In this document: positions 1 through 64,000 of the stretch, piece after piece
Layout: every line of letters begins with the position of its first letter
Position numbering within the stretch: position 1 is the first letter of the stretch
Assembly: GCA_041644975.1 (NCBI GenBank)
Contig: JBAZQX010000002.1
Location: forward strand, 84,603-148,602
Length of the DNA: 64,000 bases
From: Candidatus Doudnabacteria bacterium
Lineage (GTDB): Bacteria; Patescibacteriota; JAQUNI01
Direction of reading: 5' to 3'
Translations under genes and position numbers: made by a program
Notes under the pieces: model-generated
Seen by the model: only the letters and a program-made list of their open reading frames with translations
Told to the model about the DNA's origin: nothing
Database searches by the model: none

Positions 1-117
1 TTTGTGAAAAAGTAAGCGACAAGATGACAAAGAATGCGTGTTATAGGGAGTATGCAATTAACCTTTCTGATAAATAAATTTTATTGTATAATAGCATAAA
101 GGATTAAACAAAATCAG

Positions 118-873
118 ATGTCCAAATTAAAAATATTTATTCTAATCTTCGTAGTTGTTGCTTTTGTTTTTGGTATTTATAAATCGGGTTTAATTTCTAA
201 AGTAACAAAAAAAGAAACTGGAGAGAAAATTGGTACTTTTATCTCTGAGGATAGGAATTTTTCAGTCCCATCTGTTTACCATATTGTCAATGTTCCTTAT
301 TATAGTGAAAAGAATTGGTGTTGGGGGTCAAGTACCTTGATGCTTTTAATGGAAAGAGGGTTTACGGAAAAGGAAATCCAAAACGCTCGGGCTGTTATTA
401 AAAATGAGGGTCGTGGAGGACCACCTGATATGTTTATCGCTTTTCAAAAGTATGGGTTGGTTGATAAAGTTCGTATCGCCTATTCAAAAAAATATGTAAA
501 AGAATATGCAGATTTTTACAACAGCCAACTCTTAGTTAATCCAGCAGAACAGACCATGCTTTTTGATAATCAGGATGAGGCATTTAATTATCTAAAATTC
601 TTGATTTCTTCAGATGTGTTGGTGATGATAGTTGTCCATAATGGCAACCATTTTGTTATTGCCACAGGTTATGATGATAACTATGTTTATACCAATGATC
701 CTGGTTGGGATAATGGCTATGATTATAAAATTGATTCGGATCTCGAATTAAAGCAAAGAAGAATTGCCGTGGATGATTTCTTGGAAGAGTGGAGTATTGG
801 AGGCCAAGCAGAAGAAATTGGAGAAATGATTGGCTTTCCCGGTGATTATGGAATGATTTGGCTGGAGAATTAA
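118..873 (+). CDS. C39-like papain-fold cysteine peptidase domain protein, N-terminal TM/signal anchor
   Basis: 251-aa ORF. Hydrophobic N-terminus. Cys motif NWCWGSS and downstream His in HNGNHFVIATGYDDN resemble the Peptidase_C39-like (BtrH-type) catalytic dyad. A-rich leader before the ATG. Confidence 0.6.
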   Translation: MSKLKIFILIFVVVAFVFGIYKSGLISKVTKKETGEKIGTFISEDRNFSVPSVYHIVNVPYYSEKNWCWGSSTLMLLMERGFTEKEIQNARAVIKNEGRGGPPDMFIAFQKYGLVDKVRIAYSKKYVKEYADFYNSQLLVNPAEQTMLFDNQDEAFNYLKFLISSDVLVMIVVHNGNHFVIATGYDDNYVYTNDPGWDNGYDYKIDSDLELKQRRIAVDDFLEEWSIGGQAEEIGEMIGFPGDYGMIWLEN

Positions 874-891
874 GAAGGTTAAATAAGAAAA

Positions 892-1260
892 TTGTGTGAG
901 AGGGGGGATTTGATAGTTAAAAATAGCTTCTTTATTGGAGAAATAGGGGTCGACTCTATTTTTTTTAAGATTTATCGCTTTAGCGATGGGCAGGCCATTG
1001 AGCCGGACTTTGTGTTGTTTTTAAAAGAAAAAGGAGGCAAAAAAACTTTATCATACCAGCTTTTTGTTGAGCCGAAAGGCAACAGGGGTTTGATTGAGGA
1101 TAAATGGAAGGAAGACTTTTTAAAGGAAATAGAAGCGCAGTTTAGGATTGAAACCTTATTTGAGAAAGGTAAATACAAAATTATTGGTCTTCCTTTCTAT
1201 AATGAACAGAACACTAAACAGGAGTTTAGTAATACATTTAAGGAAAAATTAGCTTTATAA
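892..1260 (+). CDS. hypothetical protein (TTG start in the ORF track; start uncertain)
   Basis: 122-aa ORF immediately downstream of the peptidase gene on the same strand. No recognisable motif. Confidence 0.3.
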   Translation: MCERGDLIVKNSFFIGEIGVDSIFFKIYRFSDGQAIEPDFVLFLKEKGGKKTLSYQLFVEPKGNRGLIEDKWKEDFLKEIEAQFRIETLFEKGKYKIIGLPFYNEQNTKQEFSNTFKEKLAL

Positions 1261-1276
1261 TCAATAATTTACTCAA

Positions 1277-1528
1277 ATGAATTTAAAGGAATTTATATCT
1301 AAAACAATTAATGACATAGTAGAAGGGGTGGAAGAAGCGTCGGAAAAATTAAAGGGAAAAAATAAAGAGATTGGGATATATTCTGCAGGTAGTTCTGACC
1401 AGCGACATATTGAGTTTGATGTCGCGGTCACAGTGGATAATAAGAATAAAAATGAGAAAAGTGGAGGTGGTGGAATTAGGGTATTGAGCATAGTTCAGGT
1501 AAGTGGAGGTCTTCAAGCAAAAAAATAA
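1277..1528 (+). CDS. hypothetical small protein
   Basis: 83-aa ORF with a 16-bp gap after the previous ORF. Gly-rich C-terminus (SGGGGIRV...SGGLQAKK). Confidence 0.35.
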   Translation: MNLKEFISKTINDIVEGVEEASEKLKGKNKEIGIYSAGSSDQRHIEFDVAVTVDNKNKNEKSGGGGIRVLSIVQVSGGLQAKK

Positions 1529-1687
1529 CTGAGTCATCCGATTCAACAGTTAGTAGAATTAAATTTGGTCTCAGAATTAAAGATATAAAAAGAAAATAAA
1601 TTATTCGCTATTGACTGTGTTTTTTGCAAATATGGGTGGGCGGTAAATAAACGCGCAAAAAATTAAAGAATAATAAATAATGAATGT

Positions 1688-1826
1688 TGGGGTGATGGAA
1701 CAAAATTTGACAGATTAAGTTTGTTGAAAAATCATTTTTTGAAAACAAGTGTTTTCTTGCATAATTTTTATTTTTTTATTGATTTATAGATTTGGATCAG
1801 TTCGGAAAATAGGTAATCTGCGGAGC
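1688..1826 (+). repeat. intergenic repeat family A, copy 1 (with short B-like leader)
   Basis: gaaaacaagtgttttcttgcataat...ttgatttatagattt...aataggtaa(t/c)c(t/c)gcggagc. Near-identical to copies at 5405 and 8810. Lies 170 bp upstream of the 1994 gene. Confidence 0.75.
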
Positions 1827-1993
1827 CATTCGACGGGCTCGGGGTCTCAAAAAGGTACCTGACACCTTTTCTTTTCTCTGGCGGCGGCGGTTGTTATTTT
1901 GCCGGTTTTTAATTTTTTGACAATAAAAATATTAAGGAGTAGGCTGATGGTAAACAAGGGGGGTTATTATTAATAATTAAATTAAATAAAAAT

Positions 1994-4900
1994 ATGAAAA
2001 AATATACATCGTTTGTGTTAGTCGTTTTTTCTGTGGTATTTGTCTCTATGTTTGCAAGGGGGGCCTCTGCTTTTACCGGAGGCGACGGTTCTTCTGGAAA
2101 CCCTTATCAAATAACTAATTGCGTTCAGTTGCAAGAGATGAACAATAACTTGACTGCAAATTATGTTTTAATAAATGATATTGATTGTTCTGATACTGTT
2201 AACTGGAATTCTGGAGCCGGACTTGCGCCTATCGGAACACCGGCCTCCCCATTTACAGGAACTTTTGATGGACAAGAGCATAAAATAACTGGCTTGTTCA
2301 TAAACAGGCCTTCTACTAATTATGTTGGTTTGTTTGGCAAGAATTCTGGTACAATACAAAATGTTGGTTTAGTAGATGTTGACATAACTGGTAATGATTA
2401 TGTGGGAGGACTAAGGGGTTATAATGAAGGAGCCATAACAAACTCCTATGCAACTGGAAGAGTAAGTGGCAGATATTATGTAGGAGGATTAGTTGGTGTA
2501 AATGTGGGAGCTATAACAAACTCCTATGCAACTGGAAGAGTAAGTGGTGGTGCTTATTTAGGAGGATTAGTTGGTTGGAGTAATGTAGCTATAACAAACT
2601 CCTATGCAACTGGAAATGTAACTGGTGGTGATTATTTAGGAGGATTAGTTGGTTTTAATGGGGGAGTAGGAGCCATAACAAACTCCTATGCAATTGGAAA
2701 TGTAAGTGGTACTAATGGTAATGTAGGAGGATTAGTTGGTTTTAATTATGCAGGAGCCATAACAAACTCCTATGCAACTGGAAGAGTAAGTGGTGGTGCT
2801 TATGTGGGAGGGTTAGTTGGTTGGAGTTATTATTATAGAGGAACCATAACAAATTCTTATTGGGATACAGAAACATCTGGTCAGCCTACGAGTGCGGGTG
2901 GAACAGGAAAAACAACAGCAGGAATGAAACAACAATCCACTTTTGTGGGTTGGGATTTTGCTACTATATGGGCGATTAAGGAAGGAGTTAGTTATCCTTA
3001 TTTCTCATGGCAAATTCCTCCTGTCGTAGATTCAGACGGCGATGGTTATTCTTCAGCCGTGGATTGTAATGACAACAATCCCAATATTCATCCGGGTGCA
3101 ACAGAGGTCTGTGATGGTGTGGATAATGATTGTGATGGTGCGATTGATGAGGGTTTAGTAGGACCTTATACTCCTAATCAGATGGGTGTTTGTGCAGGTT
3201 CGAATATGAGTTGTGCAGGTGTAAATGGTTGGGTTGTAACATATCCTTCAAATTATGAGCCTACAGAAGTATCATGTGATGGTAAGGATAATGATTGTGA
3301 TGGAACAATTGACGAATTTTGTGATACAACGCCACCTGTCGCCCCCGATGCTCCGGACCTGCAAGCAGCCAGCGATACGGGCTCTTCCGATACCGATAAC
3401 ATTACCAACGACAATACTCCCTCCTTTGACATCACCGGACTTGAATCCAACAGCACGGTGACTGTTTACGATGGCAGTAATATCTTGGGAACAATGGTTA
3501 TCCCGGGCGGCTACACTTTTGGAACCTTTACACCCGCAAGCCCGATGAATGAAGGTATATACGTCATTACGGCTACCCAGACAGATGCGGCTGGCAATGT
3601 CGGCCCGATATCACCGGCAATGGTGCCCAATTTGCTTATTGATACAACCCCGCCTGTAATTGCTGCCCACGCTGACGTTACCGTTGAAGCCACTTCTCCA
3701 GCCGGTGCAGTTGTTACTTATGAATTGCCAACCGCTACTGACAACTATGATACTAACGTGGTAGTGACATGTACTCCAGTTTCTGGTTCAACATTCCCAC
3801 TAGGCGATACCACCGTGACCTGTACCGCAACAGATTTGGCAGGCAATAATACTATCCTGGCCACCAGGACTGTACATGTTAATGTTACCGTTGAGGCCGC
3901 TTGTTCGGCCGGAGCAGTTGTTACTTATGAATTGCCAACCGCAACCGATAATAATGGTGCAAGTGTTATTATGACCTGCACTTTTCCTCCAGGTTCAACA
4001 TTCCCACTAGGCGATACCACCGTGACCTGTACCGCAACAGATTCATCAGGCATCGTAATTTCAACCACATTTGTTGTTCATGTTGTAGATTCTACTCCGC
4101 CAGTAATTACTGCTCATGCTGACGTTACCGTTGAGGCCATCTCTGCGGCCGGAGCAGTTGTTACTTATGAATTGCCAACCGCAACCGACAACTATGATGC
4201 TAACGTGGCAGTGACATGCACTCCAGTTTCTGGTTCAATTTTTCCTCTCGGTGATACGACCGTAACCTGCAACGCTCATGATAACGCCGGCAACGTTGCA
4301 ATCCCGACAACGTTCAAGGTTTCAGTACAGGATAAAACCGCGCCGACAATTACAATAATTACACCTGTGTCATATGGACTTTATACAGTTGGAACAGCTC
4401 TTGATTTTTCTGCCACCGATGACCAGAGTGGCATTGCGAGTGTTGTAGGAAATCTGAAAAATACGCTTGACGTATCAAAACAGGTCGCAAGCGGCGATGT
4501 GCCTGAACCGGGTGTTTATACGCTAGTAGTAACTGCCACGGACAATGCCGGCAACATCAAGGTAAGCGATACCGTGAACTTCGTTGTCTATGATCCAAGT
4601 GGTGGGTTTGCCATCGGTGGAGGATGGTTCTATCCGGATGATTCGGAAGGCAGTTTATCTTCTGCGGGCAAGGCCAATTTCGGCTTCAATGCAAAATATA
4701 AAGACTCCAGTTCCACTGGCAACCTTGAATTCCAGTACAAGAGTGGTCCTGACATCAATTTAAAAAGCACCACGATTGACTGGCTGGTCATCAGCGAAAC
4801 AAGCGCTCAATTTCAGGGTACGGGCACCATTAACGGCACCGGACTCTATACTTTCCGAGTAATGGCAAAAGACAATGCTGAACCGGGAATAGGAGCCGAC

Positions 4901-5005
4901 CATTTTGATATAAGAATCTGGGGCGGTACCGATACCAGCGCGGGAATTGTCTACAAAGCAAAGAATACCCTTTCCGGCGGTAATATTGTGGTTCACAAGA
5001 AATAA
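1994..5005 (+). CDS. large secreted surface/adhesin-like protein with GLUG-type Gly-rich repeats, MopE-like Cys/Asp metal-binding motifs and HYR-like Ig-fold repeats
   Basis: 1003-aa ORF with an N-terminal signal peptide. About 8 tandem repeats of ITNSYATG(R/N)VSGG.Y(L/V)GGLVG (GLUG-like). Two CDGxDNDCDG(A/T)IDE motifs. Three repeats of ~100 aa of type PPVI(A/T)AHADVTVEA..AGAVVTYELPTATDN..TFPLGDTTVTCTATD (HYR-like). Confidence 0.85.
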   Translation: MKKYTSFVLVVFSVVFVSMFARGASAFTGGDGSSGNPYQITNCVQLQEMNNNLTANYVLINDIDCSDTVNWNSGAGLAPIGTPASPFTGTFDGQEHKITGLFINRPSTNYVGLFGKNSGTIQNVGLVDVDITGNDYVGGLRGYNEGAITNSYATGRVSGRYYVGGLVGVNVGAITNSYATGRVSGGAYLGGLVGWSNVAITNSYATGNVTGGDYLGGLVGFNGGVGAITNSYAIGNVSGTNGNVGGLVGFNYAGAITNSYATGRVSGGAYVGGLVGWSYYYRGTITNSYWDTETSGQPTSAGGTGKTTAGMKQQSTFVGWDFATIWAIKEGVSYPYFSWQIPPVVDSDGDGYSSAVDCNDNNPNIHPGATEVCDGVDNDCDGAIDEGLVGPYTPNQMGVCAGSNMSCAGVNGWVVTYPSNYEPTEVSCDGKDNDCDGTIDEFCDTTPPVAPDAPDLQAASDTGSSDTDNITNDNTPSFDITGLESNSTVTVYDGSNILGTMVIPGGYTFGTFTPASPMNEGIYVITATQTDAAGNVGPISPAMVPNLLIDTTPPVIAAHADVTVEATSPAGAVVTYELPTATDNYDTNVVVTCTPVSGSTFPLGDTTVTCTATDLAGNNTILATRTVHVNVTVEAACSAGAVVTYELPTATDNNGASVIMTCTFPPGSTFPLGDTTVTCTATDSSGIVISTTFVVHVVDSTPPVITAHADVTVEAISAAGAVVTYELPTATDNYDANVAVTCTPVSGSIFPLGDTTVTCNAHDNAGNVAIPTTFKVSVQDKTAPTITIITPVSYGLYTVGTALDFSATDDQSGIASVVGNLKNTLDVSKQVASGDVPEPGVYTLVVTATDNAGNIKVSDTVNFVVYDPSGGFAIGGGWFYPDDSEGSLSSAGKANFGFNAKYKDSSSTGNLEFQYKSGPDINLKSTTIDWLVISETSAQFQGTGTINGTGLYTFRVMAKDNAEPGIGADHFDIRIWGGTDTSAGIVYKAKNTLSGGNIVVHKK
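2441..2830 (+). repeat. intragenic near-identical DNA tandem repeats (GLUG-like unit, ~70 bp x ~6) within the 1994 gene
   Basis: aacaaactcctatgcaactggaagagtaagtggtgg...ggaggattagttgg recurs at about 2448, 2518, 2588, 2680, 2758. Confidence 0.8.
3640..4290 (+). repeat. intragenic ~240-bp HYR-like repeats (3 copies) with conserved DNA blocks
   Basis: gacgttaccgttgaggcc...gccggagcagttgttacttatgaattgccaaccgc...ccactaggcgataccaccgtgacctgtaccgcaacagat recurs at about 3675, 3885, 4125. Confidence 0.8.
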
Positions 5006-5070
5006 AAAGGGGGAGATGTCCCTCCAGAGGCGGGCAAGCAGGTACCATTAATTTACCCATGACCATTGCA

Positions 5071-5115
5071 ATAGATAAATATAGTAAGTAGCGTGGTGGG
5101 GTAAAAATTGCTATA
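5071..5115 (+). repeat. repeat family B (GC-rich palindromic element), truncated copy
   Basis: atatagtaagtagcgtggtggggtaaaaattgctatactgaag. Retains the ends (atatagtgagtagc ... ggggtggggtaaaat) but lacks the central palindrome. Confidence 0.6.
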
Positions 5116-5123
5116 CTGAAGTT

Positions 5124-5306
5124 ATGAAAAAATATCCTCTGGGCCTATATGTAATTGGTGTTATTATCGTTCTCGTGCTTATAAACTACATCGCGTGGTT
5201 CGTGGGAGGAGAGGCGAAGTTAAAAAGTTTTGAACTACTCTCCGGCGGCTTTTTGTTAGGAATGCTGGCAATGTATATAGCGGTGCATATCTATCGGTGG
5301 AAATAA
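5124..5306 (+). CDS. small hydrophobic membrane protein (hypothetical)
   Basis: 60-aa ORF with two predicted TM segments. It lies inside an intergenic repeat region, so it could be spurious. Confidence 0.3.
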   Translation: MKKYPLGLYVIGVIIVLVLINYIAWFVGGEAKLKSFELLSGGFLLGMLAMYIAVHIYRWK

Positions 5307-5404
5307 GAGACCTTATTGAACACCAAATTGTCTCAAATCCGGCATGTAAATATACTCATTTTGTCGCTGGATAATAGTTCTAACATTGTCCACCTAGGGG
5401 AAGA

Positions 5405-5544
5405 GGTTTTATTAAAAAGTTTCGAAAGGAGTTATACCTATTTGTAAAATATTTTGAAAACAAGTGTTTTCTTGCATAATCTTTATTTTTTCTTTTATTG
5501 ATTTATAGATTTTGATTAGTTTAGAAGATAGGTAACCCGCGGAG
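5405..5544 (+). repeat. intergenic repeat family A, copy 2
   Basis: ttttattaaaaagtttcgaaagg...gaaaacaagtgttttcttgcataatctttatttttt...gatttatagattttgattagtttagaagataggtaacccgcggagc, followed by an A9 tract. 100 bp upstream of the SPFH gene. Confidence 0.8.
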
Positions 5545-5644
5545 CTAAAAAAAAATTGCCATTTGAGCAGTTTTTGGTAGAATGAAATTAGTAGAATAAA
5601 AAAGGTCGAAGGATTTAAAAATTAAATTTTAACAAAATAAAAAT

Positions 5645-6457
5645 ATGGATAATATAAATGTAAGCCAAAGAATAAAAGACATAAAACCAGGAAAAGTTAT
5701 CTCCTGCATAATTATTGGAGTGTTTGTCCTAACGTTTATCCTTAGTGCTTTTGGAACCATAGGAGCGGGTGAGCGAGGAGTGCTTCTTCAGTTTGGAGCA
5801 GTTCAAGATAAAGTATTTAATGAGGGGCTCTATTTTAAAATACCGTTTATTCAGAAAGTAGTGAAAATGGATGTAAAAATTCAAAAAGATGAAATCCCAG
5901 CAAGCGCTTCTTCTAAGGATCTACAGGTAGTAACTTCTAGAATTGCTTTGAATTATCATCTTGATCCAAGCGTAGTAAATAAAATCTGGCAGGAGGTGGG
6001 GAAAAATTACAACACCCGTATCATTGCTCCTTCTATCCAAGAAGGAGTGAAAGCGGTAACGGCAAAATTCACAGCCGAGGAATTGATTACCAAAAGAGAA
6101 GAAGTGAAAGAACAAATCAAAGCAAATCTTACTGACAGATTATTTGAACATGCCATTATAGTTGATGAGTTTAACATTATTGATTTTGAATTTTCGCCAG
6201 CATTTAATGATGCCATTGAATCTAAAGTTAGAGCCGAACAGCTAAAACTTAAAGCTGATAGAGATTTAGAAAGAATAAAAATTGAGAAAGAACAAATGAT
6301 AGCGGCTGCTCAAGGTAAGGCAGAAGCTATCAGAATTGAAGCGCAAGCATTAATGCAGAATCCTAAAGTGGTAGAACTTCGTTGGATAGAAAAGTGGGAT
6401 GGAAAAGTTCCAACTTACTGGGGAGAAGCAAGTCCATTTATCGGAATAAATAAGTAA
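5645..6457 (+). CDS. SPFH/band-7 (prohibitin/HflC-like) family membrane protein
   Basis: 270 aa with N-terminal TM. GERGVLLQFGAV...FKIPFIQKV...DV matches the SPFH domain core. C-terminal coiled-coil region rich in AEQLKLKADRDLERIKIE. Confidence 0.9.
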   Translation: MDNINVSQRIKDIKPGKVISCIIIGVFVLTFILSAFGTIGAGERGVLLQFGAVQDKVFNEGLYFKIPFIQKVVKMDVKIQKDEIPASASSKDLQVVTSRIALNYHLDPSVVNKIWQEVGKNYNTRIIAPSIQEGVKAVTAKFTAEELITKREEVKEQIKANLTDRLFEHAIIVDEFNIIDFEFSPAFNDAIESKVRAEQLKLKADRDLERIKIEKEQMIAAAQGKAEAIRIEAQALMQNPKVVELRWIEKWDGKVPTYWGEASPFIGINK

Positions 6458-6473
6458 AATAATGAATGGATTT

Positions 6474-6517
6474 AAAAAATCGTCTTTTTGGCGATTTTTT
6501 GATAAAATAAAAAAAGA
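6474..6517 (+). terminator. family-C hairpin acting as terminator of the SPFH gene, followed by TGnTAAAAT-like box
   Basis: aaaaaatcgtctttttggcgattttttgataaaataaaaaaag lies 17 nt after the stop at 6457. Stem atcgtc/ggcgat followed by T6. Confidence 0.6.
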
Positions 6518-6520
6518 TAT

Positions 6521-6560
6521 AGTGAGTAGCAGAGTAGGGTATACCCGAAATGTCAGACCA
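6521..6560 (+). repeat. repeat family B, truncated copy
   Basis: atatagtgagtagcagagtagggtatacccg, immediately after the family-C hairpin that terminates the SPFH gene. Confidence 0.55.
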
Positions 6561-6775
6561 GCGCTAATAATTGTCTAACTTGTGCTATAATAACTTCAGG
6601 AACAGGACAAGCTCTCTCCTATTCAAAAGTTCTAAAGCTGTCCTGCCAAGCGAGCTATGAAAAGCTTAAATGATATTCCAAAAGTTTGCAGTGCGTGCGG
6701 CAGTAGAATGCTAATAGTAAGTTGTTAAAGCTATTTTAAAGTTTGCGAATCCTTTCAAAAAGTAGTTCTTATTTC

Positions 6776-6808
6776 GCACGGTCATTCATAAAAGACCGTG
6801 CTTTTTTT
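6776..6808 (+). terminator. rho-independent terminator-like hairpin in an ORF-free region
   Basis: gcacggtc-attcataaaa-gaccgtgc followed by T7. About 320 bp downstream of the nearest + gene stop, which suggests an unannotated small transcript. Confidence 0.6.
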
Positions 6809-6924
6809 GTATTTATTTTTTGATTACTTAAATATATTTAGCATTTGTAAGAGGAAGATTTTCAAATTCTTTCATGATTTTGTACCAATCTATTGTCCTG
6901 AATGTGTCCAATAGGGGGAGCAAA

Positions 6925-6957
6925 TAAAAAATCGCCCGAAAGGCGGTTTTTTGATTA
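6925..6957 (+). repeat. family-C-like hairpin (stand-alone)
   Basis: aaaaaatcgcccgaaaggcggttttttgattag inside the ORF-free 6480-7110 region. Confidence 0.45.
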
Positions 6958-7112
6958 GTATATTTAATGAAATATATTTGACACTTTAATGAGTTATGGA
7001 GAGAATTAAAAGCTGAGTATATATTGTCTTTGCTGTCATTATAAAATAATTAATATTACATTTTCAGAGTTTCCTTCCTCTTTTCGGGTAAAGTATAGAG
7101 TCTTAATGATTT

Positions 7113-7865
7113 ATGATTTTTATTACTAATATTTTAAAATTCGTCGCCATCATAATTGTTTTTTTGTTAGCGCCGATATCATTTTTAATAATTTTTTTAA
7201 TTGCTAATTCAGAATATAGAAAAGAGAAAAATCATAATAAAGATTGTAATATTTTTCATATACTTGATGATTATTTTGAGATAACTAAAAAGCTAATTAA
7301 AAAATTAACTAAGTTAGATTTTTTTGATTGGATCAACCTTATTTTGTTTCTCTCGGGAATAATATTGATGGCATCATTCAGGTATTTTTATAAAATATCA
7401 TATGAGCAGTTATTGACAGTCATTATTTTATGGTTTACAGGGATTGCTATTTTACAATACACCAAAGAAACATACTGGTTAAGACAATTACAGCAAAAGA
7501 ATTTAAAGTTACAACGAGAGCATTTAAAATTTGAGAGAGCACCTTTCGTTATTATTCATTTCGAGAAGCCAGAAACATTTATATTGAAAAACGTCGGGAA
7601 GGGCGTTGCTCGTAATGTTCGATGGGAGGTTAGAGGCGAAAAATTTATATATCCAAGAAAGACCGTAATTTCTCCAAATGAAGGATCAACATGGATTCAA
7701 AATGAGGGTTACAGAAAATTTAATCCAGCAGAAAGTAATAAACCGTATGAGATCATAATTGTTTATGAAGATTTAAGCGGGATTAAATATTATACTAGAC
7801 TAAAGTCTGGTGAAACGGTTGATGACTATGAAGTTTTAAACTATTCTGAATATTTTGAAAATTGA
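7113..7865 (+). CDS. hypothetical membrane protein
   Basis: 250-aa ORF with 3-4 N-terminal TM helices followed by a soluble C-terminal domain. No recognisable motif. Confidence 0.5.
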   Translation: MIFITNILKFVAIIIVFLLAPISFLIIFLIANSEYRKEKNHNKDCNIFHILDDYFEITKKLIKKLTKLDFFDWINLILFLSGIILMASFRYFYKISYEQLLTVIILWFTGIAILQYTKETYWLRQLQQKNLKLQREHLKFERAPFVIIHFEKPETFILKNVGKGVARNVRWEVRGEKFIYPRKTVISPNEGSTWIQNEGYRKFNPAESNKPYEIIIVYEDLSGIKYYTRLKSGETVDDYEVLNYSEYFEN

Positions 7866-7888
7866 ACCTAACAAATCAGCAAATTTAA

Positions 7889-8075
7889 GGTAAGGTCTTG
7901 AATCGTGAATCCCCGTTCCTTTTTTATTGTAGAATATATAGTGAGCCACGGGGTGGGGTAAAATTTGATAAACTAAGATTGCTGTTTTAAAACAGTAATG
8001 TAAATATATTCATTTTGTTGCCTAATAATGGTTCTAACCCTTCGGCAAGCTCAGGGCAAGCTATTATTTACGATG
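7889..8075 (+). repeat. composite repeat: terminator-like hairpin + family B (short form) + downstream conserved tail (gtaaatatattcattttgttgcctaataatggttctaaccc ttcggcaag...)
   Basis: ggtaaggtcttgaatcgtgaatcccc-tttttt-attgtagaatatatagtgagccacggggtggggtaaaatttgataaactaagattgc... The tail segment recurs at 5335-5400, 15150-15330 and 17895-17945. Confidence 0.7.
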
Positions 8076-8225
8076 TGGAGCAAATTAAAATAACTGCTTA
8101 TCGATGCGGTTATTTTTTTGATATCCAGAATTGGATTTAAACTCTTTAATTTCTTCGATTTAAATAACCTGCTATAATAAAAATATCCCCCAAGCAAGCT
8201 ATAGTTGGGTAATTGATTAATTATT

Positions 8226-8729
8226 ATGAATAAGCATTTAAAAGTTAAATCTTTCCAAGAAACTTTAAATGCCGGCATGTGCGGGCCGGCTTCTTTGAAA
8301 ATTTTGCTATCTTACTACGGGATTAAAAGGGACGAAAAAGAGTTGGCAGATTTATGCGGAACAAAAAAGGGTTTAGGCACTGATGATCAAGGGATAAAGA
8401 GAGTAGCCGAAAGTTTAGGATTCAAGGTAAAAATAAAAAACAACAGCAGTTTTAAGGATATAGAAAGATGGCTAGATAAAGATGTGCCTATTATTGTAAA
8501 TTGGTTTACTCGTGGAAGAGCGGATTATACGGACGCAGATGTTCCAGATGGCCATTATTCAGTGGTTTGCGGAATTGATGATCAATCTATTTATTTACAG
8601 GATCCGGAAATAGGCAGGATCCGAAAAATCAAAAAAAATGATTTTAAACGAGTATGGTTCGACTTCTCCGGCGAACTGATCAAACCCAATGAGCTCATTA
8701 TTATGCAGATGATTGCTATATATAAATAG
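8226..8729 (+). CDS. stand-alone C39-like cysteine peptidase domain protein
   Basis: 167 aa. CGPASLKILLSYYG (Cys in the Q/C-box-like context) and GHYSVVCGIDD (His) follow the typical peptidase C39 domain layout. No ABC transporter is attached. Confidence 0.7.
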   Translation: MNKHLKVKSFQETLNAGMCGPASLKILLSYYGIKRDEKELADLCGTKKGLGTDDQGIKRVAESLGFKVKIKNNSSFKDIERWLDKDVPIIVNWFTRGRADYTDADVPDGHYSVVCGIDDQSIYLQDPEIGRIRKIKKNDFKRVWFDFSGELIKPNELIIMQMIAIYK

Positions 8730-8815
8730 GGAGTAGCGGGTCACGTCGTTCGCGAACGACGTGGCGGGGTGGGGTAAAACCTAATAGATTAGGCTCGTCG
8801 AGAGTGGATTTTTTT
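8725..8815 (+). repeat. repeat family B, copy with 11-bp-stem palindrome
   Basis: agtagcgggtcacgtcgttcgcgaacgacgtggcggggtggggtaaaacctaatagattagg. Palindrome cacgtcgttcgcgaacgacgtg. Overlaps the stop of the 8226 gene. Confidence 0.8.
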
Positions 8816-8936
8816 TAAAAAGTTTCAAAAGGTTGTAAAATATTTTGATAACAAGCGATTTTTTGCATAATCTTTATCTTTTCTTTGATTGATTGATAGA
8901 TTTTGATTAGTTTAGAAGATAGGTAACCCGCGGAGC
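8810..8936 (+). repeat. intergenic repeat family A, copy 3
   Basis: ttttttaaaaagtttcaaaagg...gataacaagcgattttttgcataatctttatctttt...gattgatagattttgattagtttagaagataggtaacccgcggagc. Directly follows a family-B copy. About 215 bp upstream of the 9153 gene. Confidence 0.8.
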
Positions 8937-8946
8937 CAGAATTCCA

Positions 8947-8978
8947 GAAATCGCTGCTTTGGCGATTTTTTTATAGAG
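8947..8978 (+). repeat. family-C-like hairpin directly after repeat A copy 3
   Basis: gaaatcgctgctttggcgatttttttatagag. Stem atcgc(t)/(g)gcgat plus T7. Confidence 0.45.
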
Positions 8979-9152
8979 TGAGAATAGATTTATTGAGATT
9001 AATATCGATAGAAATGCCAAAAAGCAAGACCTGATCACGAGATTGTAATGGTGGATTTATTTCCATGACCGTGATATAAAGAGGTTGTCACAGAGACAGT
9101 ATTAAGTCCGTAACATTTAACACTGGGTAGTTTTCCAGGGAGGATTTTCGAA

Positions 9153-9842
9153 ATGAAAGTATGGTTGAGTGTCATAGTTTTAATAATCTTTAGCGTATTA
9201 GTGGCTTATGGCGCGGGCGATGAGAAGATCCCGGGCATAGAGAATGGATTACAGCTTTCCAAGAATCGCTTTGCGCCGCCTGAACAGAGGTATTCTTATG
9301 AAGGCGTATCGCGGGTGCCGAGTAGCTGGAAGATGGTAAATGCCAAAGGTCAGGCGGTTATTGCTACCGAGAAAGCAAGCAAGAAGCCAATCGGGCAAGG
9401 TATTTTGCTCTTTAAAGAGACGGTCTATGTGCAGACCGAGTTTGCGCCGCCCGAAGGGCCATGGTCTTTCCAGACAGCGATAAATTTTTCCTTACATGGC
9501 GGCTATGTCGTTTTTAATAATTTTGAGACATGGAAGGATGAGTTTGTTTATCCAGATACGCTCAATAAAGTTCAGGGTTTGCCTACGCAGGCGACTGCTA
9601 AAAACAAAGCAGGCAAAACCCTTGCTTCGGTCAAAGTGTTGCGCTTTATCGTCGATGCAGGTTCTAATCAATTCGTCGGCGTTGAGGTTGTGGAAACGCA
9701 TTTCGGTCAGAATGGTAAAGTAAGTTTCCGTTGCGTTTCCCAGTTTGAACATCCGTCAGGCTTGAAGCGGTTTGAGAAGGTACTCTCGGGCAAGAAGGAG
9801 AAAGAGTATTTTCCGATTTGGCCGGTAAGCACGATTATGTAA
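9153..9842 (+). CDS. hypothetical secreted protein
   Basis: 229-aa ORF with a signal peptide (MKVWLSVIVLIIFSVLVAYGAG). Noticeably GC-richer than its flanks. Confidence 0.55.
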   Translation: MKVWLSVIVLIIFSVLVAYGAGDEKIPGIENGLQLSKNRFAPPEQRYSYEGVSRVPSSWKMVNAKGQAVIATEKASKKPIGQGILLFKETVYVQTEFAPPEGPWSFQTAINFSLHGGYVVFNNFETWKDEFVYPDTLNKVQGLPTQATAKNKAGKTLASVKVLRFIVDAGSNQFVGVEVVETHFGQNGKVSFRCVSQFEHPSGLKRFEKVLSGKKEKEYFPIWPVSTIM

Positions 9843-10010
9843 ATAATGCCCGTAATACCCATCTGTTGGCGGGTCGCTTTGGCGGGCTAACTAATGCATT
9901 CAGGACCAAAAAGAACTTGGAGGGTATAATTATTAATAAATTATTACTTTGCAGTTGTCCTATCTCTCTCTTAATAATTCTATTTTGGAAGAAAGAGCAA
10001 GGGATAATTA

Positions 10011-10042
10011 GGGTCAAGTTTTGAAACTTGACCCCTTTTTTA
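10011..10042 (+). terminator. rho-independent terminator
   Basis: gggtcaag-ttttgaaa-cttgaccc followed by T6. Confidence 0.7.
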
Positions 10043-10116
10043 TTGACTTTTAGGAAAATTAGTTTAATATGGGGGTTAGTTTAGTTAGTTCATTAAACTT
10101 GGTTCAATAAGAGAAG

Positions 10117-10917
10117 GTGACAAATATGAATCTACGATCTTGGTTTCAGAGAAGATATGTAAATGAGATGGTAAAAGTTTTAATTGAGGATGATAGAAAA
10201 TGCCAAGAACTCATCAGGAGAGTAGAGGCGGATTATGGGGTCAAAATAAAGCTACCGGACTCAAACAGCATACCAAGTTGTTTTCTCGTTGATATGCTGG
10301 AAAGAGCCTTTACAACTGGAAAGATTGTTTTACCTCCGAAGATTACCGTCCTTGATTTCGGGTGCGGCGATTGGTTCTATGCCCCCTTTTTACTGGGTTT
10401 TCTAAAACATTGGCAAGGATTCAGGGAGGTTTGTCTGGAGGGGATTGATTTTCCCAGTCGGAAAAATAAAAGGTCCCTACGCCGATTGCAGAAAGGAGAA
10501 CTTGATTTAAGAGTCCATTGGGGCGACATTATGAATTTGTCCCAAGAGAACAAATACGACATAATTTTTGCAAGCCATATGGTTGCTGGGCCCCATCATT
10601 GTAAAATGTGGGGGGTTCCTTATTACAAGCCCAGTATATTGTTCTCTTATTTACAATCTTTAGGAAAGCCCGACTGCTTGTTCGTTGTAATAGCTTATGA
10701 ATATGCTGGAGAAGACGCGATTTTTCGTTGCTTTAAATCAAAGTTAACAGAGTTTTTCTATCAACCTCTGGTCGAAAAAAAGTTTAGTTCCTTTCTTTAT
10801 AATCGTCGCGGCTTTCATGACAACTCAATTTGCATCAGCAGGTCTCCATTTGTGGACCTAGAAGCATGCACGAGATATGAAGAGGAGATTGAGGAAATGG
10901 ATGCAATACTTTATTAA
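10117..10917 (+). CDS. putative class I SAM-dependent methyltransferase-like protein
   Basis: 266 aa. Motif I-like VLDFGCGDW. An acidic residue ends the following strand (LEGIDF). DIIFASH resembles motif II. Weak, fold-level call only. Confidence 0.5.
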   Translation: MTNMNLRSWFQRRYVNEMVKVLIEDDRKCQELIRRVEADYGVKIKLPDSNSIPSCFLVDMLERAFTTGKIVLPPKITVLDFGCGDWFYAPFLLGFLKHWQGFREVCLEGIDFPSRKNKRSLRRLQKGELDLRVHWGDIMNLSQENKYDIIFASHMVAGPHHCKMWGVPYYKPSILFSYLQSLGKPDCLFVVIAYEYAGEDAIFRCFKSKLTEFFYQPLVEKKFSSFLYNRRGFHDNSICISRSPFVDLEACTRYEEEIEEMDAILY

Positions 10918-10921
10918 ACAA

Positions 10922-10952
10922 AGGACGGCTCTATCGGGAGCGTCCTTTTATA
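10922..10952 (+). terminator. rho-independent terminator after the 10117 gene
   Basis: aggacggctctatcgggagcgtcct followed by ttttat. Starts 5 nt after the stop. Confidence 0.6.
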
Positions 10953-10984
10953 ATTTTAAAGATTACCATTATTTGTTCCGTCTG

Positions 10985-11100
10985 AGATATAGTGAGTAGC
11001 AGTTCATGTCGTTCGCGAGCCCCGTCGCTCTTGAGCGACAGGGCGAGCGACGTGGCGGGGCAAGGTAAAATATGATAAACTAAGCTCGCGGATTTAAATC
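10985..11100 (+). repeat. repeat family B, long form (extra internal hairpin)
   Basis: atatagtgagtagcagttcatgtcgttcgcgag-ccccgtcgctcttgagcgacagggcgag-cgacgtggcggggcaaggtaaaatatgataaactaagctcgcggatttaaatcagg. The internal ccccgtcgctcttgagcgacagggcgag insert is identical to that in the 17.8-kb copy. Confidence 0.8.
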
Positions 11101-11137
11101 AGGAGATATTTTCACTAAAAATATTAAAACAAAAAAT

Positions 11138-13138
11138 ATGAAATGGCGCGTGATTTTATTTATTGTTTTTTTCTGGCTCGTCGCGGGAAAAATAGAGGCC
11201 GCTCAAGTGACCATCAACGCAACCGCGGATACCTATGTGAACTCTTATGCGCCGACCCAAAATTTTGGCAGCGTGGGTACTCTGGAGGTGCGCTCGCGCG
11301 ATATTTCCCGCTCGAGTTTTCTCCAGTTTAATCTTTCCCACTTTATTCCTTTAGATGCGACGGTGACCAGGGCTTACTTGAAATTATATCTTTTTGACAA
11401 TTTTTGTTATACCAATGCCACCGCGCCGATGAATATCAGAATCTATCGGGTATCCGGTCGTTGGTCTGAACAGAGTATTACTTACCAGAGCCAACCCGAT
11501 GCTTCTACCGTGGACGGCGCAAGTCTTACGCTCCCTTTAAATTCTGATGCGGGGTATAAAACTTGGGATGTCACGAACATTGTTAAGGGTTGGATTGATA
11601 ACCAATATCTTAATTATGGTTTGCGCACCTATTATTATTCGGTAAATAATTGTCAGGCCACATTTTATGCCCGTGAGACCGGGGAAGGAATGAAGCCTCA
11701 GTTAGTTGTTGAATATACGCCGCCTCCGGACCGCACCCCGCCGCAGATTAGGGAAGTTTCAGCCGAAGTAACGGCGGCGACAGCGACCATTCGTTGGAAG
11801 ACATACAATGACCCCTCTTCGAGCACGGTTGCTTACCGGCGGCCGGGAGCACAGCTTTGGCCAATCCAGAGCGCCGGGGGTTTAACAGTTGATCACAGTG
11901 TAACTTTAACCAATTTACAACCCCAAACACTATATCAATACACGGTGAAATCCAGAGACGCGGCAGGCAATGAAGCAGTTTCCGCGGTTTTAGAATTTAC
12001 CACGGCAGAGGCTGAAGATCTGACCGCGCCGGATATTTCCAATGTGAATGTTAATCACCTTTCAAGCCGTGCGGTAGAAATTATTTGGAGCTCGCAGGAA
12101 GAGGCGACAGGAGAGGTACGCTATAGTACAGATCGCCAACGCGTATCCATTGCCACCCAGGCGGGGCTCAAGACCAATCATACCGTGCGGTTGGAGCCAT
12201 TGTTACCCGCCACAACTTATTATTTTGTAATTAACTCGGAAGATGCCCGGGGGAACAGGACAGTCCGCGAGGAGGATCAATTTACTACGCAGGCGGACGC
12301 TGCCGCTGGAGAAGAGGATGGAGAGGAACAGGATGAGGAAGAGGATTATAATCCTCTTTCCATTTACAATATTATCTTGGATGTCTTGAGCCCGACTAGT
12401 ATGCGGTTCAAGTGGTGGAGCACAATTGACGGCACCTCTTGGGTGTTTGCTTCGGCAGACGCGGATGACGCGACATCGATTGAAGATTATGAATTTGTCG
12501 CGGGGCGCAATGATGGAGTAGATATGCACGAGGTTGTCTTGAACAATCTTGCGCCCGCCACAACCTACAGCTATCGTGTTCTAACGCGCAGCGCGGATGA
12601 TCAAGCGGATCTTTCAGAACTTAAAACTTTTCGCACTGACGCCCAAGCTGCTCCCGAGGCTGCGGGTGAGCAGCCTGAGGCGCTTCCCCCACTGCCGGCC
12701 GAACCCGATAGCACTCCGCAAGATCAAGTCCCAGAACAAATTACTGATCCGGCGGTGATTGAAGAGATTCGGCACCAGGCTCAAGAGGCAGAGAAAAAAG
12801 AGAGTCTGGAGCCTGCCATAGCAGAGGAGAAAGAGAGTTCGGAACCTGCCGTAAAAGAAAGTGAAAATTTGGAAGATGAGGATCAAAAGCCAGCCGGCTT
12901 GGGCTCAAAGTTTTTACTTATTTTATCGCGCTTCTGGGTTTGGATTATTCTGGGGGGCGTTTTTTTCCTTGCTTTGCTGGGTGTGTTACTGTATTTATTA
13001 TTACGCAAGAAAAAAGGCGGTGAAAATAGGGAGGCAAATCCTATCGCGTCGCAACCAAGCGGGGCAGTACCGAGCCAGACAGTGGCAGAACAAACAGTCA
13101 GCCAGACCCCCCAGCCCCAAAAGCCCAAAAAGAGCTAA
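11138..13138 (+). CDS. type-I membrane-anchored surface protein: DNRLRE-like N-terminal domain + 3 fibronectin type III repeats + acidic linker + C-terminal TM anchor with basic/Pro-rich tail
   Basis: 666 aa. Signal peptide. ADTYVNSYAPTQNFG...YLKLYLFD is a DNRLRE-type motif. Three FN3-like units (e.g. TLYQYTVKSRDAAGNEA). EEDGEEQDEEED acidic linker. C-terminal TM (FLLILSRFWVWIILGGVFFLALLGVLLYLLL) followed by RKKKGG. Confidence 0.8.
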   Translation: MKWRVILFIVFFWLVAGKIEAAQVTINATADTYVNSYAPTQNFGSVGTLEVRSRDISRSSFLQFNLSHFIPLDATVTRAYLKLYLFDNFCYTNATAPMNIRIYRVSGRWSEQSITYQSQPDASTVDGASLTLPLNSDAGYKTWDVTNIVKGWIDNQYLNYGLRTYYYSVNNCQATFYARETGEGMKPQLVVEYTPPPDRTPPQIREVSAEVTAATATIRWKTYNDPSSSTVAYRRPGAQLWPIQSAGGLTVDHSVTLTNLQPQTLYQYTVKSRDAAGNEAVSAVLEFTTAEAEDLTAPDISNVNVNHLSSRAVEIIWSSQEEATGEVRYSTDRQRVSIATQAGLKTNHTVRLEPLLPATTYYFVINSEDARGNRTVREEDQFTTQADAAAGEEDGEEQDEEEDYNPLSIYNIILDVLSPTSMRFKWWSTIDGTSWVFASADADDATSIEDYEFVAGRNDGVDMHEVVLNNLAPATTYSYRVLTRSADDQADLSELKTFRTDAQAAPEAAGEQPEALPPLPAEPDSTPQDQVPEQITDPAVIEEIRHQAQEAEKKESLEPAIAEEKESSEPAVKESENLEDEDQKPAGLGSKFLLILSRFWVWIILGGVFFLALLGVLLYLLLRKKKGGENREANPIASQPSGAVPSQTVAEQTVSQTPQPQKPKKS

Positions 13139-13310
13139 GGATGTATTATTGCCTTTTTCTTAATTAATTTTGCTCTTTTTTTGAGGGCATTCTTCTAAAC
13201 ACAGTTTGAAAAGGAAATTTTAAATATATTTGAAATTCCAAAGATATTTCTGGATTAAGATTTATTGTTAAAGATAAGACAAATATTATTAAGGTAATTA
13301 ATTTGGAAAG

Positions 13311-14279
13311 ATGAAAAAGATTTCAATAATTGGATTGATTGCAGGTATTTTAGTAATTGGAGCTATTGCTTTTTTCTTGTTAAATTCTTCTTCAGAAGAG
13401 GAGAATAATGTGGGCCAAGAATCAGAAATTTTTTGCGCAGATTACGATGGAAATCAGCAAGAATGTTTATCCCATTCAGAATGTAAGTGGAGTTCAGATA
13501 TGAATGAATGTGATTCAACAGATATGGTTGAGGAAGAAGATGGTGGAGGATTTAAACAAGAATTAGAAAATATTGCTGTTCCAAATAATCCCTCAAATAC
13601 TCTTTGTAAAAAAATACCTTTGTCAGGTAAACCTCCTTATAGCGAAAGATATTACTGTTTAGCGGTTGTAAATCATGATGAAAGATTTTGTGAAGGGATT
13701 GATGAAGAAAAGGGGAAAAATATTTGCTTAGCCCATGCGAAAGCAGACCCCTCTTATTGTAAAAAAATCCAAGAAGATTCAGCTAAACATGTTTGTTATT
13801 ATATGCTTGCAGTATCAAGCAAAAATGCTGATTTTTGTAGTGATATTAGTTATAGTCAACATGAAAAAGAACAATGCTATTTTAATTTTATGAGTAATTT
13901 ATATCAGTGGGATAAATCTGATGAGATAAAAACAGAATACTGTAATCAACTTGATACTCCAGATAAAAATACTTGTCTTGCATTAAAGGCGAGAGATATT
14001 TCTCTTTGCGGAGATAATCCTCATTGTTTGACTTTTTTTGAGCAAGATTTGTCTTTTTGTGATGAACATCCTGAAATAGATGGTTGCATAAAAGATAGGG
14101 CAAAGACAAGTAAAAATGTGTCAATTTGTGAATTACTTCCCCAGCCAGATAGAGATAGCTGTGTTGGGGTTTATTGCACCCACACAGAGCTTGATGTTAA
14201 TATTTGTGATACAATTGAGGGCATTAAAGAAAGACAAGACAGGTATATAGAACTTGCAATGAATTTAGGTAATTGGTAA
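13311..14279 (+). CDS. secreted cysteine-repeat protein (paralog A)
   Basis: 322 aa with a signal peptide. About 24 Cys in a periodic C-x10/11-C pattern (YYCLAVVNHDERFC, NICLAHAKADPSYC, HVCYYMLAVSSKNADFC ...). Paralogous to the 15502..16311 protein. Confidence 0.7.
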   Translation: MKKISIIGLIAGILVIGAIAFFLLNSSSEEENNVGQESEIFCADYDGNQQECLSHSECKWSSDMNECDSTDMVEEEDGGGFKQELENIAVPNNPSNTLCKKIPLSGKPPYSERYYCLAVVNHDERFCEGIDEEKGKNICLAHAKADPSYCKKIQEDSAKHVCYYMLAVSSKNADFCSDISYSQHEKEQCYFNFMSNLYQWDKSDEIKTEYCNQLDTPDKNTCLALKARDISLCGDNPHCLTFFEQDLSFCDEHPEIDGCIKDRAKTSKNVSICELLPQPDRDSCVGVYCTHTELDVNICDTIEGIKERQDRYIELAMNLGNW

Positions 14280-14374
14280 AAATTTAATGCTGCAGAATCC
14301 TAAAAATTTGTTTTGCTTTTTTATTAATTCTGATTCAAAATTCAAATACAGTAATTTTTTGATAGAATAAGATC

Positions 14375-15112
14375 ATGAAAAATCCAGAAGAAATAAAAAA
14401 AATTGTTAAAAATAAGTATAAAGAAATAGCCGTCAGTGATTCCGGTTGCGGCTGTGGTTGCGGAGGCGCGCAGGATATTGCTAAAAGCATAGGTTATTCT
14501 GAAGAAGATTTAAAAACGGCAGGAGCAGCGAATCTTGGTCTTGGTTGCGGCAATCCTGTAGCCTTTGGTAAAATAAAAGCGGGGGATATTGTTTTGGATT
14601 TGGGGTCCGGCGCCGGTATAGATTGTTTTTTGGCTGCGAAGAAAGTAGGCAGCACAGGTAAAGTGATCGGTATTGATATGACAAGAGAAATGGTTGAAAA
14701 AGCAAAGGATAATGCCGAGAAACAAGGGATTAAGAATGTAAAATTTATTTTAGGAGAAATAGAGGATTTGCCCCTTAAAGATAATTTGGTAGATATTATC
14801 ATTACCAATTGCGTTGTTAACCTTACTCCCAATAAGACCAAAGCTTTTCAAGAAGCATACAGAGTTTTAAAGCCAGGAGGAAAAATTTATCTTTCAGACA
14901 TTGTTTTATTAAAAGAGCTTTCAGAGGAACAAAAAAACAACAAAGATTTATTATCCGGTTGTGTCGCGGGCGCTTTATTAAAAGAAGATTATCTAAATAA
15001 GATAAAGAATGCAGGATTTAAGGCACGGATTCTACATGAAAATAAAAAAATTGGTAAAGAACAATATCATGGGATCGCCCTTGAAAATTTAATGGTTGAA
15101 TTGGGAAAATAG
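14375..15112 (+). CDS. arsM: arsenite S-adenosylmethionine methyltransferase (ArsM)-like SAM-dependent methyltransferase
   Basis: 245 aa. N-terminal Cys cluster [22 protein letters not shown] motif [30 protein letters not shown] with the conserved Cys. Overall layout matches the ArsM/Cyt19 family. Confidence 0.75.
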
Positions 15113-15501
15113 ATATCTGCGTTTAAAGAATTAATTTCAGCAATGAATTTTTTCTAAACACCCATCAAACACGTTCTAAACCTTCGGCAAAGTTTACAGT
15201 GAGTTCATCGAACTGCTTGAGGGCAGGCTCGTCCCGAGGCCGTTCAGGCTCGAGGAGACTCAGCTCCTTCGACTGTGGGGTGAACAGCCCGAGGGGCTAT
15301 TGTTCACGATGCGGCGTAACATTAGATGGATTCAAATCTTTTTAGTAAAGGATGTCGTTCGCGAATGACATCCTAAAAGATAATTCACAATTTTTTGACC
15401 TGATCCCATTCTCTCTTTGTTTTTAGCCTTTCTTTCGTTGACTTGGTCTATATTGAATTTTGATTAAATAGTATTATTGATCATTTCATTAAGATAAAAT
15501 T

Positions 15502-16311
15502 ATGGGAAGAAAGTTTTTATTTTTTTGGTTTATTTTAATTGTAATAAGTATTATCGGTTTTTTATTTATTGTAAACAATAAGCCTTCAAATAATAAGCCT
15601 TCTTCTGAAGAAATAAAAATTCTCGATGACAAACCAAATTCGATTTGTCAAAAAATTACTTCGGCAGAGTCCAGATTTTTTTGTTTGGCTTTTGTGAATA
15701 AAGATGAAACTTTTTGCAATCGGATTGATGGTGACGGGAAAAATAGCTGTTTAGCCGCTGTGAAAAATGATTCTAAGTTTTGCCAGGAAATATCAAATAA
15801 AAACAAGCAATTTTGTTATCAAAATTTAGTTAGCGTGACCGGGAAAAGCGATTTTTGCAGTGAAATGACGGAAAAAAGAGACATCAGTTCCTGTTATGTC
15901 CATTTTGTAAGCACTAATTTTCTTGCTTCTAATTTTGACCTTCTAAACCAAAAATTGTGCGAGCAGATTATTGATAACTCACCGGAGAAAACCTTATGTC
16001 TTGCCATGGTAAATCAAAATCCTGATGTTTGCGGTCCGGAGAGAAATGACTGCGCGGCATTTTTTAGTAAAGACGAGTCTACCTGCATAAAATCTGCCTC
16101 GGAGATAGATAAGGCAGAATGTTATCATGCTTTGGCGATGTTAACTAATAATAGTTCTATTTGTGAAAAAATTAGCGATTCCAATCAAAAAGACGATTGT
16201 TATAGGGATTATGGCAGAATCAGTGAAGATACTATAATATGCGATAGGATATCCAATGTTATGTTAAAGGGAGAATGTTATAAGAATGTTGCGATTCATC
16301 TTGTAAATTAA
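15502..16311 (+). CDS. secreted cysteine-repeat protein (paralog B)
   Basis: 269 aa. Signal peptide. Same periodic Cys repeat (RFFCLAFVNKDETFC, NSCLAAVKNDSKFC, QFCYQNLVSVTGKSDFC ...). Confidence 0.7.
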   Translation: MGRKFLFFWFILIVISIIGFLFIVNNKPSNNKPSSEEIKILDDKPNSICQKITSAESRFFCLAFVNKDETFCNRIDGDGKNSCLAAVKNDSKFCQEISNKNKQFCYQNLVSVTGKSDFCSEMTEKRDISSCYVHFVSTNFLASNFDLLNQKLCEQIIDNSPEKTLCLAMVNQNPDVCGPERNDCAAFFSKDESTCIKSASEIDKAECYHALAMLTNNSSICEKISDSNQKDDCYRDYGRISEDTIICDRISNVMLKGECYKNVAIHLVN

Positions 16312-16367
16312 AACTTGACCTTTTTTATTTCTATGCACTTTGCAGACAGATTCCACCAAAGGGAGCT

Positions 16368-16410
16368 AAAAAAATCGCCAAAAGGGCGATTTTTTGGTAA
16401 AATAAAAAAG
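16368..16410 (+). promoter_or_regulatory. family-C module: atcgcc-aaaa-gggcgat hairpin + T6 + extended -10-like TGgTAAAAT, about 30 nt upstream of the ATG
   Basis: aaaaaaatcgccaaaagggcgattttttggtaaaataaaaaag. Near-identical 80-bp block, including the first codons ATGCATTTRAAAAAT, at 21470-21555. Confidence 0.5.
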
Positions 16411-16435
16411 AGTTCATTAAAATAAAAACAAATCT

Positions 16436-16918
16436 ATGCATTTAAAAATAAGATACATTTTTATCCCTTTTCTGGTGATTATTATTGTAGGAATTGGCGT
16501 ATATATTTTGCTTTCAAAGACAAAAAAGGAGTCCTCTAAAACCCTAGAGATAACTAAAATTACTTGGGTATTGGAAAAAGCGGGCGAAGATAGCGAGACG
16601 GGAGCGCCGCTTACAAAAGTAAAAGCAGATTTCAAAGGCGGAATCAATAAAGGATATGACGCGGGGGTTTACGCTGGAAACTGTTTTGAGATTGCCAAAT
16701 CCGAATGGGAACTTTTAGAAAATGAAATTTCGGGAGTGATTTGCTGGTGGGCAGGCGGGGGAGATGAGATTGGCATTTTTAAGGAAGATGATAAACTGGT
16801 TATCGAACACGGGACGCTTAGCGCGGGTGGTCCTGCTACAGAAGATGAGCCGGCCATACCGAATTTCAGAGGCGACTTTGAAAAGCTTTTTGAAATGAAA
16901 GGAAGACCTGTTTTTTAA
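16436..16918 (+). CDS. hypothetical secreted/membrane-anchored protein
   Basis: 160 aa, starting MHLK. Its 5' region and first codons are shared with the gene at 21541 (repeat family C). N-terminal TM. Confidence 0.5.
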   Translation: MHLKIRYIFIPFLVIIIVGIGVYILLSKTKKESSKTLEITKITWVLEKAGEDSETGAPLTKVKADFKGGINKGYDAGVYAGNCFEIAKSEWELLENEISGVICWWAGGGDEIGIFKEDDKLVIEHGTLSAGGPATEDEPAIPNFRGDFEKLFEMKGRPVF

Positions 16919-16943
16919 CCCCAATAAAAAGAAGTATTATTTT

Positions 16944-17687
16944 ATGAAGAGAATCCATCTTTTATTTTTTTTATTTATTGTAATTGCCGTAATTATTTTA
17001 CTGATTTATATTTTTTCTGAAAAACCAAAATCATCCTTGCCCCAAAACAATCTCCCCACGGCTCCAACCAGCGAGCCAGGGCAGAAAAGTAATTCGCCAT
17101 CGGTTTCGGGTACAGAGCCAGGGTTGCAGCAAACTCAACCCAACAATGCAAATGTCGGAGATACTGACAAAGGAAGTGCAGGTATTTTTCAACCTCCTTT
17201 AGAGAGAGCGATGGAAAGGGTACTTAAGAAAAAATTTGGTATGTATATTACCCCTCAAAATTCGCCAGTGCAGCCAGAAAGATTTCAAGGATATCACACG
17301 GGAGTTGACTTTGAAATTTTCCCCGAGGAGTTAAACGCGGAGGTCCAAGTCCATGCGGTTTGTTCGGGAGAACTAAAATTAAAAAAACACGCGTCTGGTT
17401 ATGGAGGAGTCGCGGTTCAGGCTTGCGAATTAAATAAAGACCCGATAACTGTGATCTACGGACACTTGAAATTGTCTAATATCACTGCTGATGTTGGAAC
17501 AAATATCAATGTTGGCGAAGTAATTGGGATTCTAGGAGCCGATAAAAGCGTGGAGACAGACGGTGAACGCAAGCATTTACATTTAGGTTTTCATAAAGGA
17601 ACAGCGATAGATATTCGAGGTTATGTGAGTTCAGAAGCAGAACTCGCTAACTGGATTGATCCTTGTCTTTATGCTTGTCATGATTAG
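16944..17687 (+). CDS. M23 family metallopeptidase (LytM-like)
   Basis: 247 aa. N-terminal anchor. HTGVDF (HxxxD) and HLHLGFH (HxH) M23 active-site motifs. Gly-rich beta region. Confidence 0.75.
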   Translation: MKRIHLLFFLFIVIAVIILLIYIFSEKPKSSLPQNNLPTAPTSEPGQKSNSPSVSGTEPGLQQTQPNNANVGDTDKGSAGIFQPPLERAMERVLKKKFGMYITPQNSPVQPERFQGYHTGVDFEIFPEELNAEVQVHAVCSGELKLKKHASGYGGVAVQACELNKDPITVIYGHLKLSNITADVGTNINVGEVIGILGADKSVETDGERKHLHLGFHKGTAIDIRGYVSSEAELANWIDPCLYACHD

Positions 17688-17739
17688 AGTAATAAATTTT
17701 GAAAAATGCTCGCGGTTATAATATAAAAAAGAGAAATTT

Positions 17740-17772
17740 GGGGTCAGGTCTTGAAATTTGCCCCTTTTTAAT
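17740..17772 (+). terminator. conserved terminator hairpin (ggggtca..tgacccc type) preceding family B
   Basis: ggggtcaggtcttgaaatttgcccc + T5. Same sequence at 18688 and 21427 and similar at 7889 and 10011, so the terminator itself is a repeated module. Confidence 0.65.
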
Positions 17773-17774
17773 TT

Positions 17775-17900
17775 CTACAATATATAGCGCGAGTAGCGGG
17801 CCACGTCGCTCGCGAGCCCCGTCGCTCTTGAGCGACAGGGCGAGCGACGTGGCAGGATGGGGTAAAATCTGATAAACTAAGATTGCGGACTTAAATTTAG
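17775..17900 (+). repeat. repeat family B, long form
   Basis: atatatagcgcgagtagcgggccacgtcgctcgcgag-ccccgtcgctcttgagcgacagggcgag-cgacgtggcaggatggggtaaaatctgataaactaagattgcggacttaaatttagg. Preceded by the ggggtcaggtcttgaaatttgcccc T5 hairpin. Confidence 0.85.
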
Positions 17901-17959
17901 GATGTAAACATATTCATTAAACAGGGCATCCCTCTTTTTACAAGAAAACCCAAAAATTT

Positions 17960-18625
17960 ATGATTTTTTTAATTGTCGGACTTTTAGCTTATCTTATTTT
18001 TCTTCCGCTTTGCTTTGCTATTTTATTTTTGGTTGCTAGAAAACAATATAAAAATTATTCGGTTTTCACTTTTTGGCTAAGCAATCTTGGCGCGAAAAAA
18101 TCGCGCAGCCGCCTTATCTTCAATGTTTGTTCCTTTGTTTCTGGTTTATTGAATTTATTGTTTAGCTGGATATTATTTAAAATTTTGCCCCAAACATTAT
18201 TGACTCTGGCAATGTTAATATTTTTTTCGCTGTCCGCCCTGCTTACTGTTCTTATTCCTTTTTTCCCGATGGACAAGAAAAGAAAAGCCCACGAAATAAT
18301 CGCTAACATTTTATTTTTTTGTATTTTAGCAGCTTGTTTGTTATTTACTTATTTTAATTTGATTTCACAAATGTTTCCCGCATTTTTAACTATTTTGAGT
18401 TTGGCTGCGGTTGTTTTTTCTCTTTTAGTAGTCTATTCTTACTTGAAATTAAAAGGAAAATATGGAGGCCGGGCAATGGGGGATTTGGTTTTTGAAAGGA
18501 AAAAAGAAAAGTCCTGTATTTTAAAGAATGCCACGCTATGGGAGTGGCTTGCCTTTTCTTCGGTGATTGTTTGGCTTTTTGCCTGGACCATTTGTCTTTT
18601 GAGCTTTTTGCTTCACGGACGTTAG
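17960..18625 (+). CDS. hypothetical polytopic membrane protein
   Basis: 221 aa with about 6 TM helices. No motif recognised. Confidence 0.5.
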   Translation: MIFLIVGLLAYLIFLPLCFAILFLVARKQYKNYSVFTFWLSNLGAKKSRSRLIFNVCSFVSGLLNLLFSWILFKILPQTLLTLAMLIFFSLSALLTVLIPFFPMDKKRKAHEIIANILFFCILAACLLFTYFNLISQMFPAFLTILSLAAVVFSLLVVYSYLKLKGKYGGRAMGDLVFERKKEKSCILKNATLWEWLAFSSVIVWLFAWTICLLSFLLHGR

Positions 18626-18687
18626 TCGGAGGATATTGACAAAAAAGGGCGAAAAAGGGAACGCATAAAATCAGCGCGAAGGGCATA

Positions 18688-18720
18688 GGGGTCAGGTCTT
18701 GAAATTTGACCTCTTTTTAT
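18688..18720 (+). terminator. conserved terminator hairpin after the 17960 gene
   Basis: ggggtcaggtcttgaaatttgacctc + T5. Confidence 0.65.
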
Positions 18721-18782
18721 TTCTACAATATATAGCGCGAGTAGCGGGCCACGTCGCTCGCGAGCGACGTGGCGGGGCAGGC
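18721..18782 (+). repeat. repeat family B, short form
   Basis: tacaatatatagcgcgagtagcgggccacgtcgctcgcgagcgacgtggcggggcagg. Perfect 13-bp-arm palindrome ccacgtcgctcgcgagcgacgtgg. Preceded by the same terminator hairpin as at 17740. Confidence 0.85.
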
Positions 18783-18852
18783 ATCATCTACACAAGCGAG
18801 CAAAAGTTTTTTATAAACCGAGCTATTTGCTTGGAAAGTCTTTTTATAAAGT

Positions 18853-18894
18853 GAATTGCCAAAAAGGCGAATTTTTTGTAAAATAAAATAAATA
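18853..18894 (+). promoter_or_regulatory. degenerate family-C module upstream of the P-type ATPase gene
   Basis: gaattgccaaaaaggcgaattttttgtaaaataaaataaatacttATG. Weaker stem but the same T-run plus gtaaaat box. Confidence 0.35.
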
Positions 18895-18897
18895 CTT

Positions 18898-21339
18898 ATG
18901 TTACCAAAAGGATTAAGTGAAAAACAAGTTCTAAGGCGCAGAGAGAAATTTGGCGAGAATTTGATTCTATCTAAAGAGAAAACCACTTGGTTTTCAATTT
19001 TATTGTCTCAACTTAAGAGCCCCTTAATTTATATTTTAATTGTTATCGGGTTTATTTCCCTATTTTTTCAAGAATACTTTGATCTGATTTTAATTTGGTC
19101 CGTGATCGTCCTTAATACCCTGATGGGTTTTTTCCAAGAATACCATGTTAAAAAAACCCTCGCTGCTCTTAGAAAACTTTTGAAGCCCAAAGCGCTAGTT
19201 GTTCGAGAAGGCAGAAGGAAGGAGATTGAAGCAAGAGAATTAGTGCCGGGCGATTTGGTTATTTTAAATTCTGGTGATAAAGTTCCGGCTGACGGAGAAA
19301 TAATTGAAGGAGTAAATTTGTTAATCAATGAAGCAATTTTAACCGGCGAAGAGGAGGCGGTGGCGAAAACAACAAAGGAAGAAAACAATTTTGTTTTTAT
19401 GGGCACGATGGCGATTTCCGGCAGGGGAATCATGAAGGTTTTAAACATCGGGAAAGAAACAGCAATTGGAAAGATTGAGCAAAAGTTAGCCGACATAAAA
19501 GAAAGGAAAACGCCGATTCAGTTAAAACTTGACGAATTTTCAAAAAGTTTAGGGAAGATTATTTTAATCGTTTGCGCAATTGTTTTTTTAGTAGGATTGT
19601 TCTACCGAGTAGATGCTTGGGAAATGTTTAAGTTCGCCGTTATTCTAGCGGTGGCGGCAATACCCGAGGGTTTGCCGATAGCGATAACCGTGATTTTAGC
19701 CCTCGGGGTGAGGAGAGTATTAAAAAGAAACGGGCTAGTTAAAAGGTTAATTTCAGTTGAGACCCTAGGTTCAACCTCGGTTATTTGCACCGATAAAACC
19801 GGAACCCTGACAGAAGGGAAAATGAAAGTCGTAAAAACAGATTTTTTAGATAAGGGAAAAACATTACTTGCTTTAACCTTGAATAATGAACAAAGGAGCG
19901 GTTTGGAGGCTGCCATTTGGGATTATATAAAAAAAGAAAAGAGATTTAACCCCCAAGATATTTTTGATAAAACGGAAAGGGTTTATGAGGAACCATTTGA
20001 TAGCGAAAAGAAATATTCGATGACTATAAATAAAGTTGAGAATAAGGAAATTGCCTTTTTGAAAGGGGCTCCAGAAGTTATTCTCTTATTCTGCCAGATT
20101 TTTGACGAAGAGAAAAATAAAATTTTGGGAGAAATTGAAAAATGGGCGGACGAGGGATTAAGAATCTTGGGGGTAGCTTTTAAAGAGAAAGGAAATTTAA
20201 AGGAGAAGAAAGAATTTTCTTGGCTTGGCTTAGTCGGTATTATTGATCCGATCAGAAAAGATGTGAAAGAGGCAATTTTGAGCGCTCAAAAAGCTGGGAT
20301 AGAAATTAAAATAGTGACCGGCGACTATCGCAAAACAGCCGAAAGGTTAGCAGCCAATCTCGGATTTAAACTCGCGCCAAAAAATATTTTAGAGGGTCAG
20401 ATGTTAGAAACTATTTCAGAGGAAGAACTCGAAAAGAAAATAGACGACATCGTTATATTCAGCAGGGTTGCCCCCCATCAAAAACAGAAAATAGTAAAAG
20501 TGCTTCAGGAAAAAGGAGAGATAGTGGCGATGACCGGAGATGGCGTAAATGATGTCCTTGCTTTAAAAAAAGCCGATATTGGCGTCGCGGTAGGGAGCGC
20601 TTCCGAGGTAGCCAAGGAAGCCGGAGATTTAATTTTACTGGACAATAATTTCAAGACAATTGTCGCGGCCGTGGAGGAAGGCAGATTAATTTTTTCAAAC
20701 ATTAAAAAAGTCGTGGGTTATGTTCTTTCTAATTCTTTTGTTGAGATTTTTTTGATTTTCGGATCCATAATTTTAAATTTACCCTATCCTATTACAATAG
20801 TTCAAATTTTGTGGCTGCACCTTGTTTGCGACGGACCACCTGATATTATATTGGGCTTTGAGCCTAAAGAAAAAGATCTTATGAAAGAAAGACCGGAAAA
20901 TCTTCGGAAAGAAAGCATTCTCTCTAACGCAATGAAATTTTTAATCTTCGGAATCAGTTTTATTATCGGACTCCTTTGTTTATTTCTCTTCTGGTATATT
21001 CTAAAAAAAACAGGGGATCTAATTTTTGCTCGCACCCTTATTTTTACAACAGTCGCCGTAGTTGATTTAATTTATATTTTCTCTTTTAAGAATTTGAAAA
21101 AACCTATCTTCAAAACTGAGAATTTTTTCAAAAATAAACTCCTATTTTTAGGTGTGCTTTATGGACTTTCGCTTACTTTCGCCGCCATTTATTTGCCTGT
21201 TTTGAACCGAATTTTAGGCACAGAGCCTCTTAAACCAGTTCACTGGTTATTAGTTTTAAGCGTTGCTTTAATTGCCACCCTTTGGGCTGAATTAGTTAAA
21301 ATTATATATAATCGAAAATACAGGCTTAATAATAATTAG
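18898..21339 (+). CDS. P-type cation-transporting ATPase (P2-type, Ca2+/Mg2+-like)
   Basis: 813 aa. Phosphorylation motif CTDKTGTLTEGKM. Hinge MTGDGVNDVLALKKADIGVAVG. TGE-like actuator region (LVPGDLVILNSGDKVPADG). About 10 TM segments. Confidence 0.9.
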   Translation: MLPKGLSEKQVLRRREKFGENLILSKEKTTWFSILLSQLKSPLIYILIVIGFISLFFQEYFDLILIWSVIVLNTLMGFFQEYHVKKTLAALRKLLKPKALVVREGRRKEIEARELVPGDLVILNSGDKVPADGEIIEGVNLLINEAILTGEEEAVAKTTKEENNFVFMGTMAISGRGIMKVLNIGKETAIGKIEQKLADIKERKTPIQLKLDEFSKSLGKIILIVCAIVFLVGLFYRVDAWEMFKFAVILAVAAIPEGLPIAITVILALGVRRVLKRNGLVKRLISVETLGSTSVICTDKTGTLTEGKMKVVKTDFLDKGKTLLALTLNNEQRSGLEAAIWDYIKKEKRFNPQDIFDKTERVYEEPFDSEKKYSMTINKVENKEIAFLKGAPEVILLFCQIFDEEKNKILGEIEKWADEGLRILGVAFKEKGNLKEKKEFSWLGLVGIIDPIRKDVKEAILSAQKAGIEIKIVTGDYRKTAERLAANLGFKLAPKNILEGQMLETISEEELEKKIDDIVIFSRVAPHQKQKIVKVLQEKGEIVAMTGDGVNDVLALKKADIGVAVGSASEVAKEAGDLILLDNNFKTIVAAVEEGRLIFSNIKKVVGYVLSNSFVEIFLIFGSIILNLPYPITIVQILWLHLVCDGPPDIILGFEPKEKDLMKERPENLRKESILSNAMKFLIFGISFIIGLLCLFLFWYILKKTGDLIFARTLIFTTVAVVDLIYIFSFKNLKKPIFKTENFFKNKLLFLGVLYGLSLTFAAIYLPVLNRILGTEPLKPVHWLLVLSVALIATLWAELVKIIYNRKYRLNNN

Positions 21340-21426
21340 CAGATATAAAGCTAAAATTCCATTTTTGCCTCTTTTTTATTTAAGTCCTCACAGGAGTTAT
21401 CCTTCAATTACTATAAAGAGGAGGAG

Positions 21427-21458
21427 GGGTCAGGTCTAAAAAACTTGACCTTTTTTGA
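21427..21458 (+). terminator. conserved terminator hairpin after the P-type ATPase gene
   Basis: ggggtcaggtctaaaaaacttgacc + T6. Confidence 0.65.
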
Positions 21459-21469
21459 TTTTAGATTAT

Positions 21470-21512
21470 AAAATCGCTAAAAGGGCGATTTTTTGGTAGA
21501 ATAGAAAAAGGA
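21470..21512 (+). promoter_or_regulatory. family-C module upstream of the 21541 gene
   Basis: aaaatcgctaaaagggcgattttttggtagaatagaaaaagg (TGGTAGAAT extended -10-like). Paralogous to 16368-16440. Confidence 0.5.
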
Positions 21513-21540
21513 GTATTTATTTAAAATAAAAAACAAATAC

Positions 21541-22707
21541 ATGCATTTGAAAAATGTCAATTTAAAATACCTTTTTATTGTTGTGCTTTTGGCGGTCTTG
21601 GTGGGGGCGGGAATATTCATTTATTCATGGAAGATTTCCAAAGAATCCTCTTCTTTTGATGCCAGGACCCCCGGAGAATCGAAACAAGATCAAGCCAAGG
21701 GGCAAGAATTACAATGGGCTTGCGGCAGCTTGCATACCCATATAATGATTTTTGAAGATGAGAGGCAGAACACAGAAAGTTTGGAAGAAGTTATCGCCGC
21801 GTCAGAAAAATTGGGTTTCAAATTTATAATGCTGTCTGAAAAAGGCCCCTCTTATAGCAAAGACTCCCCCAATTGGAAAAATATGATTAGAGATTGCGAC
21901 AAAAATAACACTAATGATTTTGTCTGTCTTTCAGGTCAAGAAAACTGTACTTTGGAAGAAGCGCCCAAAAAGCCGAGAGGACATTTCGTCATTATAGAAA
22001 ATAAAGATTACATCCCTGAAATTTTAGATGTGCCTGAAGTTCTTGGAGAAGCCCACAAGCAGGGAAGCGTAGTGATTATAGCCCATCCCTTTTACAAAGA
22101 GGATATTTCGGATATGTATAACTATAATAGGTGGGATATCTTGGATTGGGAGGCAATGGAAGTGATAGATGGAGTAATTGACCAAGAATCCAATGAAAAA
22201 GCGCTTAAAAAGATTTATGAGTTTTGGAATAAGGGCATTAAAAAATCTTTGACTGGCGGCGCTGATTTTAAAAATCATAAGGCGTATACCAACACCCTTT
22301 TAGATCCAAAAGAAGTAGAAGACAAATTAAAGACAGGATATACCTGTTTGTATTTAAACGCACTTAATAGAGAGGCAATTATTAAGGCAATTAAAAACGG
22401 CAATGGCTATGCTTCCTCTGGCGTGCAGATCAACGATTTCACGGTTAACGGAGCGCGGATGGGCGAGACTGTCTTAGTTCCCCCAAACGGGTCTTTATCT
22501 ATAAAAATAGATGCTAAGGCAGGGTCAAAGATAAAAAAGGTTGTGCTGATTGAAAACGGTAATGTCTCGAAGGTATTCCAACCTACTGCGCCAGAGTTTG
22601 TTAAAGATTTTTCTCTTCCTGTGCGAGAATCAGGCTGGTACAATCTTGAAGTTTATGCTGAAGATGGCAGGGCTTTTACTAACGCCATTTGGGTAGAAGT
22701 GAGATGA
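21541..22707 (+). CDS. hypothetical protein, possible PHP-like metal-dependent phosphoesterase domain
   Basis: 388 aa. N-terminal TM. GSLHTHI early, then HFVIIEN and IIAHPF His-containing strands reminiscent of the PHP fold. Weak. Confidence 0.55.
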   Translation: MHLKNVNLKYLFIVVLLAVLVGAGIFIYSWKISKESSSFDARTPGESKQDQAKGQELQWACGSLHTHIMIFEDERQNTESLEEVIAASEKLGFKFIMLSEKGPSYSKDSPNWKNMIRDCDKNNTNDFVCLSGQENCTLEEAPKKPRGHFVIIENKDYIPEILDVPEVLGEAHKQGSVVIIAHPFYKEDISDMYNYNRWDILDWEAMEVIDGVIDQESNEKALKKIYEFWNKGIKKSLTGGADFKNHKAYTNTLLDPKEVEDKLKTGYTCLYLNALNREAIIKAIKNGNGYASSGVQINDFTVNGARMGETVLVPPNGSLSIKIDAKAGSKIKKVVLIENGNVSKVFQPTAPEFVKDFSLPVRESGWYNLEVYAEDGRAFTNAIWVEVR

Positions 22708-22810
22708 TCTTTGGAAACCACGTGCCGTTTCTAGAATACCCCGATTCTTGAGCGGAGGCATATTCATTTAATCGAAAATCCAAACCAAAATTATTAACTA
22801 AAATAAACTT

Positions 22811-23485
22811 ATGCCAAAAATTAAAAGTATTGCTTTGCTTTCGCTTATGGGTTTGGTTGTTCTTTGGGGATCGGGATGCGATTGTTGGTATGGAGAAGAA
22901 GAGGAGAGGTCCTCATTTCAACCCCCAAGCGCGGAAGAAGACCAGCCCTTAGGTAATGAAGCAGGTCCTTATTATTTAACTGAATCCAATACAGTTTCGG
23001 TCACCACTGATGAATATCATATCACCGGCGGTCCCAATGATTGGACTTATAAATCTGGCGAGTGGACGAGCAACAAAAGAGAGACCTATGGTTCGCTGGT
23101 GAAATTTGAAATCCCCGAGGTCAAAGATTTTAGCAAGGGCACTCTCCATTTGCGGGTGCAGGAGTATACGAATAAAGAGAGGGGGGACAAAAAGTGTGAT
23201 TTTACTAAAAAATTCTATATTAAGAAAGTAACCGAATCTTGGGATCCAAAAACTGCGGATTGGAACACTATTGCTTCTCTGCAGAAAAGCGGGGAAGTCG
23301 TTGCTACTTTTGAGGTCAAGCCGGAAGATCAAGAGATTAAAGTGGAAGTCCCCTTGAAAGAACTAATGCAAGGGTATGGGTTTACAATTGACGAGGTGGA
23401 TGAGACTTTCTGCCGCGTTTCCTTTTATTCCCAGAATCTTAACAACACCCAAGATCATTGGCCTTATGTGACCGTTGTCTGGTAG
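22811..23485 (+). CDS. lipoprotein with DNRLRE-like beta-sandwich domain (hypothetical)
   Basis: 224 aa. Signal followed by LWGSGC, a lipobox-like sequence. LHLRVQEY...VTESWDPKTADWNTIASL resembles the DNRLRE-type motif seen at 11138. Confidence 0.55.
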   Translation: MPKIKSIALLSLMGLVVLWGSGCDCWYGEEEERSSFQPPSAEEDQPLGNEAGPYYLTESNTVSVTTDEYHITGGPNDWTYKSGEWTSNKRETYGSLVKFEIPEVKDFSKGTLHLRVQEYTNKERGDKKCDFTKKFYIKKVTESWDPKTADWNTIASLQKSGEVVATFEVKPEDQEIKVEVPLKELMQGYGFTIDEVDETFCRVSFYSQNLNNTQDHWPYVTVVW

Positions 23486-23643
23486 TAAGGGGGAGTATAT
23501 TTTTAAACAGACGTGGGAGATAATATATTTACTGTCGTTTTTTTGATTCTAAATTTTAAAGCAAACTCTTGACTAAAATAGATAAATGATTTATAGTTTA
23601 TAACCTGAATTTGGTTTATTTTGGTTCCTTGTAAACAGCGTCT

Positions 23644-24090
23644 TTGGATTTTCTCTCTGGCAGACAGAGGAAAGGATTAGAAATGCAGATAATAGTTTTG
23701 GTAATTATAGGGTTTCTCATTATTGTTGTGCTTTTTCGGAGAAGTCCGCGGTGGAGGTTTAGAAAGACGTTTGGTCATGATCCTTATGACGACCCACAGG
23801 GAGTGAGAAGCGCAGTCTGGTTGCGTGTGTTCTTTGTCTCTGACGGAATCTCAAGGTTTCAACGGGATAGGGAAGAATCAGAAAGGAAGATTCGAGCCAC
23901 AGATGATCTCGATGAAAAGTATTATGAGGGCAAAGCACTGGAATATTATTGTGCGATGCTCAAAAGCCTTAATGCTGAAATGTCCCATATACAGAGATTA
24001 GCTACAAAATTCTGTTACGGGTTCGTGAGTCGGGAAGCGGCAAAGCTGACCTATAAAGATTTATACGTCGTTCAAAATGCCACATCCTAA
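23644..24090 (+). CDS. hypothetical protein (probable true start at the internal Met near 23683)
   Basis: 148-aa ORF. TM helix near the N-terminus, then a charged soluble region. Confidence 0.4.
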   Translation: MDFLSGRQRKGLEMQIIVLVIIGFLIIVVLFRRSPRWRFRKTFGHDPYDDPQGVRSAVWLRVFFVSDGISRFQRDREESERKIRATDDLDEKYYEGKALEYYCAMLKSLNAEMSHIQRLATKFCYGFVSREAAKLTYKDLYVVQNATS

Positions 24091-24117
24091 ACAGGAAGAA
24101 GGTTGCAAAAAGGAGAT

Positions 24118-24267
24118 ATGATGATGAAAATTTTAATACTTCTGGTCTTAGCATTTTGTCTGTTTGTTCTGCTTAGTAAACCCAAAACCAAGCTCTTCAG
24201 ATATAAGTATCAAATTCATCCTTGGGATGCTTGGCGGTTTTTTAAGGTTGAGGCAGTAAATCAGTAA
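24118..24267 (+). CDS. small hydrophobic peptide (49 aa, hypothetical)
   Basis: Not in the ORF track because it is under 60 aa. Strong SD AAAGGAG 7 nt upstream of ATGATGATG. MMMKILILLVLAFCLFVLLSKPK... is a single TM segment. Sits 27 nt downstream of the previous gene. Confidence 0.3.
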   Translation: MMMKILILLVLAFCLFVLLSKPKTKLFRYKYQIHPWDAWRFFKVEAVNQ

Positions 24268-24414
24268 AAGGCGGACGAGATAGGGAAGAGGCGCTTTAGT
24301 TATATAGTTGCACTTGGCGGCACGGTAATGACTGTATTTTATCGTGCTTAAGCGGTACATTAAAATCTTTGAGTAATGTCATACACTACTCTTTTTTATT
24401 TCTATACCTTGAAT

Positions 24415-24622
24415 TATGAAATTCATTTTGTCATTACGAGGAGGGCTCTTAGTCAGATCCCTCGCTTCCGCTCGGGACAGGCTCCGCAATCTCATTAAGC
24501 GATATTTATGCCTAATTTAGGAGATTGCCTGCCCGCCATCGCTTCGCTTCAGGCGAGGCGGGCGGGCTTCGGTCGGCATCAGATGCCTCCCTCGCTAATA
24601 GACGATACATTTCGTAATCCAA
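24415..24622 (+). mobile_element. MITE-like element family E (~200 bp, ~25-bp imperfect terminal inverted repeats, GC-rich structured core)
   Basis: Left end attcattttgtcattacgag. Right end ctcgctaatagacgatacatttcgtaatcc. The core is rich in ggcgggc/gcccgcc palindromes. No ORF. Confidence 0.6.
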
Positions 24623-24859
24623 GGTTCTATATTCTAACAAAATAGGTTCTAATATTATCTATCCAGGGGAGTCCATATTGAAAAATGGCTTGAATAAGCC
24701 TTTTTTTAATGAGACTTGCATAACATACAATTCTATGCTTTAATTTAGAGATTATTTTTGATGTGTTCTTTAATCAAATCTCAAGATCATTTTCGTTTGT
24801 ATCGGAGGATATAGATCTGATAAAAAATAATTCACAATGAAAAACAGGAGGTTTTAGAG

Positions 24860-25462
24860 ATGTGCCGCAGTGTTGTGATAACCTTTTTGGAGAATTATGA
24901 GAGTCTAATGCATGTTGATTCTGCTTTTAGAAAGTTAGTAGTACTTTTCCACAGAATACCGTTCTGCGCCACTTTCGGCGTAAGCTGCGCTGGAGATTTT
25001 GAGGAGACTGATGATACTGACAAATGGTATCCAAACAGCTTTGATCCTTCGCCATGGGGAAGTTTAGACATTATTATTTTACCCACTATCCCTCATATTC
25101 AGGAACTTCTGGATGTCCTTCGTAAAACTATCGGCAATTATTCCGATACCTCGTTTAAGAAAATAGATCATCCCTTTGGTCCGCCAGAGGATAGCTGTTT
25201 AGAAATATGGGAGATAAGAATTGGAGATAATGGTTGTTTGGCTAGCCTTAAGGAAGAGTATTGCGGCGGTTTTTTGTCAATTAAGGAGTATCAGATAGCT
25301 TATGAAGAATCAAAAAAAAGATGCAAAGAAATAAGGTTGTTTTGGCGAGGCCTTGAAATGGAGGTTGCTGATTTTTGCCGAAGGCACGTATTCGAAAGAT
25401 TTGGTTTAAAAAAGCGAATTGAAGAACTTGTGGGTGTTTGGAAAGAGGATTTAAAAAAATAA
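24860..25462 (+). CDS. hypothetical protein
   Basis: 200-aa ORF preceded by an SD (CAGGAGG). No recognisable domain. Confidence 0.4.
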   Translation: MCRSVVITFLENYESLMHVDSAFRKLVVLFHRIPFCATFGVSCAGDFEETDDTDKWYPNSFDPSPWGSLDIIILPTIPHIQELLDVLRKTIGNYSDTSFKKIDHPFGPPEDSCLEIWEIRIGDNGCLASLKEEYCGGFLSIKEYQIAYEESKKRCKEIRLFWRGLEMEVADFCRRHVFERFGLKKRIEELVGVWKEDLKK

Positions 25463-25653
25463 AGGTCTATTGTGCTTGAAATGGAGGGAGGGTATCAATG
25501 TCAGAACTTAAACGGCAAGATTTAGTTATATATTGGGCGGCACCTTGTTTTAGGTCCGTTGGCGCATTATCTTAATTATGCTCAAACGGGCTTTTTTATT
25601 TTCAACTTGAGAAAAGTGTCAAAGCAGAGTAAGATTAAAAAAGAGATAAAATT

Positions 25654-26382
25654 ATGCGCAAAAAACCAATTGCCATTACCACAATTTCTTTAAACAGAAC
25701 CCCCGAAGAAGGAGAAACAGTTTTAGAGACAGTTAAAATTCTGAATAGTCTTGGTATCCCCATAATAATAGCAGATGGCGGTTCCCCAATAAAACAAAAG
25801 AAAATAATGAAATCATTTTCCAATGTTACTTTTTTGGAAGCAGAAGGACTGACTAATGAAATAAAAACTACTTTTCGAAGGGGCGCGGCAATGGCTGACT
25901 CTCTTTTCTATCTTCATCTGGATAAATTGGATTTTGTCAGGAAATATGTTCCGAAATTGATTCAATACTACCTCGCTCGCAAAGATAAAAAGATGATCGT
26001 TGCCGCGCGGACTAAAAAGTCCTTCCAAACTTATCCTCCCTACCAAAGGAAAGTGGAGGAATATTTGAATTATGTTCTCGGAGACTATTGCGGTTCAAGG
26101 TCGGATTATTATTATGGTCCGAAGATTTTTTCCTCAATGCTTGTCCCGTATCTTAAAGCGCTCAAAGGGGATGTAGGCTGGGGCATTGAAGCCTATTTTT
26201 ATGTTTTAAATCACAGGCTCTCTCTGCCTATGGAATTCTATCCCGTGGAAATTACCGCCCCTGCCGAGGTGCTTGCAGACGAGCTAGAATTCAAACAATA
26301 CCGTTTGAAAGGTCTTTTGCAACAGGTAGAAGGTTTTTTGCAGGGGCAGAAAGTAGAAGTCGCAGGGCAATTCCCATCTTAA
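25654..26382 (+). CDS. hypothetical protein, possible GT-A-fold (glycosyltransferase family 2-like) domain
   Basis: 242 aa. IAITTISLNRTPEE...IIIADGGSP echoes the GT2 N-terminal layout (IPxxN...DDGS). Divergent, possibly inactive. Confidence 0.45.
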   Translation: MRKKPIAITTISLNRTPEEGETVLETVKILNSLGIPIIIADGGSPIKQKKIMKSFSNVTFLEAEGLTNEIKTTFRRGAAMADSLFYLHLDKLDFVRKYVPKLIQYYLARKDKKMIVAARTKKSFQTYPPYQRKVEEYLNYVLGDYCGSRSDYYYGPKIFSSMLVPYLKALKGDVGWGIEAYFYVLNHRLSLPMEFYPVEITAPAEVLADELEFKQYRLKGLLQQVEGFLQGQKVEVAGQFPS

Positions 26383-26549
26383 AAAGATAGCTTATTTAAC
26401 AGCCTATATTGAAAATGGTTCCTATTGTGTTATTTTTCAATGGCAAAATTTTAAAGAGCATTGTCCGGGAATACTGTAATTTTTGGCGGTTTTATATTAT
26501 AATATTAATGAAAGGCAATAAGATAAATTAAATAAAAAATAAAGAGGAG

Positions 26550-27032
26550 GTGAGAATGAAAAAGTATATTTACATCTTGGTTATTCTAGTTGTGATCGTG
26601 GCGGGTTTGGGAGCTTATTTTTTGTGGAAGCGGTCAAACGCGCCGCAGGCCGCACCTTCTTCAGGCGATGTTGGTCCGCAGAGCGTTTCGCAGGTGCTGT
26701 CGGAAGTGGAAAAGATCTCCGGGTTACCCAGCGCAAAGTCAGTAAAAGTGAAACAGGATTTTGGCAGCACAGAGAATTTGCTGGACGCTCAAGGCTTTAC
26801 CTTTACAGCAAAGTTGGGCGCGCCGGAAATTCAGCAGAAAGTGGACTCTATAGATGAGCGGCTTAAAGATCGAGGTTTTACGGCGCAAGAATTCAAGCAA
26901 CCCGAATCGGACAGTGTGGGCAATCGGTTTATAAAATACAAAAAAGGCTCCACGGAGTGCGTTTTGGAAAAAACAGACATTGAAAGCCAAGACACAAGCG
27001 AAGTCTCTTTCGGTTGTCGTGAGTTAAAGTGA
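26550..27032 (+). CDS. hypothetical secreted/anchored protein
   Basis: 160 aa. SD GAGGAGGTGAG. N-terminal TM (YIYILVILVVIVAGLGAYFLW). Confidence 0.5.
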   Translation: MRMKKYIYILVILVVIVAGLGAYFLWKRSNAPQAAPSSGDVGPQSVSQVLSEVEKISGLPSAKSVKVKQDFGSTENLLDAQGFTFTAKLGAPEIQQKVDSIDERLKDRGFTAQEFKQPESDSVGNRFIKYKKGSTECVLEKTDIESQDTSEVSFGCRELK

Positions 27033-27271
27033 AGCTCTGCGGGTCTAGAGGGAAGGCGAAGCCGCATAAAAAACAGACGCGCAATGCAATTCTAGAGAGG
27101 TAAAACTTGAGAGATTTTTGTTCAAAAAAAAATCAAAACAAAAAATATGAGGATGGAATATAGTTATTATTCTATATTTTGCCCGGGCTAATCTTGGGTG
27201 CTTTTTTTAACCAACAGACAACAAGCAAAGCAGTGATTTTGCCACTTAAATAAATTCGGCAGAGTCAAGAT

Positions 27272-30200
27272 ATGAAAAAAATAAAGGGATTGCCAATCTT
27301 TGCCCACGCACCAGCCCCACACCTTTTTAAAAGGTGGGGGACTGTATGGGGTTTCACATTTTTTTGTGCGGCACTGGTTTTATTTTTAGTGAAGATTCCT
27401 TCTGCCCTTGCTTATGGCTCTTATGCAGTGAGTTTTGGAAGTTACGCAGAAGGGATGCTTTCGGGGTTGGATCAAGAAACAATTGAATTTTACAGCGATA
27501 TTCCCGCAGGGGTAGATAAAGTAATTTTAAGCGCGGTGGGCAACGATTGCGTGCGGCGCAGTATTGATTTGTGCGGCGGGAGTCAAGAACGTTGCGAAGT
27601 AAGCGCGACTCCGGGTTCGCGAATCTATTTCAATGTGAGTTTTGATATTACGCCTTGCGGTTCCAGCCCTTCTTTTTGGTATCGGACTTATGTTTTGAAA
27701 TCGGAAGGGAGCGGCAGTGCCGACAGCGGTTTCTCCGCGAGAGCAAATGGGGAGCAGTGCAGCGCAAACAGCGAATGTCAGTCTGGATATTGCAACAATG
27801 GTTATTGTTGCACAGGGAATGTCTGTTGCGCGACTGACAGCGATTGTGCGAGCGATGCCTATTGCGGCTCTGATTATATTTGTTATTTTCAAGAAAATGA
27901 TGGTGCTTCCTGCAACCGTGCAAGGCAGTGCAAGGGCGGTTATTGTACAAATAACAAATGTAGTTCAAGTGCCTCTACTTGCGGCGATTATTATTGCGAT
28001 ACAGGAGAGACTTGCGCGAGTTGCCCGATGGATTGTGGAATCTGTAAAAAAGCGGATGGCGATTCTTGCGACTATGCTTCTCTATGCCAAGGTGGCTATT
28101 GTAATGGAGGGCGATGCGGTTCCAGCCCTTATTATTGCGGCAATGCTTATTGCGATGCGGGCGAAACCTGTGCTAATTGCGTTCGCGACTGCGGCGCTTG
28201 CCCGCGGCAAAATGGCGCCGTTTGCGATTACGATGATGATTGCGCAAGTAAACACTGCGTCCACGGCAAGTGTCGGGCAGGTGAGACTTATTGCGGGGAC
28301 AGCGAATGTGATGCGGCGGAAACCTGCGAGACTTGCGCTCGCGACTGCGGCGCCTGCGACAGTGCGGCTTGCACCAAAGATTCAGATTGTGCAGGCGGGC
28401 ATTGTGTGCACAAGAAGTGCCGTAATGAAACAACTTACTGCGGCGATGACGTTTGCGACTCGGGCGAGACTTGCGCAAAGTGCCAGCAGGATTGCTGCGG
28501 CTCGGATTTGCGTGTTTCTTTTTCTACGATGCGCTTGCAGTTGAAACCAGGGGACACGGGTAACTTAGAGATTAATTTTAGAAATGTAGCAAAATCTACT
28601 GCTGATAATGTTTATTGGAGCATCCTTGTGGATAAAGACGAATTGCTTGTTATTTCTCCTAAAGATAAAAATATTGGCACAGTGAAAGGCTCTAGTGAGT
28701 TATCCAAAGAAATAAAGATTACGGCGAAGTCTGCAGGCACGGCTTATTTGGCAATACATATTCGGGGCAATAATTTTGGCAGTATTCTGAAATTCGTCCA
28801 AGTGAATATTGAGGGAGGACTCGCGCTTGATGTGCCGGAGTCTATTTTTTTATTGCCTCAAGAAGAAAATGATTTCGGCGTTTTTGTGATTAACCAAGGC
28901 AATGAGTCAGCGCAAGTAAAGGGTTTAACCTTGGAGAGTCTGAATCCGAACGTTGTGGAGATTAAAGAGGGAGGAATAATGGAAGTGAGAGGACAGGGGC
29001 AGGGTATTAAACCAGACCAACTTTTTACTACCGAGAGTGAAGATATTTTGAAAATGATCTCCCCGCGACCGAAAATTCAGGGTCGGGACGCAGGGGAAAC
29101 TGAACTTGTTTTTAAACTTAAGTATTATCTTCCGGGGAGTAATCGCGAGGAAAGTCTAGAAAAGAGGACTAAGGTGAAAGTCGGCGCTACGCGTGGAGGC
29201 AAACAAAGTTTGCTTGATTTGCAAATCATTCCAGCCGGCATTGCTTTGGAAATAGGGGAGGCAAGAGAGTTAAAATTAGTTCTCAAAAACAAAGGCAGTG
29301 AAATCGTTAAGCAAGGTGTGATTAGAATCACTAAATCCAAGATTACCTATTTTGAATCCACCGCGGAGGTGCGCTTCGGTTTTATTGAGCCGGGGCAAGA
29401 AGCGACCGCGAAGATTGACCTTGTCGCCACAGATGAATTCCCGCCGCTTTTAAAGAAACTTGCCAAGGAGGGGGAATTAGCCATTACTGATCCTTTGTCT
29501 TTGGCAGTAGAGTATCAAACCGTGGACGGTCGCAAGTTTCAATTTCAGGACGAGATTAAAGTTTCGTTGGTGGAGAAGCGCGCCCAGTGCAAATCTAATG
29601 ACCCAGCGTGCGTTAGGGCTGTGAATTGTCTGGTAGAACTTTCCAATGCGATGAGCTGCACTCTAGAACTAGCGGATGTGATTCCATATTTAGACAAACC
29701 TGTGGCTGTGGTCCTTGCTACCGCTGATGTGTGTGAAATTGGGCAGAGGAGAGCAGGAGGTGATAGTATTGGTGCGGCGGTCTCGGCGCTTTTGATGGCG
29801 TCGGACGTAGCGGATAATGCCGCGGACGCAGTGCCGGGCGCGGGCAATTTGGCTTCCACTTTTGCGGATATCGTGGAGGGCGCAGCTGATTGCGCCGAAG
29901 GTTTTGTGCATAGCGGGGTGGATCAATATTGCGCCGGCGGCAGTGGCAAGGGTTATACCGGTTGTGCGGAAAATATTTTTAAGACCATTGCGGAGATTTC
30001 TGGTAAAGCGACAGAGCCAGCCGCCGTGCGGAAAATGGTGGTCGCTATGGTAGGCTCGCCCGTCGCCATCGCTGTCGTAGATAGTGAAGGCAAGGTTTTA
30101 ACTCCCCGGGACGGCGTTATTGTTTTACAGCAAGGGGATTTGAAACTCATTCTCATCAAAAATCCGCAGGATTTAATGGGAAGAAGCGTAAATTTTAAAA

Positions 30201-30529
30201 TTATGGGCGAGGATAATGGCAAATACAGTGTGCAGTTAGGTTTGATTGATAATGGTTCTTTAGTCAAAACGCGCGAATTAAAGGACAAAAAGATTAAACA
30301 AGATGAAGAGGTTTTAATTCCTTTGGGTGTCCGCAGTACTTCTAGCGCTCAATTGACCGATCTTTTACTGGGAAAAAGGGAGGTGGCGCGGCTGGGTCAT
30401 AAAGGATTTTTAGATACGATTTTAGACTCCCCGCGTCTATTCAAAAGCCTATTAGCTATTTTTGTTATTTTACTTGGTGGAGCAAGCGCTTTTTGGGTGT
30501 TGCGGAAGATTAAGCAGTCAAAAAGATAA
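27272..30529 (+). CDS. large cysteine-rich surface protein with 4 tandem ~46-aa Cys modules, Ig-like middle region and C-terminal TM anchor
   Basis: 1085 aa with a signal peptide. Four repeats of the form ...DGxSC.....C.GGYC....C......CG..YCD.GETC..C..DCG.C. C-terminal TM (LLAIFVILLGGASAFWVL) followed by RKIKQSKR. The GC-rich, repeat-rich DNA generates many spurious overlapping ORFs. Confidence 0.85.
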   Translation: MKKIKGLPIFAHAPAPHLFKRWGTVWGFTFFCAALVLFLVKIPSALAYGSYAVSFGSYAEGMLSGLDQETIEFYSDIPAGVDKVILSAVGNDCVRRSIDLCGGSQERCEVSATPGSRIYFNVSFDITPCGSSPSFWYRTYVLKSEGSGSADSGFSARANGEQCSANSECQSGYCNNGYCCTGNVCCATDSDCASDAYCGSDYICYFQENDGASCNRARQCKGGYCTNNKCSSSASTCGDYYCDTGETCASCPMDCGICKKADGDSCDYASLCQGGYCNGGRCGSSPYYCGNAYCDAGETCANCVRDCGACPRQNGAVCDYDDDCASKHCVHGKCRAGETYCGDSECDAAETCETCARDCGACDSAACTKDSDCAGGHCVHKKCRNETTYCGDDVCDSGETCAKCQQDCCGSDLRVSFSTMRLQLKPGDTGNLEINFRNVAKSTADNVYWSILVDKDELLVISPKDKNIGTVKGSSELSKEIKITAKSAGTAYLAIHIRGNNFGSILKFVQVNIEGGLALDVPESIFLLPQEENDFGVFVINQGNESAQVKGLTLESLNPNVVEIKEGGIMEVRGQGQGIKPDQLFTTESEDILKMISPRPKIQGRDAGETELVFKLKYYLPGSNREESLEKRTKVKVGATRGGKQSLLDLQIIPAGIALEIGEARELKLVLKNKGSEIVKQGVIRITKSKITYFESTAEVRFGFIEPGQEATAKIDLVATDEFPPLLKKLAKEGELAITDPLSLAVEYQTVDGRKFQFQDEIKVSLVEKRAQCKSNDPACVRAVNCLVELSNAMSCTLELADVIPYLDKPVAVVLATADVCEIGQRRAGGDSIGAAVSALLMASDVADNAADAVPGAGNLASTFADIVEGAADCAEGFVHSGVDQYCAGGSGKGYTGCAENIFKTIAEISGKATEPAAVRKMVVAMVGSPVAIAVVDSEGKVLTPRDGVIVLQQGDLKLILIKNPQDLMGRSVNFKIMGEDNGKYSVQLGLIDNGSLVKTRELKDKKIKQDEEVLIPLGVRSTSSAQLTDLLLGKREVARLGHKGFLDTILDSPRLFKSLLAIFVILLGGASAFWVLRKIKQSKR
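27880..28500 (+). repeat. intragenic tandem repeats (~140 bp x 4) encoding the Cys module in the 27272 gene
   Basis: tattgcgg..attattgcgat.c.gg.ga.acttgcgc.a.ttgc...gattg.gg..c.tg recurs at about 27975, 28130, 28290, 28440. Confidence 0.75.
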
Positions 30530-30540
30530 CCTATTATTCT

Positions 30541-30700
30541 ATAAATAGGACTTCCGCGTTTCATAATAATTAAACTTGGATATTTATTGTCATTCCCATC
30601 CCGTAATGAATACAGGGTAAACTCCAGCGGGAATCCAGGATTAGTGCCTCCGACCTGGATCCCCGATCAGGTCGGGGATGACATGAAACGCGAAAGATCT
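30541..30700 (+). repeat. palindromic intergenic element (related to, or a second type alongside, family E)
   Basis: ccgcgtttcataat ... tgtcattcccatcccg ... cgggaatccagg ... cctggatccccgatcaggtcggggatgacatgaaacgcg. Ends are inverted repeats of cgcgtttcat / atgaaacgcg. Marks the boundary of the GC-richer island. Confidence 0.55.
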
Positions 30701-30880
30701 GATGTTTTTAATTGAAACATTGCATTTTAGGGAAAATGTGCTAAAGTAGTTAGATGTTTTCGGGAAGGAGGGAAACATCAAAAAGTTTTGTTTTCTGTTC
30801 TTTCATAAATAAGAGCCGCAGGGGGCGGAATATTGGGTTAGGCTCTTTTTTTGTTTTTTAGCGAAGGGAGGAATTGTGGT

Positions 30881-32044
30881 ATGGCTCGGAAAGAAGTCAA
30901 TGTGGGTTTAATCGGTTACATGTTTATGGGCAAGGCGCACAGCCACGCTTATCACGATGTAGCCATGTTTTTTAATATGGACGCAAAACCAATAATGAAG
31001 GCGATCTGCGGACGTAATGAAAAAGGCGTGAAAGAGGCATCGGAGAAATTCGGCTGGGAAAGCTATGAGACGGATTGGGAAAAACTGGTGCGGCGCGATG
31101 ATATTGATCTTATTGATATCTGCGCGCCAACCAATATGCATAGGGATATTGCCATTGCCGCGGCGAAAGCGGGAAAACACATTATTTGCGAAAAACCCTT
31201 GGCTATGGATCTAGAAGAAGCGCAGGAAATGTGGGACGCGGTTGATGAAGCGCGCGTGATCAATATGGTCAACTTCAATTATCGTAAAGTTCCGGCAATC
31301 GCGCTTGCAAAAAAGATGATTGACGATGGAAAGCTTGGTAAAATCTATCACTTCCGCAGTGTCTATCTGCAGGACTGGATATTGAGTCCGGATTTCCCAA
31401 TCGTATGGCGTTTGGATAAAAGCGTTGCCGGTTCGGGCTCTCTTGGAGACCTTGGCGCTCATATAGTGGACCTTGCCAGATATCTTGTTGGTGATTTTGA
31501 CCGCGTGGTGGGAATGGAAGAAACCTTTATTAAGGAACGTCCTGTATCCGCAACAGGAATGGATGGTAAGTTATCAGCGACCGCGACGGACAAAAGTGTT
31601 AAGGGTATGGTTACGGTTGACGATGCCACTCTGTTTTTGGCTAGATTTGAAAATGGCGCTGTGGCGACTTTTGAGGCTACAAGGTTTGCCGCTGGAAGGA
31701 AGAATTACAACAGTTTTGAAATCAACGGAGAAAAAGGCAGTATAGTATTCAACCTTGAAAGAATGAACGAGCTGGAATACTACAATGTTGATGATCCTGT
31801 CGGATTGCAGGGATTCAGGACAATTCTGGCAACTGATCCGTCTCATCCGTATATGGGAGCTTGGTGGCCGCCAGCGCATATCATCGGGTATGAGCATACA
31901 TTTATTCACCAGATATATGAGCTGATGCAGGCTATAGCCAGTGGTAAATCGGCATCTCCAGACTTTGAAGACGGCTTGAAATGTCAAAGAGTGTTGGAAG
32001 CTGTGAGCTGTTCAATAGCTGACGATGGATGGGTTTATGTGTAA
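30881..32044 (+). CDS. Gfo/Idh/MocA family NAD(P)-dependent oxidoreductase
   Basis: Start chosen at the ATG after GGGAGG (MARKEVNVGLIGYMFMGKAHSHAY). Rossmann GxGxxG-like segment and the typical Gfo/Idh/MocA C-terminal alpha/beta domain. The ORF track instead starts at an upstream TTG at 30851. Confidence 0.9.
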   Translation: MARKEVNVGLIGYMFMGKAHSHAYHDVAMFFNMDAKPIMKAICGRNEKGVKEASEKFGWESYETDWEKLVRRDDIDLIDICAPTNMHRDIAIAAAKAGKHIICEKPLAMDLEEAQEMWDAVDEARVINMVNFNYRKVPAIALAKKMIDDGKLGKIYHFRSVYLQDWILSPDFPIVWRLDKSVAGSGSLGDLGAHIVDLARYLVGDFDRVVGMEETFIKERPVSATGMDGKLSATATDKSVKGMVTVDDATLFLARFENGAVATFEATRFAAGRKNYNSFEINGEKGSIVFNLERMNELEYYNVDDPVGLQGFRTILATDPSHPYMGAWWPPAHIIGYEHTFIHQIYELMQAIASGKSASPDFEDGLKCQRVLEAVSCSIADDGWVYV

Positions 32045-32097
32045 TTTATTGGGATACTGAAAAGACAAGAAAGGAGAAAAGAAGGGTGGGAGGAAAG

Positions 32098-32373
32098 ATG
32101 GGCTTGGAAAAAACATACAAAATAATTTTTAAATCAGTTGATCCAGATAAAACAGTTGCCACGGTATCTACTATTAAAAGAATTTTGAAGTCTCTATCAT
32201 TGAAAGAGGTTAAAGATGCTTTTGATAATTGCCGTCAAACCGGTCAGCCACAAACCTTGCAAGGGGGGTTAACCGAGGACGAGGTCTTGCAGTTCATAGA
32301 GGAGATCCAAACAAATTTAAAGGATAAAGGTCTAGACTCGGCTAGCGTTGATTTTGAGGCTGAAAACCTTTGA
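32098..32373 (+). CDS. stand-alone ribosomal protein L7/L12 C-terminal-domain-like protein
   Basis: 91 aa from the ATG after GGGAGG. TYKIIFKSVDPDKTVATVSTIKRILKSLSLKEVKDAF...LTEDEVLQFIEEIQTNLKDKG...VDFEA aligns position-by-position with the L7/L12 CTD (FDVILK...KVAVIKAVR..TGLGLKEAKDLV...[22 protein letters not shown]). Confidence 0.6.
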   Translation: MGLEKTYKIIFKSVDPDKTVATVSTIKRILKSLSLKEVKDAFDNCRQTGQPQTLQGGLTEDEVLQFIEEIQTNLKDKGLDSASVDFEAENL

Positions 32374-32550
32374 CAAACATCAAGTTTTGGTCTTAGATGA
32401 GGCTGTATAAGTATGGGCTGGGTTTAATGAATTAGTCTTTGTTAAAAATCAACTTAAAGGAGAGGAAGGTAGCAGGTCGGTTCGGGTTCTGTTTTTTAAG
32501 CAAAAAACCGGACGGATTAAGACCGTCCAAAGAAGAAGGAGAAAAGAAAG

Positions 32551-33567
32551 ATGGCAAGAAAAGTGACTCTTTTTACAGGACAATGGGCGGATTTGCCCCT
32601 AGAAAAGCTTGCAATCATGGCAAAAAAGTTTGGCTATGATGGGCTTGAACTTGCTTGTTGGGGCGACCATTTTGACGTAAATGCCGCGTTGAAGAATGAG
32701 AATTACTGCAGAGACAGGTATTCAATTCTGCGCAATCAGGGACTTGGAGTTTGGGTAATCAGCAACCACCTTGCTGGACAGGCGGTTTGCGACAACATTG
32801 ATCAAAGGCATAAAAGTATACTTCCTCCTCATATATGGGGAGATGGAGATCCTGAAGGTGTAAGACAGAGGGCTGCAGAGGAAATGAAAAATACAGCGAG
32901 AGCCGCCGCAAGACTTGCTGAAGCAGCCGGACATAAGATTGATGTTTGTGGTTTTACAGGATCAAGCATCTGGCATTTGCTATATTCTTTCCCGCCAGTA
33001 ACACCAGACATGATTGACACTGGATATAAAGACTTTGCAGACAGATGGAATCCGATTCTTGACGTTTTTGACGAGGTTGGCGTAAAATTCGCTCTGGAGG
33101 CGCACCCAACGGAGATAGCATTTGACGCATGTTCAGCAGCGAGAGCAGTTGAGGCATTAGGTGGACGCAAAGCTTTCGGCTTCAATTATGATCCAAGCCA
33201 TCTTGGTTATCAGGGCGTTGATTATGTCGAATTTATCCGCATGTTTGGGGATCGCATATATCACGTTCACATGAAAGATGTTGGCTGGTCATCAGTACCA
33301 AAGCTATCAGGCGTATTTGGTGGTCATCTGAATTTCGGTGACGTAAATCGTTACTGGGATTTCCGTTCACTAGGTCGTGGAAACATAGATTTTGAAGAAA
33401 TTATCAGGATGCTCAATAGAGTCAACTATCAAGGTCCATTGAGTGTTGAATGGGAAGATTCAGGTATGGATCGTGAGCATGGCGCCGTTGAAGCCTGCGA
33501 GTTTGTGAAGTCATTAGATTTTCCGCCTTCAGCTACAGCGTTTGATGCCGCGTTTGAGAAAAAGTAA
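32551..33567 (+). CDS. sugar phosphate isomerase/epimerase (xylose isomerase-like TIM barrel) family protein
   Basis: 338 aa. [23 protein letters not shown]... and HVHMKD are typical of AP-endonuclease-2/xylose-isomerase-like TIM barrels. A clean terminator follows. Confidence 0.9.
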
Positions 33568-33580
33568 TTTTTTATTGATA

Positions 33581-33612
33581 CCCTGCAATCGCTTGATTGC
33601 AGGTTTTTTATT
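33581..33612 (+). terminator. rho-independent terminator after the sugar-phosphate isomerase gene
   Basis: ccctgcaatcgcttgattgcagg + tttttta. Perfect 8-bp stem. Confidence 0.8.
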
Positions 33613-33694
33613 CTTTGAAACTATGTTAAAATAGATCTAAGGTTATAAGCAAGCCGTCTACAAAAATAAAGATCAAAAAATAACTTAAAAAAAT

Positions 33695-36067
33695 ATGCCT
33701 AAGAAAAAATTATTACTAGGGATTTTGATTCCAGTCGGCGTTTTGATTTTAATCGTTGTCGGCTTGTTGGTCTGGGGTTTTAGGGTACGTAAAAGCTTTT
33801 CCGCGAGGCAAAATATTACTGTTGATTTGCCGCAAGAAATGGATTACCAAAATTTAAATCCGAGCGACCAAAAGAAACTTTTACAGGATATTAAAAAGAG
33901 CCTTCCAAATAAGATTGTTCCGAATAGAGAAGGGCAGCCGGTGCGGATTGTTCAGGATGTGGTCTTGAGCCAAAATCAAAAAGCGTTGCCTGCGGGATTA
34001 AAACCGCTTAGCGGCGATAAACTTCTGGAGAGCACACCTGCTCAAACTCTTCCTCTTTCCAGCCAACCTCAAGCCGCGCCCGAGAAAACAGATGTTAAGG
34101 GAGCTTCTCGCGCGAAACAAGTTCAAGGGATGAAGATAGTTGCTAATCAGAGCGGCTCGGAACAGGAAGAAGAAATTAACTGGCCGGCGCTTGCCTATTC
34201 TTATAATGTGCCGCCGGGCGGTCAGGATAAGGGCGCGGAGTATAAGGAAATGGTGAAGATTATGGAGCTCACTAAAAAATATTATCCCACACTGGTCAAA
34301 TATTATGGCGAGCCTTTTAATGTTAAAAATCGGTTTTTGATGTTTGTTTATGACCCCGCGGCTGAATTTTCCGTCTTTCTTCCCCAATACGATACAATTA
34401 TCTTAGCAAGTTCCAGACCTTGGGAAGTGATTCCCGCTTTTGTCGCCGCGTTTCAAAGCAATTTTTACTCTGTGATTCCGGAAACTTGGAGAGACGGCAT
34501 GGTTTATGCCGTAGCGCAACTCGCGATTCGGCAATTTCCAGAGGATTGGCCTCGCGATCCGATGATGGATTTAATCGTTCAGGGTGTGGAAGGCAGTTAT
34601 GAAAAATATAATGTGGCGGCCTATCCCATCTGCGGCGCAAAGACCATTTATCTTAATGATTTCCCTGATTTTGCTTGGAAACGTCCTTTTTTAGCAGCCG
34701 CGGCGTGGCTTAAAATTTATCAATACGACCCAGAGTTTTTTCGCCGAATGAATATTGAGCTTTATGGCAATTCCCTGGATAGCGAAATCTGGCAGGATGA
34801 AATGAAGGTCTTTCTACGCACCAAGAATATTTTTTATCCCGAGATTGAAAAGTTTACACCGGACTCTTGGTATAATAATCAGCATGTTTTACATCAAACA
34901 CAAACCAATCCCATTGTTTTTTTAATGTGGGCGCTTTTTGGCAGCACCTTTGTGGCGGAGGATAATGGGATTCATCTGTATGAATTCAAATCCGTGAATG
35001 CCGGGCAAGGGACGCGTTTTGAACCCCGCCAGGATCGCTCGCATACGCTTCAAATTTACAATGACCGTGTTTTATTAAAAACTATTAGCCGCAATACGGA
35101 CGCGCGCGGTCAGATTGACATTCCTCTCGCGGAAGCAGGAACTTTAAGTAACGGTCGCTATGAAGTGAGATATAGTGAGGAAATCATCCCTATTAACTAT
35201 GCCTACTTTACGGAAAAACCGTATGCCTTATATGGAAGCGTGGATAACTTTGGGGAAGGGAAAATTTTAGCTTATGATCAGAACCAAAATCTGTTGGGAG
35301 AGGCGCAGATTTCCGCAGGCGCTTTTCGTTTTGAGAGACACTTTCAGGGCGTGATTAAATTAGATGTTCAAGATTATTTGGGTGATATTCCTTTACATAA
35401 GGAGCTTTCCAAACCCGAAGGTTCATATTATGTCGCCCTCGCTTCGCGCTCCTCCTCTTATGAGCCGGAGGAATCAGGCTCGCGTGGCGCTCCGCCGATT
35501 GGCGAAGGTGAGGCAACCGCGCCGAAGAGCGAGGATACTTCTCCCGCTCTTCGCAATGTAGTGCCTCCAGCGTCGCAGATAGAAGGACTACCGAATACTT
35601 TTATTTCCGACAAGTATAAATTTAAGATTAGTTATCCAGATGATTTTGACGCGACGGATACCACTAAATTACAGGGACCAAACCTGACTCCTGATATTCC
35701 TATCAAAAGCGAACAAGCGGCGCAGTTTATGGAAAAGAATAAGAAAATCGGCGCAAAAGAGGTGGGGATTATTTGGCATTCCAATCCGGATAAATCGTTG
35801 AAAAGTTTTGCTAAATATTATACGTCTATAACAGCAACAGAGGCGCAGTATGGCGCCCTGACCATTAACGGTCGGGAGGTAGTCACCGCGGAATATAAAG
35901 TGACGCCGGGGGTGCCAGGCAATCCAGCCGCGCGGCTCCCCGAGGTGGAAATGAAAAGTTATTTCATAAACCGGGGGACTGATGTTTTTATTTTTGGTTG
36001 CACTCTGGATAAAGAGAGCCAGGATCTGCTCAATAAAATGATTCAGACCTTTGATTTTGTGCAATAA
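33695..36067 (+). CDS. hypothetical large secreted/membrane-anchored protein
   Basis: 790 aa. N-terminal TM (LLLGILIPVGVLILIVVGLLVWGF). No recognisable catalytic motif. Confidence 0.7.
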   Translation: MPKKKLLLGILIPVGVLILIVVGLLVWGFRVRKSFSARQNITVDLPQEMDYQNLNPSDQKKLLQDIKKSLPNKIVPNREGQPVRIVQDVVLSQNQKALPAGLKPLSGDKLLESTPAQTLPLSSQPQAAPEKTDVKGASRAKQVQGMKIVANQSGSEQEEEINWPALAYSYNVPPGGQDKGAEYKEMVKIMELTKKYYPTLVKYYGEPFNVKNRFLMFVYDPAAEFSVFLPQYDTIILASSRPWEVIPAFVAAFQSNFYSVIPETWRDGMVYAVAQLAIRQFPEDWPRDPMMDLIVQGVEGSYEKYNVAAYPICGAKTIYLNDFPDFAWKRPFLAAAAWLKIYQYDPEFFRRMNIELYGNSLDSEIWQDEMKVFLRTKNIFYPEIEKFTPDSWYNNQHVLHQTQTNPIVFLMWALFGSTFVAEDNGIHLYEFKSVNAGQGTRFEPRQDRSHTLQIYNDRVLLKTISRNTDARGQIDIPLAEAGTLSNGRYEVRYSEEIIPINYAYFTEKPYALYGSVDNFGEGKILAYDQNQNLLGEAQISAGAFRFERHFQGVIKLDVQDYLGDIPLHKELSKPEGSYYVALASRSSSYEPEESGSRGAPPIGEGEATAPKSEDTSPALRNVVPPASQIEGLPNTFISDKYKFKISYPDDFDATDTTKLQGPNLTPDIPIKSEQAAQFMEKNKKIGAKEVGIIWHSNPDKSLKSFAKYYTSITATEAQYGALTINGREVVTAEYKVTPGVPGNPAARLPEVEMKSYFINRGTDVFIFGCTLDKESQDLLNKMIQTFDFVQ

Positions 36068-36097
36068 ATTGATTAACTTTCTAAAAAGGAGGTTAAA

Positions 36098-37006
36098 ATG
36101 AAAATCAGACATTGGATTTTAATTCCTATTCTAATGGGGTCATTAGCTATTTTGCCCGGTTGCACTGGTTATGAAATTTTGGATGTCGCTTTTGAAATTG
36201 CGGATGACATGTTCCATTTAAGCGGCGATGATGACGGTGAGGGTTTGACTAATCATCAAGAAGAGAGCGCGCATACCAATCCTGATGATTTCGACACCGA
36301 TGATGATGGACTGAACGATTATCAAGAGGTGAGGATTTACAAAACGGATCCTAATAATCCTGATACGGACGGCGATGGGATGATGGATGGGCCTGAAGTG
36401 TATGCGGGACGCAATCCCCTCGTGCCTGATAATCCTTCGTCCGATACCACGGCTAGCCGTGGCGGAACAGAAGAGGAGGGAGCAACGCCTCAAGAAGAGC
36501 AGGCTGATACTCCGTCTGCCGTTTCACCGCCTACACCCGCGGAGAGCGATCCAGCGTCCGAAGATACGGTTTCCACTGCCTCAGGACATACCTATCTTAA
36601 TGAAGCCTGCCGTTTTTCTTTCTATTATCCCAGTGGCTGGGAGATTAAAAGCGCGGAATTTTATACAATGCTTGACGGCACTAAGGCGGATTTCCCGACA
36701 GTGATTCTGGGTAGGAGCGGGAGTAGCACTAATGACGACATTGCCTTGAATATGCGCCAGGCTTTTTGTATGACCGTGGAGCCATACGATAAGAAGACAG
36801 AGAGCGCCGGTACGAGAGAAGTGAATATCTACACTTATTATAGCGCTGATCGCAAAACAAAAATTGGCGGTTGTTTAGAAGCAGAAGTAGAGGCACTTAA
36901 TATGAAGGGCAAAACGATGACCTATACCTTTATTTCGCAATCCAATGATTCCATAGTTCTATCCGCTTTCAAAGAAGCAGTCAAAACGTTCAAAGTGATA
37001 AAATAA
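36098..37006 (+). CDS. lipoprotein with thrombospondin type-3-like calcium-binding repeats
   Basis: 302 aa. SD AAGGAGG. Lipobox LAILPGC. DxDxDG repeats (TDDDGLNDYQE, PDTDGDGMMDGPE), then a Pro/acidic linker and a globular C-terminal domain. Confidence 0.7.
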   Translation: MKIRHWILIPILMGSLAILPGCTGYEILDVAFEIADDMFHLSGDDDGEGLTNHQEESAHTNPDDFDTDDDGLNDYQEVRIYKTDPNNPDTDGDGMMDGPEVYAGRNPLVPDNPSSDTTASRGGTEEEGATPQEEQADTPSAVSPPTPAESDPASEDTVSTASGHTYLNEACRFSFYYPSGWEIKSAEFYTMLDGTKADFPTVILGRSGSSTNDDIALNMRQAFCMTVEPYDKKTESAGTREVNIYTYYSADRKTKIGGCLEAEVEALNMKGKTMTYTFISQSNDSIVLSAFKEAVKTFKVIK

Positions 37007-37066
37007 TCAAGACTGGAAAATATTCAATTTTTGGCAGTTTTTTAATTTTTCAATTAACATAAAACA

Positions 37067-37270
37067 ATGCGCACCGAACAAGAGATCCAAACCAAACTTT
37101 CTGAACTTGAAAAAGAGTTAGCAGAAATAGAAGAAGGTTTTGACGATGAGATTGAAATGGCGGAGGATGATGACAATGCGAAGGAAGCAGAAAATTTGGA
37201 AGGTGAAAAGGAGATTAAGATTAAAAAATTAGAGAAGCAGGTGGAAATTTTGAAGTGGATTTTAAGCTAA
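37067..37270 (+). CDS. small acidic coiled-coil protein (hypothetical)
   Basis: 67-aa ORF with a highly charged E/K-rich heptad pattern. Followed by a repeat-D-containing terminator region. Confidence 0.35.
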   Translation: MRTEQEIQTKLSELEKELAEIEEGFDDEIEMAEDDDNAKEAENLEGEKEIKIKKLEKQVEILKWILS

Positions 37271-37284
37271 AAAGTCTTTGGCGT

Positions 37285-37460
37285 GAATAAACCCCGTTAG
37301 ACCCCATTAGAAATTTATTTCTAATGGGGTAAAATAAATCTCGCCTGTTTTGGGCGAGGTTTATTGTTTATACTTCCATTATGGTTTATTCCGTCCAGGA
37401 TAATAACGGAATAGTTTATCCCGTTAGATGTTTGCTATATAACGGGGTTTACCCCTATTT
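37285..37460 (+). repeat. repeat family D (nested palindromes built on ccccgttagaaataaatttctaacgggg), complex copy
   Basis: accccgttagaccccattagaaatttatttctaatggggt ... ctcgcctgttttgggcgag ... agtttatcccgttag ... taacggggtttacccc. Lies between the 37067 gene and the first NUDIX gene. Confidence 0.65.
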
Positions 37461-37494
37461 TTATTGATGTTATAATATTCAATGCCAATCAAAT

Positions 37495-37896
37495 ATGTTT
37501 AATGATATGCTTAAAATTATCGTCGTTTCCGGACCGGTGATTGTGGAAGACGGCAAAGTCTTATTAAATCAGCACGGCGAGGATAATTTTTGGAAATTCT
37601 GCGGAGGCAGGGTGGAGGATTATAACGTTGATTTAGCGGAAAACGCGCGGCGCGAGGCGAGAGAGGAAATGGGGATTGACATAGAAGTGATTAATAAAAA
37701 TCCTTTTATTATTTATCTCCAAAAAGAAACAGCGGAAGGTAAAGTTGATGTTATTTTAGCGCATTTCTTAGCAAAAAGGATAGGTGAAGTGAAACCTGAT
37801 TCTGAAATCAGGGAGTGGAATTGGTTTTCTATGGATAACCTTCCCGGAAATATAGCGCCAAATGTGAAGCCAGCCTTGAAGCATTTTGGATTTTAA
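37495..37896 (+). CDS. NUDIX hydrolase
   Basis: 133 aa. Nudix box GGRVEDYNVDLAENARREAREEMGI (Gx5Ex7REUxEExGU). Confidence 0.8.
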   Translation: MFNDMLKIIVVSGPVIVEDGKVLLNQHGEDNFWKFCGGRVEDYNVDLAENARREAREEMGIDIEVINKNPFIIYLQKETAEGKVDVILAHFLAKRIGEVKPDSEIREWNWFSMDNLPGNIAPNVKPALKHFGF

Positions 37897-37907
37897 GCCG
37901 TCTATTA

Positions 37908-38075
37908 GCGAGCGAGCCTCGATATCCCTCACTTTACAAAAGTGAGGGATGAGCGAAGCAATCTCATAAGACTCAATATTCATTGAGTTTTAAAAAATTA
38001 TTTAAATGACTTCGAATATTGTCATTAATGAGATTGCTTCGTCGCTCCTTAAGGGTCGCTCCTCGCTAATAGACA
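37908..38075 (+). mobile_element. MITE-like element family E (opposite orientation)
   Basis: Starts ccgtctattagcgag (reverse complement of the ctcgctaatagacgg end) and ends ctcgctaatagacaaagtg. Internal ccctcactttacaaaagtgaggg hairpin. Sits between the two NUDIX genes. Confidence 0.6.
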
Positions 38076-38082
38076 AAGTGCG

Positions 38083-38520
38083 ATGGACAATACTAAAAAA
38101 CCCGGCGTGGGCGTAGGAGTAATGCTTTTAAAAGAGGGCGAGGTCTTGCTCGGCAAGCGGCATTTTGATGCGGCGCGGGCGGACAGCGAACTCCACGGCG
38201 AAGGCACTTGGACTATGCCTGGCGGTAAACTGCATTTTCACGAAGAATTGGAGGGCGCGGCGTATCGCGAGGTCTTGGAGGAAACAGGGGTAAAAATCGA
38301 TCAAAAAAAACTAAGGATGATTAGTGTCACCAATGATATTGTTAAAGACGCGCATTTTGTGACTATTGGTTTTTTATGCGAAGATTTTCGAGGCGAACCA
38401 AAGGTAATGGAACCCGACGAGATTACAGAATGGCGCTGGTTTGCTTTGGACAAGCTGCCTCATCCAATTTTCTTTCCAAGTAGAAAGATTTTAAATAATT
38501 TTTTGAAAATCCAAAAATAA
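38083..38520 (+). CDS. NUDIX hydrolase
   Basis: 145 aa. Nudix box GGKLHFHEELEGAAYREVLEETGV. Confidence 0.85.
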   Translation: MDNTKKPGVGVGVMLLKEGEVLLGKRHFDAARADSELHGEGTWTMPGGKLHFHEELEGAAYREVLEETGVKIDQKKLRMISVTNDIVKDAHFVTIGFLCEDFRGEPKVMEPDEITEWRWFALDKLPHPIFFPSRKILNNFLKIQK

Positions 38521-38562
38521 GGCGAATACCCTTTGAAATCTTTGGCTTGGATAAAAAATAAT

Positions 38563-38586
38563 CCGCTTTTGCAAGCGGTTTCTTTA
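38563..38586. terminator. bidirectional terminator between convergent 38083 (+) and 38623 (-) genes
   Basis: aatccgcttttgcaagcggtttcttt. A-rich on the 5' side and T-rich on the 3' side. Confidence 0.6.
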
Positions 38587-38622
38587 TGAGACTGGAGGGG
38601 GAGGCAATTGTATGTCTCTTTT

Positions 38623-39162
38623 TTATGGGTTGGGTGGATGATGAAAGCGGGCGACTAAATCCATAATTACCTTTTTGATTTTTTGCGGATGGGGGAGGGC
38701 ATTGAAATAAAATTTATCCTGCTCCGCGCCTGCGGATTCAATCTCAATGTCGCCATAGTTTAAAAACGTGGCGAGGATGCCAAACATTTTAATGGAAATG
38801 TCCTGGATATTATATAACTTCAATTCATTTAAGTTATATTTAAAAAATCCTTTTTGTTCATTCTCTATGACTCTTTTATTAGTGACAATTACCGTGTTTA
38901 AGGTGTAAATCATAATATTGTAAAAAGCGATCATCCATAAAATAAAAAGATAAACAGCCGCTAAAAACCAATAGACAGAGGAGAAGATTTCATACCAGCC
39001 GCTTGCCGCAATCAAAAAATAGACCCAGAAAGGAATTAAAGCGAAAAGGGCAAGGACGAAAAGAGGTCCGAATAATCTAATCCAGTGCCGGCGAGTGAGC
39101 AAAATAACTGTTTCATCCGGCTGGCGGCCGCGGAAATTATTTGTGGAAGAAAATATAGGCAT
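38623..39162 (-). CDS. membrane protein with bacterial PH-like (YdbS/YdbT, DUF304-type) domain
   Basis: 179 aa on the minus strand. Two TM helices, then VIVTNKRVIENEQKGFFKYNLNELKLYNIQDISIK, the typical bPH_2 beta-sandwich motif. Confidence 0.6.
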   Translation of the reverse strand: MPIFSSTNNFRGRQPDETVILLTRRHWIRLFGPLFVLALFALIPFWVYFLIAASGWYEIFSSVYWFLAAVYLFILWMIAFYNIMIYTLNTVIVTNKRVIENEQKGFFKYNLNELKLYNIQDISIKMFGILATFLNYGDIEIESAGAEQDKFYFNALPHPQKIKKVIMDLVARFHHPPNP

Positions 39163-39200
39163 AATAAAAAGTGAAAAGTTAAAAGTGAAAAGTGAAGATA

Positions 39201-39437
39201 CTAAAAGATGTTTTGGGAGATTTCGTCCCAGTTAATTTGGCGATAAAGGATAAGAATAATGGCGAAAAAAATAAAAGAACCTAAGAAAAAACATAGGGCT
39301 AAAATCTTAGGTTTAGCCCCCACACCAAAGCGAATGAAATGATAGATAATGCAAAAAGCATACCAAAAATAGATGACAAGGACTACCAAGAAAACAATTA
39401 AGGGAAGATTAAAACCATTTTCAAAAATAGAACCCAT
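39201..39437 (-). CDS. small membrane protein (hypothetical)
   Basis: 78 aa with two TM helices. Co-directional with and upstream of the PH-domain gene. Confidence 0.35.
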   Translation of the reverse strand: MGSIFENGFNLPLIVFLVVLVIYFWYAFCIIYHFIRFGVGAKPKILALCFFLGSFIFFAIILILYRQINWDEISQNIF

Positions 39438-39650
39438 ATTTTATGTTAAGTATAGTTGAATCTATTTTAGCAGGAATCAAATAAATTGGCAAAGAGTTTT
39501 CCCGCGTTTCTAATTATGTTAAAATAGAATCAATTAAAAAATAAAGATAAAACTATGCAATTTAGCGAAGGTATTTTCATGTCGCTTAAAAGAAATTAAA
39601 ACTTGGTTAAAAAAATTAAAATAATTTGTAAAAAATCAAACAAATAAAAT

Positions 39651-40550
39651 ATGGCTGAACCTATTCAGGGTACCTATGTTTGTGGAGATAAAAGTTGCGC
39701 TACTTTCTTGGGAGAGAGCGCGGAGAATTGCCCTCAAGACTGCTTGCCTAGTGGAGGAGGCGCAGAAGGCGCGACCCCTTCTATTATTGATTCTCTGGCG
39801 ATTCACATTAACCCTTGGCTTCTCTTGGCGGGGATTTTAATGATGCTTACCCTCGTCATTCCTTTAATTTATTGGCGCAGGAAAGAAAAGACTCCTTGGC
39901 GTTTTTTCGCTTGGGGAGCACTGATTTGGACTATTAATATTATTATTAAAGCTACCTTAGATTTTACTTTTAATAACACAGTTTTTGCCGCCGTGGGCGG
40001 GATCACGTTTTTTTACGCTCTTTATTTTGGCATCCGGACTGGAGTTTTTGAAAGCGGTCTTTCTTATCTCTTTATTCGCTTGAAAAAAAGAATGAAAGAG
40101 GCGAATTGGGGTGAGGCGGTGGCTTTTGGGATTGGGTTTGGCGGTCTTGAAAATTTTATCCTGGGTCTACAATCATTTTTGACGGCTGTTGTTTTGCTCG
40201 CTGCTCCGGAGGTTCTGCAAAGATTTCCTTCTTCTTTGCAAGCCGAATATCTCAAGGCTTACACCGCTTCTTCTTGGATTATCTTCGCGCCCGCCTTGGA
40301 GAGGATAGCGGCGCTTTTTGCCCATATTTTAGCGAGTGTGCTCCTTTTTGCGGCCGTGAAAACCGGCAAAATGCGTTATTTTTGGTATTCGTTTCTTTAC
40401 AAAATGATCATTGATGGGAGCGTTTTGTATCTTACAAAAATTTCCGTCTCCTCTTTTTTAACCTCGGTTTATTTAGTGGAGATTCCGATTATCATCTATG
40501 GTTTGGTCGGTTTTTGGGGATTAAAGCGGTTAAGGAAAATATATTCTTAA
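39651..40550 (+). CDS. polytopic membrane protein with N-terminal extracytoplasmic Cys motif, possibly YhfC/CPBP-like intramembrane protease-like
   Basis: 299 aa. N-terminus CGDKSCATFLGESAENCPQDC is the same Cys module as in the 27272 protein. About 7 TM helices. GFGGLE and FAHILAS segments hint at an intramembrane metalloprotease-like core. Weak. Confidence 0.6.
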   Translation: MAEPIQGTYVCGDKSCATFLGESAENCPQDCLPSGGGAEGATPSIIDSLAIHINPWLLLAGILMMLTLVIPLIYWRRKEKTPWRFFAWGALIWTINIIIKATLDFTFNNTVFAAVGGITFFYALYFGIRTGVFESGLSYLFIRLKKRMKEANWGEAVAFGIGFGGLENFILGLQSFLTAVVLLAAPEVLQRFPSSLQAEYLKAYTASSWIIFAPALERIAALFAHILASVLLFAAVKTGKMRYFWYSFLYKMIIDGSVLYLTKISVSSFLTSVYLVEIPIIIYGLVGFWGLKRLRKIYS

Positions 40551-40559
40551 GGATTCTTG

Positions 40560-40690
40560 GATTATGAAATTCTTAAGATACTCCTTCTTCGTCAAAGGAA
40601 AGTAAAACTTCTCCCCTGACACTTGTCTCATATTTTGTGCGGGAAGGGGAGATTAGAGAGGGGTTTATTATCAATCAGCGCGCATTATTT
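40560..40690 (+). repeat. GC-rich structured intergenic element (family-E core-like)
   Basis: See 58930 entry. Lies between 39651 gene and 40829 gene. Confidence 0.45.
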
Positions 40691-40828
40691 TACAAGGCGC
40701 GGAGGAAAAGACCGCAGCCTTGTTTTTTTATTGAAGATTTGCTAAACTATCTTGTTTTACAAATTAAGTATGGAATCGGTTGTTAATAGAGAAATATAGA
40801 TTGACGGCTTTTTAAACAAAGGAGATGA

Positions 40829-43087
40829 GTGATGGAAGAGATTAATGTATTTATCCCTGGGAAGATTGTGCGGTTGTCGGTAGAAGATTTGGAAGGTAAT
40901 CAAAGCGAGGAGCGCTTTAAGGTCCAAAAGAGACTCGGCACGGGTTACGCGGGCGAAGTCTATCTCTTGACCCATCAGGATTCAGAAGAGCAGAATTCAG
41001 AAGAGAAGGTAGTCTTGAAAATTATGCGTTCGGGCAATTTTTTAAAGAGAATTATCGCGCTCTTGGCGCGGCTATTCGCTACTTTTGATTTTGCTTGGTG
41101 TGAGGCGGAGGTAAAGATGGCGGTTTTGCACCATACGCTTTTACCCCTTGCGGTCAAAAAGAGGACAGGAAAAGATTATCTCATCCCTTCTTGGCGCCGC
41201 AGTTATACTTGGATTCCAGAAAAGAAGGCGTGGGGGATTTTTTTAGAGTATGATGATCTCCGTTCTGCCTATCATGGGACATTGTCCGGAGTAGGCGATC
41301 TAGAGGTTAAAGAGCGGGCGGGGGCAGCCCATATTTTAATCGATTGTTTCAAGGGGGTTGGCGCTCTTGCCTTTGCGTGGCAGTTTAATCATTTTAAACG
41401 CGAGCCGAGAGGCAGGTGGTATGTCTGGTACACCCTGTTTTGCGCCTTAGCCGTTCTTCTTCTCACCATCTTTTTAGACCTTCCTTATGATCCAAAAGTG
41501 AATGTGCTGGCGGTTTTGTGTCTTTTTTTCAGTCTCGCAGGCGCCTCTTGGTTATCCGCGGATAATCTTAAAAAAAGTGAAAAGTACGGATTTTTCCGCG
41601 GTCCGGATTTAGAGCTGGGAATGCCGCACATTGGGTTCTGTCTGCCTGTAGGATTCCTGGTTGTGTCAGCTCTCTCTCTGATGCATAAATTTTGGGGACT
41701 TTCTCCCTCTTGGGCGATTTTTTTAGCCTTACTCTTTTCTCCGGGTTATCTTTTCTTGTTTGAGTTGCCCTTGTTTTGGGAGAATATCAAGAAGGGCTAT
41801 CCTATTCCTTTTGGACAATTGGAGATAGAGGGGTTTGCTTATGCTTTCGGGAGTGATCCGGAATTTCAAGAAGATATTGAGCGATACCGCTCCCTACTTT
41901 ATCAGTTTGAGTCGGGAAGACTTAATCCGATTAACCGTTTGTTCGTTCTGTTGGTTTTAAGGCGGCTTTTGCCTTTTTTTGGGCGGGAATGGCGGTCGCG
42001 CACGATTGAACGTTGGGAACTGAAGGAAAAAATCACTTTAGAGCGAGTGCGGAAGATGCGAGAAAATTTTGCTCATTATTTCTTTTTCTTGGTGGTAAGT
42101 TTGTTTGGCATAATCCCTTGGCGTTTTATTTTAGACCGCGTTTTTCGCCATAGGCAAATCATTTATCGGAAGATGAAGCGGCTGGAAAAGATGTTGCAAA
42201 AAGGGCAGATAAGCCGCCGGACGGCAAGAGGATTAGCTCTGGTCGGAGTAAGCTTATTTTCTTTTTTCTTAAGCTTTATTCTGATTAGGAAGTTTTATCG
42301 CCTTGTTTTTGAGCGGCATTATCGGAGGCTTTGGCTGCGCAATACCTTTAAGATTTTCTGGAGCAGAGAGTTTCTGAAAAGGCGGGCGGTCGCTCGTTTT
42401 CAGCGCTATCTGACGAATCAAAGGCGCGATGGCCGCATCACGGATCAGTATTATTACAGGATAAAGCATTTACAGAAAGTAACCGCTATTCACTGGTGGT
42501 TAATCCTGTATTTTAGCTTGCTTGCCCCCAAGTCAGTCACTTGGTCTGTGCGCATCGCGGCAGTTTCAGGATTTTTAATGGCCCGGAAGTTATTAGACAT
42601 AATGCCGGGATTGCCTAACTGGCTTGCCGAGATCATCAGGTATGATATTATTCCGCACGTGCCGGGCTGGCTTGCCGCTATCATCTTGGGGCTGGGAATT
42701 ACAGCCTTATATGAGATCGTGGCCACACTGATCTTTGGAGCGTTTTTTCTCCTGCGGCTTATTCCGCGGCTGAAGGTGGAGAGGTTTTTAGTGGGTCGAG
42801 TTATTGTGGCTTTGTTGAATTTTCTCCTGTATGTTATTTTCGCTTGCCTGAATGGCGTCCCCGGATTTTCTATTTTAGGAGTGCCATTGGCTGTGTCTTC
42901 AACACCCTATCATTCTTCCTTTTGGCTGTTAACAATAATCCGTTGGCAGTCATTGTTCTTGGGATTTATTCGTCTTATATCCCTTGGAATGTGGGATAAA
43001 GGAGGACTGGGGGAATTCTATTTTGCCGAGCTTGGCGTTAACAGCCAAGCCCGTATTGTTCTTAAACTTTGCTCCCTGCCTGTTTAA
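40829..43087 (+). CDS. protein kinase-like N-terminal domain fused to large polytopic membrane domain (hypothetical)
   Basis: 752 aa. Gly-rich loop LGTGYAGEVYL and the lysine strand VVLKIMR are followed by a hinge-like FLEY. No canonical HRD/DFG is seen. More than 10 TM helices follow. Confidence 0.65.
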   Translation: MMEEINVFIPGKIVRLSVEDLEGNQSEERFKVQKRLGTGYAGEVYLLTHQDSEEQNSEEKVVLKIMRSGNFLKRIIALLARLFATFDFAWCEAEVKMAVLHHTLLPLAVKKRTGKDYLIPSWRRSYTWIPEKKAWGIFLEYDDLRSAYHGTLSGVGDLEVKERAGAAHILIDCFKGVGALAFAWQFNHFKREPRGRWYVWYTLFCALAVLLLTIFLDLPYDPKVNVLAVLCLFFSLAGASWLSADNLKKSEKYGFFRGPDLELGMPHIGFCLPVGFLVVSALSLMHKFWGLSPSWAIFLALLFSPGYLFLFELPLFWENIKKGYPIPFGQLEIEGFAYAFGSDPEFQEDIERYRSLLYQFESGRLNPINRLFVLLVLRRLLPFFGREWRSRTIERWELKEKITLERVRKMRENFAHYFFFLVVSLFGIIPWRFILDRVFRHRQIIYRKMKRLEKMLQKGQISRRTARGLALVGVSLFSFFLSFILIRKFYRLVFERHYRRLWLRNTFKIFWSREFLKRRAVARFQRYLTNQRRDGRITDQYYYRIKHLQKVTAIHWWLILYFSLLAPKSVTWSVRIAAVSGFLMARKLLDIMPGLPNWLAEIIRYDIIPHVPGWLAAIILGLGITALYEIVATLIFGAFFLLRLIPRLKVERFLVGRVIVALLNFLLYVIFACLNGVPGFSILGVPLAVSSTPYHSSFWLLTIIRWQSLFLGFIRLISLGMWDKGGLGEFYFAELGVNSQARIVLKLCSLPV

Positions 43088-43112
43088 AAAACAGCGCAGG
43101 GTTTTTTATTTT
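43068..43112 (+). terminator. terminator overlapping the stop of the 40829 gene
   Basis: ccctgcctgtttaaaaaacagcgcaggg + ttttttattttg. Confidence 0.6.
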
Positions 43113-43118
43113 GTATTT

Positions 43119-43284
43119 TTAATTACGAAATACATTTTGTTATTGCGAGAAGCTTGATTACACTCCCCCTGCCCTGAGCGGGGAGATAAGAGGGGGAGGG
43201 AGAATAGTAGACCCCTCCTAATCTCCCGCTTCTCTAAGCGGGAGGAAAAATCCTTCGCTAATAGACGGTAATATTTCGTAATTC
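43119..43284 (+). mobile_element. MITE-like element family E
   Basis: Left TIR attacgaaatacattttgttattgcgag. Right cttcgctaatagacggtaatatttcgtaat, near-reverse-complement of the left. The core ccctgagcggggagataagagggggagggag...ctcccgcttctctaagcgggagg is strongly self-complementary. Confidence 0.7.
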
Positions 43285-43308
43285 AAGCTTTTGTAATATA
43301 ATGGGGTT

Positions 43309-43986
43309 ATGATAAGCAACAAAATTTCCCGAGCCGTCATCCAAAAAATAGAAAAAGAAGCTAAAGAATATTTTCGCGGTGCGAGTGGCTGCCACGATTT
43401 TAGCCATGTGGAAAGGGTTTTGAAACTCGCGCTTCACTTGGGTCGCAGAGAAAAAGCGGATTTAGGCATTTTAGAGGTCGCGGTTTTATTGCATGATATT
43501 GGACGGCGCGCAGAAATGAAGGCGAAAGGAACTTTTTGTCATGCTGAAGCTGGGTCTGCCTTGGCGCAAAAAATTTTAGGGAAGTATAAATTTGATAAAG
43601 ACACGGTGAGGAATATTATTCATTGCATCAGGACTCACCGTTTTCGCGACCGCCGGAATGTTCCGAAAACCATTGAGGCTAAAGCGCTGTTTGACGCGGA
43701 TAAATTGGATTCTATCGGCGCGGTTGGCTTGGGTCGCGCCTTTCTATTCGCGGGTGGCGCGGGTTCGGGTAATCTTTATACGGGCAATGAGAGACGTTTA
43801 GCGAAAACAGGATGCGACTACTCTTTTACCAAGGAGGACTCTGCTTTTCTAGAATACGAAATTAAACTGAAGAAAATTAAGGATGTGATACTTACCGCAA
43901 GCGGCAGGAGGATTGCCCTTGGCCGGCATAGGTTTATGGTCAGTTTTTGGCAGCAGTTTTGGCAAGAGGTGGCAGGGAAAAAATAA
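43309..43986 (+). CDS. HD-domain metal-dependent phosphohydrolase
   Basis: 225 aa. H...HD motif: FSHVERVLKLALHLG ... LLHDIGR ... second His region IRTHR...DADKLD. Confidence 0.85.
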   Translation: MISNKISRAVIQKIEKEAKEYFRGASGCHDFSHVERVLKLALHLGRREKADLGILEVAVLLHDIGRRAEMKAKGTFCHAEAGSALAQKILGKYKFDKDTVRNIIHCIRTHRFRDRRNVPKTIEAKALFDADKLDSIGAVGLGRAFLFAGGAGSGNLYTGNERRLAKTGCDYSFTKEDSAFLEYEIKLKKIKDVILTASGRRIALGRHRFMVSFWQQFWQEVAGKK

Positions 43987-44000
43987 TGTTATAAAAATTT

Positions 44001-44561
44001 ATGCGCAAATGGAGATGTCAAAAATCAGAACTCATTTTGGATACGAAATATTTTAAAGTGCGCAAGGATACTGTCAAATTACCGAATCAAGAAATGATAG
44101 AATGGATTTATTGGGACAGCAAAGATTCGGCAATGGTTTTGGGTATGACTCCGGATAAAAAGCTGGTGATGATTCGGCAGTACCGTTATTTAGTAGGCAG
44201 GGAGGTATTGGAATTTCCCTCCGGCGGCTTGCATAACAATGAGAATATTGAGGAATGCGCGCGGCGGGAATTTGAAGAGGAAAGCGGGTATAGGTGCAGT
44301 CAGCTAATTAAGCTCGGTTCATTTTATGAAACCTATAGCCAACTTAATCGCGAAATCCATTTGTTTTTCGCGCCGCAAGCGCGAAAAACCAAACAGAATC
44401 TAGATCAAGGCGAAAAAGGTTTTGAAGATATCAAGGTAGAGCTCGTGGAGTTTAAGGACGCGGCGCGGATGGCATCCGACAATACTATTGTCGCTGTGGG
44501 CTCGGCTTTAGCAATTTTGTTACTAAAGGAGAAGATAGAAAATAAGGATATTAAAATTTAA
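44001..44561 (+). CDS. NUDIX hydrolase (ADP-ribose pyrophosphatase-like)
   Basis: 186 aa. Nudix box GGLHNNENIEECARREFEEESGY. Overall length and layout like NudF. Confidence 0.8.
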   Translation: MRKWRCQKSELILDTKYFKVRKDTVKLPNQEMIEWIYWDSKDSAMVLGMTPDKKLVMIRQYRYLVGREVLEFPSGGLHNNENIEECARREFEEESGYRCSQLIKLGSFYETYSQLNREIHLFFAPQARKTKQNLDQGEKGFEDIKVELVEFKDAARMASDNTIVAVGSALAILLLKEKIENKDIKI

Positions 44562-44573
44562 AACTATTCATTT

Positions 44574-45227
44574 ATGGCGAGTTTTAAAATTCATATTTCT
44601 TTTGGAATTATTTTGGGTATCATAGCGATGGCCGCGGTTTTGTTTTACACCTCGCTTGCCGGTGGTTTTTTGTTCGCCGTTTTATTCTTTTTAGCTATTG
44701 TTTTAGGTTCCTTTTTGCCTGATTTTGACAGTGATGAAAGTATGCCTTTTCAAATTGTTTTCGGATTAGCGGCTTTAGTTTCCGCGGCGATCATTCTGAT
44801 CTATTTTTATAAGCAAGATCCGCACAATCTTAAATTTTTAATCGGCGCGCCCCTTGTCGTTTTTATTTTTATCCGATTTATTTTGGGCGCGATTTTTAAA
44901 AAGTTTACCCACCACCGCGGTATTTTTCATTCCCTGCCGATGATGGGTGTGGCGGCGCTCTCTTCGCTTTTAATCTTTAGCCAATTTAATTTTTCGCCTC
45001 GCGAAAAGATTCTGCTCGCCGGGGGCGTGGGCTTGGGATTTTTAGGGCATCTTATCTTGGACGAACTGAAATCAGCTGCACGCTTCAGAGGGATTTTTTT
45101 GATTCCGAGCCATTCCTTGGGGAGTGCTTTGAAATTGGTATCGCGATCGCGGATCGCGACTGTTTTTCTTTATTTAATTCTAGCGGTTTTAATTGGTTCA
45201 AACTGGCCGATCCTGAAGCAATTTTGA
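44574..45227 (+). CDS. membrane-bound metal-dependent hydrolase-like protein (DUF457/YdjM-like)
   Basis: 217 aa with 5-6 TM helices. HHRGIFHSLP and GHLILDEL His motifs are typical of DUF457. Confidence 0.55.
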   Translation: MASFKIHISFGIILGIIAMAAVLFYTSLAGGFLFAVLFFLAIVLGSFLPDFDSDESMPFQIVFGLAALVSAAIILIYFYKQDPHNLKFLIGAPLVVFIFIRFILGAIFKKFTHHRGIFHSLPMMGVAALSSLLIFSQFNFSPREKILLAGGVGLGFLGHLILDELKSAARFRGIFLIPSHSLGSALKLVSRSRIATVFLYLILAVLIGSNWPILKQF

Positions 45228-45336
45228 ATGGGTTAGCGACAGCCCTTGAAGAGACTATTATTTGATAAGACCATCTTTAAGGTGTCGTTCTGGGAGATTA
45301 TATGGTAAAATAGAAATAGAAAATTAAAATAAAAAT

Positions 45337-47376
45337 ATGGAGAACAATCAAAATTTAGAGACCTTACTTCCGGAAAATCAAAAGCCATCTCCGAAGAAGA
45401 AAAAGCGAGCTGGCAAAGTAGTAGCTATCATCATTGCCGTTTTTCTTTTAGGAATAATGGTTATCTTGGGTATTCAGAGATTGACTTTCAAACCAATTTC
45501 GATTCTTGTCCCTTCTCTTCCCTCCGTCACTCAGAAGACCGAGGAGGTGAAAAAATTTGAGGGGGCGCAGGATTTCAAAGCTTATCTAGAAAAGGGGGCT
45601 ATGCTTTCCGATAGCAGCTACTATCCTTCTGGCGCGGGTTTAGGGGGCAATCTTTTAAGGGAGGGAATGCCGACTTCAGAAGCAGCCGCGCCTACTGATC
45701 TTGCCAAAGAGACTCCTTCCTCCGGCAGAGTTTCCGAAACCAATGTTCAGGTGACGGGAATTGATGAGCCGGATATTGTCAAAACCGACGGCAAGGAGAT
45801 TTATTATTCTGGAACGAACCGCTATTACCCTCTATATAGTGAAGGATCAGAGAGCGTTCCTCCCTACAGCGAGGCAAAAACACGGATTTTGAGGGCTTTT
45901 CCGCCTGAAGATTTAGCCAAGAAATCCGAAATTGACAAGACAGGCAATTTACTTTTGGATAAAGATATTTTGATTGTATTTTCAGAGCCGAATATCATAG
46001 GCTACAATGTCGCCGACCCGGAGAAGCCGGAAAAGAAATGGGAGCTTGCACTGGAAAACAGCACTACTTTGGTCGCGGCGCGTTTATATCAAGACAAAAT
46101 CTATTTAGTAACCCGCAATCAAATTAACGGAAATGAGCCTTGTCCGATTAAACCCTTGAGCGTGAATGGGGTCGCTTTAGAGTTTGCTTGCGGAGATATT
46201 TATCATCCTTCTGAAATTATTCCCGTGGATGTGACTTTTATGGCGATGACTATTGATCCCGACTCGGGCAAGGTGGAGGATAAGATTTCCTTTGTGGGTT
46301 CTTCAGGCTCTTCAGTGGTTTATATGTCTTCCGGCGCGCTCTATGTGACCTATACTTATTACTCGAGCGTGGCGGGATTTTTATTTGACTTTTATAAAAA
46401 TAAAGCCTCGGATTTAATTTCCGAAGACGCTTTAAAGAAGTTGGAGAAAATTAAGGATTATGACTTGAGCGAGCGGGCGCGCCTCACGGAAATTGAGGTT
46501 ATTCTAGCTAATTATGCGGCGTCGCTCGCGCCTGATGAGAGCTTAAGAATAGAGAATGAGACCACAAACCGTATGGCGGCTTATCAAAAAGAACATCAAA
46601 GGGAATTGGAAAAAACAGGGATTGTAAAGATGGGACTAGATAAAAGTTTAGAAGTGCAGGCGGCGGGGGCAGTGGCGGGTCGTCCCTTAAATCAATTTGC
46701 CTTGGATGAATATGAAGGTAATTTGCGCATTGCTACGACGGTGGGCGGGCGAAGCGGATTTATGGGACAAGCAGAGAGCGCCAATGATGTTTATATTCTA
46801 GATAAAAAATTAGAGCCGAAAGGACAAGTCCAGGATTTGGGGATTAGCGAGCGGATTTACGCGGTGCGGTTTATTGAAGACAAGGGTTATGTGGTGACCT
46901 TTAAAGAGACCGACCCTTTTTATGTTTTAGACCTAAGTAATCCTGAAAAGCCAGTGATGGCTGGAGAGCTTAAAATCCCGGGTTATTCCGGCTACTTGCA
47001 TCCCATTACCAAGGATAAAATTTTAGGCATTGGCGAAGAGAATGGCAAAGTTAAAATTTCTTTTTTTGATGTTTCTACTGCCGCGAATCCCAAAGAACTG
47101 GATAAGTACCTTTTGGATGAATATCACTCCGCCATTTTAGAAACGCATCACGCCTTTCTTATGGATAAAAAGCACAATATTTTTTTCTTGCCCGGGGAAA
47201 AGGGGGGGTATATTTTTTCTTACAGGGATGAAAAGTTGAAACTGGTGAAAGCGGTTTCGGAATTTAATGTGGAACGCGCGATCTATCTTGATGATTATTT
47301 ATATATTATTAGCGGTAGTAAGATTACCGTGCTCAATGAGACGAATTGGGAAACAGTCAAAGAATTGTCATTCTAG
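45337..47376 (+). CDS. secreted beta-propeller domain protein (Beta_propel-like), membrane-anchored
   Basis: 679 aa with an N-terminal TM. Repeated beta-strand blades in the C-terminal half (YVVTFKETDPFYVLDLSNPEKPVMAGELKIPGYSGYLHP...), resembling archaeal/bacterial beta-propeller surface proteins. Confidence 0.7.
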   Translation: MENNQNLETLLPENQKPSPKKKKRAGKVVAIIIAVFLLGIMVILGIQRLTFKPISILVPSLPSVTQKTEEVKKFEGAQDFKAYLEKGAMLSDSSYYPSGAGLGGNLLREGMPTSEAAAPTDLAKETPSSGRVSETNVQVTGIDEPDIVKTDGKEIYYSGTNRYYPLYSEGSESVPPYSEAKTRILRAFPPEDLAKKSEIDKTGNLLLDKDILIVFSEPNIIGYNVADPEKPEKKWELALENSTTLVAARLYQDKIYLVTRNQINGNEPCPIKPLSVNGVALEFACGDIYHPSEIIPVDVTFMAMTIDPDSGKVEDKISFVGSSGSSVVYMSSGALYVTYTYYSSVAGFLFDFYKNKASDLISEDALKKLEKIKDYDLSERARLTEIEVILANYAASLAPDESLRIENETTNRMAAYQKEHQRELEKTGIVKMGLDKSLEVQAAGAVAGRPLNQFALDEYEGNLRIATTVGGRSGFMGQAESANDVYILDKKLEPKGQVQDLGISERIYAVRFIEDKGYVVTFKETDPFYVLDLSNPEKPVMAGELKIPGYSGYLHPITKDKILGIGEENGKVKISFFDVSTAANPKELDKYLLDEYHSAILETHHAFLMDKKHNIFFLPGEKGGYIFSYRDEKLKLVKAVSEFNVERAIYLDDYLYIISGSKITVLNETNWETVKELSF

Positions 47377-47415
47377 CTGTGGTTTATATCTAACCAATCT
47401 TCTTGAAGAAATTTT

Positions 47416-47748
47416 ATGCTTGAATCTCATTCGCGATCGGCAGAGTTTGAGAACTCTTCCTATAAGGAGGAGGCAGAGGTGCCGAAGAAGAAACCCTACA
47501 AATTAGTGGGCAATCTTAGCGGACAGAATTTAGAAATTTATACCCACGCTCACGATTTAGGCGAGGCGATCCATAACGCTGGATACCAATTGGAAGAAAA
47601 ATATCGTGAACCGGAATATAGTCGCATTCCATATTTAAAAAAAAGATTTATGGAAAAGGTCATAGTATATTGTCAGGAAGATGCGGATTCCGATTGGATT
47701 AAGATTGACTCCGGGGAAGTGAATAAGATACTAACTTGGAGGAAATAA
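47416..47748 (+). CDS. hypothetical protein (likely shorter; GTG start near 47479 after AGGAGG)
   Basis: 110-aa ORF. SD AAGGAGGAGG at about 47465. No motif. Confidence 0.35.
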   Translation: MLESHSRSAEFENSSYKEEAEVPKKKPYKLVGNLSGQNLEIYTHAHDLGEAIHNAGYQLEEKYREPEYSRIPYLKKRFMEKVIVYCQEDADSDWIKIDSGEVNKILTWRK

Positions 47749-47760
47749 GAGAAATAAATG

Positions 47761-47850
47761 TGAATTACGAAACACGTTGTCGTTGTGAGGGATTTGACCA
47801 TAAGCCCTCCTCGCAATGACGGAAAGGAAGTCATAGGAAGTAATTAATTT
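47761..47850 (+). mobile_element. MITE-like family E, partial copy
   Basis: tgaattacgaaacacgttgtcgttgtgaggg ... ccctcctcgcaatgacgg. Retains one TIR (attacgaaa...) and part of the core. Confidence 0.4.
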
Positions 47851-47920
47851 TCCTTTAAGTCATCTAGTTATAATCATTAAAATTGCCCGACATTCTTTTT
47901 AAAATGCGGGCTAAAAAATT

Positions 47921-48559
47921 ATGGCACAAGTTCAAGCACCTCCCACTCCTTCATCAGGGGGAAGCAAAAAAACAATTATTTTGATTGTGGTGATTGTTAT
48001 CGTTGTGTGCGTGGTCGGCGCGGGGGTCGGCGGTTATTTGATTTTCAGAAAAATTAAGACAGCGGCGAAGAACAAAATTGAACAGACACTTACCAACCCC
48101 GCCGAGAATGGAGATTTGTTGAATAAGCTTTCTGAAGAGGCAGATAACAGCGATGAGGCGGCGGAAGATTTTAAAAGGGTGGAAGACGTGGAAATGGCCG
48201 ACAGCTATTTGAAGGCATTGGATTTAAGCTTTCGTCCCGTACTCACGAGCGTTTTCGGCGAAGTAAAAATTACCAACTACCAGACTGATTATTTAGGTTT
48301 GGACATGGGTCAACAATTTTTGGAATACACAGTGAGCCGCAATATCGTGGCGCGTGATCTAAATGCTATTTTGAGCAGTTTAAAACAAGCCGGTTACACG
48401 GTAGGAAGCAGCAACCAAGATAAAGATGGGGCGAGTATAGTGGCGGAGAAAAGTGAAGTGTCTTTAGAGATTACTTACTGGCATGATGATTCCACAATTG
48501 GCGTGGTCATAACACCCGTTGTCAAAGATGAAACTGGCGGGGATGGAACAGTAGAGTAA
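47921..48559 (+). CDS. hypothetical N-terminally anchored protein
   Basis: 212 aa. Pro-rich start, TM (TIILIVVIVIVVCVVGAGVGGYLIF), acidic soluble domain. Confidence 0.5.
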   Translation: MAQVQAPPTPSSGGSKKTIILIVVIVIVVCVVGAGVGGYLIFRKIKTAAKNKIEQTLTNPAENGDLLNKLSEEADNSDEAAEDFKRVEDVEMADSYLKALDLSFRPVLTSVFGEVKITNYQTDYLGLDMGQQFLEYTVSRNIVARDLNAILSSLKQAGYTVGSSNQDKDGASIVAEKSEVSLEITYWHDDSTIGVVITPVVKDETGGDGTVE

Positions 48560-48560
48560 T

Positions 48561-48597
48561 TTTACCCCGTTAGAAATAAATTTCTAACGGGATTTAC
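48561..48597 (+). repeat. repeat family D, core copy
   Basis: tttaccccgttagaaataaatttctaacgggatttac. Perfect palindrome ccgttagaaataaatttctaacgg. Starts 2 nt after the stop of the 47921 gene. Confidence 0.75.
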
Positions 48598-48647
48598 ACT
48601 ATTGGCGGCTTGCAGTAAAATAAAGCTAGAAACTAAATTTAAAATTT

Positions 48648-48992
48648 ATGACCAAAAAGAAAAAAGATTCCAGTCATCAAGATCTGGCGAAGACAGACAA
48701 TTCCTTGGAAGATTTTATTGTTAATTTATTAAAAGACAAGGGTTTAGCCGACGAAGATAAGATGGTTTTTGAGCAATTAAAAAGCGATTTGATGGGTGAT
48801 TTGGAAGACAGAATTAATGCCGCAATTTTGGCGGCGATGCCCGAAGATAAGCTTGCCAGTTTTGAGAAGATATTAGACACAGGCAGTGCGGCTGAAATCC
48901 AGAAATTTTGTATGGAAAATGTGCCTGACTTATCTGAAATTACGGCTTTGGAAATGCTCAATTTTCGCAAGACCTATTTGACCACTATTTAA
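48648..48992 (+). CDS. hypothetical small acidic protein
   Basis: 114-aa ORF, same strand. Part of the small-gene run preceding the giant gene. Confidence 0.45.
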   Translation: MTKKKKDSSHQDLAKTDNSLEDFIVNLLKDKGLADEDKMVFEQLKSDLMGDLEDRINAAILAAMPEDKLASFEKILDTGSAAEIQKFCMENVPDLSEITALEMLNFRKTYLTTI

Positions 48993-49119
48993 AAGGAAAG
49001 ATAAAGATATGAAGGGGAGCGAGAATATTAGCTCTTTGCCTGGCATAAAAGCATAAATTTTTTTAGTGTTGTTTTAAACTTGAATAAAAAATAAATATTT
49101 TTAAAATTAAATTAAAAAG

Positions 49120-49857
49120 ATGGAACGTGAAACAAAACAATCTTGGAAGGAGTTAGGCCATGAAAAGAGGGAGAAGGTCAAAATGGAAAGAGAACAAAAG
49201 AAAGCTGAAAGCAAGGAATCCTGGGCGCTCAAAATGGAAAAAATGAAAATAGCCTGGGGCAAGGCTAAGAATTTTGGTAAGAATATTTTGCGCCGTGTCG
49301 TTGGCGCGAAAGAATCCGCGTTGGATATGGCTTATGCCAGTCCAGATATGGCGAAAGCAGGCCTAGAAACCACTAGCAGAGTGGTTGCCGGAGCCGCAAT
49401 AGGCGGCGTGGAGTTAGGGAGAAAAGGGATAGAGAAGTCCAAAGAGGGGGTAATCTTTTTGAAAGATAAAGCCATAGATTCGGCGGGCGCTGTGCAAGAG
49501 GGAGCGGTTAGTTTGAAGAGTCGTTTGATTAGCGGTAAAGATGATCTAAATGACTGGGTGGATGAAAAATATGGGGGTCTAAAAGGAATGGTTGGGGAGG
49601 GTTATGACAAAGTGATGGATGGGAAAGATAGAGCAGCGGGAAAATTATCTGAAGGTATGGAGTCGGCGCGCAATTTTTGGGAGAGTTGGAAGCAAGAAAA
49701 AGAGCAAAAACATTTGAGTGAACGTCTAAAATGGGTGGATGGACAATTAAAAAACATAGATAAAGAAAAGGAATCATTCACGAAAGAGAGGGAAGAAATA
49801 CTAGCAATAATGGAACTTAGTTCTTCTTTGGAAGGGTTACAGCAAGAAGCAACTTAA
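49120..49857 (+). CDS. hypothetical charged coiled-coil protein
   Basis: 245 aa, K/E-rich with Gly/Ala-rich central segments. No motif. Confidence 0.5.
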   Translation: MERETKQSWKELGHEKREKVKMEREQKKAESKESWALKMEKMKIAWGKAKNFGKNILRRVVGAKESALDMAYASPDMAKAGLETTSRVVAGAAIGGVELGRKGIEKSKEGVIFLKDKAIDSAGAVQEGAVSLKSRLISGKDDLNDWVDEKYGGLKGMVGEGYDKVMDGKDRAAGKLSEGMESARNFWESWKQEKEQKHLSERLKWVDGQLKNIDKEKESFTKEREEILAIMELSSSLEGLQQEAT

Positions 49858-49883
49858 AATAAATAAAAAGAATTGAAAAAAAT

Positions 49884-50189
49884 ATGAACAAGGATAGCCT
49901 AATTAAATTGATTCAGGAATCAAAAGTGAGCGAAGATTTAAAGAGCGAACTTTTGGGTTTGATTGGTGATGATGAACCTAGTCCGGAAATGATTCAAAAG
50001 ATACAAGTGCGCTTGGAGCAAGCGGCAGAGGAGAAAGTAGAAGAGGTTGCAAATAAAGTTGCCGAGAACGCAGCCGATACTTTTACTCAAGATGTTGATC
50101 AATTAGAGCAGGAAGAGAATAAAATAGCGCAGGAGATTAGCGAGAAGGCGGACGCAATAGATTTGGAAGAAACAAGGAAACAAATATAA
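49884..50189 (+). CDS. hypothetical small acidic coiled-coil protein
   Basis: 101 aa, 26-nt gap after the previous gene. E/Q/K-rich. Confidence 0.45.
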   Translation: MNKDSLIKLIQESKVSEDLKSELLGLIGDDEPSPEMIQKIQVRLEQAAEEKVEEVANKVAENAADTFTQDVDQLEQEENKIAQEISEKADAIDLEETRKQI

Positions 50190-50230
50190 AGAGCCGAATT
50201 TTAGCGGTTATTTTTTGACGCGGTTCAAAG

Positions 50231-50312
50231 TAAATTTACCCCGTTAGCCCCGTTAGAAATAAATTTCTAACGGGTTTAGAGAACGAAGTTCTCTAACGGG
50301 GTAAATTAGAGA
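50231..50312 (+). repeat. repeat family D, extended copy with two inner hairpins inside an outer inverted repeat
   Basis: gtaaatttaccccgttag-ccccgttagaaataaatttctaacggg-tttagagaacgaagttctcta-acggggtaaattagag. The outer arms aatttaccccgttag / ctaacggggtaaatt are complementary. Confidence 0.8.
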
Positions 50313-50452
50313 ATCTAGAAGTTGTTTGGATTTTGATTAATTTTTGCGTTTGAACAAGATATTTTTCATTTTAGATTTTCAGGAATATTTTTTATTCTGC
50401 GCGTTTTATATAAGGTGAAATTTTAAGATTATATTTTTAAAATATAACTAAA

Positions 50453-50496
50453 CCCCCACACCACGGATTTACATCCGTGGCATTCTGGTGTGGGGG
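50453..50496 (+). promoter_or_regulatory. strong 5'-leader stem-loop 20 nt upstream of the giant gene's start codon
   Basis: cccccacacc-a-cggat-ttac-atccg-tggcattct-ggtgtggggg. 10-bp outer stem plus 5-bp inner stem. Not followed by a T-run on the + strand. Confidence 0.5.
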
Positions 50497-50515
50497 TAAA
50501 TATAAAAATAAATGT

Positions 50516-53500
50516 ATGAGCGAAGAAAATAATCCGGGTAAGGATTTAGGCATAGAGCATAAATTTCCGAGTCCTGATGAGCAGAATCGTGACATTCAAA
50601 ATAGTCCGTTGCCCTTGCCTGACGGCAGACAGGCAAGGGGGGAACTTGATGCAGAAGCAGAACAGCAAGGGGAACCAGCTCGCCCTTCCGTTGAAAGAAA
50701 AGAAAAAACACCAGAAAGCAGAGAGGAAATTTTGGCAAGTTTAGATTTTACTTTGGCTTGGCTCGCAGAGTCAATTAAAAAAGCGCAAACCGAGGAAGAA
50801 AAAAATAGATTGCAGTGGATTTTAGATTCCGCGCAAAACAGCTTAAAAGAATCAAGGGAAGCTTACGACGGCAAATACGAGGTTAAATCAGGGGAAAATG
50901 TTCAGCGCGAAGGCGCCTCGGTTGATGATTTATTAGAATGGTTAGGGGTGGAAATCAGCGCTTTAACGCAGGAAGGCAAGGCGGAAGTAGTGGAGAAATT
51001 AGAAAGGGCGCGTCAGATTTTAGAGCAAAATAAACAAAGTTATTGGAGGGCGCATTTTGACAAGGAATTAAGCGAAATTAATTGGGACGAGGCAACGAAA
51101 CAAAAACAGGATTGGCGGACGGAATATGAAGCGGGATTGATTTCGCGGGATTGGCGGGCGACCGGTAATCAAGATTCTGATTACAAAAAAGCAGAAGACG
51201 CGATGGCGAAAAGGCAGGAATTAATTTTACCGGTATTGAGCGGGCAGGAGGAGGAAACAGAAATTAAGCCGCAGAAGCAAGCGCAAGAAGAAGAAACAAT
51301 AAAAGTTCAAGAAAGACCGGAAGAAACTCCCACAGAGTCTCGCGAGGAAGGACCTAAAAAGGAAAAAGTGGTTTTTGCCAATGTCAGCGCGATGATTGAA
51401 GCGGCAGCTTGGGACGCGGCGAACGCGAAGATGACCGAAGGGAAAGAAAAATTAGGCGGGGCTAAGGGGTTTTTCAATAAAATTAAAAATATCGGCAAAA
51501 GGCTTTGGAAATACAATTGGGCTTATGAGACCTATAGGCGCAACGAGTATGAAAAAGCCAAAAAGAGGATTTACCGCGATTACAAAGAGGGGAGAATTGA
51601 TATTGATAAATTAAATATACTTGCCGCGGAAGACGAAACCAGCCGTCAGGAAAAACATCATGAAGCAATGGGCGCGATGTTTGACCGCTTTGCCTCGGAA
51701 TATGATGAAGCGGTGGAAGGAGAGGCTGGCGAAGAAAAGAAGAAAATCGAAGATGAAAGCATTAAGAGAGAAATAAGGGAGTTGATTCGGGATTATGCGG
51801 AAGGCAGTATTAGTGAAGGTGATTTAGCGAGAAAACATAATGAAATTTTGGGTAAAGTAGCTGGTCCGGACGTGGATGTCAAGCTTGAGGTTGACAATCT
51901 TTTGGAAATTGCGGAAAGGATTAAAAGGTTAGATGGTCATAATAGAGCGAGGGAGGCATTGGAATTGGATCTGGAAATTATCCGTGGTCGGGCGCGCGGC
52001 GGAATAAAGACAGAAGCGGGATTAGGGCGGCTGGATAGAATCATTGATAAAATGAAAAAGATGAGAGGTTTGTCTTGGATTAACGAAACAACATTAGCTG
52101 TCGGCGCGACTGCGGTTTATTGCATAGGGCGAGCTATTTCTAAAAGATTTGCTTACAGTAAAGCGGCGAACATCGCGCTCTTCGGCGGCACAGCCGCTTT
52201 GTCAGGAGCTTATGCCGGAATTTTAGAAAACAAAAGGGTGAAGGAAGAAAGGGCGCAGCACGCACGCGAGCGAGCGAAAGGCAAGACCTTTGCGCCCGAG
52301 GCGCGGCGCAGGCAGGAAATGGAAAAATTCCGTTACGAAACAGCCGAGGCTAAAACTATTCTTCAGGAATTGCAGAATAATTATGATGTCTATGAAATTA
52401 AAGGCAAGAGAAAATTGAAAGATCTAAGTGGGGAGGAATTAGGGCAAGCCCTAGGCAATTTAGCCGATTTGGAAGCAAGATTATCATTATCCAACGCGCA
52501 TAAAATAGATTTAATTCAATATTCGGCTCCAGCAGAAGTAGAGACAGAAAGAACAAAACTTTTACTGTTGCGCAGCCGCATTAAAGCTGATTTGGAGGGT
52601 AAATATCCAGCCGGGTTTAAAATCAAGGGCAAGAATCAAAATTTAGATGATTTAGTAAATATAAGTAAGGCAGAGTTAACACAAGGCAAAGACGAGGCAG
52701 AGGGGATTTCAAAAAAAGATGATGAATTTGACAAGATGAAAGCGAAGAGAGTGGCAAAAAGAGTAGCGCAGGCGGCGGTAACGGGTTTGATTTTAGGCGC
52801 GACTTTTCAGGAAATTCAGGCGGCAATGGATGACAACACACAGAGTTTATTAGAAGGTATTTTAGATAAAAACACGGACGCGGGACACCAAACTGCCTTA
52901 GAAGGTTTGCGCGATTGGATTACGCCTCAAAAAGGCGAGGGCGCGGCTCAAGAATTAAGTAAGATTATGATCGCGGGACACGAAGTGCAAGTGGGTTTGC
53001 CCAAAGGCGCGGAATTGAAAGATCCGAACGGAGACGGCGTATATTCACTTTTTTATCATAATAAAGAGCTTTGCGATAAAGTTTCCTTTGACGAGAAAGG
53101 CAATTTAACGAACGAGGCGCGGGCGGCTTTGGCGAGCCGCGGGGTGCATATTACGGAAACTTTGCCCGAGGGCGGAGCAAAAGAAGCTTTAGCAGGAGTT
53201 TCCACGCCAGAAGGGAGAATGACTTTTGTAGAAAAGTATTCGGAATTATTTAAAAAGATTACCCATGAGATGTGGTATGACAATAATACGCCGAAGCCTA
53301 TTTTTGACCATAATGAACTGCGTTTGGATTGGGGCGGCGAGAATGGTTTGGGTATAAATGAGAATGGCGATTATGTGTATAGTATCCAAAGAATGACCGC
53401 GGACGGTTCTTGGCATAAGGAATTTTCCGTGGATGCGCATGAGGCGGCAGGAAGGGGAGGATTGAGCCTTTTACTTTCAGCAAGCCATGACACGGAACAA

Positions 53501-55318
53501 TACGTGATTCCAATTAAAATTGATCAAGATTTTAACGCTATTATCCCCAAAGATAGCGAAGCCGCCCGTATGCTTTTTACGCAGGACGCGAAAGGTCAAG
53601 CGGATTATTTAGGGGATCACGCCGAAGTATCCCAGATGATGGGGAAGACGAATACTGAAGGAGCGGAATGGATTAGAGTTTTAGCGACAGACAGCGGAAA
53701 GAACGCGCCGGTCATCCCCGAGCCCGTGGAGCCTGTTCCGATTCCGATTTTTGAAATTCCGCCGCAGACTGATTTGCCGCCGGTGATACCAATATTGGGG
53801 AGAAAGCCGATGGAGAAAATGGCGCGACAAGAGAAACCGATTATACCTCTTTATCCTTATCCTTATTATGGTTCAGGGTCGGCGGAAAATATATTAAGAG
53901 AATTTGAAAGTCGCGGCATCAAGACCGATCCCTATATAGTTGAAATGCAGGATAGGAAACGAGTCTTGAAAAAAGAAAATGGAGAGAAGATTGAAAGAAT
54001 TATTGAACGTGAAAATAAGCACATTCAAGATTATTTAGAAAGTTTAAGTCCCGAGCATAGAAAAGAGTTAGAAGAATTAGATAGTGGGTTACCTCCTATG
54101 GAGAAAGAATGTCGCATAGCAATAATTATTCCGGCTCGGTTTGAAGGTAAAAATCTATCTAATCTTTTAGACCAATATACGAAACAGGTAGATGCCGATG
54201 GCAATGAACTTAATCCCAATCTTTTTGAGGTCAATGTTATTATTAATAAAAAGAATTCAGAACAGTGGGATGAATCAATGGATATAGTTCAAGATTGGAA
54301 AAGAAAAAATCCAAATATTAAGGTTAATGTGATTCAAAAATCGTTTGACGATGATAAAGGTTGCGTGGGAATTGCAAGAAAGTATATTACAGATTTGTCC
54401 CTTTTGCGTTCACTAAAAAGAAAAGAGCAAGATGGGTCCCTATATATTGAATCGGAAGATGCAGATTTGTTCAGTATAGATAAGAGGACAGTATCAAAAT
54501 TAATTCGTGATTTTGATCATAGTCCAGAAATTGATGTGTTGAGAGGAGTGCAGGACAGGCAACCGGAGATTTTGATGGAGAATGATTTATTATTTTTCCA
54601 GAGGCGATTGTCGGATTTTATGGAAGCTTTTTTAAGAGATAGAAAATATAGACCAGAGAGTAATCCGGAGTCAGATTTTGTTTGGCATAGGGTAGTAAGC
54701 GGGGGTTGGAACACGGCTTATACGGCCGAGGCTTACAGTCAAATCGGCGGTTATAATGAAAAAATGGTTATTGGGGAGGATATGGATATTGGGCAAAAAA
54801 TATCGGTTTTAAGAGGGAAGAAAGACGCTGGAAGCGGCGATTTTATTCCAAATACTTGGACAGCTAGGGCTTCTGGTTTGCGCGCTAATTCCAGCCCGCG
54901 TAGATTTATAGACGCCTTAAAGAGAAAGATTTCTCCGTATGAAGATTTTGAAAACCAATCTTTGAAAGGCAAGACATTAGATGAGTTGATGGAGAGCATC
55001 AAGAATTATGAAAAAGCAAGTGACAGCCAGACTAAGGATTATCAGGATACTATTAATTTCGCGGCGGATTTTGTTAAAGCGACATTCAAGAACAATAAAC
55101 AGGGTTGGCAAAGGGTGATGAAGCGCGCTTTAAGCGCGATGGGCTTGAGAGATCAAAAAGATTATGTATTTAGAGAGACTAATATTGAGCTTGATTCGGA
55201 AGGAATGAAGACAATTATTAAAAAATTGGATGATTATAAACAGGAGAGGCGTTGGAAGCTTGGATATCGTCGCCAGACAAGGGAAGCTGAATCTAATACT
55301 GGAAGAGTGCCATTTTGA
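50516..55318 (+). CDS. giant membrane protein with charged coiled-coil N-terminal region, 2-3 TM segments and C-terminal GT-A (family-2-like, DxD) glycosyltransferase domain
   Basis: ~1600 aa. Start set at ATG 50516 (MSEENNPG), after an A-rich leader. The ORF-track GTG at 50477 lies inside a strong hairpin. TM segments LAVGATAVYCIGRAI / IALFGGTAALSGAYAGIL / AAVTGLILGATF. C-terminal domain: CRIAIIIPARFEG (GT2 strand 1), ESEDADLF (DxD), GGWNTAYTAEAYSQIGGYNEKMVIGEDMDIGQKI (GT2 GGxxE...GEDxD motif). A terminator follows at 55344. Confidence 0.85.
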   Translation: MSEENNPGKDLGIEHKFPSPDEQNRDIQNSPLPLPDGRQARGELDAEAEQQGEPARPSVERKEKTPESREEILASLDFTLAWLAESIKKAQTEEEKNRLQWILDSAQNSLKESREAYDGKYEVKSGENVQREGASVDDLLEWLGVEISALTQEGKAEVVEKLERARQILEQNKQSYWRAHFDKELSEINWDEATKQKQDWRTEYEAGLISRDWRATGNQDSDYKKAEDAMAKRQELILPVLSGQEEETEIKPQKQAQEEETIKVQERPEETPTESREEGPKKEKVVFANVSAMIEAAAWDAANAKMTEGKEKLGGAKGFFNKIKNIGKRLWKYNWAYETYRRNEYEKAKKRIYRDYKEGRIDIDKLNILAAEDETSRQEKHHEAMGAMFDRFASEYDEAVEGEAGEEKKKIEDESIKREIRELIRDYAEGSISEGDLARKHNEILGKVAGPDVDVKLEVDNLLEIAERIKRLDGHNRAREALELDLEIIRGRARGGIKTEAGLGRLDRIIDKMKKMRGLSWINETTLAVGATAVYCIGRAISKRFAYSKAANIALFGGTAALSGAYAGILENKRVKEERAQHARERAKGKTFAPEARRRQEMEKFRYETAEAKTILQELQNNYDVYEIKGKRKLKDLSGEELGQALGNLADLEARLSLSNAHKIDLIQYSAPAEVETERTKLLLLRSRIKADLEGKYPAGFKIKGKNQNLDDLVNISKAELTQGKDEAEGISKKDDEFDKMKAKRVAKRVAQAAVTGLILGATFQEIQAAMDDNTQSLLEGILDKNTDAGHQTALEGLRDWITPQKGEGAAQELSKIMIAGHEVQVGLPKGAELKDPNGDGVYSLFYHNKELCDKVSFDEKGNLTNEARAALASRGVHITETLPEGGAKEALAGVSTPEGRMTFVEKYSELFKKITHEMWYDNNTPKPIFDHNELRLDWGGENGLGINENGDYVYSIQRMTADGSWHKEFSVDAHEAAGRGGLSLLLSASHDTEQYVIPIKIDQDFNAIIPKDSEAARMLFTQDAKGQADYLGDHAEVSQMMGKTNTEGAEWIRVLATDSGKNAPVIPEPVEPVPIPIFEIPPQTDLPPVIPILGRKPMEKMARQEKPIIPLYPYPYYGSGSAENILREFESRGIKTDPYIVEMQDRKRVLKKENGEKIERIIERENKHIQDYLESLSPEHRKELEELDSGLPPMEKECRIAIIIPARFEGKNLSNLLDQYTKQVDADGNELNPNLFEVNVIINKKNSEQWDESMDIVQDWKRKNPNIKVNVIQKSFDDDKGCVGIARKYITDLSLLRSLKRKEQDGSLYIESEDADLFSIDKRTVSKLIRDFDHSPEIDVLRGVQDRQPEILMENDLLFFQRRLSDFMEAFLRDRKYRPESNPESDFVWHRVVSGGWNTAYTAEAYSQIGGYNEKMVIGEDMDIGQKISVLRGKKDAGSGDFIPNTWTARASGLRANSSPRRFIDALKRKISPYEDFENQSLKGKTLDELMESIKNYEKASDSQTKDYQDTINFAADFVKATFKNNKQGWQRVMKRALSAMGLRDQKDYVFRETNIELDSEGMKTIIKKLDDYKQERRWKLGYRRQTREAESNTGRVPF

Positions 55319-55343
55319 TGACCATATAATTTGATAAACAAAA

Positions 55344-55372
55344 ATAGACAGAAATCTCTGTCTATTTTTTGA
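55344..55372 (+). terminator. rho-independent terminator after the giant gene
   Basis: atagacag-aaatct-ctgtctat + tttttgat. Confidence 0.8.
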
Positions 55373-55495
55373 TATATTAAATTCTCGATTATCTTTGAGG
55401 ACAAGATTTTGTCCGCAAGGGGAATCGAGAGAGGGAGCACAAGATAATGAGCAAAATGATTGTGAAATGATTTGCTCCCTCCTCGGGGACGAGTA

Positions 55496-55966
55496 TTAGC
55501 TCGTCTTCTGTTGGGGTTGTTGGGATTTTTTGTCGGCTGGTTTCGATGGTTCGGGGATCTTTTCCCATTCCAGGACAAAGGTGTCTAGATATTTACCATC
55601 TTTTCCGTATCCATTGATCACGAAACCGAAATTGCCGATAAAGACCCTTTTTTGAGCGGCAGTGCCTATTTTTTTATCCATATCTGTTTTGAGATCTTTA
55701 TTCTTTTCAATGATCTCCAAAACAATAGACGTAAAAGCGATTCCGCCGTTTTCAGTCCAGGCGAGTTTTGGGCTCATTCCAGGGAAGAAGGCTTCCACTG
55801 TTTCTTCAATTTTCTGGAGATTTTCCCTCCCTTTATTAAAGGTAGTGTACCTCGATGTAGCGTCTACGGGGTAGACTACTTCAGCGGTGTTATATTGTTC
55901 GTCAAGGTTTATCTTAAGATTTTTTTGACCTTCCAACTTTTTCAATTCTTCAAATAGATTTTTCAT
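55496..55966 (-). CDS. hypothetical soluble protein (possible small-molecule-binding alpha/beta domain)
   Basis: Minus strand. Start at MKNLFEEL preceded by AGGAGG (reverse complement of 55967-55980). 156 aa. No confident family. Confidence 0.5.
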   Translation of the reverse strand: MKNLFEELKKLEGQKNLKINLDEQYNTAEVVYPVDATSRYTTFNKGRENLQKIEETVEAFFPGMSPKLAWTENGGIAFTSIVLEIIEKNKDLKTDMDKKIGTAAQKRVFIGNFGFVINGYGKDGKYLDTFVLEWEKIPEPSKPADKKSQQPQQKTS

Positions 55967-56318
55967 TTTTAACCTCCTGTGCAGACAGTGAATAGCAACA
56001 AGCCCCATTGCTTGCGCTATTTTAAAGATTTAATTCTGGATTCCCGTTGGAGTTTATTTCATATTCATTATGGGACGGGAACAAAAAATAGGTGATTAAA
56101 TCGTCTAAAATAGCACAAGCAAGTGAAATATAGAAAGAGCGTAGTTCGTTTTATGTTTATTAGTATATCATATTTTGATTAAAAAGTCAATGCTCGGAGT
56201 CTATTTTGGCTAAGGTAAGCTCAAAAATTGATAATAATATTTATTTCTACTGTTTTTTGGGATAATCTGTTTTGCAATTGTGGCTTTTTTTTGTTAAAAT
56301 AGAAAAGAGGATAATTTC

Positions 56319-57998
56319 ATGCAATTTAAACTTTTAAAATTTTTTGTTTTTATATTAATACTGGGAGGTTTTTGTTTCGGATTCGGGCATTTTGTTTTCG
56401 CGAAGTCTTGGGACTTTGAAAAATGGGTGAGTGATATTATCATAAACCCGGACTCTACTTTTATGGTGCGGGAGACGCAGACGGTGAATTTTAATGGCTC
56501 TTTTACTTGGCTAAAAAGAGATATCGCGTTAAAGCGCTTCAAGAAGATTAGCGATATCGCGGTTTATGATAGCGAGGGGCGCAGGCTTTCTGCCGGCGAG
56601 GTGGAGATTAGCCGTAGTGTGGGCAATGTGGGCGTGAAAATTAATACGCAGGCTCAAGACGAACAAAAAACTTGGACGATTGAATACAAGATCCACGGCG
56701 GGATTGGCTTTTTTAAAGATTATGACGAGTTATACTGGAATGCCATATCTTCGGCGCGCGATGTGCCGATTAAATCCGTAGAGGTTTTCGTGCATCTGCC
56801 GCAAAAGGCGCCGGAGGGTGAGTTGAAACAGAGATTATTCACAGGCGCAGTCGGCTCTCAAAATGAAGTCCAGAATTTTAATGTTTTGGAGGATGGCGCT
56901 TTGCATTATTGGGGAAAGGATATCGCGCCGAATACAGAGTTCACGATTGTCGCCGGTTGGCCGAAAGGCATTGTGAAAAGGGACTTATGGCTTGCGTTTT
57001 CGCCTTATCTTTGGTCTTTAATTCCTATCGTTACTTTTGGTTTTTTATTTTTCAAGTGGTGGAAGAGCGGCCGCGATCCCAAGATGAAAGGAACGGTTAT
57101 TCCCCAATATGAACCGCCGAACAAAATGACGCCTGCTGAAATGGGCGTTTTGGTCCGCGAGAAGGTAGAGATGAAAGATATTTCCGCGACCCTGGTTGAT
57201 TTAGCGCGGCGCGGCTATTTAAAAATCGCGGAGGTGGAGAAAAAGGGGATCTTCACCACTTCTCGCACTTATAATTTCGCGCGCCAAAAGGATTTCAGAA
57301 GCGATTCTACTTTAAAAGAGCATGAGCGTTTGATTTTAAATGGTGTTTTGGGCGACCGGGAACAAGTTTCTTTAGAAGATTTGGAAAATAAGTTTTACCG
57401 CCATATTACCGGCATTAAAAATGCAGTTTTGGACGAGGTCACGCGGTCTGGTTATTTTAAGCAAAACCCGTCTCGCGTGATGCAGAAGTACATTGTTTGG
57501 GGGATACTTTTACTCGTCCTGGGCGGAGTAGGCTCATTTTTATATTCCAGTGAGCTTCTGCCGCCTTTCGCTGTGGGTTTCGCCGGCATTTTCCTCATCA
57601 TCTTCGGCCGTTTTATGCCGGCTAAAACTAAGAAGGGAGCGGAAGCAAAATGGCAGACCCTAGGCTTTAAAATGTTTTTGTCTGTCGCGGAACGATTTCG
57701 CTTGAAGGCTAATGTTGACCCTCGGATGTTTGAGAAATATCTTGCTTTTGCGATGGTTTTGGGCGTGGAAGGGAAATGGGCAAATCGTTTTGCGGACATT
57801 TATACCGAGCCGCCGGATTGGTATACTCCTGTTTCCGCTTGGACCGCCTTTTCTCTCATTAATTTTTCCAGCAATATTTCGTCAATGTCCAACAGTTTTT
57901 CTTCAGTTCTCTCTTCTTCTCCTTCCTCTTCTTCAGGATTTGGCGGAGGCGGGGGAGCGGGCGGAGGAGGTGGTGGTGGCGGCAGTTCCGCGGGGTAA
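56319..57998 (+). CDS. DUF2207 family membrane protein
   Basis: 559 aa. Signal/TM, N-terminal beta-rich ectodomain, two TM helices mid-protein, typical Ser/Gly tail SSSSGFGGGGGAGGGGGGGGSSAG. Followed by a LemA gene, the canonical pairing. Confidence 0.8.
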   Translation: MQFKLLKFFVFILILGGFCFGFGHFVFAKSWDFEKWVSDIIINPDSTFMVRETQTVNFNGSFTWLKRDIALKRFKKISDIAVYDSEGRRLSAGEVEISRSVGNVGVKINTQAQDEQKTWTIEYKIHGGIGFFKDYDELYWNAISSARDVPIKSVEVFVHLPQKAPEGELKQRLFTGAVGSQNEVQNFNVLEDGALHYWGKDIAPNTEFTIVAGWPKGIVKRDLWLAFSPYLWSLIPIVTFGFLFFKWWKSGRDPKMKGTVIPQYEPPNKMTPAEMGVLVREKVEMKDISATLVDLARRGYLKIAEVEKKGIFTTSRTYNFARQKDFRSDSTLKEHERLILNGVLGDREQVSLEDLENKFYRHITGIKNAVLDEVTRSGYFKQNPSRVMQKYIVWGILLLVLGGVGSFLYSSELLPPFAVGFAGIFLIIFGRFMPAKTKKGAEAKWQTLGFKMFLSVAERFRLKANVDPRMFEKYLAFAMVLGVEGKWANRFADIYTEPPDWYTPVSAWTAFSLINFSSNISSMSNSFSSVLSSSPSSSSGFGGGGGAGGGGGGGGSSAG

Positions 57999-58358
57999 AT
58001 TCCCGCATCATCAAAATTTTGCCGCGGGGGTAAATTTTATGTTATAATTAAATTACCTGTAGACTATAGTAATTTATGCAAAAACCTCTCAAAAAGAAAA
58101 AGAAGAGTATTACTATTGATGACTTAGCTAGGATGGTTCAAATAGGGTTTAATGAGACAGCAAAACAGAAGGATATGGATAACGTTTTAAGTCAGCAGAT
58201 GAACATTTTGATTCCATAGAAGAACGATTAGCTAGGATTTAAAATATCCTTATTCTTGATGCCGCATTGAAAGATTAGGAGGAGATATGAAAGAATTGAA
58301 AGAAATTTTTGTGGTTAAATAATTTTTTAACATTAATTTTGATTCCAAGGGAATCAAA

Positions 58359-58928
58359 GTGAGTAAAAAAACTATGATTATTTTATGGATCATCCTTGGT
58401 GTGGGAGCGCTGTTGGTATTCTTCATCATTGGAGTCTACAACGGCCTCATAAAATTAAAAAATCTGACGGAAGAGGCTTGGTCAGATATTGATGTGCAGC
58501 TCAAAAGGCGGTACAACCTCATTCCTAATTTGGTTAATACGGTGAAGGGATATGCCGCTCATGAAAAAGAAGTTTTTCAGAAAGTAACTGAAGCGCGCGC
58601 CCGCGCGATGGGTGCGAAAAATCCCGAAGAGATGGCGGAAGCCGAACAGGGACTCTCTGGGGCATTGAAGACTTTATTCGCCGTTGCCGAAAATTATCCA
58701 GAATTAAAAGCCAATGAGAATTTTTTGAAACTACAGGAAGATTTAACAGACACGGAGAATAAGATTGAGGCAGCGCGCCGGTTTTACAATGGTAATGTGA
58801 GGGATTACAATACCAGGCAAGAAGTTTTTCCATACAGTATAATTGCCAAGACGTTTGGATTTACAAAACAGCAGTTTTTCCAGACCGAAAATGAGGAGGA
58901 AAGAGAGGCGCCCGAGGTGAAGTTCTAG
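58359..58928 (+). CDS. lemA: LemA family protein
   Basis: 189 aa. N-terminal TM. NGLIKLKNLTEEAWSDIDVQLKRRYNLIPNLV...YAAHEKEVFQKVTEARA is the LemA signature region. Confidence 0.9.
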   Translation: MSKKTMIILWIILGVGALLVFFIIGVYNGLIKLKNLTEEAWSDIDVQLKRRYNLIPNLVNTVKGYAAHEKEVFQKVTEARARAMGAKNPEEMAEAEQGLSGALKTLFAVAENYPELKANENFLKLQEDLTDTENKIEAARRFYNGNVRDYNTRQEVFPYSIIAKTFGFTKQQFFQTENEEEREAPEVKF

Positions 58929-58929
58929 C

Positions 58930-59095
58930 GAGTATTTTTTCATCTTGTGTTTTCCCTGCCTCCTCCTTGGCCTTGCTCTGCCGACCTGTCCGCCGAAGTG
59001 AAACGAAGGAGGAAGCTCTAAAGAGCGTAGGTGGGTAAGGGGGAGTGATTCTTTCTCCCCTGACAAGGGGAGATGAAAGAGGGGTTTTTAACTTA
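58930..59095 (+). repeat. GC-rich structured intergenic element sharing the ctcccctgaca..ggggagat.agagaggggttt core with 40560-40690 and 43119-43284
   Basis: ttctcccctgacaaggggagatgaaagaggggttttt at 59050-59090, compared with ttctcccctgacacttg...ggggagattagagaggggttt at 40600-40665. Confidence 0.5.
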
Positions 59096-59104
59096 ATAAA
59101 ATTA

Positions 59105-59138
59105 ATCCCCCGCCTTTGAAGGCGGGGGATTTTTTCTT
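59105..59138. terminator. bidirectional terminator between lemA (+) and the PQQ-repeat gene (-)
   Basis: atcccccgcc-tttgaa-ggcgggggat + ttttttc. Perfect 10-bp stem, A-rich upstream. Confidence 0.85.
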
Positions 59139-59246
59139 TTCTTTTGTTTTTTCTCCTGCTTTGCCTTTATTTAATTTCAGGCAAAGCAGGTTTTATCTCA
59201 CGAAAAAAGCGCTTTTACGGAGATTGATCTTGTGTAAAATTACTGA

Positions 59247-60416
59247 TTATTTACCGAAAGCAGTGATTGTTGAATTTTTATCTGTATGCGAGACCACGAT
59301 AATCATTCCGGGACTTACTGTGGCTGGCGTGGTAATCTCACCGGCTAATTTCTTTTTCCAAATCAGAGTGCCCGCGCGGTCCACGCAGTAGAAATTACCG
59401 CTTTGGTTACCAAAGCATATTTTTTTATCGGCGACAATCGGAGAGGCTTCCGAGGCTACGCCACTTTTGTAGCGCCAAAAGATATTGCCATTATCGCTAC
59501 CCATACTAGTTAGTTCACCATTGCCGTTTAAAGCATAAATACGGTTATAGGCGAGGGCGGGGGCATCGTTAAATTCATCGCCTCCTTCTTTAGACCAGGA
59601 GAGCGTGCCATCACTGTAACGGAATGCGTATATTTTACCGTCTGTGCCTCCGGCATAAATCAAGTTATTTCCCGCTGATACAGAGGTCAATTTGGTGTTC
59701 GCGTCCGTTTCATATGACCAATATTGGTTGCCATTACTGGGATTCAGGCAAAAAAGCTCAAATTTGTTCTCCGTGTTTGTTTCCACGCCCACGTAAATTT
59801 TGTTTTTGTAAATCGCGGGCGAGGTTGAAATTTTGTCCCCTAGTTTTTCGCGCCAATCCCTTTTACCCGTTTGCACATTTAAGGCGTAAAGATAGCCATC
59901 TTCTGAACCTATAAAGACCTGATTTCCGAGAATAACCGGTGAAGAATTAATTATTCCTTCGGTGAGATGGCGCCAAACCTGTTTTCCATCCTGTACATTT
60001 AAAGCGTAGACAAATTTATCTTGACCGCCGATAATTACTTTATTCGCGCTGATGGTCGGCGAAGATTTCCCAAAGGATTTTTGTCCTTTGAAAGTCCACA
60101 GTTCTTTGCCAGTCTTTAAATCAAGAGCGTGCACTTTTCCGTCTAAAGCGCCAAAAAAGACTTTATTCTCGGCAACCGTGGGAGAGCCCAGGATGACTCC
60201 TTTTTGATTGCCTTTCTCTTTGAGTTCATAAGCCCAGGCGACCGTAGCATTGGCTGGCGATCCGCTGGTGGAAAATCCTGTCCGGCTGACATCGCCGTGA
60301 AAGGTGAACCAGGTACTTGCTGATAAACCCAGAAGATCAGGCTTAATAATGGTAATGCAGAAAACAGCAAGGGCGCCTGTACCCACACAAAGAAGAAGGG
60401 TTAAAACCTTTTTCAT
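59247..60416 (-). CDS. PQQ-repeat beta-propeller protein (BamB-like), secreted
   Basis: 389 aa on the minus strand with a signal peptide. Repeated GKVHALDLKTGKELWTF / YVYALNVQDGKQVWRH / YLYALNVQTGKRDWRE blades, i.e. the PQQ-like repeat. Confidence 0.8.
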   Translation of the reverse strand: MKKVLTLLLCVGTGALAVFCITIIKPDLLGLSASTWFTFHGDVSRTGFSTSGSPANATVAWAYELKEKGNQKGVILGSPTVAENKVFFGALDGKVHALDLKTGKELWTFKGQKSFGKSSPTISANKVIIGGQDKFVYALNVQDGKQVWRHLTEGIINSSPVILGNQVFIGSEDGYLYALNVQTGKRDWREKLGDKISTSPAIYKNKIYVGVETNTENKFELFCLNPSNGNQYWSYETDANTKLTSVSAGNNLIYAGGTDGKIYAFRYSDGTLSWSKEGGDEFNDAPALAYNRIYALNGNGELTSMGSDNGNIFWRYKSGVASEASPIVADKKICFGNQSGNFYCVDRAGTLIWKKKLAGEITTPATVSPGMIIVVSHTDKNSTITAFGK

Positions 60417-60569
60417 ATTTTTGATTTTAATTTTTTATGATTTTCAAAGTTAGCTTGATTATAGCACATCTCTACTTTATGCGCAAAAGGCGTGGATTAT
60501 TTATCCCCAGTTGTGATGAGAGAAATAAAGAACCAATAATGGTATAATAGAATCAATAATAATTATTAG

Positions 60570-60632
60570 TTTACCCCGTTAGAAATAAATTTCTAAGCAG
60601 GGTTAGAGAATAAAGTTCTCCAACGGGGTTTA
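60570..60632 (+). repeat. repeat family D, extended copy
   Basis: tttaccccgttagaaataaatttctaagcagggttagagaataaagttctccaacggggtttac. Same architecture as 50231, more diverged. Confidence 0.7.
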
Positions 60633-60637
60633 CAAGA

Positions 60638-60880
60638 ATGATTTTTGGCGTAATTTTGGTGGCAATAGGGGTAATTTTTCTATTGCAAAACCTAGACATT
60701 ATTACGGGCAACGCGTGGAAGATTATTTGGCCGATAGTGGTGATTTTGATTGGGATTGGGTTTATCTTTAGTCGGCGGCGGCGTCTCGCGGATCAGAATC
60801 AGCCTAACCGCCGCAGGTTTTTTAAAGAGAGACCTGGCCATTTTGAGCAAGAAAGCGGAAAGCGGGGCAAGGAGGAATAG
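60638..60880 (+). CDS. small membrane protein (hypothetical)
   Basis: 80 aa with two TM helices then an Arg-rich tail. Flanked by family-D palindromes. Confidence 0.4.
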   Translation: MIFGVILVAIGVIFLLQNLDIITGNAWKIIWPIVVILIGIGFIFSRRRRLADQNQPNRRRFFKERPGHFEQESGKRGKEE

Positions 60881-60926
60881 ATTTAAGCGATCCAGAAAGG
60901 GGAGGGGTTTTTATTCCTTAAGCATT

Positions 60927-60962
60927 TTACTCCGATAGAAATAAATTTCTAACGGGGTTTAC
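60927..60962 (+). repeat. repeat family D, core copy
   Basis: tttactccgatagaaataaatttctaacggggtttac. Between the convergent 60638 (+) and rpe (-) genes. Plausibly a bidirectional terminator. Confidence 0.7.
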
Positions 60963-61608
60963 GCATCTGGCGGGTATTTTTTACATAGGCTGGACTCGCG
61001 AAAACACTGGAACTGCCCCCTACGAAAATATTAGCGCCCGCCTTTTTCAATAACCCTAGGTTGTGCTCGCCAATGTTGCCGTCCACTTCAATTTCTATTT
61101 TTAGATTTTGTTTTTGAATCATCGTCTTCAGCTCCCTCACTTTATCTAAAACCGCGGGAATCCATTTTTGTCCCGCAAAGCCGGGGTTCACGGTCATCAG
61201 GAGGACGAGATCCAGCTCGGGAAGAAGATATTGAATTGTAGAAAGAGGGGTGGCGGGATTGAGAGCAATGGTCGCTTTCGCGCCGAGAGTTTTAATTTGC
61301 GCTAAGACGCGTTGGGGGTGAAGATTGGCTTCAATATGAAAAGAGAGAATATCTCTTTTTTTTAATTCCCAGAGGTCAAGATATTGCTCGGGATGCTCAA
61401 TCATCAGATGAATGTCTAAGGGTAGATGAGAAAACCCTCTTATTTTTTTAACTAAGTCAGGACCGAAAGTAAAATTCGGGACGAAATGCCCATCCATAAT
61501 GTCAATGTGGAGATAGTCCACCCCGGCTTTTTCTAGTTTTTTAATCTCCGCCGCGATATTCCCTAAATCAGCACACATTAGAGAGGCGGAAATCTTGGGT
61601 CGGAACAT
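60949..61608 (-). CDS. rpe: ribulose-phosphate 3-epimerase
   Basis: 219 aa. ISASLMCADLGNIAAEIKKLEKAGVDYLHIDIMDGHFVPN...HLM...NPGFAGQ...GGS matches the Rpe TIM-barrel catalytic motifs. Confidence 0.9.
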   Translation of the reverse strand: MFRPKISASLMCADLGNIAAEIKKLEKAGVDYLHIDIMDGHFVPNFTFGPDLVKKIRGFSHLPLDIHLMIEHPEQYLDLWELKKRDILSFHIEANLHPQRVLAQIKTLGAKATIALNPATPLSTIQYLLPELDLVLLMTVNPGFAGQKWIPAVLDKVRELKTMIQKQNLKIEIEVDGNIGEHNLGLLKKAGANIFVGGSSSVFASPAYVKNTRQMRKPR

Positions 61609-61644
61609 AGTATTTCTTATATTAAAAAATAAAAAATTATTCCA

Positions 61645-62868
61645 TTAGTGTCTCCTTGGTCTAAATATGCCGCCCTTTAAAGTTTTGCTCAATAGCTCTT
61701 CCCATTCCTTCGCAATCGTCTCCCAACCAAATCCAGCGAGAGCGCGTTTTCTTCCATTTTGGCCAATCTCTTTGAGGTTAGCGGGGTTTTTTAGGAGGCG
61801 GATAATAAGGGGGGCAAGTTCTTCTTGGTGGCGGAAAACAAAACCAGTTGCTTGATTCTGAATGGTTTCTTCTAGAGCGGAAAGACCACCACCCACCACC
61901 GGTGTCCCTGCTGCTTGAGCTTCTAGCGCGCTAATGCAAGATGATTCTTGGTTTTGGACTTGGGGATTAACGACCACGAGAGCGGCGGACATCATTTCTT
62001 TTGCGAGCAAGGAGGGGGGGAGAGCGCCTCGGAGATAAAGATGGTCGCGGATCCTTCCCTCTTCATTATAAATATATTTTTTGATTTGAGCAAAAAATTC
62101 ATCGCCGTCAAAATAACCCGTTACTTTATCCGCATTTTCTTTTTTATACTGCTCTATGGAACCGCACATATGCAACTCTGCTTGGGGTAGATCTTTCTGA
62201 ATTTGAGGAAAGACTTTCAGAATTTTGTCTGGATTTTTTTGCCGGTTAAAAACACCAACGTAAAGGATTTTATAGGGTTTTTTCGCGATGCGGCGGTAAA
62301 GTTTTTCAGAAAAGAGATCAAGATTCACCCCATTATAAATGAAAGTAAACTTATTTTTGATTTTTTGGCGGTAGGTTGGGTGGAAAAAATATTTCATTTT
62401 GAATCGGGGAGGAAAATGTTTCACAGTGTGATGAAGCACGACTTGGCGGGCATGATGGGTGCTGCAGACTACCTCGTTAATTCGGTTGGCGAGAAGGTGT
62501 TCCACGGTGTTTGGTTTGAGGCTTAAGCCATTCGCCCAGCAGACGGTTTTTTGAACCGAGGGCTTGTGGTAGAGGAGGACGTTGGATAGGTCGCCCACGA
62601 GAATGAGAATGTCTGCTTGCCCTATTTTTTGAAAGGCAATTCTAATTTCCTTTTCCGAATTTGCGCCTTGGGCAGAGAGGGGAATCCACTGAATATGGTC
62701 TATTTCTTTCTCCTCTGGTGTTTGGCAAATAAAAAAAACTTGATGTTTATGAGCAAGTTGTTTGGCAAGATATCCGGCGGCAAACTCTGTTCCACCCACA
62801 GGATCTTTTTGGAAAGTTTCTGTATTGAATTTTTTGGGATAATCTCCGCGGTAAAAGATAATTTTCAT
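61645..62868 (-). CDS. glycosyltransferase family 4 (GT-B fold, GT1-domain) protein
   Basis: 407 aa. N-terminal GGTEFAAGYLAKQLA (GT4 N-terminal domain). C-terminal ESSCISALEAQAAGTPVV is the E-x7-E motif region. Confidence 0.85.
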   Translation of the reverse strand: MKIIFYRGDYPKKFNTETFQKDPVGGTEFAAGYLAKQLAHKHQVFFICQTPEEKEIDHIQWIPLSAQGANSEKEIRIAFQKIGQADILILVGDLSNVLLYHKPSVQKTVCWANGLSLKPNTVEHLLANRINEVVCSTHHARQVVLHHTVKHFPPRFKMKYFFHPTYRQKIKNKFTFIYNGVNLDLFSEKLYRRIAKKPYKILYVGVFNRQKNPDKILKVFPQIQKDLPQAELHMCGSIEQYKKENADKVTGYFDGDEFFAQIKKYIYNEEGRIRDHLYLRGALPPSLLAKEMMSAALVVVNPQVQNQESSCISALEAQAAGTPVVGGGLSALEETIQNQATGFVFRHQEELAPLIIRLLKNPANLKEIGQNGRKRALAGFGWETIAKEWEELLSKTLKGGIFRPRRH

Positions 62869-62984
62869 AGTTTTTTATTTGTCTCTAAAAATTTTGATGA
62901 GAAGATAAGATTTTATGGTATAATGGAAGTAATCAAATTTTTAATTGACCTAATTCTAATTAGTCTAATTAACCGTTCCGCGCT

Positions 62985-63431
62985 TTGGAGGTCCGCTCTT
63001 CGAGTCTGAACGACCTAAGGCGAATAGTGAATCGTGTCGCACTTTTCATGGCTATGCCAGACTTCAGTCCGAAGGATCTTCAGACGTGCGACCTCCATTT
63101 AGGAAAATTAGAAATTCCCTTTATGCTTTATTTACTATTCATCTCTCTCTATCTAATTTTTGGCTTAATTCTTTTTTTGTTAGTTTATTGTGTATTCAGC
63201 TTCTTTCGTGTCCGGAGGGGAAAAAGAGAAGGTTCGCTTCCTAGCCGCTTGAAAAGCGCCTTGCGATTTTTGGAGGCGGAAGGTAGCGTGACAATGGATG
63301 AGTATGGAGACTATTTTAGTATCTCGGGAGAATCAAGTTTTAAAGATTTAGAGATGTTAGAGAATTTAGGTTTTGCGGAGAGGGTGGGAGAAGGAAGAGA
63401 TATTTATTATCGTTTTATCGGACGAACTTAA
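62985..63431 (+). CDS. hypothetical protein (weak; possibly a shorter winged-helix-like product from the Met near 63292)
   Basis: 148-aa ORF with a hydrophobic middle. C-terminal MDEYGDYFSISGESSFKDLEMLENLGFAERVGEGRDIYYRF is wHTH-like. Confidence 0.3.
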   Translation: MEVRSSSLNDLRRIVNRVALFMAMPDFSPKDLQTCDLHLGKLEIPFMLYLLFISLYLIFGLILFLLVYCVFSFFRVRRGKREGSLPSRLKSALRFLEAEGSVTMDEYGDYFSISGESSFKDLEMLENLGFAERVGEGRDIYYRFIGRT

Positions 63432-63461
63432 AATGGAGGCGCGAAATTTCACGTTGCTATT

Positions 63462-64000
63462 TTAAAGGTTAGGGTTTTTTAGTTTATGGTTGACGCGAAA
63501 AAAGATTTTATCTTTTAGTCTTTGCCCTAAGCCGTTGATACTTTGGTGACCCAAAAGGATAAATCCGGGGATGGTCATCACGAGGGTAATAATGCGCAGG
63601 ATTATTACAAAAGAGATTCCCGTTCCTAAAGGCACATTGGTGATGAGAGATAATAGGCCTTGGCCTAATTCATGGATGCCCAAGAGAGTAGGGATGGGAA
63701 TTAAAATGAGAGCTTGGGTGAGAGAGAAGATTAGAATTAACTCTAAAAAACTGGACGCATAGCCTAAGAAAAGGATGATAAGATAGAAACGGAGGATATA
63801 GCAACTAATATTAAGGAAAGCAAGTAAAATAGTGAGGGGAAAGTCGCGAGGGTAATGATGCAGATAATAAATTATACAGCGGTCAATATTGTGAATAACT
63901 TTTTTATTTTTCTGGAAAAATGCGAATTTTTTTAAGCCGAAGTAATGGGTAGCGAGGCTGAAGAAGCCGCGTCTTTGGATCGTGTAATAGAAAAAGGCGA
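63462..64000 (-). CDS. polytopic membrane protein, partial (N-terminus beyond window end)
   Basis: Manual translation of the minus strand shows the reading frame stays open from 63462 to the window edge with no stop. The ORF track reports only the part after an internal TTG. Multiple TM helices (...ILLAFLNISCYILRFYLIILFLGY..., ...GISFVIILRIITLVMTIPGFILLG...). Confidence 0.4.
   Translation of the reverse strand, partial: AFFYYTIQRRGFFSLATHYFGLKKFAFFQKNKKVIHNIDRCIIYYLHHYPRDFPLTILLAFLNISCYILRFYLIILFLGYASSFLELILIFSLTQALILIPIPTLLGIHELGQGLLSLITNVPLGTGISFVIILRIITLVMTIPGFILLGHQSINGLGQRLKDKIFFRVNHKLKNPNL

Follow-up and report, generated by a model that had tools for sequence, protein, structure and literature searches.

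The window (the whole 64,000-nt stretch of Candidatus Doudnabacteria DNA analysed here) carries a family of short repeats, family E, that an earlier note had described from the letters alone as non-autonomous transposable elements. It holds two intact copies (E1 and E3), a truncated copy (E4), a solo end at 40.56 kb and an end-less dimer (E2). Our results support the view that the flagged repeats are real gene-less miniature transposons (MITEs) with IS982-family ends; this applies to the complete copies E1 and E3, and the 37.9-kb copy (E2) had to be withdrawn as a full member. The complete copies and their flanking duplications are as follows.

24400..24406, no strand: target-site duplication TTCTATA of E1, left copy, identical to 24625-24631 and abutting the element end
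24407..24624, plus strand: E1, complete 218-bp MITE (profile, end alignments, duplication)
24625..24631, no strand: target-site duplication TTCTATA of E1, right copy
43109..43115, no strand: target-site duplication TTTTGTA of E3, left copy; the same repeat also flanks the orthologous element of the relative L124
43116..43288, plus strand: E3, complete 173-bp MITE (profile, end alignments, duplication)
43289..43295, no strand: target-site duplication TTTTGTA of E3, right copy

E1 is bounded by the outer inverted repeats CCTTGAATTATGAAAT and CCTTGGATTACGAAAT (the latter given as the reverse complement of the right end), inside which lie the inner arms GTCATTACGAG and GTCTATTAGCGAG and a core with several GC-rich hairpins, one of them a GCAATCTC...GAGATTGC stem. 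Its single-stranded DNA fold reached -43.8 kcal/mol (z = -4.8). The outer ends of E3 are TTTTTAATTACGAAAT and GCTTGAATTACGAAAT (again, the latter is the reverse complement of the right end), its core is made up of CCCCTC/GGGGAG-type hairpins, and it lies between a terminator-like hairpin and an HD-domain gene. As had been claimed for the 24.4- and 43.1-kb copies, E1 and E3 have both ends in common, the right ends being 86% identical over 37 nt by BLAST; their cores are unrelated sequences.

Conservation of the inverted repeats under software alignment held by BLAST, by pairwise end alignments of the window copies (24-30 matches in 36-39 aligned positions) and by a profile made from related ends, which picked exactly five window ends (24407, 24624, 43118, 43287 and 47759). 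With up to two mismatches allowed, ATTACGAAATRYATT had 5 matches in the window against 1.29 expected, a count reached in 0 of 100 shuffles, and CTCGCTAATAGAC had 4 against 1.06 expected. The inverted repeat had first been written too short: its true start lies 6 nt further out, at C[CT]TTGRATTAYGAAAT... (CCTTGA before ATTA...). Target-site duplications, which the earlier note had proposed to look for, exist and are exactly 7 bp long, TTCTATA at E1 and TTTTGTA at E3, both directly abutting the ends.

The other features of the window are listed below.

30588..30683, no strand: inverted dimer of TGTC-tagged REP units, outside family E, with a partner at 56031-56081
37900..38074, no strand: E2, 175-bp palindromic dimer of REP-like units, between two NUDIX genes
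40556..40572, plus strand: solo outer end CTTGGATTATGAAATTC, matching the E1 left end at 16/17 positions, directly past the YhfC gene
40647..40663, plus strand: hairpin-tail motif GGGAGATTAGAGAGGGG, common to the E3 core (43181-43197) and 59068-59084
47758..47820, plus strand: E4, truncated copy with one outer end and one hairpin
59068..59084, plus strand: third copy of the GGGAGATWAGAGRGGGG-type motif, adjoining a CTCCCCTGACAAGGGGAG hairpin

E2 is laid out as GTCTATTAGCGAG...GCAATCTC / GAGATTGC...CTCGCTAATAGAC and folds at -52.7 kcal/mol (z = -12.5). It had been credited with the family ends; in fact it has neither the ATTACGAAAT ends, nor any other outer IS982-type ends, nor a duplication; having only the inner arms GTCTATTAGCGAG and CTCGCTAATAGAC, it counts as a bare hairpin dimer. 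The TTGGATT beside it was considered as a leftover outer end and rejected as conserved NUDIX coding sequence, because L127, a relative without E2, has TTGGGTT at the same place. The partial copy reported at 47.76 kb (E4) is real, with 34 nt at 85% identity to the E1 inner hairpin (BLAST); it consists of the outer end ATGTGAATTACGAAAC and the hairpin GTCGTTGTGAGGG...CCCTCCTCGCAATGAC, with neither a second outer end nor a duplication. The solo end at 40556-40572 was absent from the earlier list. Its motif had two matches in the window, there and in E1, where 0 were expected, and it probably survives from a copy that has degraded. A putative degenerate right end and a putative duplication belonging to this solo end were set aside as too weak (9/16 and 5/7 by eye). 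Among the elements said to be core-related, those at 40.65 and 59.07 kb do share a 17-nt motif, GGGAGATWAGAGRGGGG, with the E3 core (3 matches in the window against 0.07 expected), and the one at 30.5 kb is a different repeat, TGTC-ATTCCC...GGGAAT-CCAGG / CCTGG-ATCCCCGA-TCAGG-TCGGGGAT-GACA, whose 51-nt partner at 56031-56081 is 82% identical.

We compared filled and empty sites among relatives, with a divided outcome: E2 and the E4 block do differ between relatives, and neither has two IS ends. E2 is missing from L127 (79% identity), in which just 51 bp separate the two NUDIX genes, and is present with its central loop inverted in L124 (93% identity). The 73-bp block 47750-47822, which contains E4, is missing from L124. 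The E3 site is filled in both genomes, the L124 orthologue having an inverted core and an extra hairpin module; E3 is older than the split from this relative, with its 93% protein identity. The flanks and outer arms of E2 and E3 are collinear between the window and L124. For E1 the comparison yielded no orthologous site: the contig of a 97% homologue, 1 kb long, diverges short of the site, and a 64% homologue had a different neighbourhood. Other assemblies of the window organism, from two samples, were 99.99-100% identical to the window, so that no insertion polymorphism is visible among them.

Scanning metagenomes for ATTACGAAA-N(3-9)-GTCATTGCGAG brought up over 118 stretches with the same ends, on contigs of Candidatus Ryanbacteria, Magasanikbacteria and 'Patescibacteria group'. 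These relatives measure 111-224 bp and mostly 133 bp, with ends CTTTGAATTACGAAAC...GTTTCGTAATTCAAAG and unrelated flanks; like E1 and E3, all fall in the size range of MITEs (about 70-300 bp), are intergenic and contain no ORF. Their terminal 16 nt are almost invariant (consensus CTTTGAATTACGAAAC, at least 80% conservation in every column). Since identical outer ends bracket unrelated cores (loci L025_6116 and L101_2127), the outer ends and not the hairpins define the mobile unit.

An exact 7-bp flanking duplication was found in 20/39 unique two-ended elements from the window, L124 and the metagenome loci (a few being the same site from different metagenomes), and one with at most one mismatch in 26/39; 13/39 had no clean duplication. 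In the controls, randomly paired flanks agreed exactly in 0.4% of cases and registers shifted by 1-3 nt gave 0-1. The histogram of exact lengths had a single peak at 7, and the duplicated targets were 85% A+T with a T-A...T-A bias. Both long end patterns had 0 matches in viral contigs, and a scan of a genome collection with the window's right-end variant gave one match, in L005 (a MAG labelled Saccharibacteria), the window's own genome not being returned. A literature search with GTCATTGCGAG gave unrelated primer sequences only.

Pfam scans of 40 window ORFs found no transposase, and no full IS copy lies in the window; nor was a transposase seen in the 20.7-kb syntenic stretch of L124. Any current mobility of the window copies would therefore depend on an IS elsewhere in the genome. 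In about 120 loci there were no inverted end pairs 0.7-3 kb apart and no transposase near solo ends. A 16-mer scan of viral contigs gave more than 120 matches, nearly all single and apparently random; rescoring with the profile singled out one inverted pair 1 kb apart, in the contig L207, and this led to the autonomous partner that the earlier note had envisaged: IS982-family insertion sequences of Patescibacteria with the same ends and 7-bp duplications. The L207 element is 1025 bp long, is bounded by CTTTGAATTACAAAAT...ATTTCGTAATTCAAAG and has a single 268-aa ORF, which scored 99 bits on Pfam DDE_Tnp_1_3 (cutoff 27) and 114 bits on NCBIfam IS982, below the cutoff of 130. The transposases P0238, P0281 and P0308, from among its homologues, reached 135.0-135.9 bits, so that 3/4 pass this cutoff. 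Homologues of the L207 transposase numbered 2692 at E <= 1e-20, many of them on ~1-kb contigs, and included Yanofskybacteria entries and 'IS982 family transposase [Patescibacteria group bacterium]'.

Copies of the partner IS were located in other Patescibacteria and on one IMG/VR contig. The element is 1021-1028 bp long, with one ORF of 266-269 aa (a DDE transposase) between inverted repeats that end in C[CT]TTGAATTACGAAA[CT]; further copies end in CCTTGAATTACGAAAC or CTTTGAATTACGAAA[CT]. Its 7-bp duplications read TATATAT in L261/L262 and TATAATA in L270; the L207 copy is flanked by a 7-bp repeat with one ambiguous base, and the repeat flanking the L269 copy is inverted, not direct. The metagenome MITE ends agree with the IS ends at 16/16 nt, and at 21/24 over the first 24 nt, and the window ends, E1 included, are diverged, at 12-14/16. 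The Yanofskybacteria-type IS co-occurs with many MITEs in the metagenomes Ga0209541, Ga0209542 and Ga0209343. Set against the IS982 pattern AC(N)6T(N)5TT, the partner ends start with CC/CT (CCTTGAATTACGAAAC, CTTTGAATTACGAAAT) and not with 5'-AC, have the T at position 9 and lack the TT at positions 15-16. AC-starting ends occur in 57/69 ISfinder members of the family, and its member IS1187 is listed with 7-bp direct repeats (PMC7335449).

The cores between these ends are interchangeable GC-rich hairpins. Most are dimers in agreement with CGTC/TGTC-tagged REPs as the published text defines them (PMC3733652): an unpaired tag, CGTC or else TGTC/CCTC, on one side of the unit, an 8-9-bp stem that starts with A-T pairs, a 4-5-nt loop and a short CCA-like tail. 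The E1 right arm, the E3 right arm and the E2 left arm (cCGTCTATTAGCGAG) have CGTC as their tag, and the metagenome consensus and the 30.59-kb units have TGTC. The right unit at 30.59 kb, TGTC-ATCCCCGA-CCTGA-TCGGGGAT-CCA, is an exact fit to a stem of 8, a loop of 5 and a CCA tail. The family-E unit, ATTGCGAG-N-CGAAGCAAT-CTC, has the AT start and a C-rich tail, pairs cleanly only at ATTGC/GCAAT, and is variable and often expanded inside. Inverted dimers with the tags outward make up E2, the 30.59-kb element, the 133-bp metagenome elements and copies in Novosphingobium and Aulosira (Alphaproteobacteria, Cyanobacteria), in which near-identical CGTCATTGCGAGCGTAGCGAAGCAATCC arms occur as hairpin dimers. 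Shorter arm matches were found in Methylosinus plasmids and Helicobacter prophages; when the 133-bp consensus was compared by BLAST with plasmids and phages, the inner REP arm alone matched and the outer ends never did. Novosphingobium aromaticivorans, a CGTC-2 host according to the published text (PMC3733652), has near-identical units. Searches for ATTGCGAG in texts and supplements on published CGTC families, whose consensus sequences are given in figures, returned nothing. The cores between identical 16-nt ends are of no fewer than three unrelated types (dimers of ATTGCGAG type, dimers of ATCCCGC type, and CCCCTC hairpins). We also observed that the same REP arm is present in a second MITE family, whose ends differ and whose duplication is 9 bp long.

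Family E is, very probably, a set of Patescibacteria non-autonomous transposons (MITEs) that an IS982-family DDE transposase mobilises in trans. At each end, the outermost 16-24 nt (C[CT]TTGAATTACGAAA[CT]...) are the ends of the ~1.02-kb IS982-family IS; further in come inverted arms that are shorter, (C/T)GTCATTGCGAG or the window variant GTCTATTAGCGAG, enclosing a variable core of GC-rich hairpins. By analogy with the IS982 family, the transposase would bind both inverted ends and excise the element in a cut-and-paste reaction, the excised element would be joined to a staggered 7-bp cut in an AT-rich target, and the 7-bp duplication would arise because the staggered cut is repaired. The hairpin cores would have been acquired between the ends. 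E2 has no IS ends and E4 has one, and the mechanism therefore accounts for both only as remnants. Alternatively, the window copies are immobile relics, E3 predating the split from the 93% relative.

Mobilisation by an IS982-type enzyme was weighed against the possibility that these are REP/BIME-type repeats spread as ssDNA hairpins by a tyrosine (RAYT or IS200-IS605-like) transposase, or by an unknown REP mechanism, the outer repeats being incidental. The inner arms and most cores do fit the CGTC-REP description (CGTC/TGTC tag, AT-start stem, CCA-like tail, inverted dimers), near-identical CGTCATTGCGAGCGTAGCGAAGCAATCC arms form dimers in Novosphingobium and Aulosira, and both E2 and the 30.59-kb element consist of a bare dimer with neither IS ends nor duplications. 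However, the duplication of the complete copies is precise, at 7 bp, and their ends are identical to those of a DDE-type IS, and Y1 transposases (IS200/IS605) are not known to produce duplications. No Y1 transposase was present among the 40 window ORFs scanned, and the same outer ends enclose unrelated cores; we consider spread as REP hairpins improbable. Selection on RNA structure, with mobility secondary, would make the elements small RNA genes or regulatory modules (or terminators or mRNA stabilisers), as the earlier note had allowed for the structured cores. The folds are strong (z from -4.5 to -12.5), the elements are intergenic and their flanking genes share a strand, both E2 and E3 were kept across 93%-identity divergence, and Coxiella MITEs are described as yielding small RNAs (PMC5896051). 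The idea nevertheless found no support: the window scan gave no Rfam family match and a tRNA scan of the window gave nothing, and the paired columns are near-invariant rather than covarying, 32/36 predicted pairs in 14 related elements having no compensatory change (covariation term -0.29 kcal/mol). This near-absence of covariation fits sequence-specific conservation of the arms, not RNA-structure selection. As the cores also differ wholly between copies and flip orientation between relatives, and promoter- and terminator-like sites are at chance level, a primary RNA function is very unlikely.

The flipped orientations might instead mark invertons, whose cores turn between the inverted arms and act as on/off switches for neighbouring genes. 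Between the window and L124, the E3 core and the E2 central loop do have opposite orientations, with flanks and outer arms collinear. The E2 loop also contains a promoter-like ATGACA-17-AATAAT (10/12 positions); in the window it faces away from the NUDIX gene downstream, and in L124 it would face that gene. Against such switching, the promoter count equals chance (1 found, 0.9 expected), the same-organism assemblies from two samples, at 99.99-100% identity, show one orientation only, and no recombinase gene lies nearby. Inversion of a loop between hairpin arms is, moreover, a common neutral mutation, and we give the inverton reading hardly any credence.

Beyond mobilisation in trans by the IS982-type transposase, the CGTC-type REP dimers might be interchangeable cargo between IS982 ends in Patescibacteria, moved by the IS982 transposase, a proposal that we regard as tentative and rather unlikely. 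The cargo reading would explain the three core types, the second family with the same arm and the E2-like dimers that seem end-less copies and, if true, would give the cross-phylum CGTC-type repeats a concrete route of mobilisation. CGTC-type REP-like hairpins spread in a way that the literature leaves unexplained, and tying them to a chassis that a transposase recognises makes this route testable. The results also define a MITE-IS pair in Patescibacteria whose ends are known, whose duplication is 7 bp long and whose target is AT-rich (T-A...T-A); it helps to account for assembly breaks and intergenic 'junk' in small genomes and offers a marker for strain tracking. The interiors turn over fast, hairpin modules being gained, lost and inverted at ~93% protein identity, which cautions against taking 'structured cores' as conserved RNA genes. 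In annotation, short ORFs called over these repeats should not be counted as genes.

IS982-derived MITEs are already known, for instance a ~240-bp MITE derived from ISCca4 in Cardinium (PMC9769881), and as a class family E is ordinary mobile DNA; the IS982 family has been reviewed by Fayad et al. 2020 (PMC7335449). Like those derivatives, family E has a ~1-kb parent IS with a single DDE transposase and a short form that retains the IS inverted repeats without the transposase gene, and, as in the IS982 family, the direct flanking repeats are short and variable in sequence. It departs from them in that the partner IS ends start with CC/CT rather than the usual AC, in that the interior beyond the ends is not visibly parent-derived (REP-like dimers and other GC-rich hairpins, differing between copies), and in its host: the 2020 review (PMC7335449) has 0 mentions of Patescibacteria or candidate phyla, and our literature search found no paper describing MITEs in Patescibacteria. 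The sole unusual trait is that the interior consists of REP-like hairpins which unrelated phyla have as well. Two published systems, each as far as its available text describes it, come close to this trait. QMITE2 of Coxiella burnetii (PMC5896051) is likewise 150-190 bp long, with terminal inverted repeats and unique 7-9-bp direct repeats, lies between genes or 3' of a gene and has a REP element inside; its REP part is common to distant taxa, and its 'small' versions, bare REPs without inverted or direct repeats, resemble E2. QMITE2 has a REP of GTAG type and itself serves as a target for IS1111, and that text names no parent transposase, whereas the family-E units are of CGTC/TGTC type and have an identified partner IS. 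The CGTC-tagged REPs of Di Nocera et al. 2013 (PMC3733652), said there to be without a dedicated transposase, share the (C/T)GTC tag, the AT-start stem, the CCA/CTC tail and the inverted dimers; the likeness of our ATTGCGAG...GCAAT unit, which has an irregular stem, is to their text description. In contrast to family E, no inverted-repeat ends are described in that text, which contains neither 'duplication' nor 'target site', and Patescibacteria lie outside the five phyla that it gives for CGTC repeats.

The repeats that an earlier note had read as MITE-like, family E, form a Patescibacteria family of IS982-derived MITEs that duplicate 7 bp of their target. The repeats are real and the MITE reading was right: copies share their ends, 7-bp duplications flank them, and an autonomous insertion sequence (IS) with matching ends exists. 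The window has a G+C content of 40.8%, genes mostly on the plus strand and no tRNA genes. The homologue matches of its HD-domain protein are named Patescibacteria, Moranbacteria and Falkowbacteria, which makes the organism a CPR bacterium; ENA sample ERZ27249422 and run SRR8449827 also yielded assemblies of it (identity 99.99-100%). Family E is present in the window as two intact elements, a truncated one, a solo end and a hairpin dimer that lacks the outer ends:

24407-24624, 218 bp: E1, complete element (reading of the site and alignment)
37900-38074: E2, inner arms only, the arms forming a perfect 13-nt inverted pair
40556-40572: solo outer end CTTGGATTATGAAATTC, absent from the copies listed earlier; 0 expected by chance
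43116-43288, 173 bp: E3, complete element (reading of the site and alignment)
47758-47820: E4, one outer end and one hairpin

Alignment showed that both ends are common to E1 and E3. The 16-nt outer end has the general form C[CT]TTGRATTAYGAAAY, reading CCTTGAATTATGAAAT... and ...ATTTCGTAATCCAAGG in E1 and TTTTTAATTACGAAAT... and ...ATTTCGTAATTCAAGC in E3. Internal to it and to a short spacer lies a second inverted pair of arms, GT(C/T)ATT(A/G)CGAG on one side and CTCGCTAATAGAC on the other. The motif ATTACGAAATRYATT was matched five times in the window (1.3 expected; 0 of 100 shuffles reached 5), and a profile built from related ends recovered five ends exactly and nothing else. The inverted-repeat ends of the earlier note were real, with the repeat beginning 6 nt further out than had been thought. 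Its copies at 24.4 and 43.1 kb stand as E1 and E3 and its partial copy at 47.76 kb as E4; the one at 37.9 kb (E2) does not, having inner arms and no ATTACGAAAT ends. E1 and E3 have unrelated cores. A 17-nt motif of the E3 core recurs at 40647 and 59068 (3 matches versus 0.07 expected), in agreement with the core-related elements proposed at 40.6 and 58.9 kb; the third, at 30.5 kb, turned out to be a different repeat with a partner at 56.03 kb. These two and the other repeats of the window are as follows (REP, short palindromic repeat):

30588-30683: TGTC-tagged REP dimer flanked by a 9-nt inverted pair seen by eye, CGCGTTTCA (30555-30563) and TGAAACGCG (30684-30692)
56031-56081: single 51-nt unit, 82% identical to the 30.59-kb REP dimer
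37298-37341, 48553-48608, 50242-50291, 60568-60617, 60924-60973: palindromic repeat CCCCGTTAGAAATAAATTTCTAACGGGG, five copies with short conserved flanks, a separate intergenic family (families D7, I2-I8)
6470-6526, 6926-6953, 8941-8997, 16364-16432, 18845-18913, 21463-21531: terminator-like repeat, AAAAAATCGCC-loop-GGCGATTTTTTG then (G)TAAAATAAAA, recurring 3' of several genes (families D6, D8, D13)
8720-8797, 10983-11121, 17740-17918, 18688-18777, 7951-8014: composite intergenic repeats, hairpin GGGGTCAGGTCTTGAAATTTGACCCC, then GC-rich GCGAGTAGCGGGCCACGTCGCTCGCGAGC, then GGTAAAAT.TGATAAACTAAG, two copies being up to 92% identical over 86 nt (families D9-D16)
2385-2881, 3636-4311, 27976-28504: in-frame tandem repeats in two very large ORFs, with periods of 78-87 nt and ~207-240 nt in a 1003-aa GLUG/HYR protein and cysteine-rich units of ~156 nt each in a 1085-aa protein

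Target-site duplications, proposed earlier as a check, were found directly outside the corrected ends, where TTCTATA flanks E1 and TTTTGTA flanks E3 on both sides. Public metagenomes were then scanned for ATTACGAAA-N(3-9)-GTCATTGCGAG, which returned more than 118 stretches (a lower bound), and the matches listed split into two groups. Group A comprises true relatives of family E, mostly 133 bp long, laid out as CTTTGAATTACGAAAC-spacer-GTCATTGCGAG-...-CTCGCAATGAC-spacer-GTTTCGTAATTCAAAG and set in flanking sequences unrelated from one element to another. Neighbouring proteins, looked up by exact sequence, assign the host contigs to Candidatus Ryanbacteria, Candidatus Magasanikbacteria and 'Patescibacteria group'. 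We counted duplications in 39 unique two-ended elements, taken from the window, from its relative L124 (GCA_028717685.1) and from the metagenome loci among the matches listed. An exact 7-bp flank duplication was observed in 20 of the 39, and 26 had at most one mismatch; random re-pairing of the flanks gave 0.4% exact, and shifting the registers by 1-3 nt left 0-1 exact matches. The histogram of exact duplication lengths had one peak only, at 7. Independent sites are somewhat fewer than 39 because a few elements represent one site sampled in several metagenomes, but the outcome stays the same. A+T makes up 85% of the duplicated targets, in which the first position favours T and the seventh A.

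The search for a transposase with matching ends, also suggested earlier, succeeded in other Patescibacteria and not in the window, where no transposase domain was detected among the 40 ORFs scanned. No inverted end pairs 0.7-3 kb apart were present in the loci first collected, before viral contigs were scanned. When those contigs were scanned with the bare 16-mer, most matches were single and looked random; rescoring them with the end profile led to one locus, L207, in which two inward-facing ends 1025 bp apart enclose a single ORF of 268 aa. This ORF encodes a DDE transposase (Pfam DDE_Tnp_1_3, 99 bits, cutoff 27) whose best NCBIfam model is IS982 (114 bits, below the cutoff of 130); three homologous transposases scored 135-136 bits, above that cutoff. 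At E <= 1e-20 the L207 transposase has 2692 homologues, of which many lie on contigs of ~1 kb, as expected because such a repeat breaks assemblies; the named ones include Candidatus Yanofskybacteria and an 'IS982 family transposase [Patescibacteria group bacterium]'. The IS elements around the transposase genes measure 1021-1028 bp, have the ends CCTTGAATTACGAAAC...GTTTCGTAATTCAAGG or CTTTGAATTACGAAA[CT]..., and are flanked on either side by TATATAT in L261/L262, by TATAATA in L270 and, provided that the terminal G is counted as flank, by GTATCCA in L207. Group A ends match the IS ends at 16/16 nt (21/24 over the first 24 nt) and the window ends at 12-14/16, and many Group A MITEs come from metagenomes that also contain the Yanofskybacteria-type IS.

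Some IS copies had irregular surroundings. In contigs with the IS of P0238, a Patescibacteria IS982-family transposase (L259-L268), one copy has three alternative left and three alternative right flanks, paired differently from assembly to assembly, and the 7-bp duplication appears in only some of these pairings; the simplest explanation is chimeric assembly or recombination across identical IS copies. Another copy (L269 ~1395-2450, GCA_043808605.1) has inverted-repeat flanks, GACTATAACCA / TTGGTTAGTC, rather than a direct duplication. In the 5' UTR of the L261 IS (~1406-1500), the left end is followed, ahead of the start codon of the transposase, by a hairpin GCTATCATTGCAAGAGTCGCGATTCTTC...GAAGAACCGCGACTCGCATAAT. 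Because the outer part of this hairpin is similar to the GTCATTGCGAG...GCAAT REP arm, the inner arms of the MITEs may derive from it.

The L124 relative, whose HD protein is 93% identical, is syntenic with the window over ~36.5-54 kb. E3 is orthologous there, with the same insertion point, TTTTGTA duplication and outer ends, and E2 again lies between two NUDIX genes; hence the elements are old enough that related species share them. On the comparison of filled and empty sites that had been proposed, L124 lacks the 73-bp block in which E4 lies, and in a 79% relative (L127) only 51 bp with a small hairpin separate the NUDIX genes; neither E4 nor E2 has two outer ends, and the complete E3 is filled in both window and L124. 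The E3 core is inverted (window 43116-43288 versus L124 9783-9980) between collinear flanks and outer ends, and the L124 copy carries an extra ~38-nt hairpin module, CGCCCGCCTCGCCTGAAGCGAAGCGATGGCGGGCAGG, which the window has in E1 and not in E3. Similarly, the arms of E2 are collinear and its central loop (89 nt, 88% identity) is on the opposite strand (window 37954-38042 versus L124 ~2073-2161). Interiors thus turn over quickly through gain, loss and inversion of hairpin modules, and we infer that the inversions arose by recombination between the inverted arms.

The same two inversions suggest an invertible switch, the more so as the E2 loop contains a promoter-like site (window 37997-38025, minus strand, ATGACA-17-AATAAT, 10/12 positions) that changes strand between genomes, being directed away from the downstream NUDIX gene in the window and predicted to face it in L124. 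However, the number of promoter-like sites equals chance expectation, and this organism's assemblies show a single orientation. The earlier note's alternative, that the structured cores are small RNAs, is not supported: an Rfam scan of the window gave no match, base-paired positions hardly vary among 14 related elements (covariation term -0.29 kcal/mol), and cores vary from copy to copy. We also considered mobilisation of the REP/RAYT type, by a tyrosine transposase tied to REPs. It accounts for bare dimers such as E2, but leaves both the 7-bp duplications and the IS982 ends unexplained, and no tyrosine transposase was found among the 40 window ORFs scanned.

The inner arms and most cores are organised as REP dimers, in which a unit (C/T)GTC-ATTGCGAG-variable-CGAAGCAAT-C(T/C)C is followed across a variable loop by an inverted second unit; the units frequently enclose further hairpins nested within them, E1 being an example. 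The outer ends stay constant around other cores: locus L025_6116 has an ATCCCGC-type REP dimer (flanks matching at 6/7), and L101_2127 has CCCCTC/GGGGAG hairpins like those of E3. The mobile unit is defined by its outer ends and not by its hairpins. When the 133-bp consensus was compared by BLAST with plasmid and phage records, the inner arm alone was matched, in very distant hosts: a Novosphingobium resinovorum replicon with at least 40 such places, and Novosphingobium aromaticivorans, Methylosinus, three cyanobacteria and Helicobacter prophages. Three matches that we examined have the same hairpin dimer, CGTCATTGCGAGCGTAGCGAAGCAATCC...GGATTGCTTCG...CTCGCAATGACG; REPs of the CGTCATTGCGAG type are carried by other phyla.

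Alphaproteobacteria, Cyanobacteria and CPR have the arm (C/T)GTCATTGCGAGCGTAGCGAAGCAATCC in nearly identical form (N. resinovorum pSA1, L134 1501-1590; N. aromaticivorans pNL2, L135; Aulosira laxa plasmid, L136; Helicobacter prophage, L133, inside a Mu-like transposase gene). In two otherwise unrelated human faecal 'Bacteriophage sp.' scaffolds (L137 401-440, L138 401-442), a single unit ATGTCATTGCGAGCGTAGCGTGGCAATCTCCCGGAAGGG is conserved without an inverted partner. Group B, from metagenome loci L007-L121 among the matches listed (e.g. L038 5720-5856, L077 5093-5229), is a second MITE family of 137 bp, bounded by CAGCAATTCTCGGTGAAA...TTTCACCGAGAATTGCTG and duplicating 9 bp of target (11/28 exact). 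Its centre, CTTCGCAATGAC-GG-ATTACGAAAACTTGTCTT-GTCATTGCGAG-CGGAGCGAAGCAATCTC, is family E's REP arm in the opposite arrangement; Group B is unrelated to family E, yet shares its metagenomes and its REP arm.

Members of the IS982 family are ~1 kb long, with one transposase gene between two inverted repeats and direct repeats of variable length, and their ends usually begin with AC (57 of 69 ISfinder members; CC in 5) (PMC7335449, Fayad et al. 2020). The partner IS agrees in profile score, size, organisation and direct repeats, and departs from the AC terminus because its ends start with CC or CT. IS982-derived MITEs are themselves already known, for example in Cardinium (PMC9769881); less ordinary is that IS982 ends here enclose, as exchangeable cargo, REP-like hairpins of a class that occurs across phyla and has no known transposase. 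That these REPs are spread by the IS982 transposase is a candidate reading open to testing. The definition of CGTC-tagged REPs comprises a CGTC/TGTC tag, a stem starting with A-T, a CCA-like tail, predominantly inverted dimers and no associated transposase (PMC3733652, Di Nocera et al. 2013). The family-E unit agrees with this written definition in its tag, the first bases of its stem and its inverted dimers, and one unit of the 30.59-kb element fits it exactly (TGTC-ATCCCCGA-CCTGA-TCGGGGAT-CCA); on such a match to text, membership of the ATTGCGAG unit in this superfamily is plausible but not proven. In architecture, the closest published analogue is Coxiella QMITE2, of 150-190 bp with inverted repeats, unique 7-9-bp direct repeats and a REP inside; its small versions are bare REPs without inverted or direct repeats, so that its full and small versions parallel E1/E3 and E2.

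Follow-up and report, generated by a model that had tools for sequence, protein, structure and literature searches.

Among the closest described systems are the following two. In the C-glycoside deglycosidases (CGDs), an oxidoreductase, a small subunit and a TIM barrel occur as triplets that form α/β enzymes, and the small protein, DgpB/CarC, is the obligatory β subunit which shapes the active site (PMC8563793). The levoglucosan and 3-keto-glucoside pathways (LgdA/LgdB1/LgdB2) are the source of the pathway logic that we use below (PMC10066097, PMC7676230).

We analysed three genes on the forward strand of a 64-kb window (that is, the whole stretch of DNA under study) of contig JBAZQX010000002.1, from a MAG of Candidatus Doudnabacteria, a member of the CPR. 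An earlier note on this DNA had identified the genes correctly; they are a Gfo/Idh/MocA gene (30881-32044), a 91-aa open reading frame (ORF; 32098-32373) and an AP_endonuc_2 TIM barrel (32551-33567). There is nothing out of the ordinary about the two enzymes; the unusual part is the 91-aa insert, the annotation of which we corrected from 114 aa to 91 aa. As a whole explanation we tentatively favour, with somewhat less than even confidence, a long-resident sugar operon of foreign derivation, in which a small paralogue of the C-terminal domain (CTD) of bL12 would have been co-opted as an accessory partner of the TIM barrel.

The first enzyme (30881..32044, forward strand, 387 aa, NCBI MFA4880268.1) is a predicted NAD(P)-dependent sugar dehydrogenase of the Gfo/Idh/MocA type that resembles levoglucosan dehydrogenase. 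Both its Rossmann and its C-terminal α/β part score above the Pfam thresholds (PF01408 with 89 bits, PF22725 with 106 bits and PF02894 with 77 bits), and the translation shows the EKP motif (ICEKPLA). The NCBIfam model LevoglcsnDh (NF052479) matched over the full length with 459.8 bits, which is below its equivalog cut-off of 650 bits and leaves the protein outside LgdA as defined by that model. The closest solved relative is 4H3V (2.4e-130), an uncharacterised structural-genomics protein from Kribbella flavida, followed by the LGDH structure 6A3F (3.5e-112). The dN/dS of the gene is 0.12-0.15.

The second enzyme (32551..33567, forward strand, 338 aa, NCBI MFA4880270.1) is a xylose-isomerase-like (AP_endonuc_2), metal-dependent TIM barrel. 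Its Pfam score is over the threshold (PF01261, 129.9 bits), and a search of NCBIfam returned no equivalog match. The best PDB match, 2ZDS from Streptomyces coelicolor (1.4e-125, about 63% identity), is its closest solved relative and again an uncharacterised structural-genomics protein; 8RO4 follows with 1.4e-42 and about 30% identity over the full length. The metal-ligand motifs E-HP, DPSH, H-V and VEWED are aligned and conserved with 2ZDS. As judged by these alignments, the TIM barrel is a member of the 2ZDS family and related to 2-hydroxy-3-keto-glucal hydratase. We propose that the LGDH-like dehydrogenase would oxidise a pyranoside or an anhydro-sugar, most likely at C3, and that the TIM barrel would then perform a β-elimination and/or a hydration of the 3-keto intermediate. 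No transporter or kinase was found near the operon.

The earlier note had described the three genes as a horizontally acquired, distinct island that is richer in GC than its neighbours, is bounded by a palindrome and a terminator and has its own Shine-Dalgarno (SD) signals. We were not able to find any anomaly in GC, tetranucleotides or codon usage. The GC content of the putative island is 0.443, while its flanks, each taken over 5 kb, have 0.451 (upstream) and 0.427 (downstream), and at least the value of the island is reached in 15.5% of windows of equal length (the mean over the 64 kb is 0.410, sd 0.034). Taken singly, the oxidoreductase and TIM genes have a GC content of 0.460 and 0.451, and the 91-aa gene, with 0.384, lies under that mean. 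The tetranucleotide deviation is attained by 10.7% of windows and the codon usage distances rank 14th and 16th of 34 genes; both are unremarkable. The 64-kb window contains no tRNA, and no integrase flanks the module there. Furthermore, the module is found at the identical locus in the related strains L001, L002 and L003, at a divergence of dS 0.2-0.6, and since it is common to related strains at one locus it is not a recent island. Thus, of the features by which a recent island would be recognised, that is, a deviant composition, a polymorphism of presence and absence, or flanking tRNAs, integrases or repeats, none was found.

The proposed upstream boundary is a palindromic element of 185 nt (30530..30714, no strand assigned), which lies outside the operon. 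On its upstream side is the stop codon of a 1085-aa gene, on its downstream side the operon leader. The element does exist (nested inverted repeats at about 30548-30700) and is predicted to fold as RNA with -52.1 kcal/mol (z=-3.3, 0/200 shuffles); it has a single copy within the window, and a search of Rfam returned no match. Its role as a boundary, on the other hand, did not hold: in L002 the palindrome is precisely absent and the flanks join seamlessly, while the whole module is present, which means that the palindrome is an independent insertion or deletion and not the edge of an island. The downstream intrinsic terminator (33582-33603 followed by a T-run) is real. It closes the operon at 33582..33610 on the forward strand, with a 9-bp stem containing 5 GC pairs, a 4-nt loop and the T-run.

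A recent arrival of the module would still agree with the enrichment of SD signals, which is real, with the best matches of both enzymes outside the CPR and with the mobile look of the palindrome at the 5' edge. However, besides the normal composition, the shared locus and the state of L002, the small gene is specific to the CPR and thus not imported, the three genes differ in their history of divergence, and the SD signals on the small gene and the TIM gene are also present in L004, in another context. We regard the recent-island model as largely refuted and very improbable.

The foreign affinity of the enzymes is the part of the claimed horizontal acquisition that stood up. Both enzymes are 57-75% identical to proteins from non-CPR phyla; the TIM barrel has its best 80 matches in GTDB, with 65-75% identity, without exception in non-CPR phyla (80/80), and the best-matching pairs of oxidoreductase and TIM barrel are found in Latescibacterota. 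A non-CPR affinity is also seen for both TIM types that accompany the small-gene family. In 52 of the 80 genomes a Gfo/Idh/MocA gene lies at most 4 kb from the TIM homologue, mostly directly upstream and with a gap that is too small for the 91-aa ORF; no homologue of the small protein was detected beside the TIM homologues of other phyla in the 80 genomes of the best GTDB matches. Given that the host is a CPR bacterium and the best matches of the enzymes are not, both enzymes are probably, by best-hit taxonomy, of old and ameliorated foreign ancestry. We propose that both would have been transferred long ago from outside the CPR, that their composition would then have ameliorated, and that the TIM gene would later have been exchanged by recombination.

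The last step is suggested by the divergence between strains. Compared to L001, the TIM gene has a dS of 1.7 and the flanks about 0.2, and the trough of identity spans exactly the TIM gene. Against close relatives the dS of this gene is 1.6-1.7, with a dN/dS of 0.07-0.08, and for the small gene the dS against close strains is 0.2. Going by this pattern, the TIM gene alone is the one that was swapped by recombination between strains; with a dS of 1.7 beside flanks at about 0.2, the three genes do not have one shared history.

The small protein (32098..32373, forward strand, 91 aa, acidic with a pI of 4.8) is a putative stand-alone paralogue of the bL12 (L7/L12) CTD. That it is CTD-like and has no dimerisation/L10-binding part had been noticed before, and we found the same (hhalign at 97%, a β-α-α-β-α-β fold, no PF16320). 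Pfam Ribosomal_L12 (PF00542) matched with E=0.006 and 17.3 bits, under the gathering cut-off of 25.9, and its relatives gave 17.1 and 19.1 bits or no match. Comparing the family with an alignment of bL12 CTDs, hhalign returned 97.3% (P=1.9e-11), and in a search of 1.8 billion proteins the family profile matched proteins with three Ribosomal_L12 domains (E=5e-5). The N-terminal dimerisation/L10-binding domain PF16320 gave no match; the protein begins at β1 of the CTD-like fold. An AF2 model, for which the input was only 7 sequences, is compact (pLDDT 78), with the order β-α-α-β-α-β and three helices, and its top Foldseek matches are ClpS and the bL12 CTD.

Such matches could potentially mean that the protein is a ClpS-like N-degron/protease adaptor and not a derivative of bL12: the better model superposes best on structures of ClpS (Foldseek TM 0.69-0.76, rmsd 2.5-2.9 Å), and a length of 91 aa fits the ClpS core. 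Note that ClpS and the bL12 CTD share one fold (SCOP 'ClpS-like'), so that likeness of fold alone cannot discriminate between them. The sequences, however, are 8-12% identical to ClpS and 18-26% to the bL12 CTD; Pfam ClpS (PF02617) was unmatched at E<=1 in any member, whereas Ribosomal_L12 was the recurrent sub-threshold match; the library-wide profile matches are bL12-CTD domains; and the gene adjoins rplL in L004. A ClpS-like adaptor seems extremely doubtful to us, and on these profile comparisons the relation of the 91-aa protein to the bL12 CTD is one of true, if remote, homology.

The family is small, with six clusters among 5.8 billion proteins, all on CPR-like contigs. In every context found, the small gene is located immediately upstream of an AP_endonuc_2 TIM barrel, an adjacency that rests on only two deeply separated lineages. 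The pair has three different upstream neighbours (the oxidoreductase, an IS transposase or rplL), and two TIM subfamilies, mutually only 22% identical, follow the small gene. The most divergent member of the family is found in L004-L007, where the gene order is rplJ-rplL-small-TIM, which suggests an origin by partial duplication of rplL. In L004 a complete rplL with both domains coexists beside the small paralogue, which is thus a second gene. The 91-aa gene most probably arose, as this gene order indicates, by a partial tandem duplication of rplL.

A duplicate of this kind could also be a decaying relic of rplL, or the ORF could be over-called, in either case without a function. The ω between close relatives is 0.3-0.9 (a relaxed constraint, in a gene so short that the values are noisy) and reaches 0.67-0.92 in some close pairwise comparisons, the family is tiny, and all Pfam scores are sub-threshold. 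At long distance, on the other hand, where dS is about 1, the dN/dS is 0.19-0.27, a sign of purifying selection, and the C-terminal half is nearly invariant, with the strongest conservation in β2-αC-β3 and not in the factor-binding helices. A compact fold was predicted despite the few input sequences, and an intact ORF with a strong, correctly spaced SD is present in each of the six clusters, even in one at 34% identity. We therefore consider a functionless ORF improbable.

The contrast in SD signals that the earlier note had pointed out is statistically significant: counting cores of at least 5 nt, we found one in 3/3 operon genes and in 5/46 of the other candidate genes of the window (Fisher p=0.003). 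The cores are GGGAGG at 30866-30871 for the oxidoreductase, GGGAGG at 32088-32093 for the 91-aa gene and AAGGAG at 32536-32541 for the TIM gene. In L004 the small gene and the TIM gene keep their SDs, and even rplJ and rplL there have none. We take the SD boxes to reflect a conserved way of expressing the small/TIM gene pair in an otherwise SD-poor genome.

The operon is preceded by a leader (30715..30880, forward strand) that is conserved in L001 and L002. On the same strand it contains a promoter-like sequence (TTGCAT at 30720-25, a spacer of 16 nt and TAAAGT at 30742-47), a hairpin (30753-30779) and a terminator-like hairpin AGAGCC/GGCTCT (30812-30846) with a T-run that extends to 30859. 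In the MFE fold the T-run/CUCU alternatively pairs with the SD (z=-1.9, a weak signal), and the operon may be regulated by attenuation at this leader. The spacer that leads into the TIM gene (32374..32550, forward strand) contains an SD-like GGAGAGGAAGGT at about 32459-32470, a T-run and an A-run, and then, also on the forward strand, a hairpin GGACGG (32510-15)/CCGTCC (32523-28) ahead of the SD of the TIM gene. L001, L002, L003 and also the distant L004 have kept this hairpin together with the motifs that flank it. RNAalifold gave an alternative pairing of CCGTCC with an upstream GGA.GGT; the single-sequence fold was not significant, and a search of Rfam with this leader had no match.

The residues of E. 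coli bL12 that dock translational GTPases are reportedly V66, I69, K70, R73, L80 and E82 (E. coli numbering). In the family V66 is V/I, I69 is V/I/T, R73 is K/R/Y, L80 is L and E82 is E/D/K, and in the hhalign-based alignment K70 is replaced by S/T and G79 by S/P. One could argue that the free CTD serves as a decoy or modulator by binding to the stalk base or to translational GTPases (EF-Tu, EF-G, IF2, RF3), and that its place beside the TIM gene is an accident of the duplication site. It is homologous to the common GTPase docking domain (PMC10931766), its αB motif LSLKEVKD closely matches LGLKEAKD, the window lineage conservatively keeps V66, I69, R73, L80 and E82, the gene adjoins rplL in L004, and the protein is acidic like bL12. 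Against this, K70 is exchanged in all members and G79 is altered as well; conservation within the family is lowest in the factor-binding half, where P0009 carries insertions; the window lineage has lost the link to rplL, while the link to the TIM gene has survived rearrangements and the replacement of the TIM gene itself; and a general function in translation is hard to reconcile with a family of such great rarity. A role in translation is thus unlikely, although less so than a relic or a ClpS-like adaptor.

According to the accessory-partner explanation that we prefer, the copy of the bL12 CTD would have shed the domain for dimerisation and L10 binding, and its factor-binding face would have diverged. 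The resulting lineage-specific 10-kDa protein might have been co-opted as a non-catalytic partner of the TIM barrel beside which it is invariably encoded, i.e. as a subunit, a stabiliser or a specificity factor. There are also observations against such a role. TIM homologues of 65-75% identity occur in other phyla without the partner and 2ZDS was solved alone, so that the enzyme has no intrinsic need for one. Moreover, the swap among close strains affected the TIM gene (dS 1.7) and spared the small gene (dS 0.2), which argues against a tight co-adaptation.

In any case, the locus appears to be a clean natural case in which a domain of a ribosomal protein was duplicated, lost its anchor to the ribosome and was kept by selection within a metabolic operon. 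Its presumed place of birth, directly after rplL, can still be seen in one lineage. The locus also documents the replacement of an allele on the scale of a single gene, and an expression by SD signals that is specific to these genes in a CPR genome otherwise poor in them. If the small protein is a partner of the TIM barrel, it would be a second, unrelated solution to the architecture of oxidoreductase, small subunit and TIM barrel, and would help to study the way in which CPR bacteria with their reduced genomes domesticate sugar enzymes of foreign origin. Should it bind translation factors instead, we would be dealing with a free modulator derived from a stalk domain.

Compared to bL12 itself, the likeness of the protein is to the CTD (PF00542) and comprises the β-α-α-β-α-β fold, the profile-profile homology at 97%, which includes the LxLKExKD helix, and the acidic character. 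Unlike bL12, it has neither the N-terminal domain nor the hinge and cannot join the stalk; the family has its own motifs (SVNPDK, GLTEDEVL, LDxxS), and longer helices with an insert of 4-5 residues, and the gene lies in a sugar-enzyme operon, between two sugar enzymes. The bL12 CTD is reused outside the ribosome in P0007, where three Ribosomal_L12 domains belong to a Ser/Thr kinase, and in P0008, a triple repeat; it is proteins of this type that match the family profile most closely in the library-wide search. Their domains, however, are near-canonical bL12 (133-215 bits in Pfam) in tandem fusions, whereas the 91-aa family is single-domain, highly diverged and linked to the TIM gene.

With the levoglucosan pathway the locus shares an oxidoreductase that aligns over its full length to LGDH and a TIM barrel that falls, by its length, with LgdB2/B3 (about 325-340 aa) and is homologous to the A. 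tumefaciens 2-hydroxy-3-keto-glucal hydratase (8RO4). In contrast to that pathway, there is no LgdB1-type eliminase (about 275 aa), LgdC or ABC transporter here.

The likeness to DgpA/DgpB/DgpC (CarA/CarC/CarB) is in the gene order, namely Gfo/Idh/MocA, a small protein and a metal-dependent, xylose-isomerase-like TIM barrel. A more far-reaching reading, possible but on balance doubtful, is that the bL12 CTD was exapted in the CPR either as an obligate or regulatory partner of the TIM 3-keto-sugar lyase/hydratase or as a link between the sugar pathway and the pool of translational GTPases; this control may also involve the conserved hairpin leader before the TIM gene. In the first case the 'small β subunit' solution of the C-glycoside deglycosidases would have been invented here a second time, independently. 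DgpB/CarC is a β-sandwich of 15-20 kDa (PMC8563793), whereas the model of the 91-aa protein is α/β, so the two are not homologous. The TIM barrel belongs to the 2ZDS/AtHYD branch and not to the CGD α branch. The putative role of an accessory partner would therefore be analogous, not homologous, to that of DgpB/CarC.

The three genes on the forward strand between 30881 and 33567 encode a Gfo/Idh/MocA oxidoreductase (30881-32044, MFA4880268.1), a small protein of 91 aa (32098-32373, MFA4880269.1) and, according to Pfam, an AP_endonuc_2 (xylose-isomerase-like) TIM barrel (32551-33567, MFA4880270.1). They are followed by a textbook intrinsic terminator at 33582-33603. This composition and the terminator are as the earlier note had described them, and the contrast in translation signals that it had pointed out holds as well: among the 49 candidate genes of the window, a small sample, all three genes of the module but only 5 of the 46 others have a Shine-Dalgarno (SD) core of at least 5 nt (Fisher p = 0.003), most other genes being preceded by A-rich leaders. 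The cores are GGGAGG for the oxidoreductase and the small gene and AAGGAG for the TIM-barrel gene. In the public record, the small gene is annotated as a 114-aa hypothetical protein that starts with an ATG at 32029 and overlaps the oxidoreductase; the position of its SD core (32088-32093) and the agreement of all orthologues support 32098 as the true start.

The same genes had been described as a GC-richer island. We were not able to find any compositional anomaly: the GC content of the module is 0.443, compared to 0.451 in the 5 kb upstream and 0.427 in the 5 kb downstream. Taken singly, the three genes have, in their order on the strand, 0.460, 0.384 and 0.451, and the flanking genes 0.472 and 0.447. 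At least as GC-rich are 15.5% of the windows of equal length, the tetranucleotide deviation is equalled by 10.7% of windows, and codon usage is mid-rank. Furthermore, the same module occupies the same locus in three metagenome contigs of related strains (L001-L003). With no anomaly in GC, tetranucleotides or codons and a locus common to related strains, a recent genomic island is essentially refuted. The remaining gene content (large secreted proteins with no assigned function, a P-type ATPase, NUDIX proteins, Rpe, glycosyltransferases) is typical of Patescibacteria (CPR), to which the host, a Candidatus Doudnabacteria bacterium, belongs; the window contains no tRNA.

The palindromic element that was thought to bound the island upstream is real, but it is not a border. 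It comprises 185 nt of highly structured, nested inverted repeats (30530-30714) and folds at -52 kcal/mol, as opposed to -38±4 for shuffled sequences. Contig L002 lacks exactly these nucleotides, although it keeps the 1085-aa gene upstream, so the palindrome is an independent 185-nt indel. No clear target-site duplication is visible there, and Rfam gave no match for it. The cores GTCATTCCC...GGGAATCCAGG / CCTGGATCCCCGATCAGGTCGGGGATGAC resemble the widespread REP/MITE-type repeats; a repeated mobile element was nevertheless rejected, as there is a single copy in the window and no exact match of the core in 92 loci. The adjoining gene (27272-30529) encodes a secreted or anchored protein of 1085 aa with four cysteine-rich repeats of about 156 nt (CGD..CD.GE.C..C..DCG.C) and no Pfam match; since it is missing from L001 and present in L002, we regard it as a variable surface protein.

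Within the shared locus, the TIM-barrel gene has a history of its own. Compared to L001, it reaches a dS of 1.7, while the values for the oxidoreductase, the small gene and the flanking genes other than the 1085-aa one are close to 0.2. A sliding identity profile gives 92-96% up to 32519, 72-82% across the TIM-barrel gene, 54% at its terminator and again 91-95% from 33720. Because the divergence is confined to this mosaic segment (32520-33720 in the window, 4780-6060 in L001), the TIM-barrel gene alone has evidently been exchanged, through recombination, for a diverged allele. A third allele is found in L002.

A scan of GTDB species genomes for homologues of the TIM barrel showed where the enzymes may come from. 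The best 80 matches (65-75% identity) belong to Rhodothermales, Poribacteria, Latescibacterota, Gemmatimonadota, Bacteroidota, Verrucomicrobiota, Armatimonadota, Chloroflexota and Planctomycetota, and none of these 80 to Patescibacteria. In 52 of the 80 a Gfo/Idh/MocA gene lies within 4 kb, mostly directly upstream; in three Latescibacterota, an oxidoreductase similar to levoglucosan dehydrogenase (LGDH; 57-64% identity) lies 76-91 nt upstream of the TIM-barrel gene. No homologue of the small protein was found near any of the 80, nor do the gaps leave room for its gene. Judging from these neighbourhoods, the oxidoreductase-TIM pair is a widespread two-gene cassette with its nearest relatives outside CPR, which by best-hit logic supports a foreign ancestry of both enzymes; as no compositional trace is left, the transfer would be old. 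In this way the horizontal acquisition proposed in the earlier note survives in a weaker form, by best-hit taxonomy, and falls as to a compositionally distinct island. Altogether, its observation is partly confirmed and its interpretation partly supported.

The small protein is homologous to the C-terminal domain (CTD) of ribosomal protein bL12 (L7/L12), as had been noticed, and has no dimerisation/L10-binding domain. Its match to Pfam Ribosomal_L12 is below threshold (E = 0.006, 17.3 vs 25.9 bits), as are similar matches of two relatives, and in sequence searches of the PDB, with the single protein or its profile, bL12 appears only at E ~1, which is not usable alone. The profile-profile comparison with a bL12-CTD alignment gives a probability of 97.3% (P = 1.9e-11, residues 7-79). 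When 1.8 billion representative proteins were searched exhaustively with the profile, only the family members and three outside matches came back, two of which (E = 5e-5 and 8e-5) contain three bona fide Ribosomal_L12 domains each. The remaining match (P0006, E = 1.9e-18) is a repeat protein of 2,460 aa that aligns in 20 short stretches, the best at profile positions 28-45; we took it as spurious. AlphaFold, run on a 7-sequence alignment, predicts a β-α-α-β-α-β topology (pLDDT 78), for which the top Foldseek matches in the PDB are only ClpS (TM 0.69-0.76, 8-12% identity) and bL12-CTD structures (TMt ~0.69, 18-20% identity). ClpS and the bL12 CTD belong to one fold class. A ClpS-like adaptor would fit these structural scores, but it is the less likely reading, as both the sequence evidence and the genomic context point to bL12.

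Compared to bL12, the αB motif is retained (LSLKEVKD for LGLKEAKD), whereas K70 is replaced by S or T and G79 by S or P throughout the family. The best-conserved half is β2-αC-β3 (QGGLTEDEVLQFIEE...LD.AS) and not the GTPase-docking helices. Potentially, the 91-aa ORF could be a relic; between close strains its ω (dN/dS) is looser, at 0.3-0.9, values that are noisy for 91 codons. At dS ~1 we find ω of 0.19-0.27, hence the gene is under purifying selection where the divergence is large enough to measure, and a relic is less likely.

At 90% clustering, 5.8 billion proteins yielded six clusters of this rare family. Besides the profile search, we used a word-indexed search, a GTDB genome scan and a JGI metagenome scan; the GTDB species genomes contained no members and the JGI scan added none. 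In every context the small gene lies directly upstream of an AP_endonuc_2 TIM barrel. The order oxidoreductase-small-TIM is found in the window, L001 and L002, and in part on the short contigs L003 and L011. In contig L010, an IS with an rve/InsO-type transposase (111-935), whose closest named relative is in Candidatus Gribaldobacteria, takes the place of the oxidoreductase. On four contigs (L004-L007) the order is rplJ-rplL-small-TIM, with the most divergent member (P0009, 34% identity).

This last arrangement bears on the origin of the gene. In L004, rplL, the bL12 gene, is complete with both Pfam domains, so the small gene is a second, truncated paralogue, in the very position expected of a tandem duplicate. 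Given the independent homology, a chance adjacency to rplL is very unlikely, at roughly 1 in 1000 genes. The small gene was thus probably born next to rplL, and we infer a partial duplication of rplL as its source. On L004 (6261-9110), the genes after rplL are the small one and the TIM barrel, and not rpoB. The TIM barrel of L004 is only 22% identical to that of the window and belongs to a different large family, 63-73% identical to proteins of Verrucomicrobiota and Omnitrophota; for neither TIM type do the nearest non-CPR homologues have a small partner upstream. While rplJ and rplL of this SD-poor contig have no SD boxes, the small paralogue (AAGGAGGG, with a TTG start) and the TIM-barrel gene (AAGGAG) do, so that SDs on these two genes are kept in both lineages.

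Both lineages also share the leader of the TIM-barrel gene (32452-32550 in the window, 7955-8069 in L004): an SD-like GGA(A/G)GGT, a T-run, an A-run, a hairpin GGACGG/CCGTCC with the core GACGG/CCGTC, CAAA and the SD. It is conserved although the flanking proteins have diverged so far; the upstream GGA(A/G)GGT can pair with CCGTCC instead, and the minus strand reads as an intrinsic terminator. The fold of this spacer alone is not significant (z = -0.5), its conservation across lineages being the sole notable feature, and in L010 the spacer is only about 40 nt long, with no hairpin. Such a leader may have a function in cis-regulation or in processing. The operon leader (30715-30880), conserved in L001 and L002, contains a promoter-like TTGCAT-16-TAAAGT, a hairpin with an SD-like loop (GGAAGGAGGG) and a terminator-like hairpin with a T-run, just some 7 nt upstream of the actual SD. 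This hairpin, together with an alternative fold that sequesters the SD, suggests attenuation-type control of the operon. Rfam found nothing in the whole window at the gathering threshold, and only chance-level matches in 30500-32600 in E-value mode.

Elsewhere in the window we see two families of repeated intergenic palindromes, the bidirectional-terminator-like AAAAAATCGCCnnnnGGCGATTTTTT and CCCCGTTAGAAATAAATTTCTAACGGGG (6470, 6926, 8941, 16365, 18845 and 21464; also 37298, 48559, 50242, 60568 and 60924), the latter also at the end of L001. At 5079, 7936, 8720, 10983, 17780 and 18728, intergenic modules about 50-110 nt long recur; each contains a palindrome CCACGTCGCTCGCGAGCGACGTGG followed by GGGGTAAAAT..TGATAAACT, and they may be a promoter or operator cassette shared by several genes downstream.

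Over its full length, the oxidoreductase matches the NCBIfam model of levoglucosan dehydrogenase with 460 bits, which falls short of the equivalog cut-off of 650 bits; among solved structures, 4H3V (2e-130) and LGDH 6A3F (3.5e-112) are closest to it. The TIM barrel keeps its metal-ligand motifs, shares about 63% identity with Streptomyces 2ZDS (1.4e-125) and is homologous to the A. tumefaciens 2-hydroxy-3-keto-glucal hydratase 8RO4 (1.4e-42). Levoglucosan and 3-keto-glucoside pathways rely on a Gfo/Idh/MocA dehydrogenase for the oxidation of C3 and on PF01261 TIM barrels for the β-elimination and hydration that follow (PMC10066097; PMC7676230). By analogy, the enzymes of the module would perform the same chemistry. 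The enzyme cassette itself is ordinary. What is new, modestly and genuinely, is a stand-alone bL12-CTD paralogue with a probable birth by rplL and a fixed TIM-barrel association; on such paralogues in bacteria we found nothing relevant in the literature.

As it has no N-terminal domain, the small protein cannot be a stalk component. We favour a putative role as accessory partner to the TIM-barrel enzyme, beside whose gene it is encoded in every context. On the other hand, homologous TIM barrels elsewhere work with no partner, the TIM-barrel gene was swapped while the small gene stayed, and the adjacency is known from two deep lineages. The main rival is a free stalk domain linked to translation, its position next to TIM barrels being a historical accident; the origin by rplL would suit it, but against it the best-conserved half of the protein lies outside the GTPase-docking helices.

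For an accessory partner there is a parallel in dgpA-dgpB-dgpC and carABC. There too, the gene of a small protein lies between those of an oxidoreductase and a TIM barrel; this protein, DgpB/CarC, serves as an obligatory β subunit and shapes the active site (PMC8563793). Homology to DgpB/CarC was rejected: those subunits are β-sandwiches, so the likeness is one of analogy and not of membership. By this analogy, the small protein would serve the adjoining TIM barrel as DgpB/CarC serves its own.

Follow-up and report, generated by a model that had tools for sequence, protein, structure and literature searches.

Family D palindromic repeats in a Candidatus Doudnabacteria genome are probably very short non-autonomous mobile elements

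Family D hairpins and their gene context

Between 37 and 61 kb of the window (the whole stretch of 64,000 nt analysed), a short palindromic repeat, referred to here as family D, was found beside genes that include a NUDIX gene, a liaF-like gene and rpe (ribulose-phosphate 3-epimerase). The 24-mer CCGTTAGAAATAAATTTCTAACGG occurred at five places, against none expected from 100 shuffles (Table 1). The initial annotation had described it as a 24-bp perfect palindrome in five copies; the five loci are real, but the palindrome is imperfect and only two copies are exact. Because its centre is AA, the 24-mer is read on the reverse strand with two mismatches. The hairpin consists of two arms of 11–13 bp (CCCCGTTAGAAAT) around this non-symmetric AA, giving a stem and a short loop, and the minimal unit of approximately 28 bp (28–32 nt) comprises two 13-bp terminal inverted repeats (TIRs; 5'-CCCCGTTAGAAAT and ATTTCTAACGGGG) plus a 2-nt joint. 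Across 17 variants, 96% of the stem cells were paired, and the hairpins were stable on either strand (−14 to −40 kcal/mol, z −3.3 to −8.4). Longer relatives carried the same arms separated by 10–130 nt, and in others the foot of the arms, CCC(C)RTTA, was constant beneath an upper stem that varied yet stayed complementary.

A covariance model located six hairpins in the window, the sixth being a degenerate copy at 37417–37449 that had been missed initially. The copy at 37.3 kb showed a compensated G>A/C>T change, that at 60.9 kb an unpaired T>A, and the right arm of the copy at 60.6 kb was degenerate. Family D is non-coding and multi-copy, with four loci per 20 kb in contigs L064 and L066; in L064, further copies at 1621–1716 and 4135–4218 lie directly past the window end. 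D hairpins were absent from 1–37 kb of the window and from the 10 kb upstream of it, in agreement with the regional confinement proposed at the outset.

Copy 1 begins 21 nt past the stop of a 67-aa ORF and is directly followed by a canonical terminator (37333–37365). The right-hand TTTA of copy 2 opens the −35 box of the NUDIX gene (TTTACC-17-TATAAT), and copy 3, which begins 5 nt past the stop codon of a 212-aa gene, meets a conserved promoter (TTTACA-17-TAAAAT, 48593–48621) directly at its −35 box. The repeats had been thought to follow stop codons or to separate convergent genes in every case, but this is not so: the 50.2-kb composite sits after a separate terminator-like hairpin, the 60.9-kb copy overlaps the rpe stop, and the 60.6-kb copy is located in the gap between divergent genes, with the liaF-like ATG (60638) 9 nt downstream. 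Since the last of these is found between a TGgTATAAT box and that ATG, it is probably part of the 5' UTR of the liaF-like gene. At 60.9 kb, the last two codons of rpe and its TAG stop (60949–51, minus strand) are formed by the right arm of the repeat, and the encoded C-terminus is 3–8 residues shorter than in nine aligned homologues. Two copies had also been described as lying within an outer inverted repeat that encloses a second hairpin; this was confirmed only at 50.2 kb, whereas the 60.6-kb copy is a related two-hairpin form with direct TTTA flanks.

Table 1. Positions of family D copies, of 24-mer matches and of a second palindromic insertion in the window.
Feature	Position	Strand	Composition	Flanking repeats	Score
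Copy 1 (37.3 kb)	37292..37329	-	extra half-site CCCCGTTAG (37292-37300), then hairpin CCCCATTAGAAAT-TT-ATTTCTAATGGGG (37302-37329)	TAAA, 37288-91 and 37330-33	covariance model 48.6 bits, E 1e-10
Copy 2 (37.42 kb), degenerate	37419..37447	+	(T)CCCGTTAG-atgtttgctata-TAACGGGG	TTTA on each side	covariance model E about 6e-4
Copy 3 (48.6 kb)	48565..48592	+	exact core	TTTA, 48561-64 and 48593-96	
Nested composite (50.2 kb)	50239..50301	+	host hairpin CCCCGTTAGAGAAC-GAA-GTTCTCTAACGGGG, broken after CCCCGTTAG by D core (50248-50274/5)	TTAG around D core, 50244-47 and 50276-79; outer TTTA (50235-38) and TAAA (50302-05)	fold −39.6 kcal/mol, z −8.4
Two-hairpin copy (60.6 kb)	60574..60628	+	D core with decayed right arm (CTAAGCAGGG), then decayed AGAGAA-type hairpin	TTTA, 60570-73 and 60629-32	
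60.9-kb copy	60930..60957	+	CTCCGATAGAAAT-AA-ATTTCTAACGGGG	TTTA, 60926-29 and 60958-61	
24-mer, exact	48567 and 50250				
24-mer, 1 mismatch	60932				
24-mer, 2 mismatches	37304	opposite			
24-mer, 3 mismatches	60576				
Second palindromic insertion	50453..50496	+	unrelated sequence, CCCCCACACCAC...GGTGTGGGGG	TAAA, 50449-52 and 50497-500	

Empty sites, flanking duplications and decay

Family D was polymorphic for presence and absence at orthologous sites, and the borders of the insertions were sharply defined. The composite at 50.2 kb (78 nt) is present in the window and in L071 and absent from L066, L070 and L072 (empty site AAATTT/ATTAGAG), and the 37.42-kb copy is absent from L090, in which the adjoining NUDIX promoter is conserved. 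Two further D-type composites distinguish the window's genome from a relative with 88% DNA identity: one of 112 nt (L064 4121–4232) is missing in L066, and a nested one of 153 nt (L066 8405–8557), bounded by a perfect TAAA duplication, is missing in L064 (empty site gacaaaTAAAaaactATG). Comparison of filled and empty sites also showed TTTA duplications at the 37.42-kb copy and at L064 4121.

Matching TTTA or TAAA flanks were seen at five of the six window copies. Across genomes, 15 of 33 independent simple copies were flanked by direct repeats 4 nt or longer, compared to 7% of mismatched flank pairs (P = 2e-9); the 4-nt repeats were TTTA, TAAA, TGAA, TCAA and CTAA. The target-site duplications that the initial annotation had suggested looking for were found, both at filled and empty sites and in the flank statistics. 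The exception was the outer element at 50.2 kb, which lacks a clean duplication because its flanks read TTTA...TAAA. Copies were moreover nested in each other's arms at CTAA/TTAG.

L070 and L072 share copy 3 except for one compensated base pair and an additional TCTACGGGG; the more distant L101 showed no D hairpin. The copies at 60.6 kb (about 9% differences) and 60.9 kb have orthologues in L066. Substitutions gained by the orthologous 60.6-, 60.9- and 50.2-kb copies were mostly unpaired, and the divergence of orthologous D copies was similar to the genome-wide 12% between L064 and L066; these copies mostly decay neutrally in place. The second palindromic insertion, 50453..50496, was missing in four relatives and behaves like family D, but it belongs to a different family.

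Occurrence in other genomes and reading frames

The 21-nt core was detected in 63 contigs of MAGs labelled, by their record titles, as Patescibacteria, Omnitrophota, Nitrospirota, Planctomycetia and NPL-UPA2; in the MAGs labelled with several phyla other than Patescibacteria, its sequence did not differ at any base. It had no match in 2.9 million viral contigs. Within 273 kb retrieved by protein similarity, the core occurred in the window's closest relatives only and was missing from the relatives that come next in similarity (79% amino-acid identity). In a Buchananbacteria MAG it lies inside a MITE of roughly 165 nt with TIRs of its own. No gene recurrently adjoined the motif among the 63 loci, and searches of the window, of about 27 kb adjoining it and of the surroundings of the 63 copies elsewhere revealed neither an autonomous element nor a transposase with D ends.

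In each orientation the D element leaves one frame open (PVRN[K/L]FLTG), and a TAG or TAA closes the other two; as a consequence, it provides rpe with its stop codon here, and in other genomes it is translated in frame. In a Nitrospirota MAG, the core is translated as VRNKFLN within a Ni_insertion/LarC Pfam domain. About 10 genes of other Patescibacteria carry it in frame 8–13 codons past an upstream ATG, upstream of any Pfam domain detected, with N-terminal segments of the type ...PVRNKFLSGANGV. Family D thus includes in-frame, peptide-adding insertions of the kind that characterises Rickettsia palindromic elements (RPEs). At start codons, junctions of the form ATGAA/element/TGAA were observed, among them that of smpB in the window's genome, and a GTG start codon is restored by the terminal G of the element together with the duplicated TGAA. 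The mechanical start of a 1613-aa ORF falls within a palindrome.

Mobility and alternative explanations

Family D probably represents a family of very short non-autonomous transposable elements, MITE-like and REP-sized. Among the options considered initially, a MITE with nested TIRs is the one favoured by the empty sites, the 4-nt duplications, the nesting at CTAA/TTAG and the patchy distribution. A transposase supplied in trans, from outside the window's coding, would insert the element at A/T-rich tetranucleotides (TTTA, TAAA, TGAA, TCAA or CTAA); the duplication of 4 nt suggests a staggered cut of the DDE-transposase kind, and the element may be or have been active in this lineage. As the arms contain CTAA/TTAG, copies could land within one another, and such self-insertion would produce the nested forms with an outer inverted repeat and a second hairpin. 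Copies would survive only at harmless sites: past stop codons, upstream of −35 boxes beginning with TTTAC, in 5' UTRs, at start codons, and in frame in tolerant parts of proteins. Three built-in traits would make the element tolerable, namely the open frame per orientation, the TAG or TAA ends of the others and the regenerated GTG. Other observations count against this reading. The compensated pair in one orthologous copy (48.6 kb), along with covariation in 7 of 12 stem pairs across hand-picked variants, hints that hairpin formation itself matters, and nearly all flanks in the window's genome are TTTA, which fits a fixed-target hairpin transposase as well.

With such an enzyme, of the HUH type (Y1, RAYT-like), a REP/REPIN-like or IS200/IS605-derived hairpin would be moved as single-stranded DNA. 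The enzyme would recognise the hairpin foot and insert 3' of a fixed tetranucleotide, and what looks like a duplication would then consist of the target and, at the 3' end of the element, a cleavage tetranucleotide of the same sequence. We consider this unlikely, even though it would account for the REP-like size (28–32 nt), the constant foot CCCCGTTA below a variable but complementary upper stem, the TTTA(C) flank common to five of the six window copies, the lack of a clean duplication at the 50.2-kb insertion and the failure to find a DDE transposase in the window or the gene neighbourhoods searched. Insertion without target duplication would be expected, yet duplications were seen, and the same hairpin has differing flanks (TTTA, TAAA, TGAA and CTAA in one genome; TCAA, TCAAG and CTTG elsewhere), each tetranucleotide matching its own target. 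A GTAG-type head is missing, the flanks vary by site, and copies on a single replichore show no clear strand bias. Gene tables and Pfam scans covering about 100 kb of the genome yielded no Y1 transposase gene, PF01797-type included.

Selection for function in the hairpins (as mRNA 3'-end stabilisers, leaky terminators or insulators), with spread being secondary, is very unlikely. The hairpins are stable on both strands and may have some effect on RNA, three window copies come after stop codons, the 48.6-, 60.6- and 60.9-kb copies have been retained since the split from relatives about 88% identical, and one pair is compensated. Nevertheless, pairing is mostly lost in orthologous copies, element-free orthologous sites keep their gene order and promoters, and the same element occurs in a 5' UTR, at start codons and within ORFs. 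Rfam 15 gave no match at gathering score over the whole window, nor did any copy match at E ≤ 1 (36.5–61.5 kb). The unusual terminator first envisaged finds no T tract here, and canonical terminators adjoin the 37.3- and 50.2-kb copies; an intrinsic terminator is not supported, as the tails read TTTAC or TAAA, the terminator scan called no copy, and three of the six lie away from 3' ends. The dimeric DNA-binding-protein site, also proposed initially, would make the palindrome an operator through which a dimeric transcription factor controls adjoining promoters, as its dyad symmetry and the abutment of the 37.42- and 48.6-kb copies on −35 boxes might suggest. This is highly improbable: L090 has the same promoter without the site, positions relative to genes are heterogeneous, copies are nested and decay in place, the identical core occurs in unrelated phyla beside unrelated genes, and a linked HTH gene is absent.

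The transposable-element interpretation places family D near prokaryotic MITEs such as Correia/NEMIS of Neisseria, Chunjie and the QMITEs of Coxiella. Both are non-coding, with TIRs, a short target-site duplication and many dispersed, mostly intergenic copies that are polymorphic between relatives; both can alter neighbouring gene ends, and mobilisation in trans would be shared as well. However, the D unit of only about 28 bp, essentially two back-to-back TIRs, is below the usual MITE range of 50–500 bp (PMC10969869). It also differs in having no known parent IS, in its core being identical across MAGs labelled as several phyla and in its systematic nesting in its own arms. REP/REPIN sequences of Enterobacteria and Pseudomonas, associated with RAYT, resemble it in size (20–40 nt), imperfect palindromy, location at gene boundaries, clustered or nested arrangement and compensated stem changes, whereas family D has no GTAG-like head, carries site-dependent 4-nt duplications at its flanks, is not species-specific and showed no RAYT gene in the roughly 100 kb of the genome scanned. 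IS200/IS605-derived PATEs share the very short size, an adjoining A/T-rich short target and hairpin-based mobility, but they have distinct left and right hairpins and neither TIRs nor duplication, in contrast to the single symmetric hairpin with direct-repeat flanks. Intrinsic (Rho-independent) terminators and SPRITE-like repeats share the G+C-rich stem base and the position after genes; family D differs in its missing 3' T tract and AT-rich upper stem, with usual terminators elsewhere in the same intergenic regions.

Ogata et al. reportedly described in 2000 that RPEs occur in protein-coding genes, with an open frame and a short added peptide. Such elements survive inside coding genes via one open frame, adding a short peptide (PMC10969869). 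Tolerance in coding genes is common to both families, but RPEs are 100–150 bp long and restricted to Rickettsia, whereas family D is 28–32 bp, unrelated in sequence and found in other phyla, adds 9–16 residues and is mostly intergenic.

The small genomes of Patescibacteria (CPR) are believed to contain little mobile DNA. In the comparison of two close relatives, several of the larger intergenic indels proved to be tiny palindromic insertions of at least two families, which remodel gene ends by providing stop codons, start codons, longer 5' UTRs and in-frame peptides. Because MITE finders usually ignore elements below about 50 bp, this class has probably been overlooked in general. Should the core prove truly identical across phyla, it would be a marker of recent gene flow among uncultivated groundwater lineages. 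A more far-reaching proposal, which we regard as doubtful, is that the 28-bp core is the smallest self-sufficient transposon substrate seen so far, consisting of two TIRs only and circulating horizontally among ultra-small episymbionts (Patescibacteria, Omnitrophota) and the phyla that live alongside them. In that case, the exchange of DNA, and perhaps links between hosts and symbionts, could be followed through shared copies. Some composites would be domesticated as portable 5' cassettes, either a hairpin with a regenerated GTG or ATG start or an PVRNKFLSGANGV extension at the N-terminus, and would determine where translation begins in many Patescibacteria genes. Palindromic insertions of this kind mislead gene callers into N-terminal extensions, as in the 1613-aa ORF and the 'ISNPVRNKFLSGANGV' N-termini.

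Copies, structure and gene context of the D repeat

The 24-mer CCGTTAGAAATAAATTTCTAACGG was matched at five places in the window with at most three mismatches, none being expected from 100 dinucleotide-preserving shuffles, which confirmed the recurrence reported in the initial annotation (see the table). Its description as a perfect palindrome was not upheld, as the centre is AA and the opposite strand carries two mismatches. The D structure is a stem of 11–13 bp with a small loop, formed by the arm pair CCCCGTTAGAAAT ... ATTTCTAACGGGG, and both strands fold equally well. A covariance model of the hairpin, built from 17 variants, returned the five known places plus a sixth, degenerate copy, and no other D hairpin across the whole window. 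The window comes from a MAG labelled Candidatus Doudnabacteria, within the Patescibacteria. Since independent assemblies carry the window sequence at 99.96–100% identity, the repeat is not an assembly artefact.

Positions and local contexts of D copies and other features in the window
Feature	Position	24-mer match	Context
D copy 37.3	37304	2 mismatches, other strand	Stop codon 21 nt before; canonical terminator directly after
D copy 37.42	37417-37449		Adjoins -35 box of promoter-like site TTTACC-17-TATAAT
D copy 48.6	48567	exact	Adjoins -35 box of promoter-like site TTTACA-17-TAAAAT
D composite 50.2	50250	exact	Preceded by a separate terminator-like hairpin
D composite 60.6	60574-60628 (match at 60576)	3 mismatches	Divergent genes either side; liaF-like ATG 9 nt downstream
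D copy 60.9	60932	1 mismatch	Overlaps ribulose-phosphate 3-epimerase (Rpe) stop codon
Extended -10 box TGgTATAAT	60540-60548		Upstream of the 60.6 composite; kept in JAQUNI01
Second-family palindrome CCCCCACACCACGGAT...GGTGTGGGGG	50453-50496		TAAA flanks 50449-52 and 50497-500; missing from four relatives
Start region of 1613-aa ORF	50477-50518		Mechanical start GTG 50477 within the palindrome; start kept in relatives ATG 50516 (MSEENNPGK...)
Sub-threshold Rfam matches (suhB/mmgR, anti-hemB and others)	59033-59144		Two ordinary G+C-rich terminator hairpins between LemA and PQQ-propeller genes
Repeated intergenic modules, 50-110 nt	8720, 10983, 17780, 18728
Tandem coding repeats	2385-2881, 3636-4311, 27976-28504		Within large surface-protein ORFs

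The copies had been placed invariably behind stop codons or between convergent gene pairs, which the local contexts in the table do not bear out. The promoter-like sites beside the 37.42 and 48.6 copies are kept in relatives. At 60.9, the PR codons and TAG stop of Rpe are element sequence, and the C-terminus of the protein (...MRKPR*) is 3–8 residues shorter than in nine aligned homologues. Given the -10 box upstream of it, the structured 60.6 composite would take up the greater part of the liaF-like gene's 5' UTR (60574-60637 from the composite to the ATG); this gene is without an obvious Shine-Dalgarno sequence.

Filled and empty sites, nesting and evolution in place

Three proteins (Rpe, one of 245 aa and one with an HD domain) led to relatives in which gene order is conserved. 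The 78-nt composite at 50.2 was present in the window and in one relative (L071) and cleanly missing from three others (L066, L070 and L072), whose empty site is AAATTT/ATTAGAG (slashes mark junctions). A further relative (L090) lacked the 37.42 copy and has just one TTTA ahead of the conserved promoter. Synteny was broken in L090 at the 37.3 site, and the more distant relative L101 had no D hairpin at the 48.6 site, where its divergence precluded calling an exact empty site. Full alignment over 20 kb of the genome beyond the window end (L064) with the JAQUNI01 relative (L066), at 88% identity, revealed a 112-nt D composite in L064 only, with TTTA on both sides, and a 153-nt nested composite in L066 only, with a perfect TAAA duplication. 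Several further large intergenic indels in this alignment were palindromes of a second family, CCCCCACACCAC... A small gene with a methylated-DNA methyltransferase DNA-binding domain (PF01035; L064 4265-4634), missing from JAQUNI01, adjoins a polymorphic D composite.

Identical 4-nt flanks were found at five of the six window copies. Across genomes, 15 of 33 independent simple copies were bordered by direct repeats of 4 nt or more, compared to 7% of mismatched flank pairs (P = 2e-9). Where copies are nested, the inner one follows CTAA/ or TTAG/ in the other's arm, and that tetranucleotide is duplicated; the host at 50.2 is a perfect hairpin, CCCCGTTAGAGAAC-GAA-GTTCTCTAACGGGG, broken by the D core. 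Nesting of this kind accounts for the second hairpin and the outer inverted repeat noted previously. In a Buchananbacteria MAG the D core is carried in a ~165-nt MITE with its own TIRs. The loop of the core is AA in some copies of this MITE and TT in others (groups L025, L032, L033, L056 and L058 vs. L017, L018, L031, L038 and L063), and the short spacer appears to flip between copies of the carrier.

JAQUNI01 has orthologues of the 60.6 and 60.9 copies, and L070 and L072 have orthologues of the 48.6 copy. Differences between orthologous copies were mainly pairing-breaking substitutions, at a divergence close to the genome-wide 12% (L064 vs. L066), with one compensated base pair (CCCTG...CAGGG in L070). 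Such evolution in place argues against strong selection on each copy. Among hand-picked sequences the foot CCC(C)RTTA was constant and the upper stem varied yet stayed complementary; the covariation count, resting on these variants, is descriptive only. The hairpin itself may be what the moving machinery reads.

Distribution and occurrence within genes

An exact scan for CCRTTAGAAATAAATTTCTAA, in which each species was represented by a single genome, gave 63 contigs. Many were Patescibacteria MAGs, including ~18 contigs from the one Buchananbacteria MAG, and the remainder were labelled, by record title, Omnitrophota, Nitrospirota, Planctomycetia, NPL-UPA2 and others. Over these 63 contigs 28–30 nt of the hairpin were conserved, and flanks were unrelated except for copies within larger genome-specific repeats (e.g., the Buchananbacteria MITE). 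Within 273 kb that had been retrieved through protein similarity and not through the motif, the covariance model matched only the closest relatives (L064, L066, L070-72), with no match in the next relatives (79% amino-acid identity) or any more distant ones. This patchiness, together with identity across phyla as labelled in record titles, is the pattern expected from a horizontally spreading element. A viral origin was rejected, as the D pattern had no match in 2.9 million viral contigs (IMG/VR).

The suggested regional difference in repeat colonisation was borne out: the covariance model found no D hairpin in the first 37 kb of the window and the 10 kb upstream (L102 1-10000), 47 kb in total, vs. 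8–9 loci in the following ~35 kb. The first 22 kb of the window hold other repeat families, namely terminator-like AAAAATCGCC...GGCGATTTTT and GGGGTCAGGTCTTGAAATTTGACCCC, and the repeated intergenic modules.

Reading of the sequence showed one open frame per orientation, PVRN[K/L]FLTG, the other two running into TAG or TAA. One Nitrospirota MAG has the core in frame within the Ni_insertion/LarC Pfam domain, which is matched as one continuous stretch (E = 1e-147). Roughly 10 genes in other Patescibacteria, ValRS-type, NTP-transferase and GT2 genes among them, have it in frame 8–13 codons past an upstream ATG and, in those with a Pfam match, before that domain. Several starts show the junction ATGAA/CCCC...GGGG/TGAA, in which the duplicated TGAA and the terminal G re-create a GTG start, or an ATG where the terminal G is A. 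Composites upstream of genes may be either translated (PVRNKFLSGANGV) or followed by initiation from the regenerated GTG/ATG. A start-codon junction of this kind was found in smpB of this genome, ~6 kb past the window end. Both species have a D element on the start codon of smpB (L064 1618-1740 and L066 2015-2060), reading ATGAA-CCCCGTTAGAAAT...CTAACAGG-ATG, and in this genome another 78 nt are inserted in its loop. A D arm also begins right after a tRNA/tmRNA-like 3' end in L066 (GGTTCAACTCCCATCATGTCCA-CCCCGTTAG); the window itself holds no tRNA genes and no tRNA/tmRNA association of D copies. A Planctomycetia-labelled MAG has an element with the ruvA/ruvB ATGA overlap repeated on either side of it.

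Assignment of the element and rival readings

The element had been proposed as a terminator, a dimeric DNA-binding-protein site or a MITE with nested TIRs. An intrinsic terminator was rejected, as the copies have no T tract (tails TTTAC or TAAA), none was called by the terminator scan and genuine terminators lie nearby. A protein-binding site acting as an operator is disfavoured because the promoter beside the 37.42 copy stands without the element in L090. A known RNA family was likewise rejected, as Rfam gave no match at gathering score in the whole window and none on the elements at E ≤ 1. The MITE reading is the one supported, with TIRs, 4-nt duplications, empty sites in relatives and nesting in arms. 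D is a real repeat family, best read as a minimal, nested, horizontally spread MITE-like element; its patchy distribution and the cross-phylum identity of its core, with phyla taken from record titles, are what such an element would give.

The main rival concerns the moving enzyme. Movement by an HUH/RAYT-like hairpin transposase would agree with a target in this genome that is almost always TTTA and with the 50.2 insertion, which lacks a clean duplication, but the site-dependent 4-nt duplications favour a DDE-type enzyme acting in trans. No transposase turned up by Pfam among proteins of the window, nor in the L064, L102 and L104 gene tables, and no gene recurred beside the motif when 395 ORFs from the 63 loci bearing it were compared all-against-all by BLASTP. 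The sole candidate for a kilobase-spaced arm pair enclosing an ORF (L006 1084...2413) encloses ruvC and ruvA and hence represents two separate elements.

Compared to known systems, D shares with MITEs the TIRs, target-site duplication, insertion polymorphism, non-coding nature and multiple copies, but its unit is REP-sized, 28 bp, below the 50–500 bp usually given for MITEs (PMC10969869). With Rickettsia palindromic elements it shares survival in frame within genes (PMC10969869). In the searchable literature, no description was found of the element or its sequence, nor of MITEs or REPs in Patescibacteria.

Elements related to the second-family palindrome in the window show indel polymorphism at L066 2920 and L064 6905; in L006, L016 and L037 they make up the outer hairpins that surround D cores. 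Two kinds of unit build the tandem repeats of the surface-protein ORFs, GLUG/HYR-type (78–84 nt and ~230 nt) and Cys-rich MopE-like (156 nt). Some 3.1–3.5 kb before the window start, a gene (L102 6503-6883) has Pfam matches to bAvd / 23S_rRNA_IVP; bAvd is the accessory protein of diversity-generating retroelements, and such a retroelement may adjoin the window.
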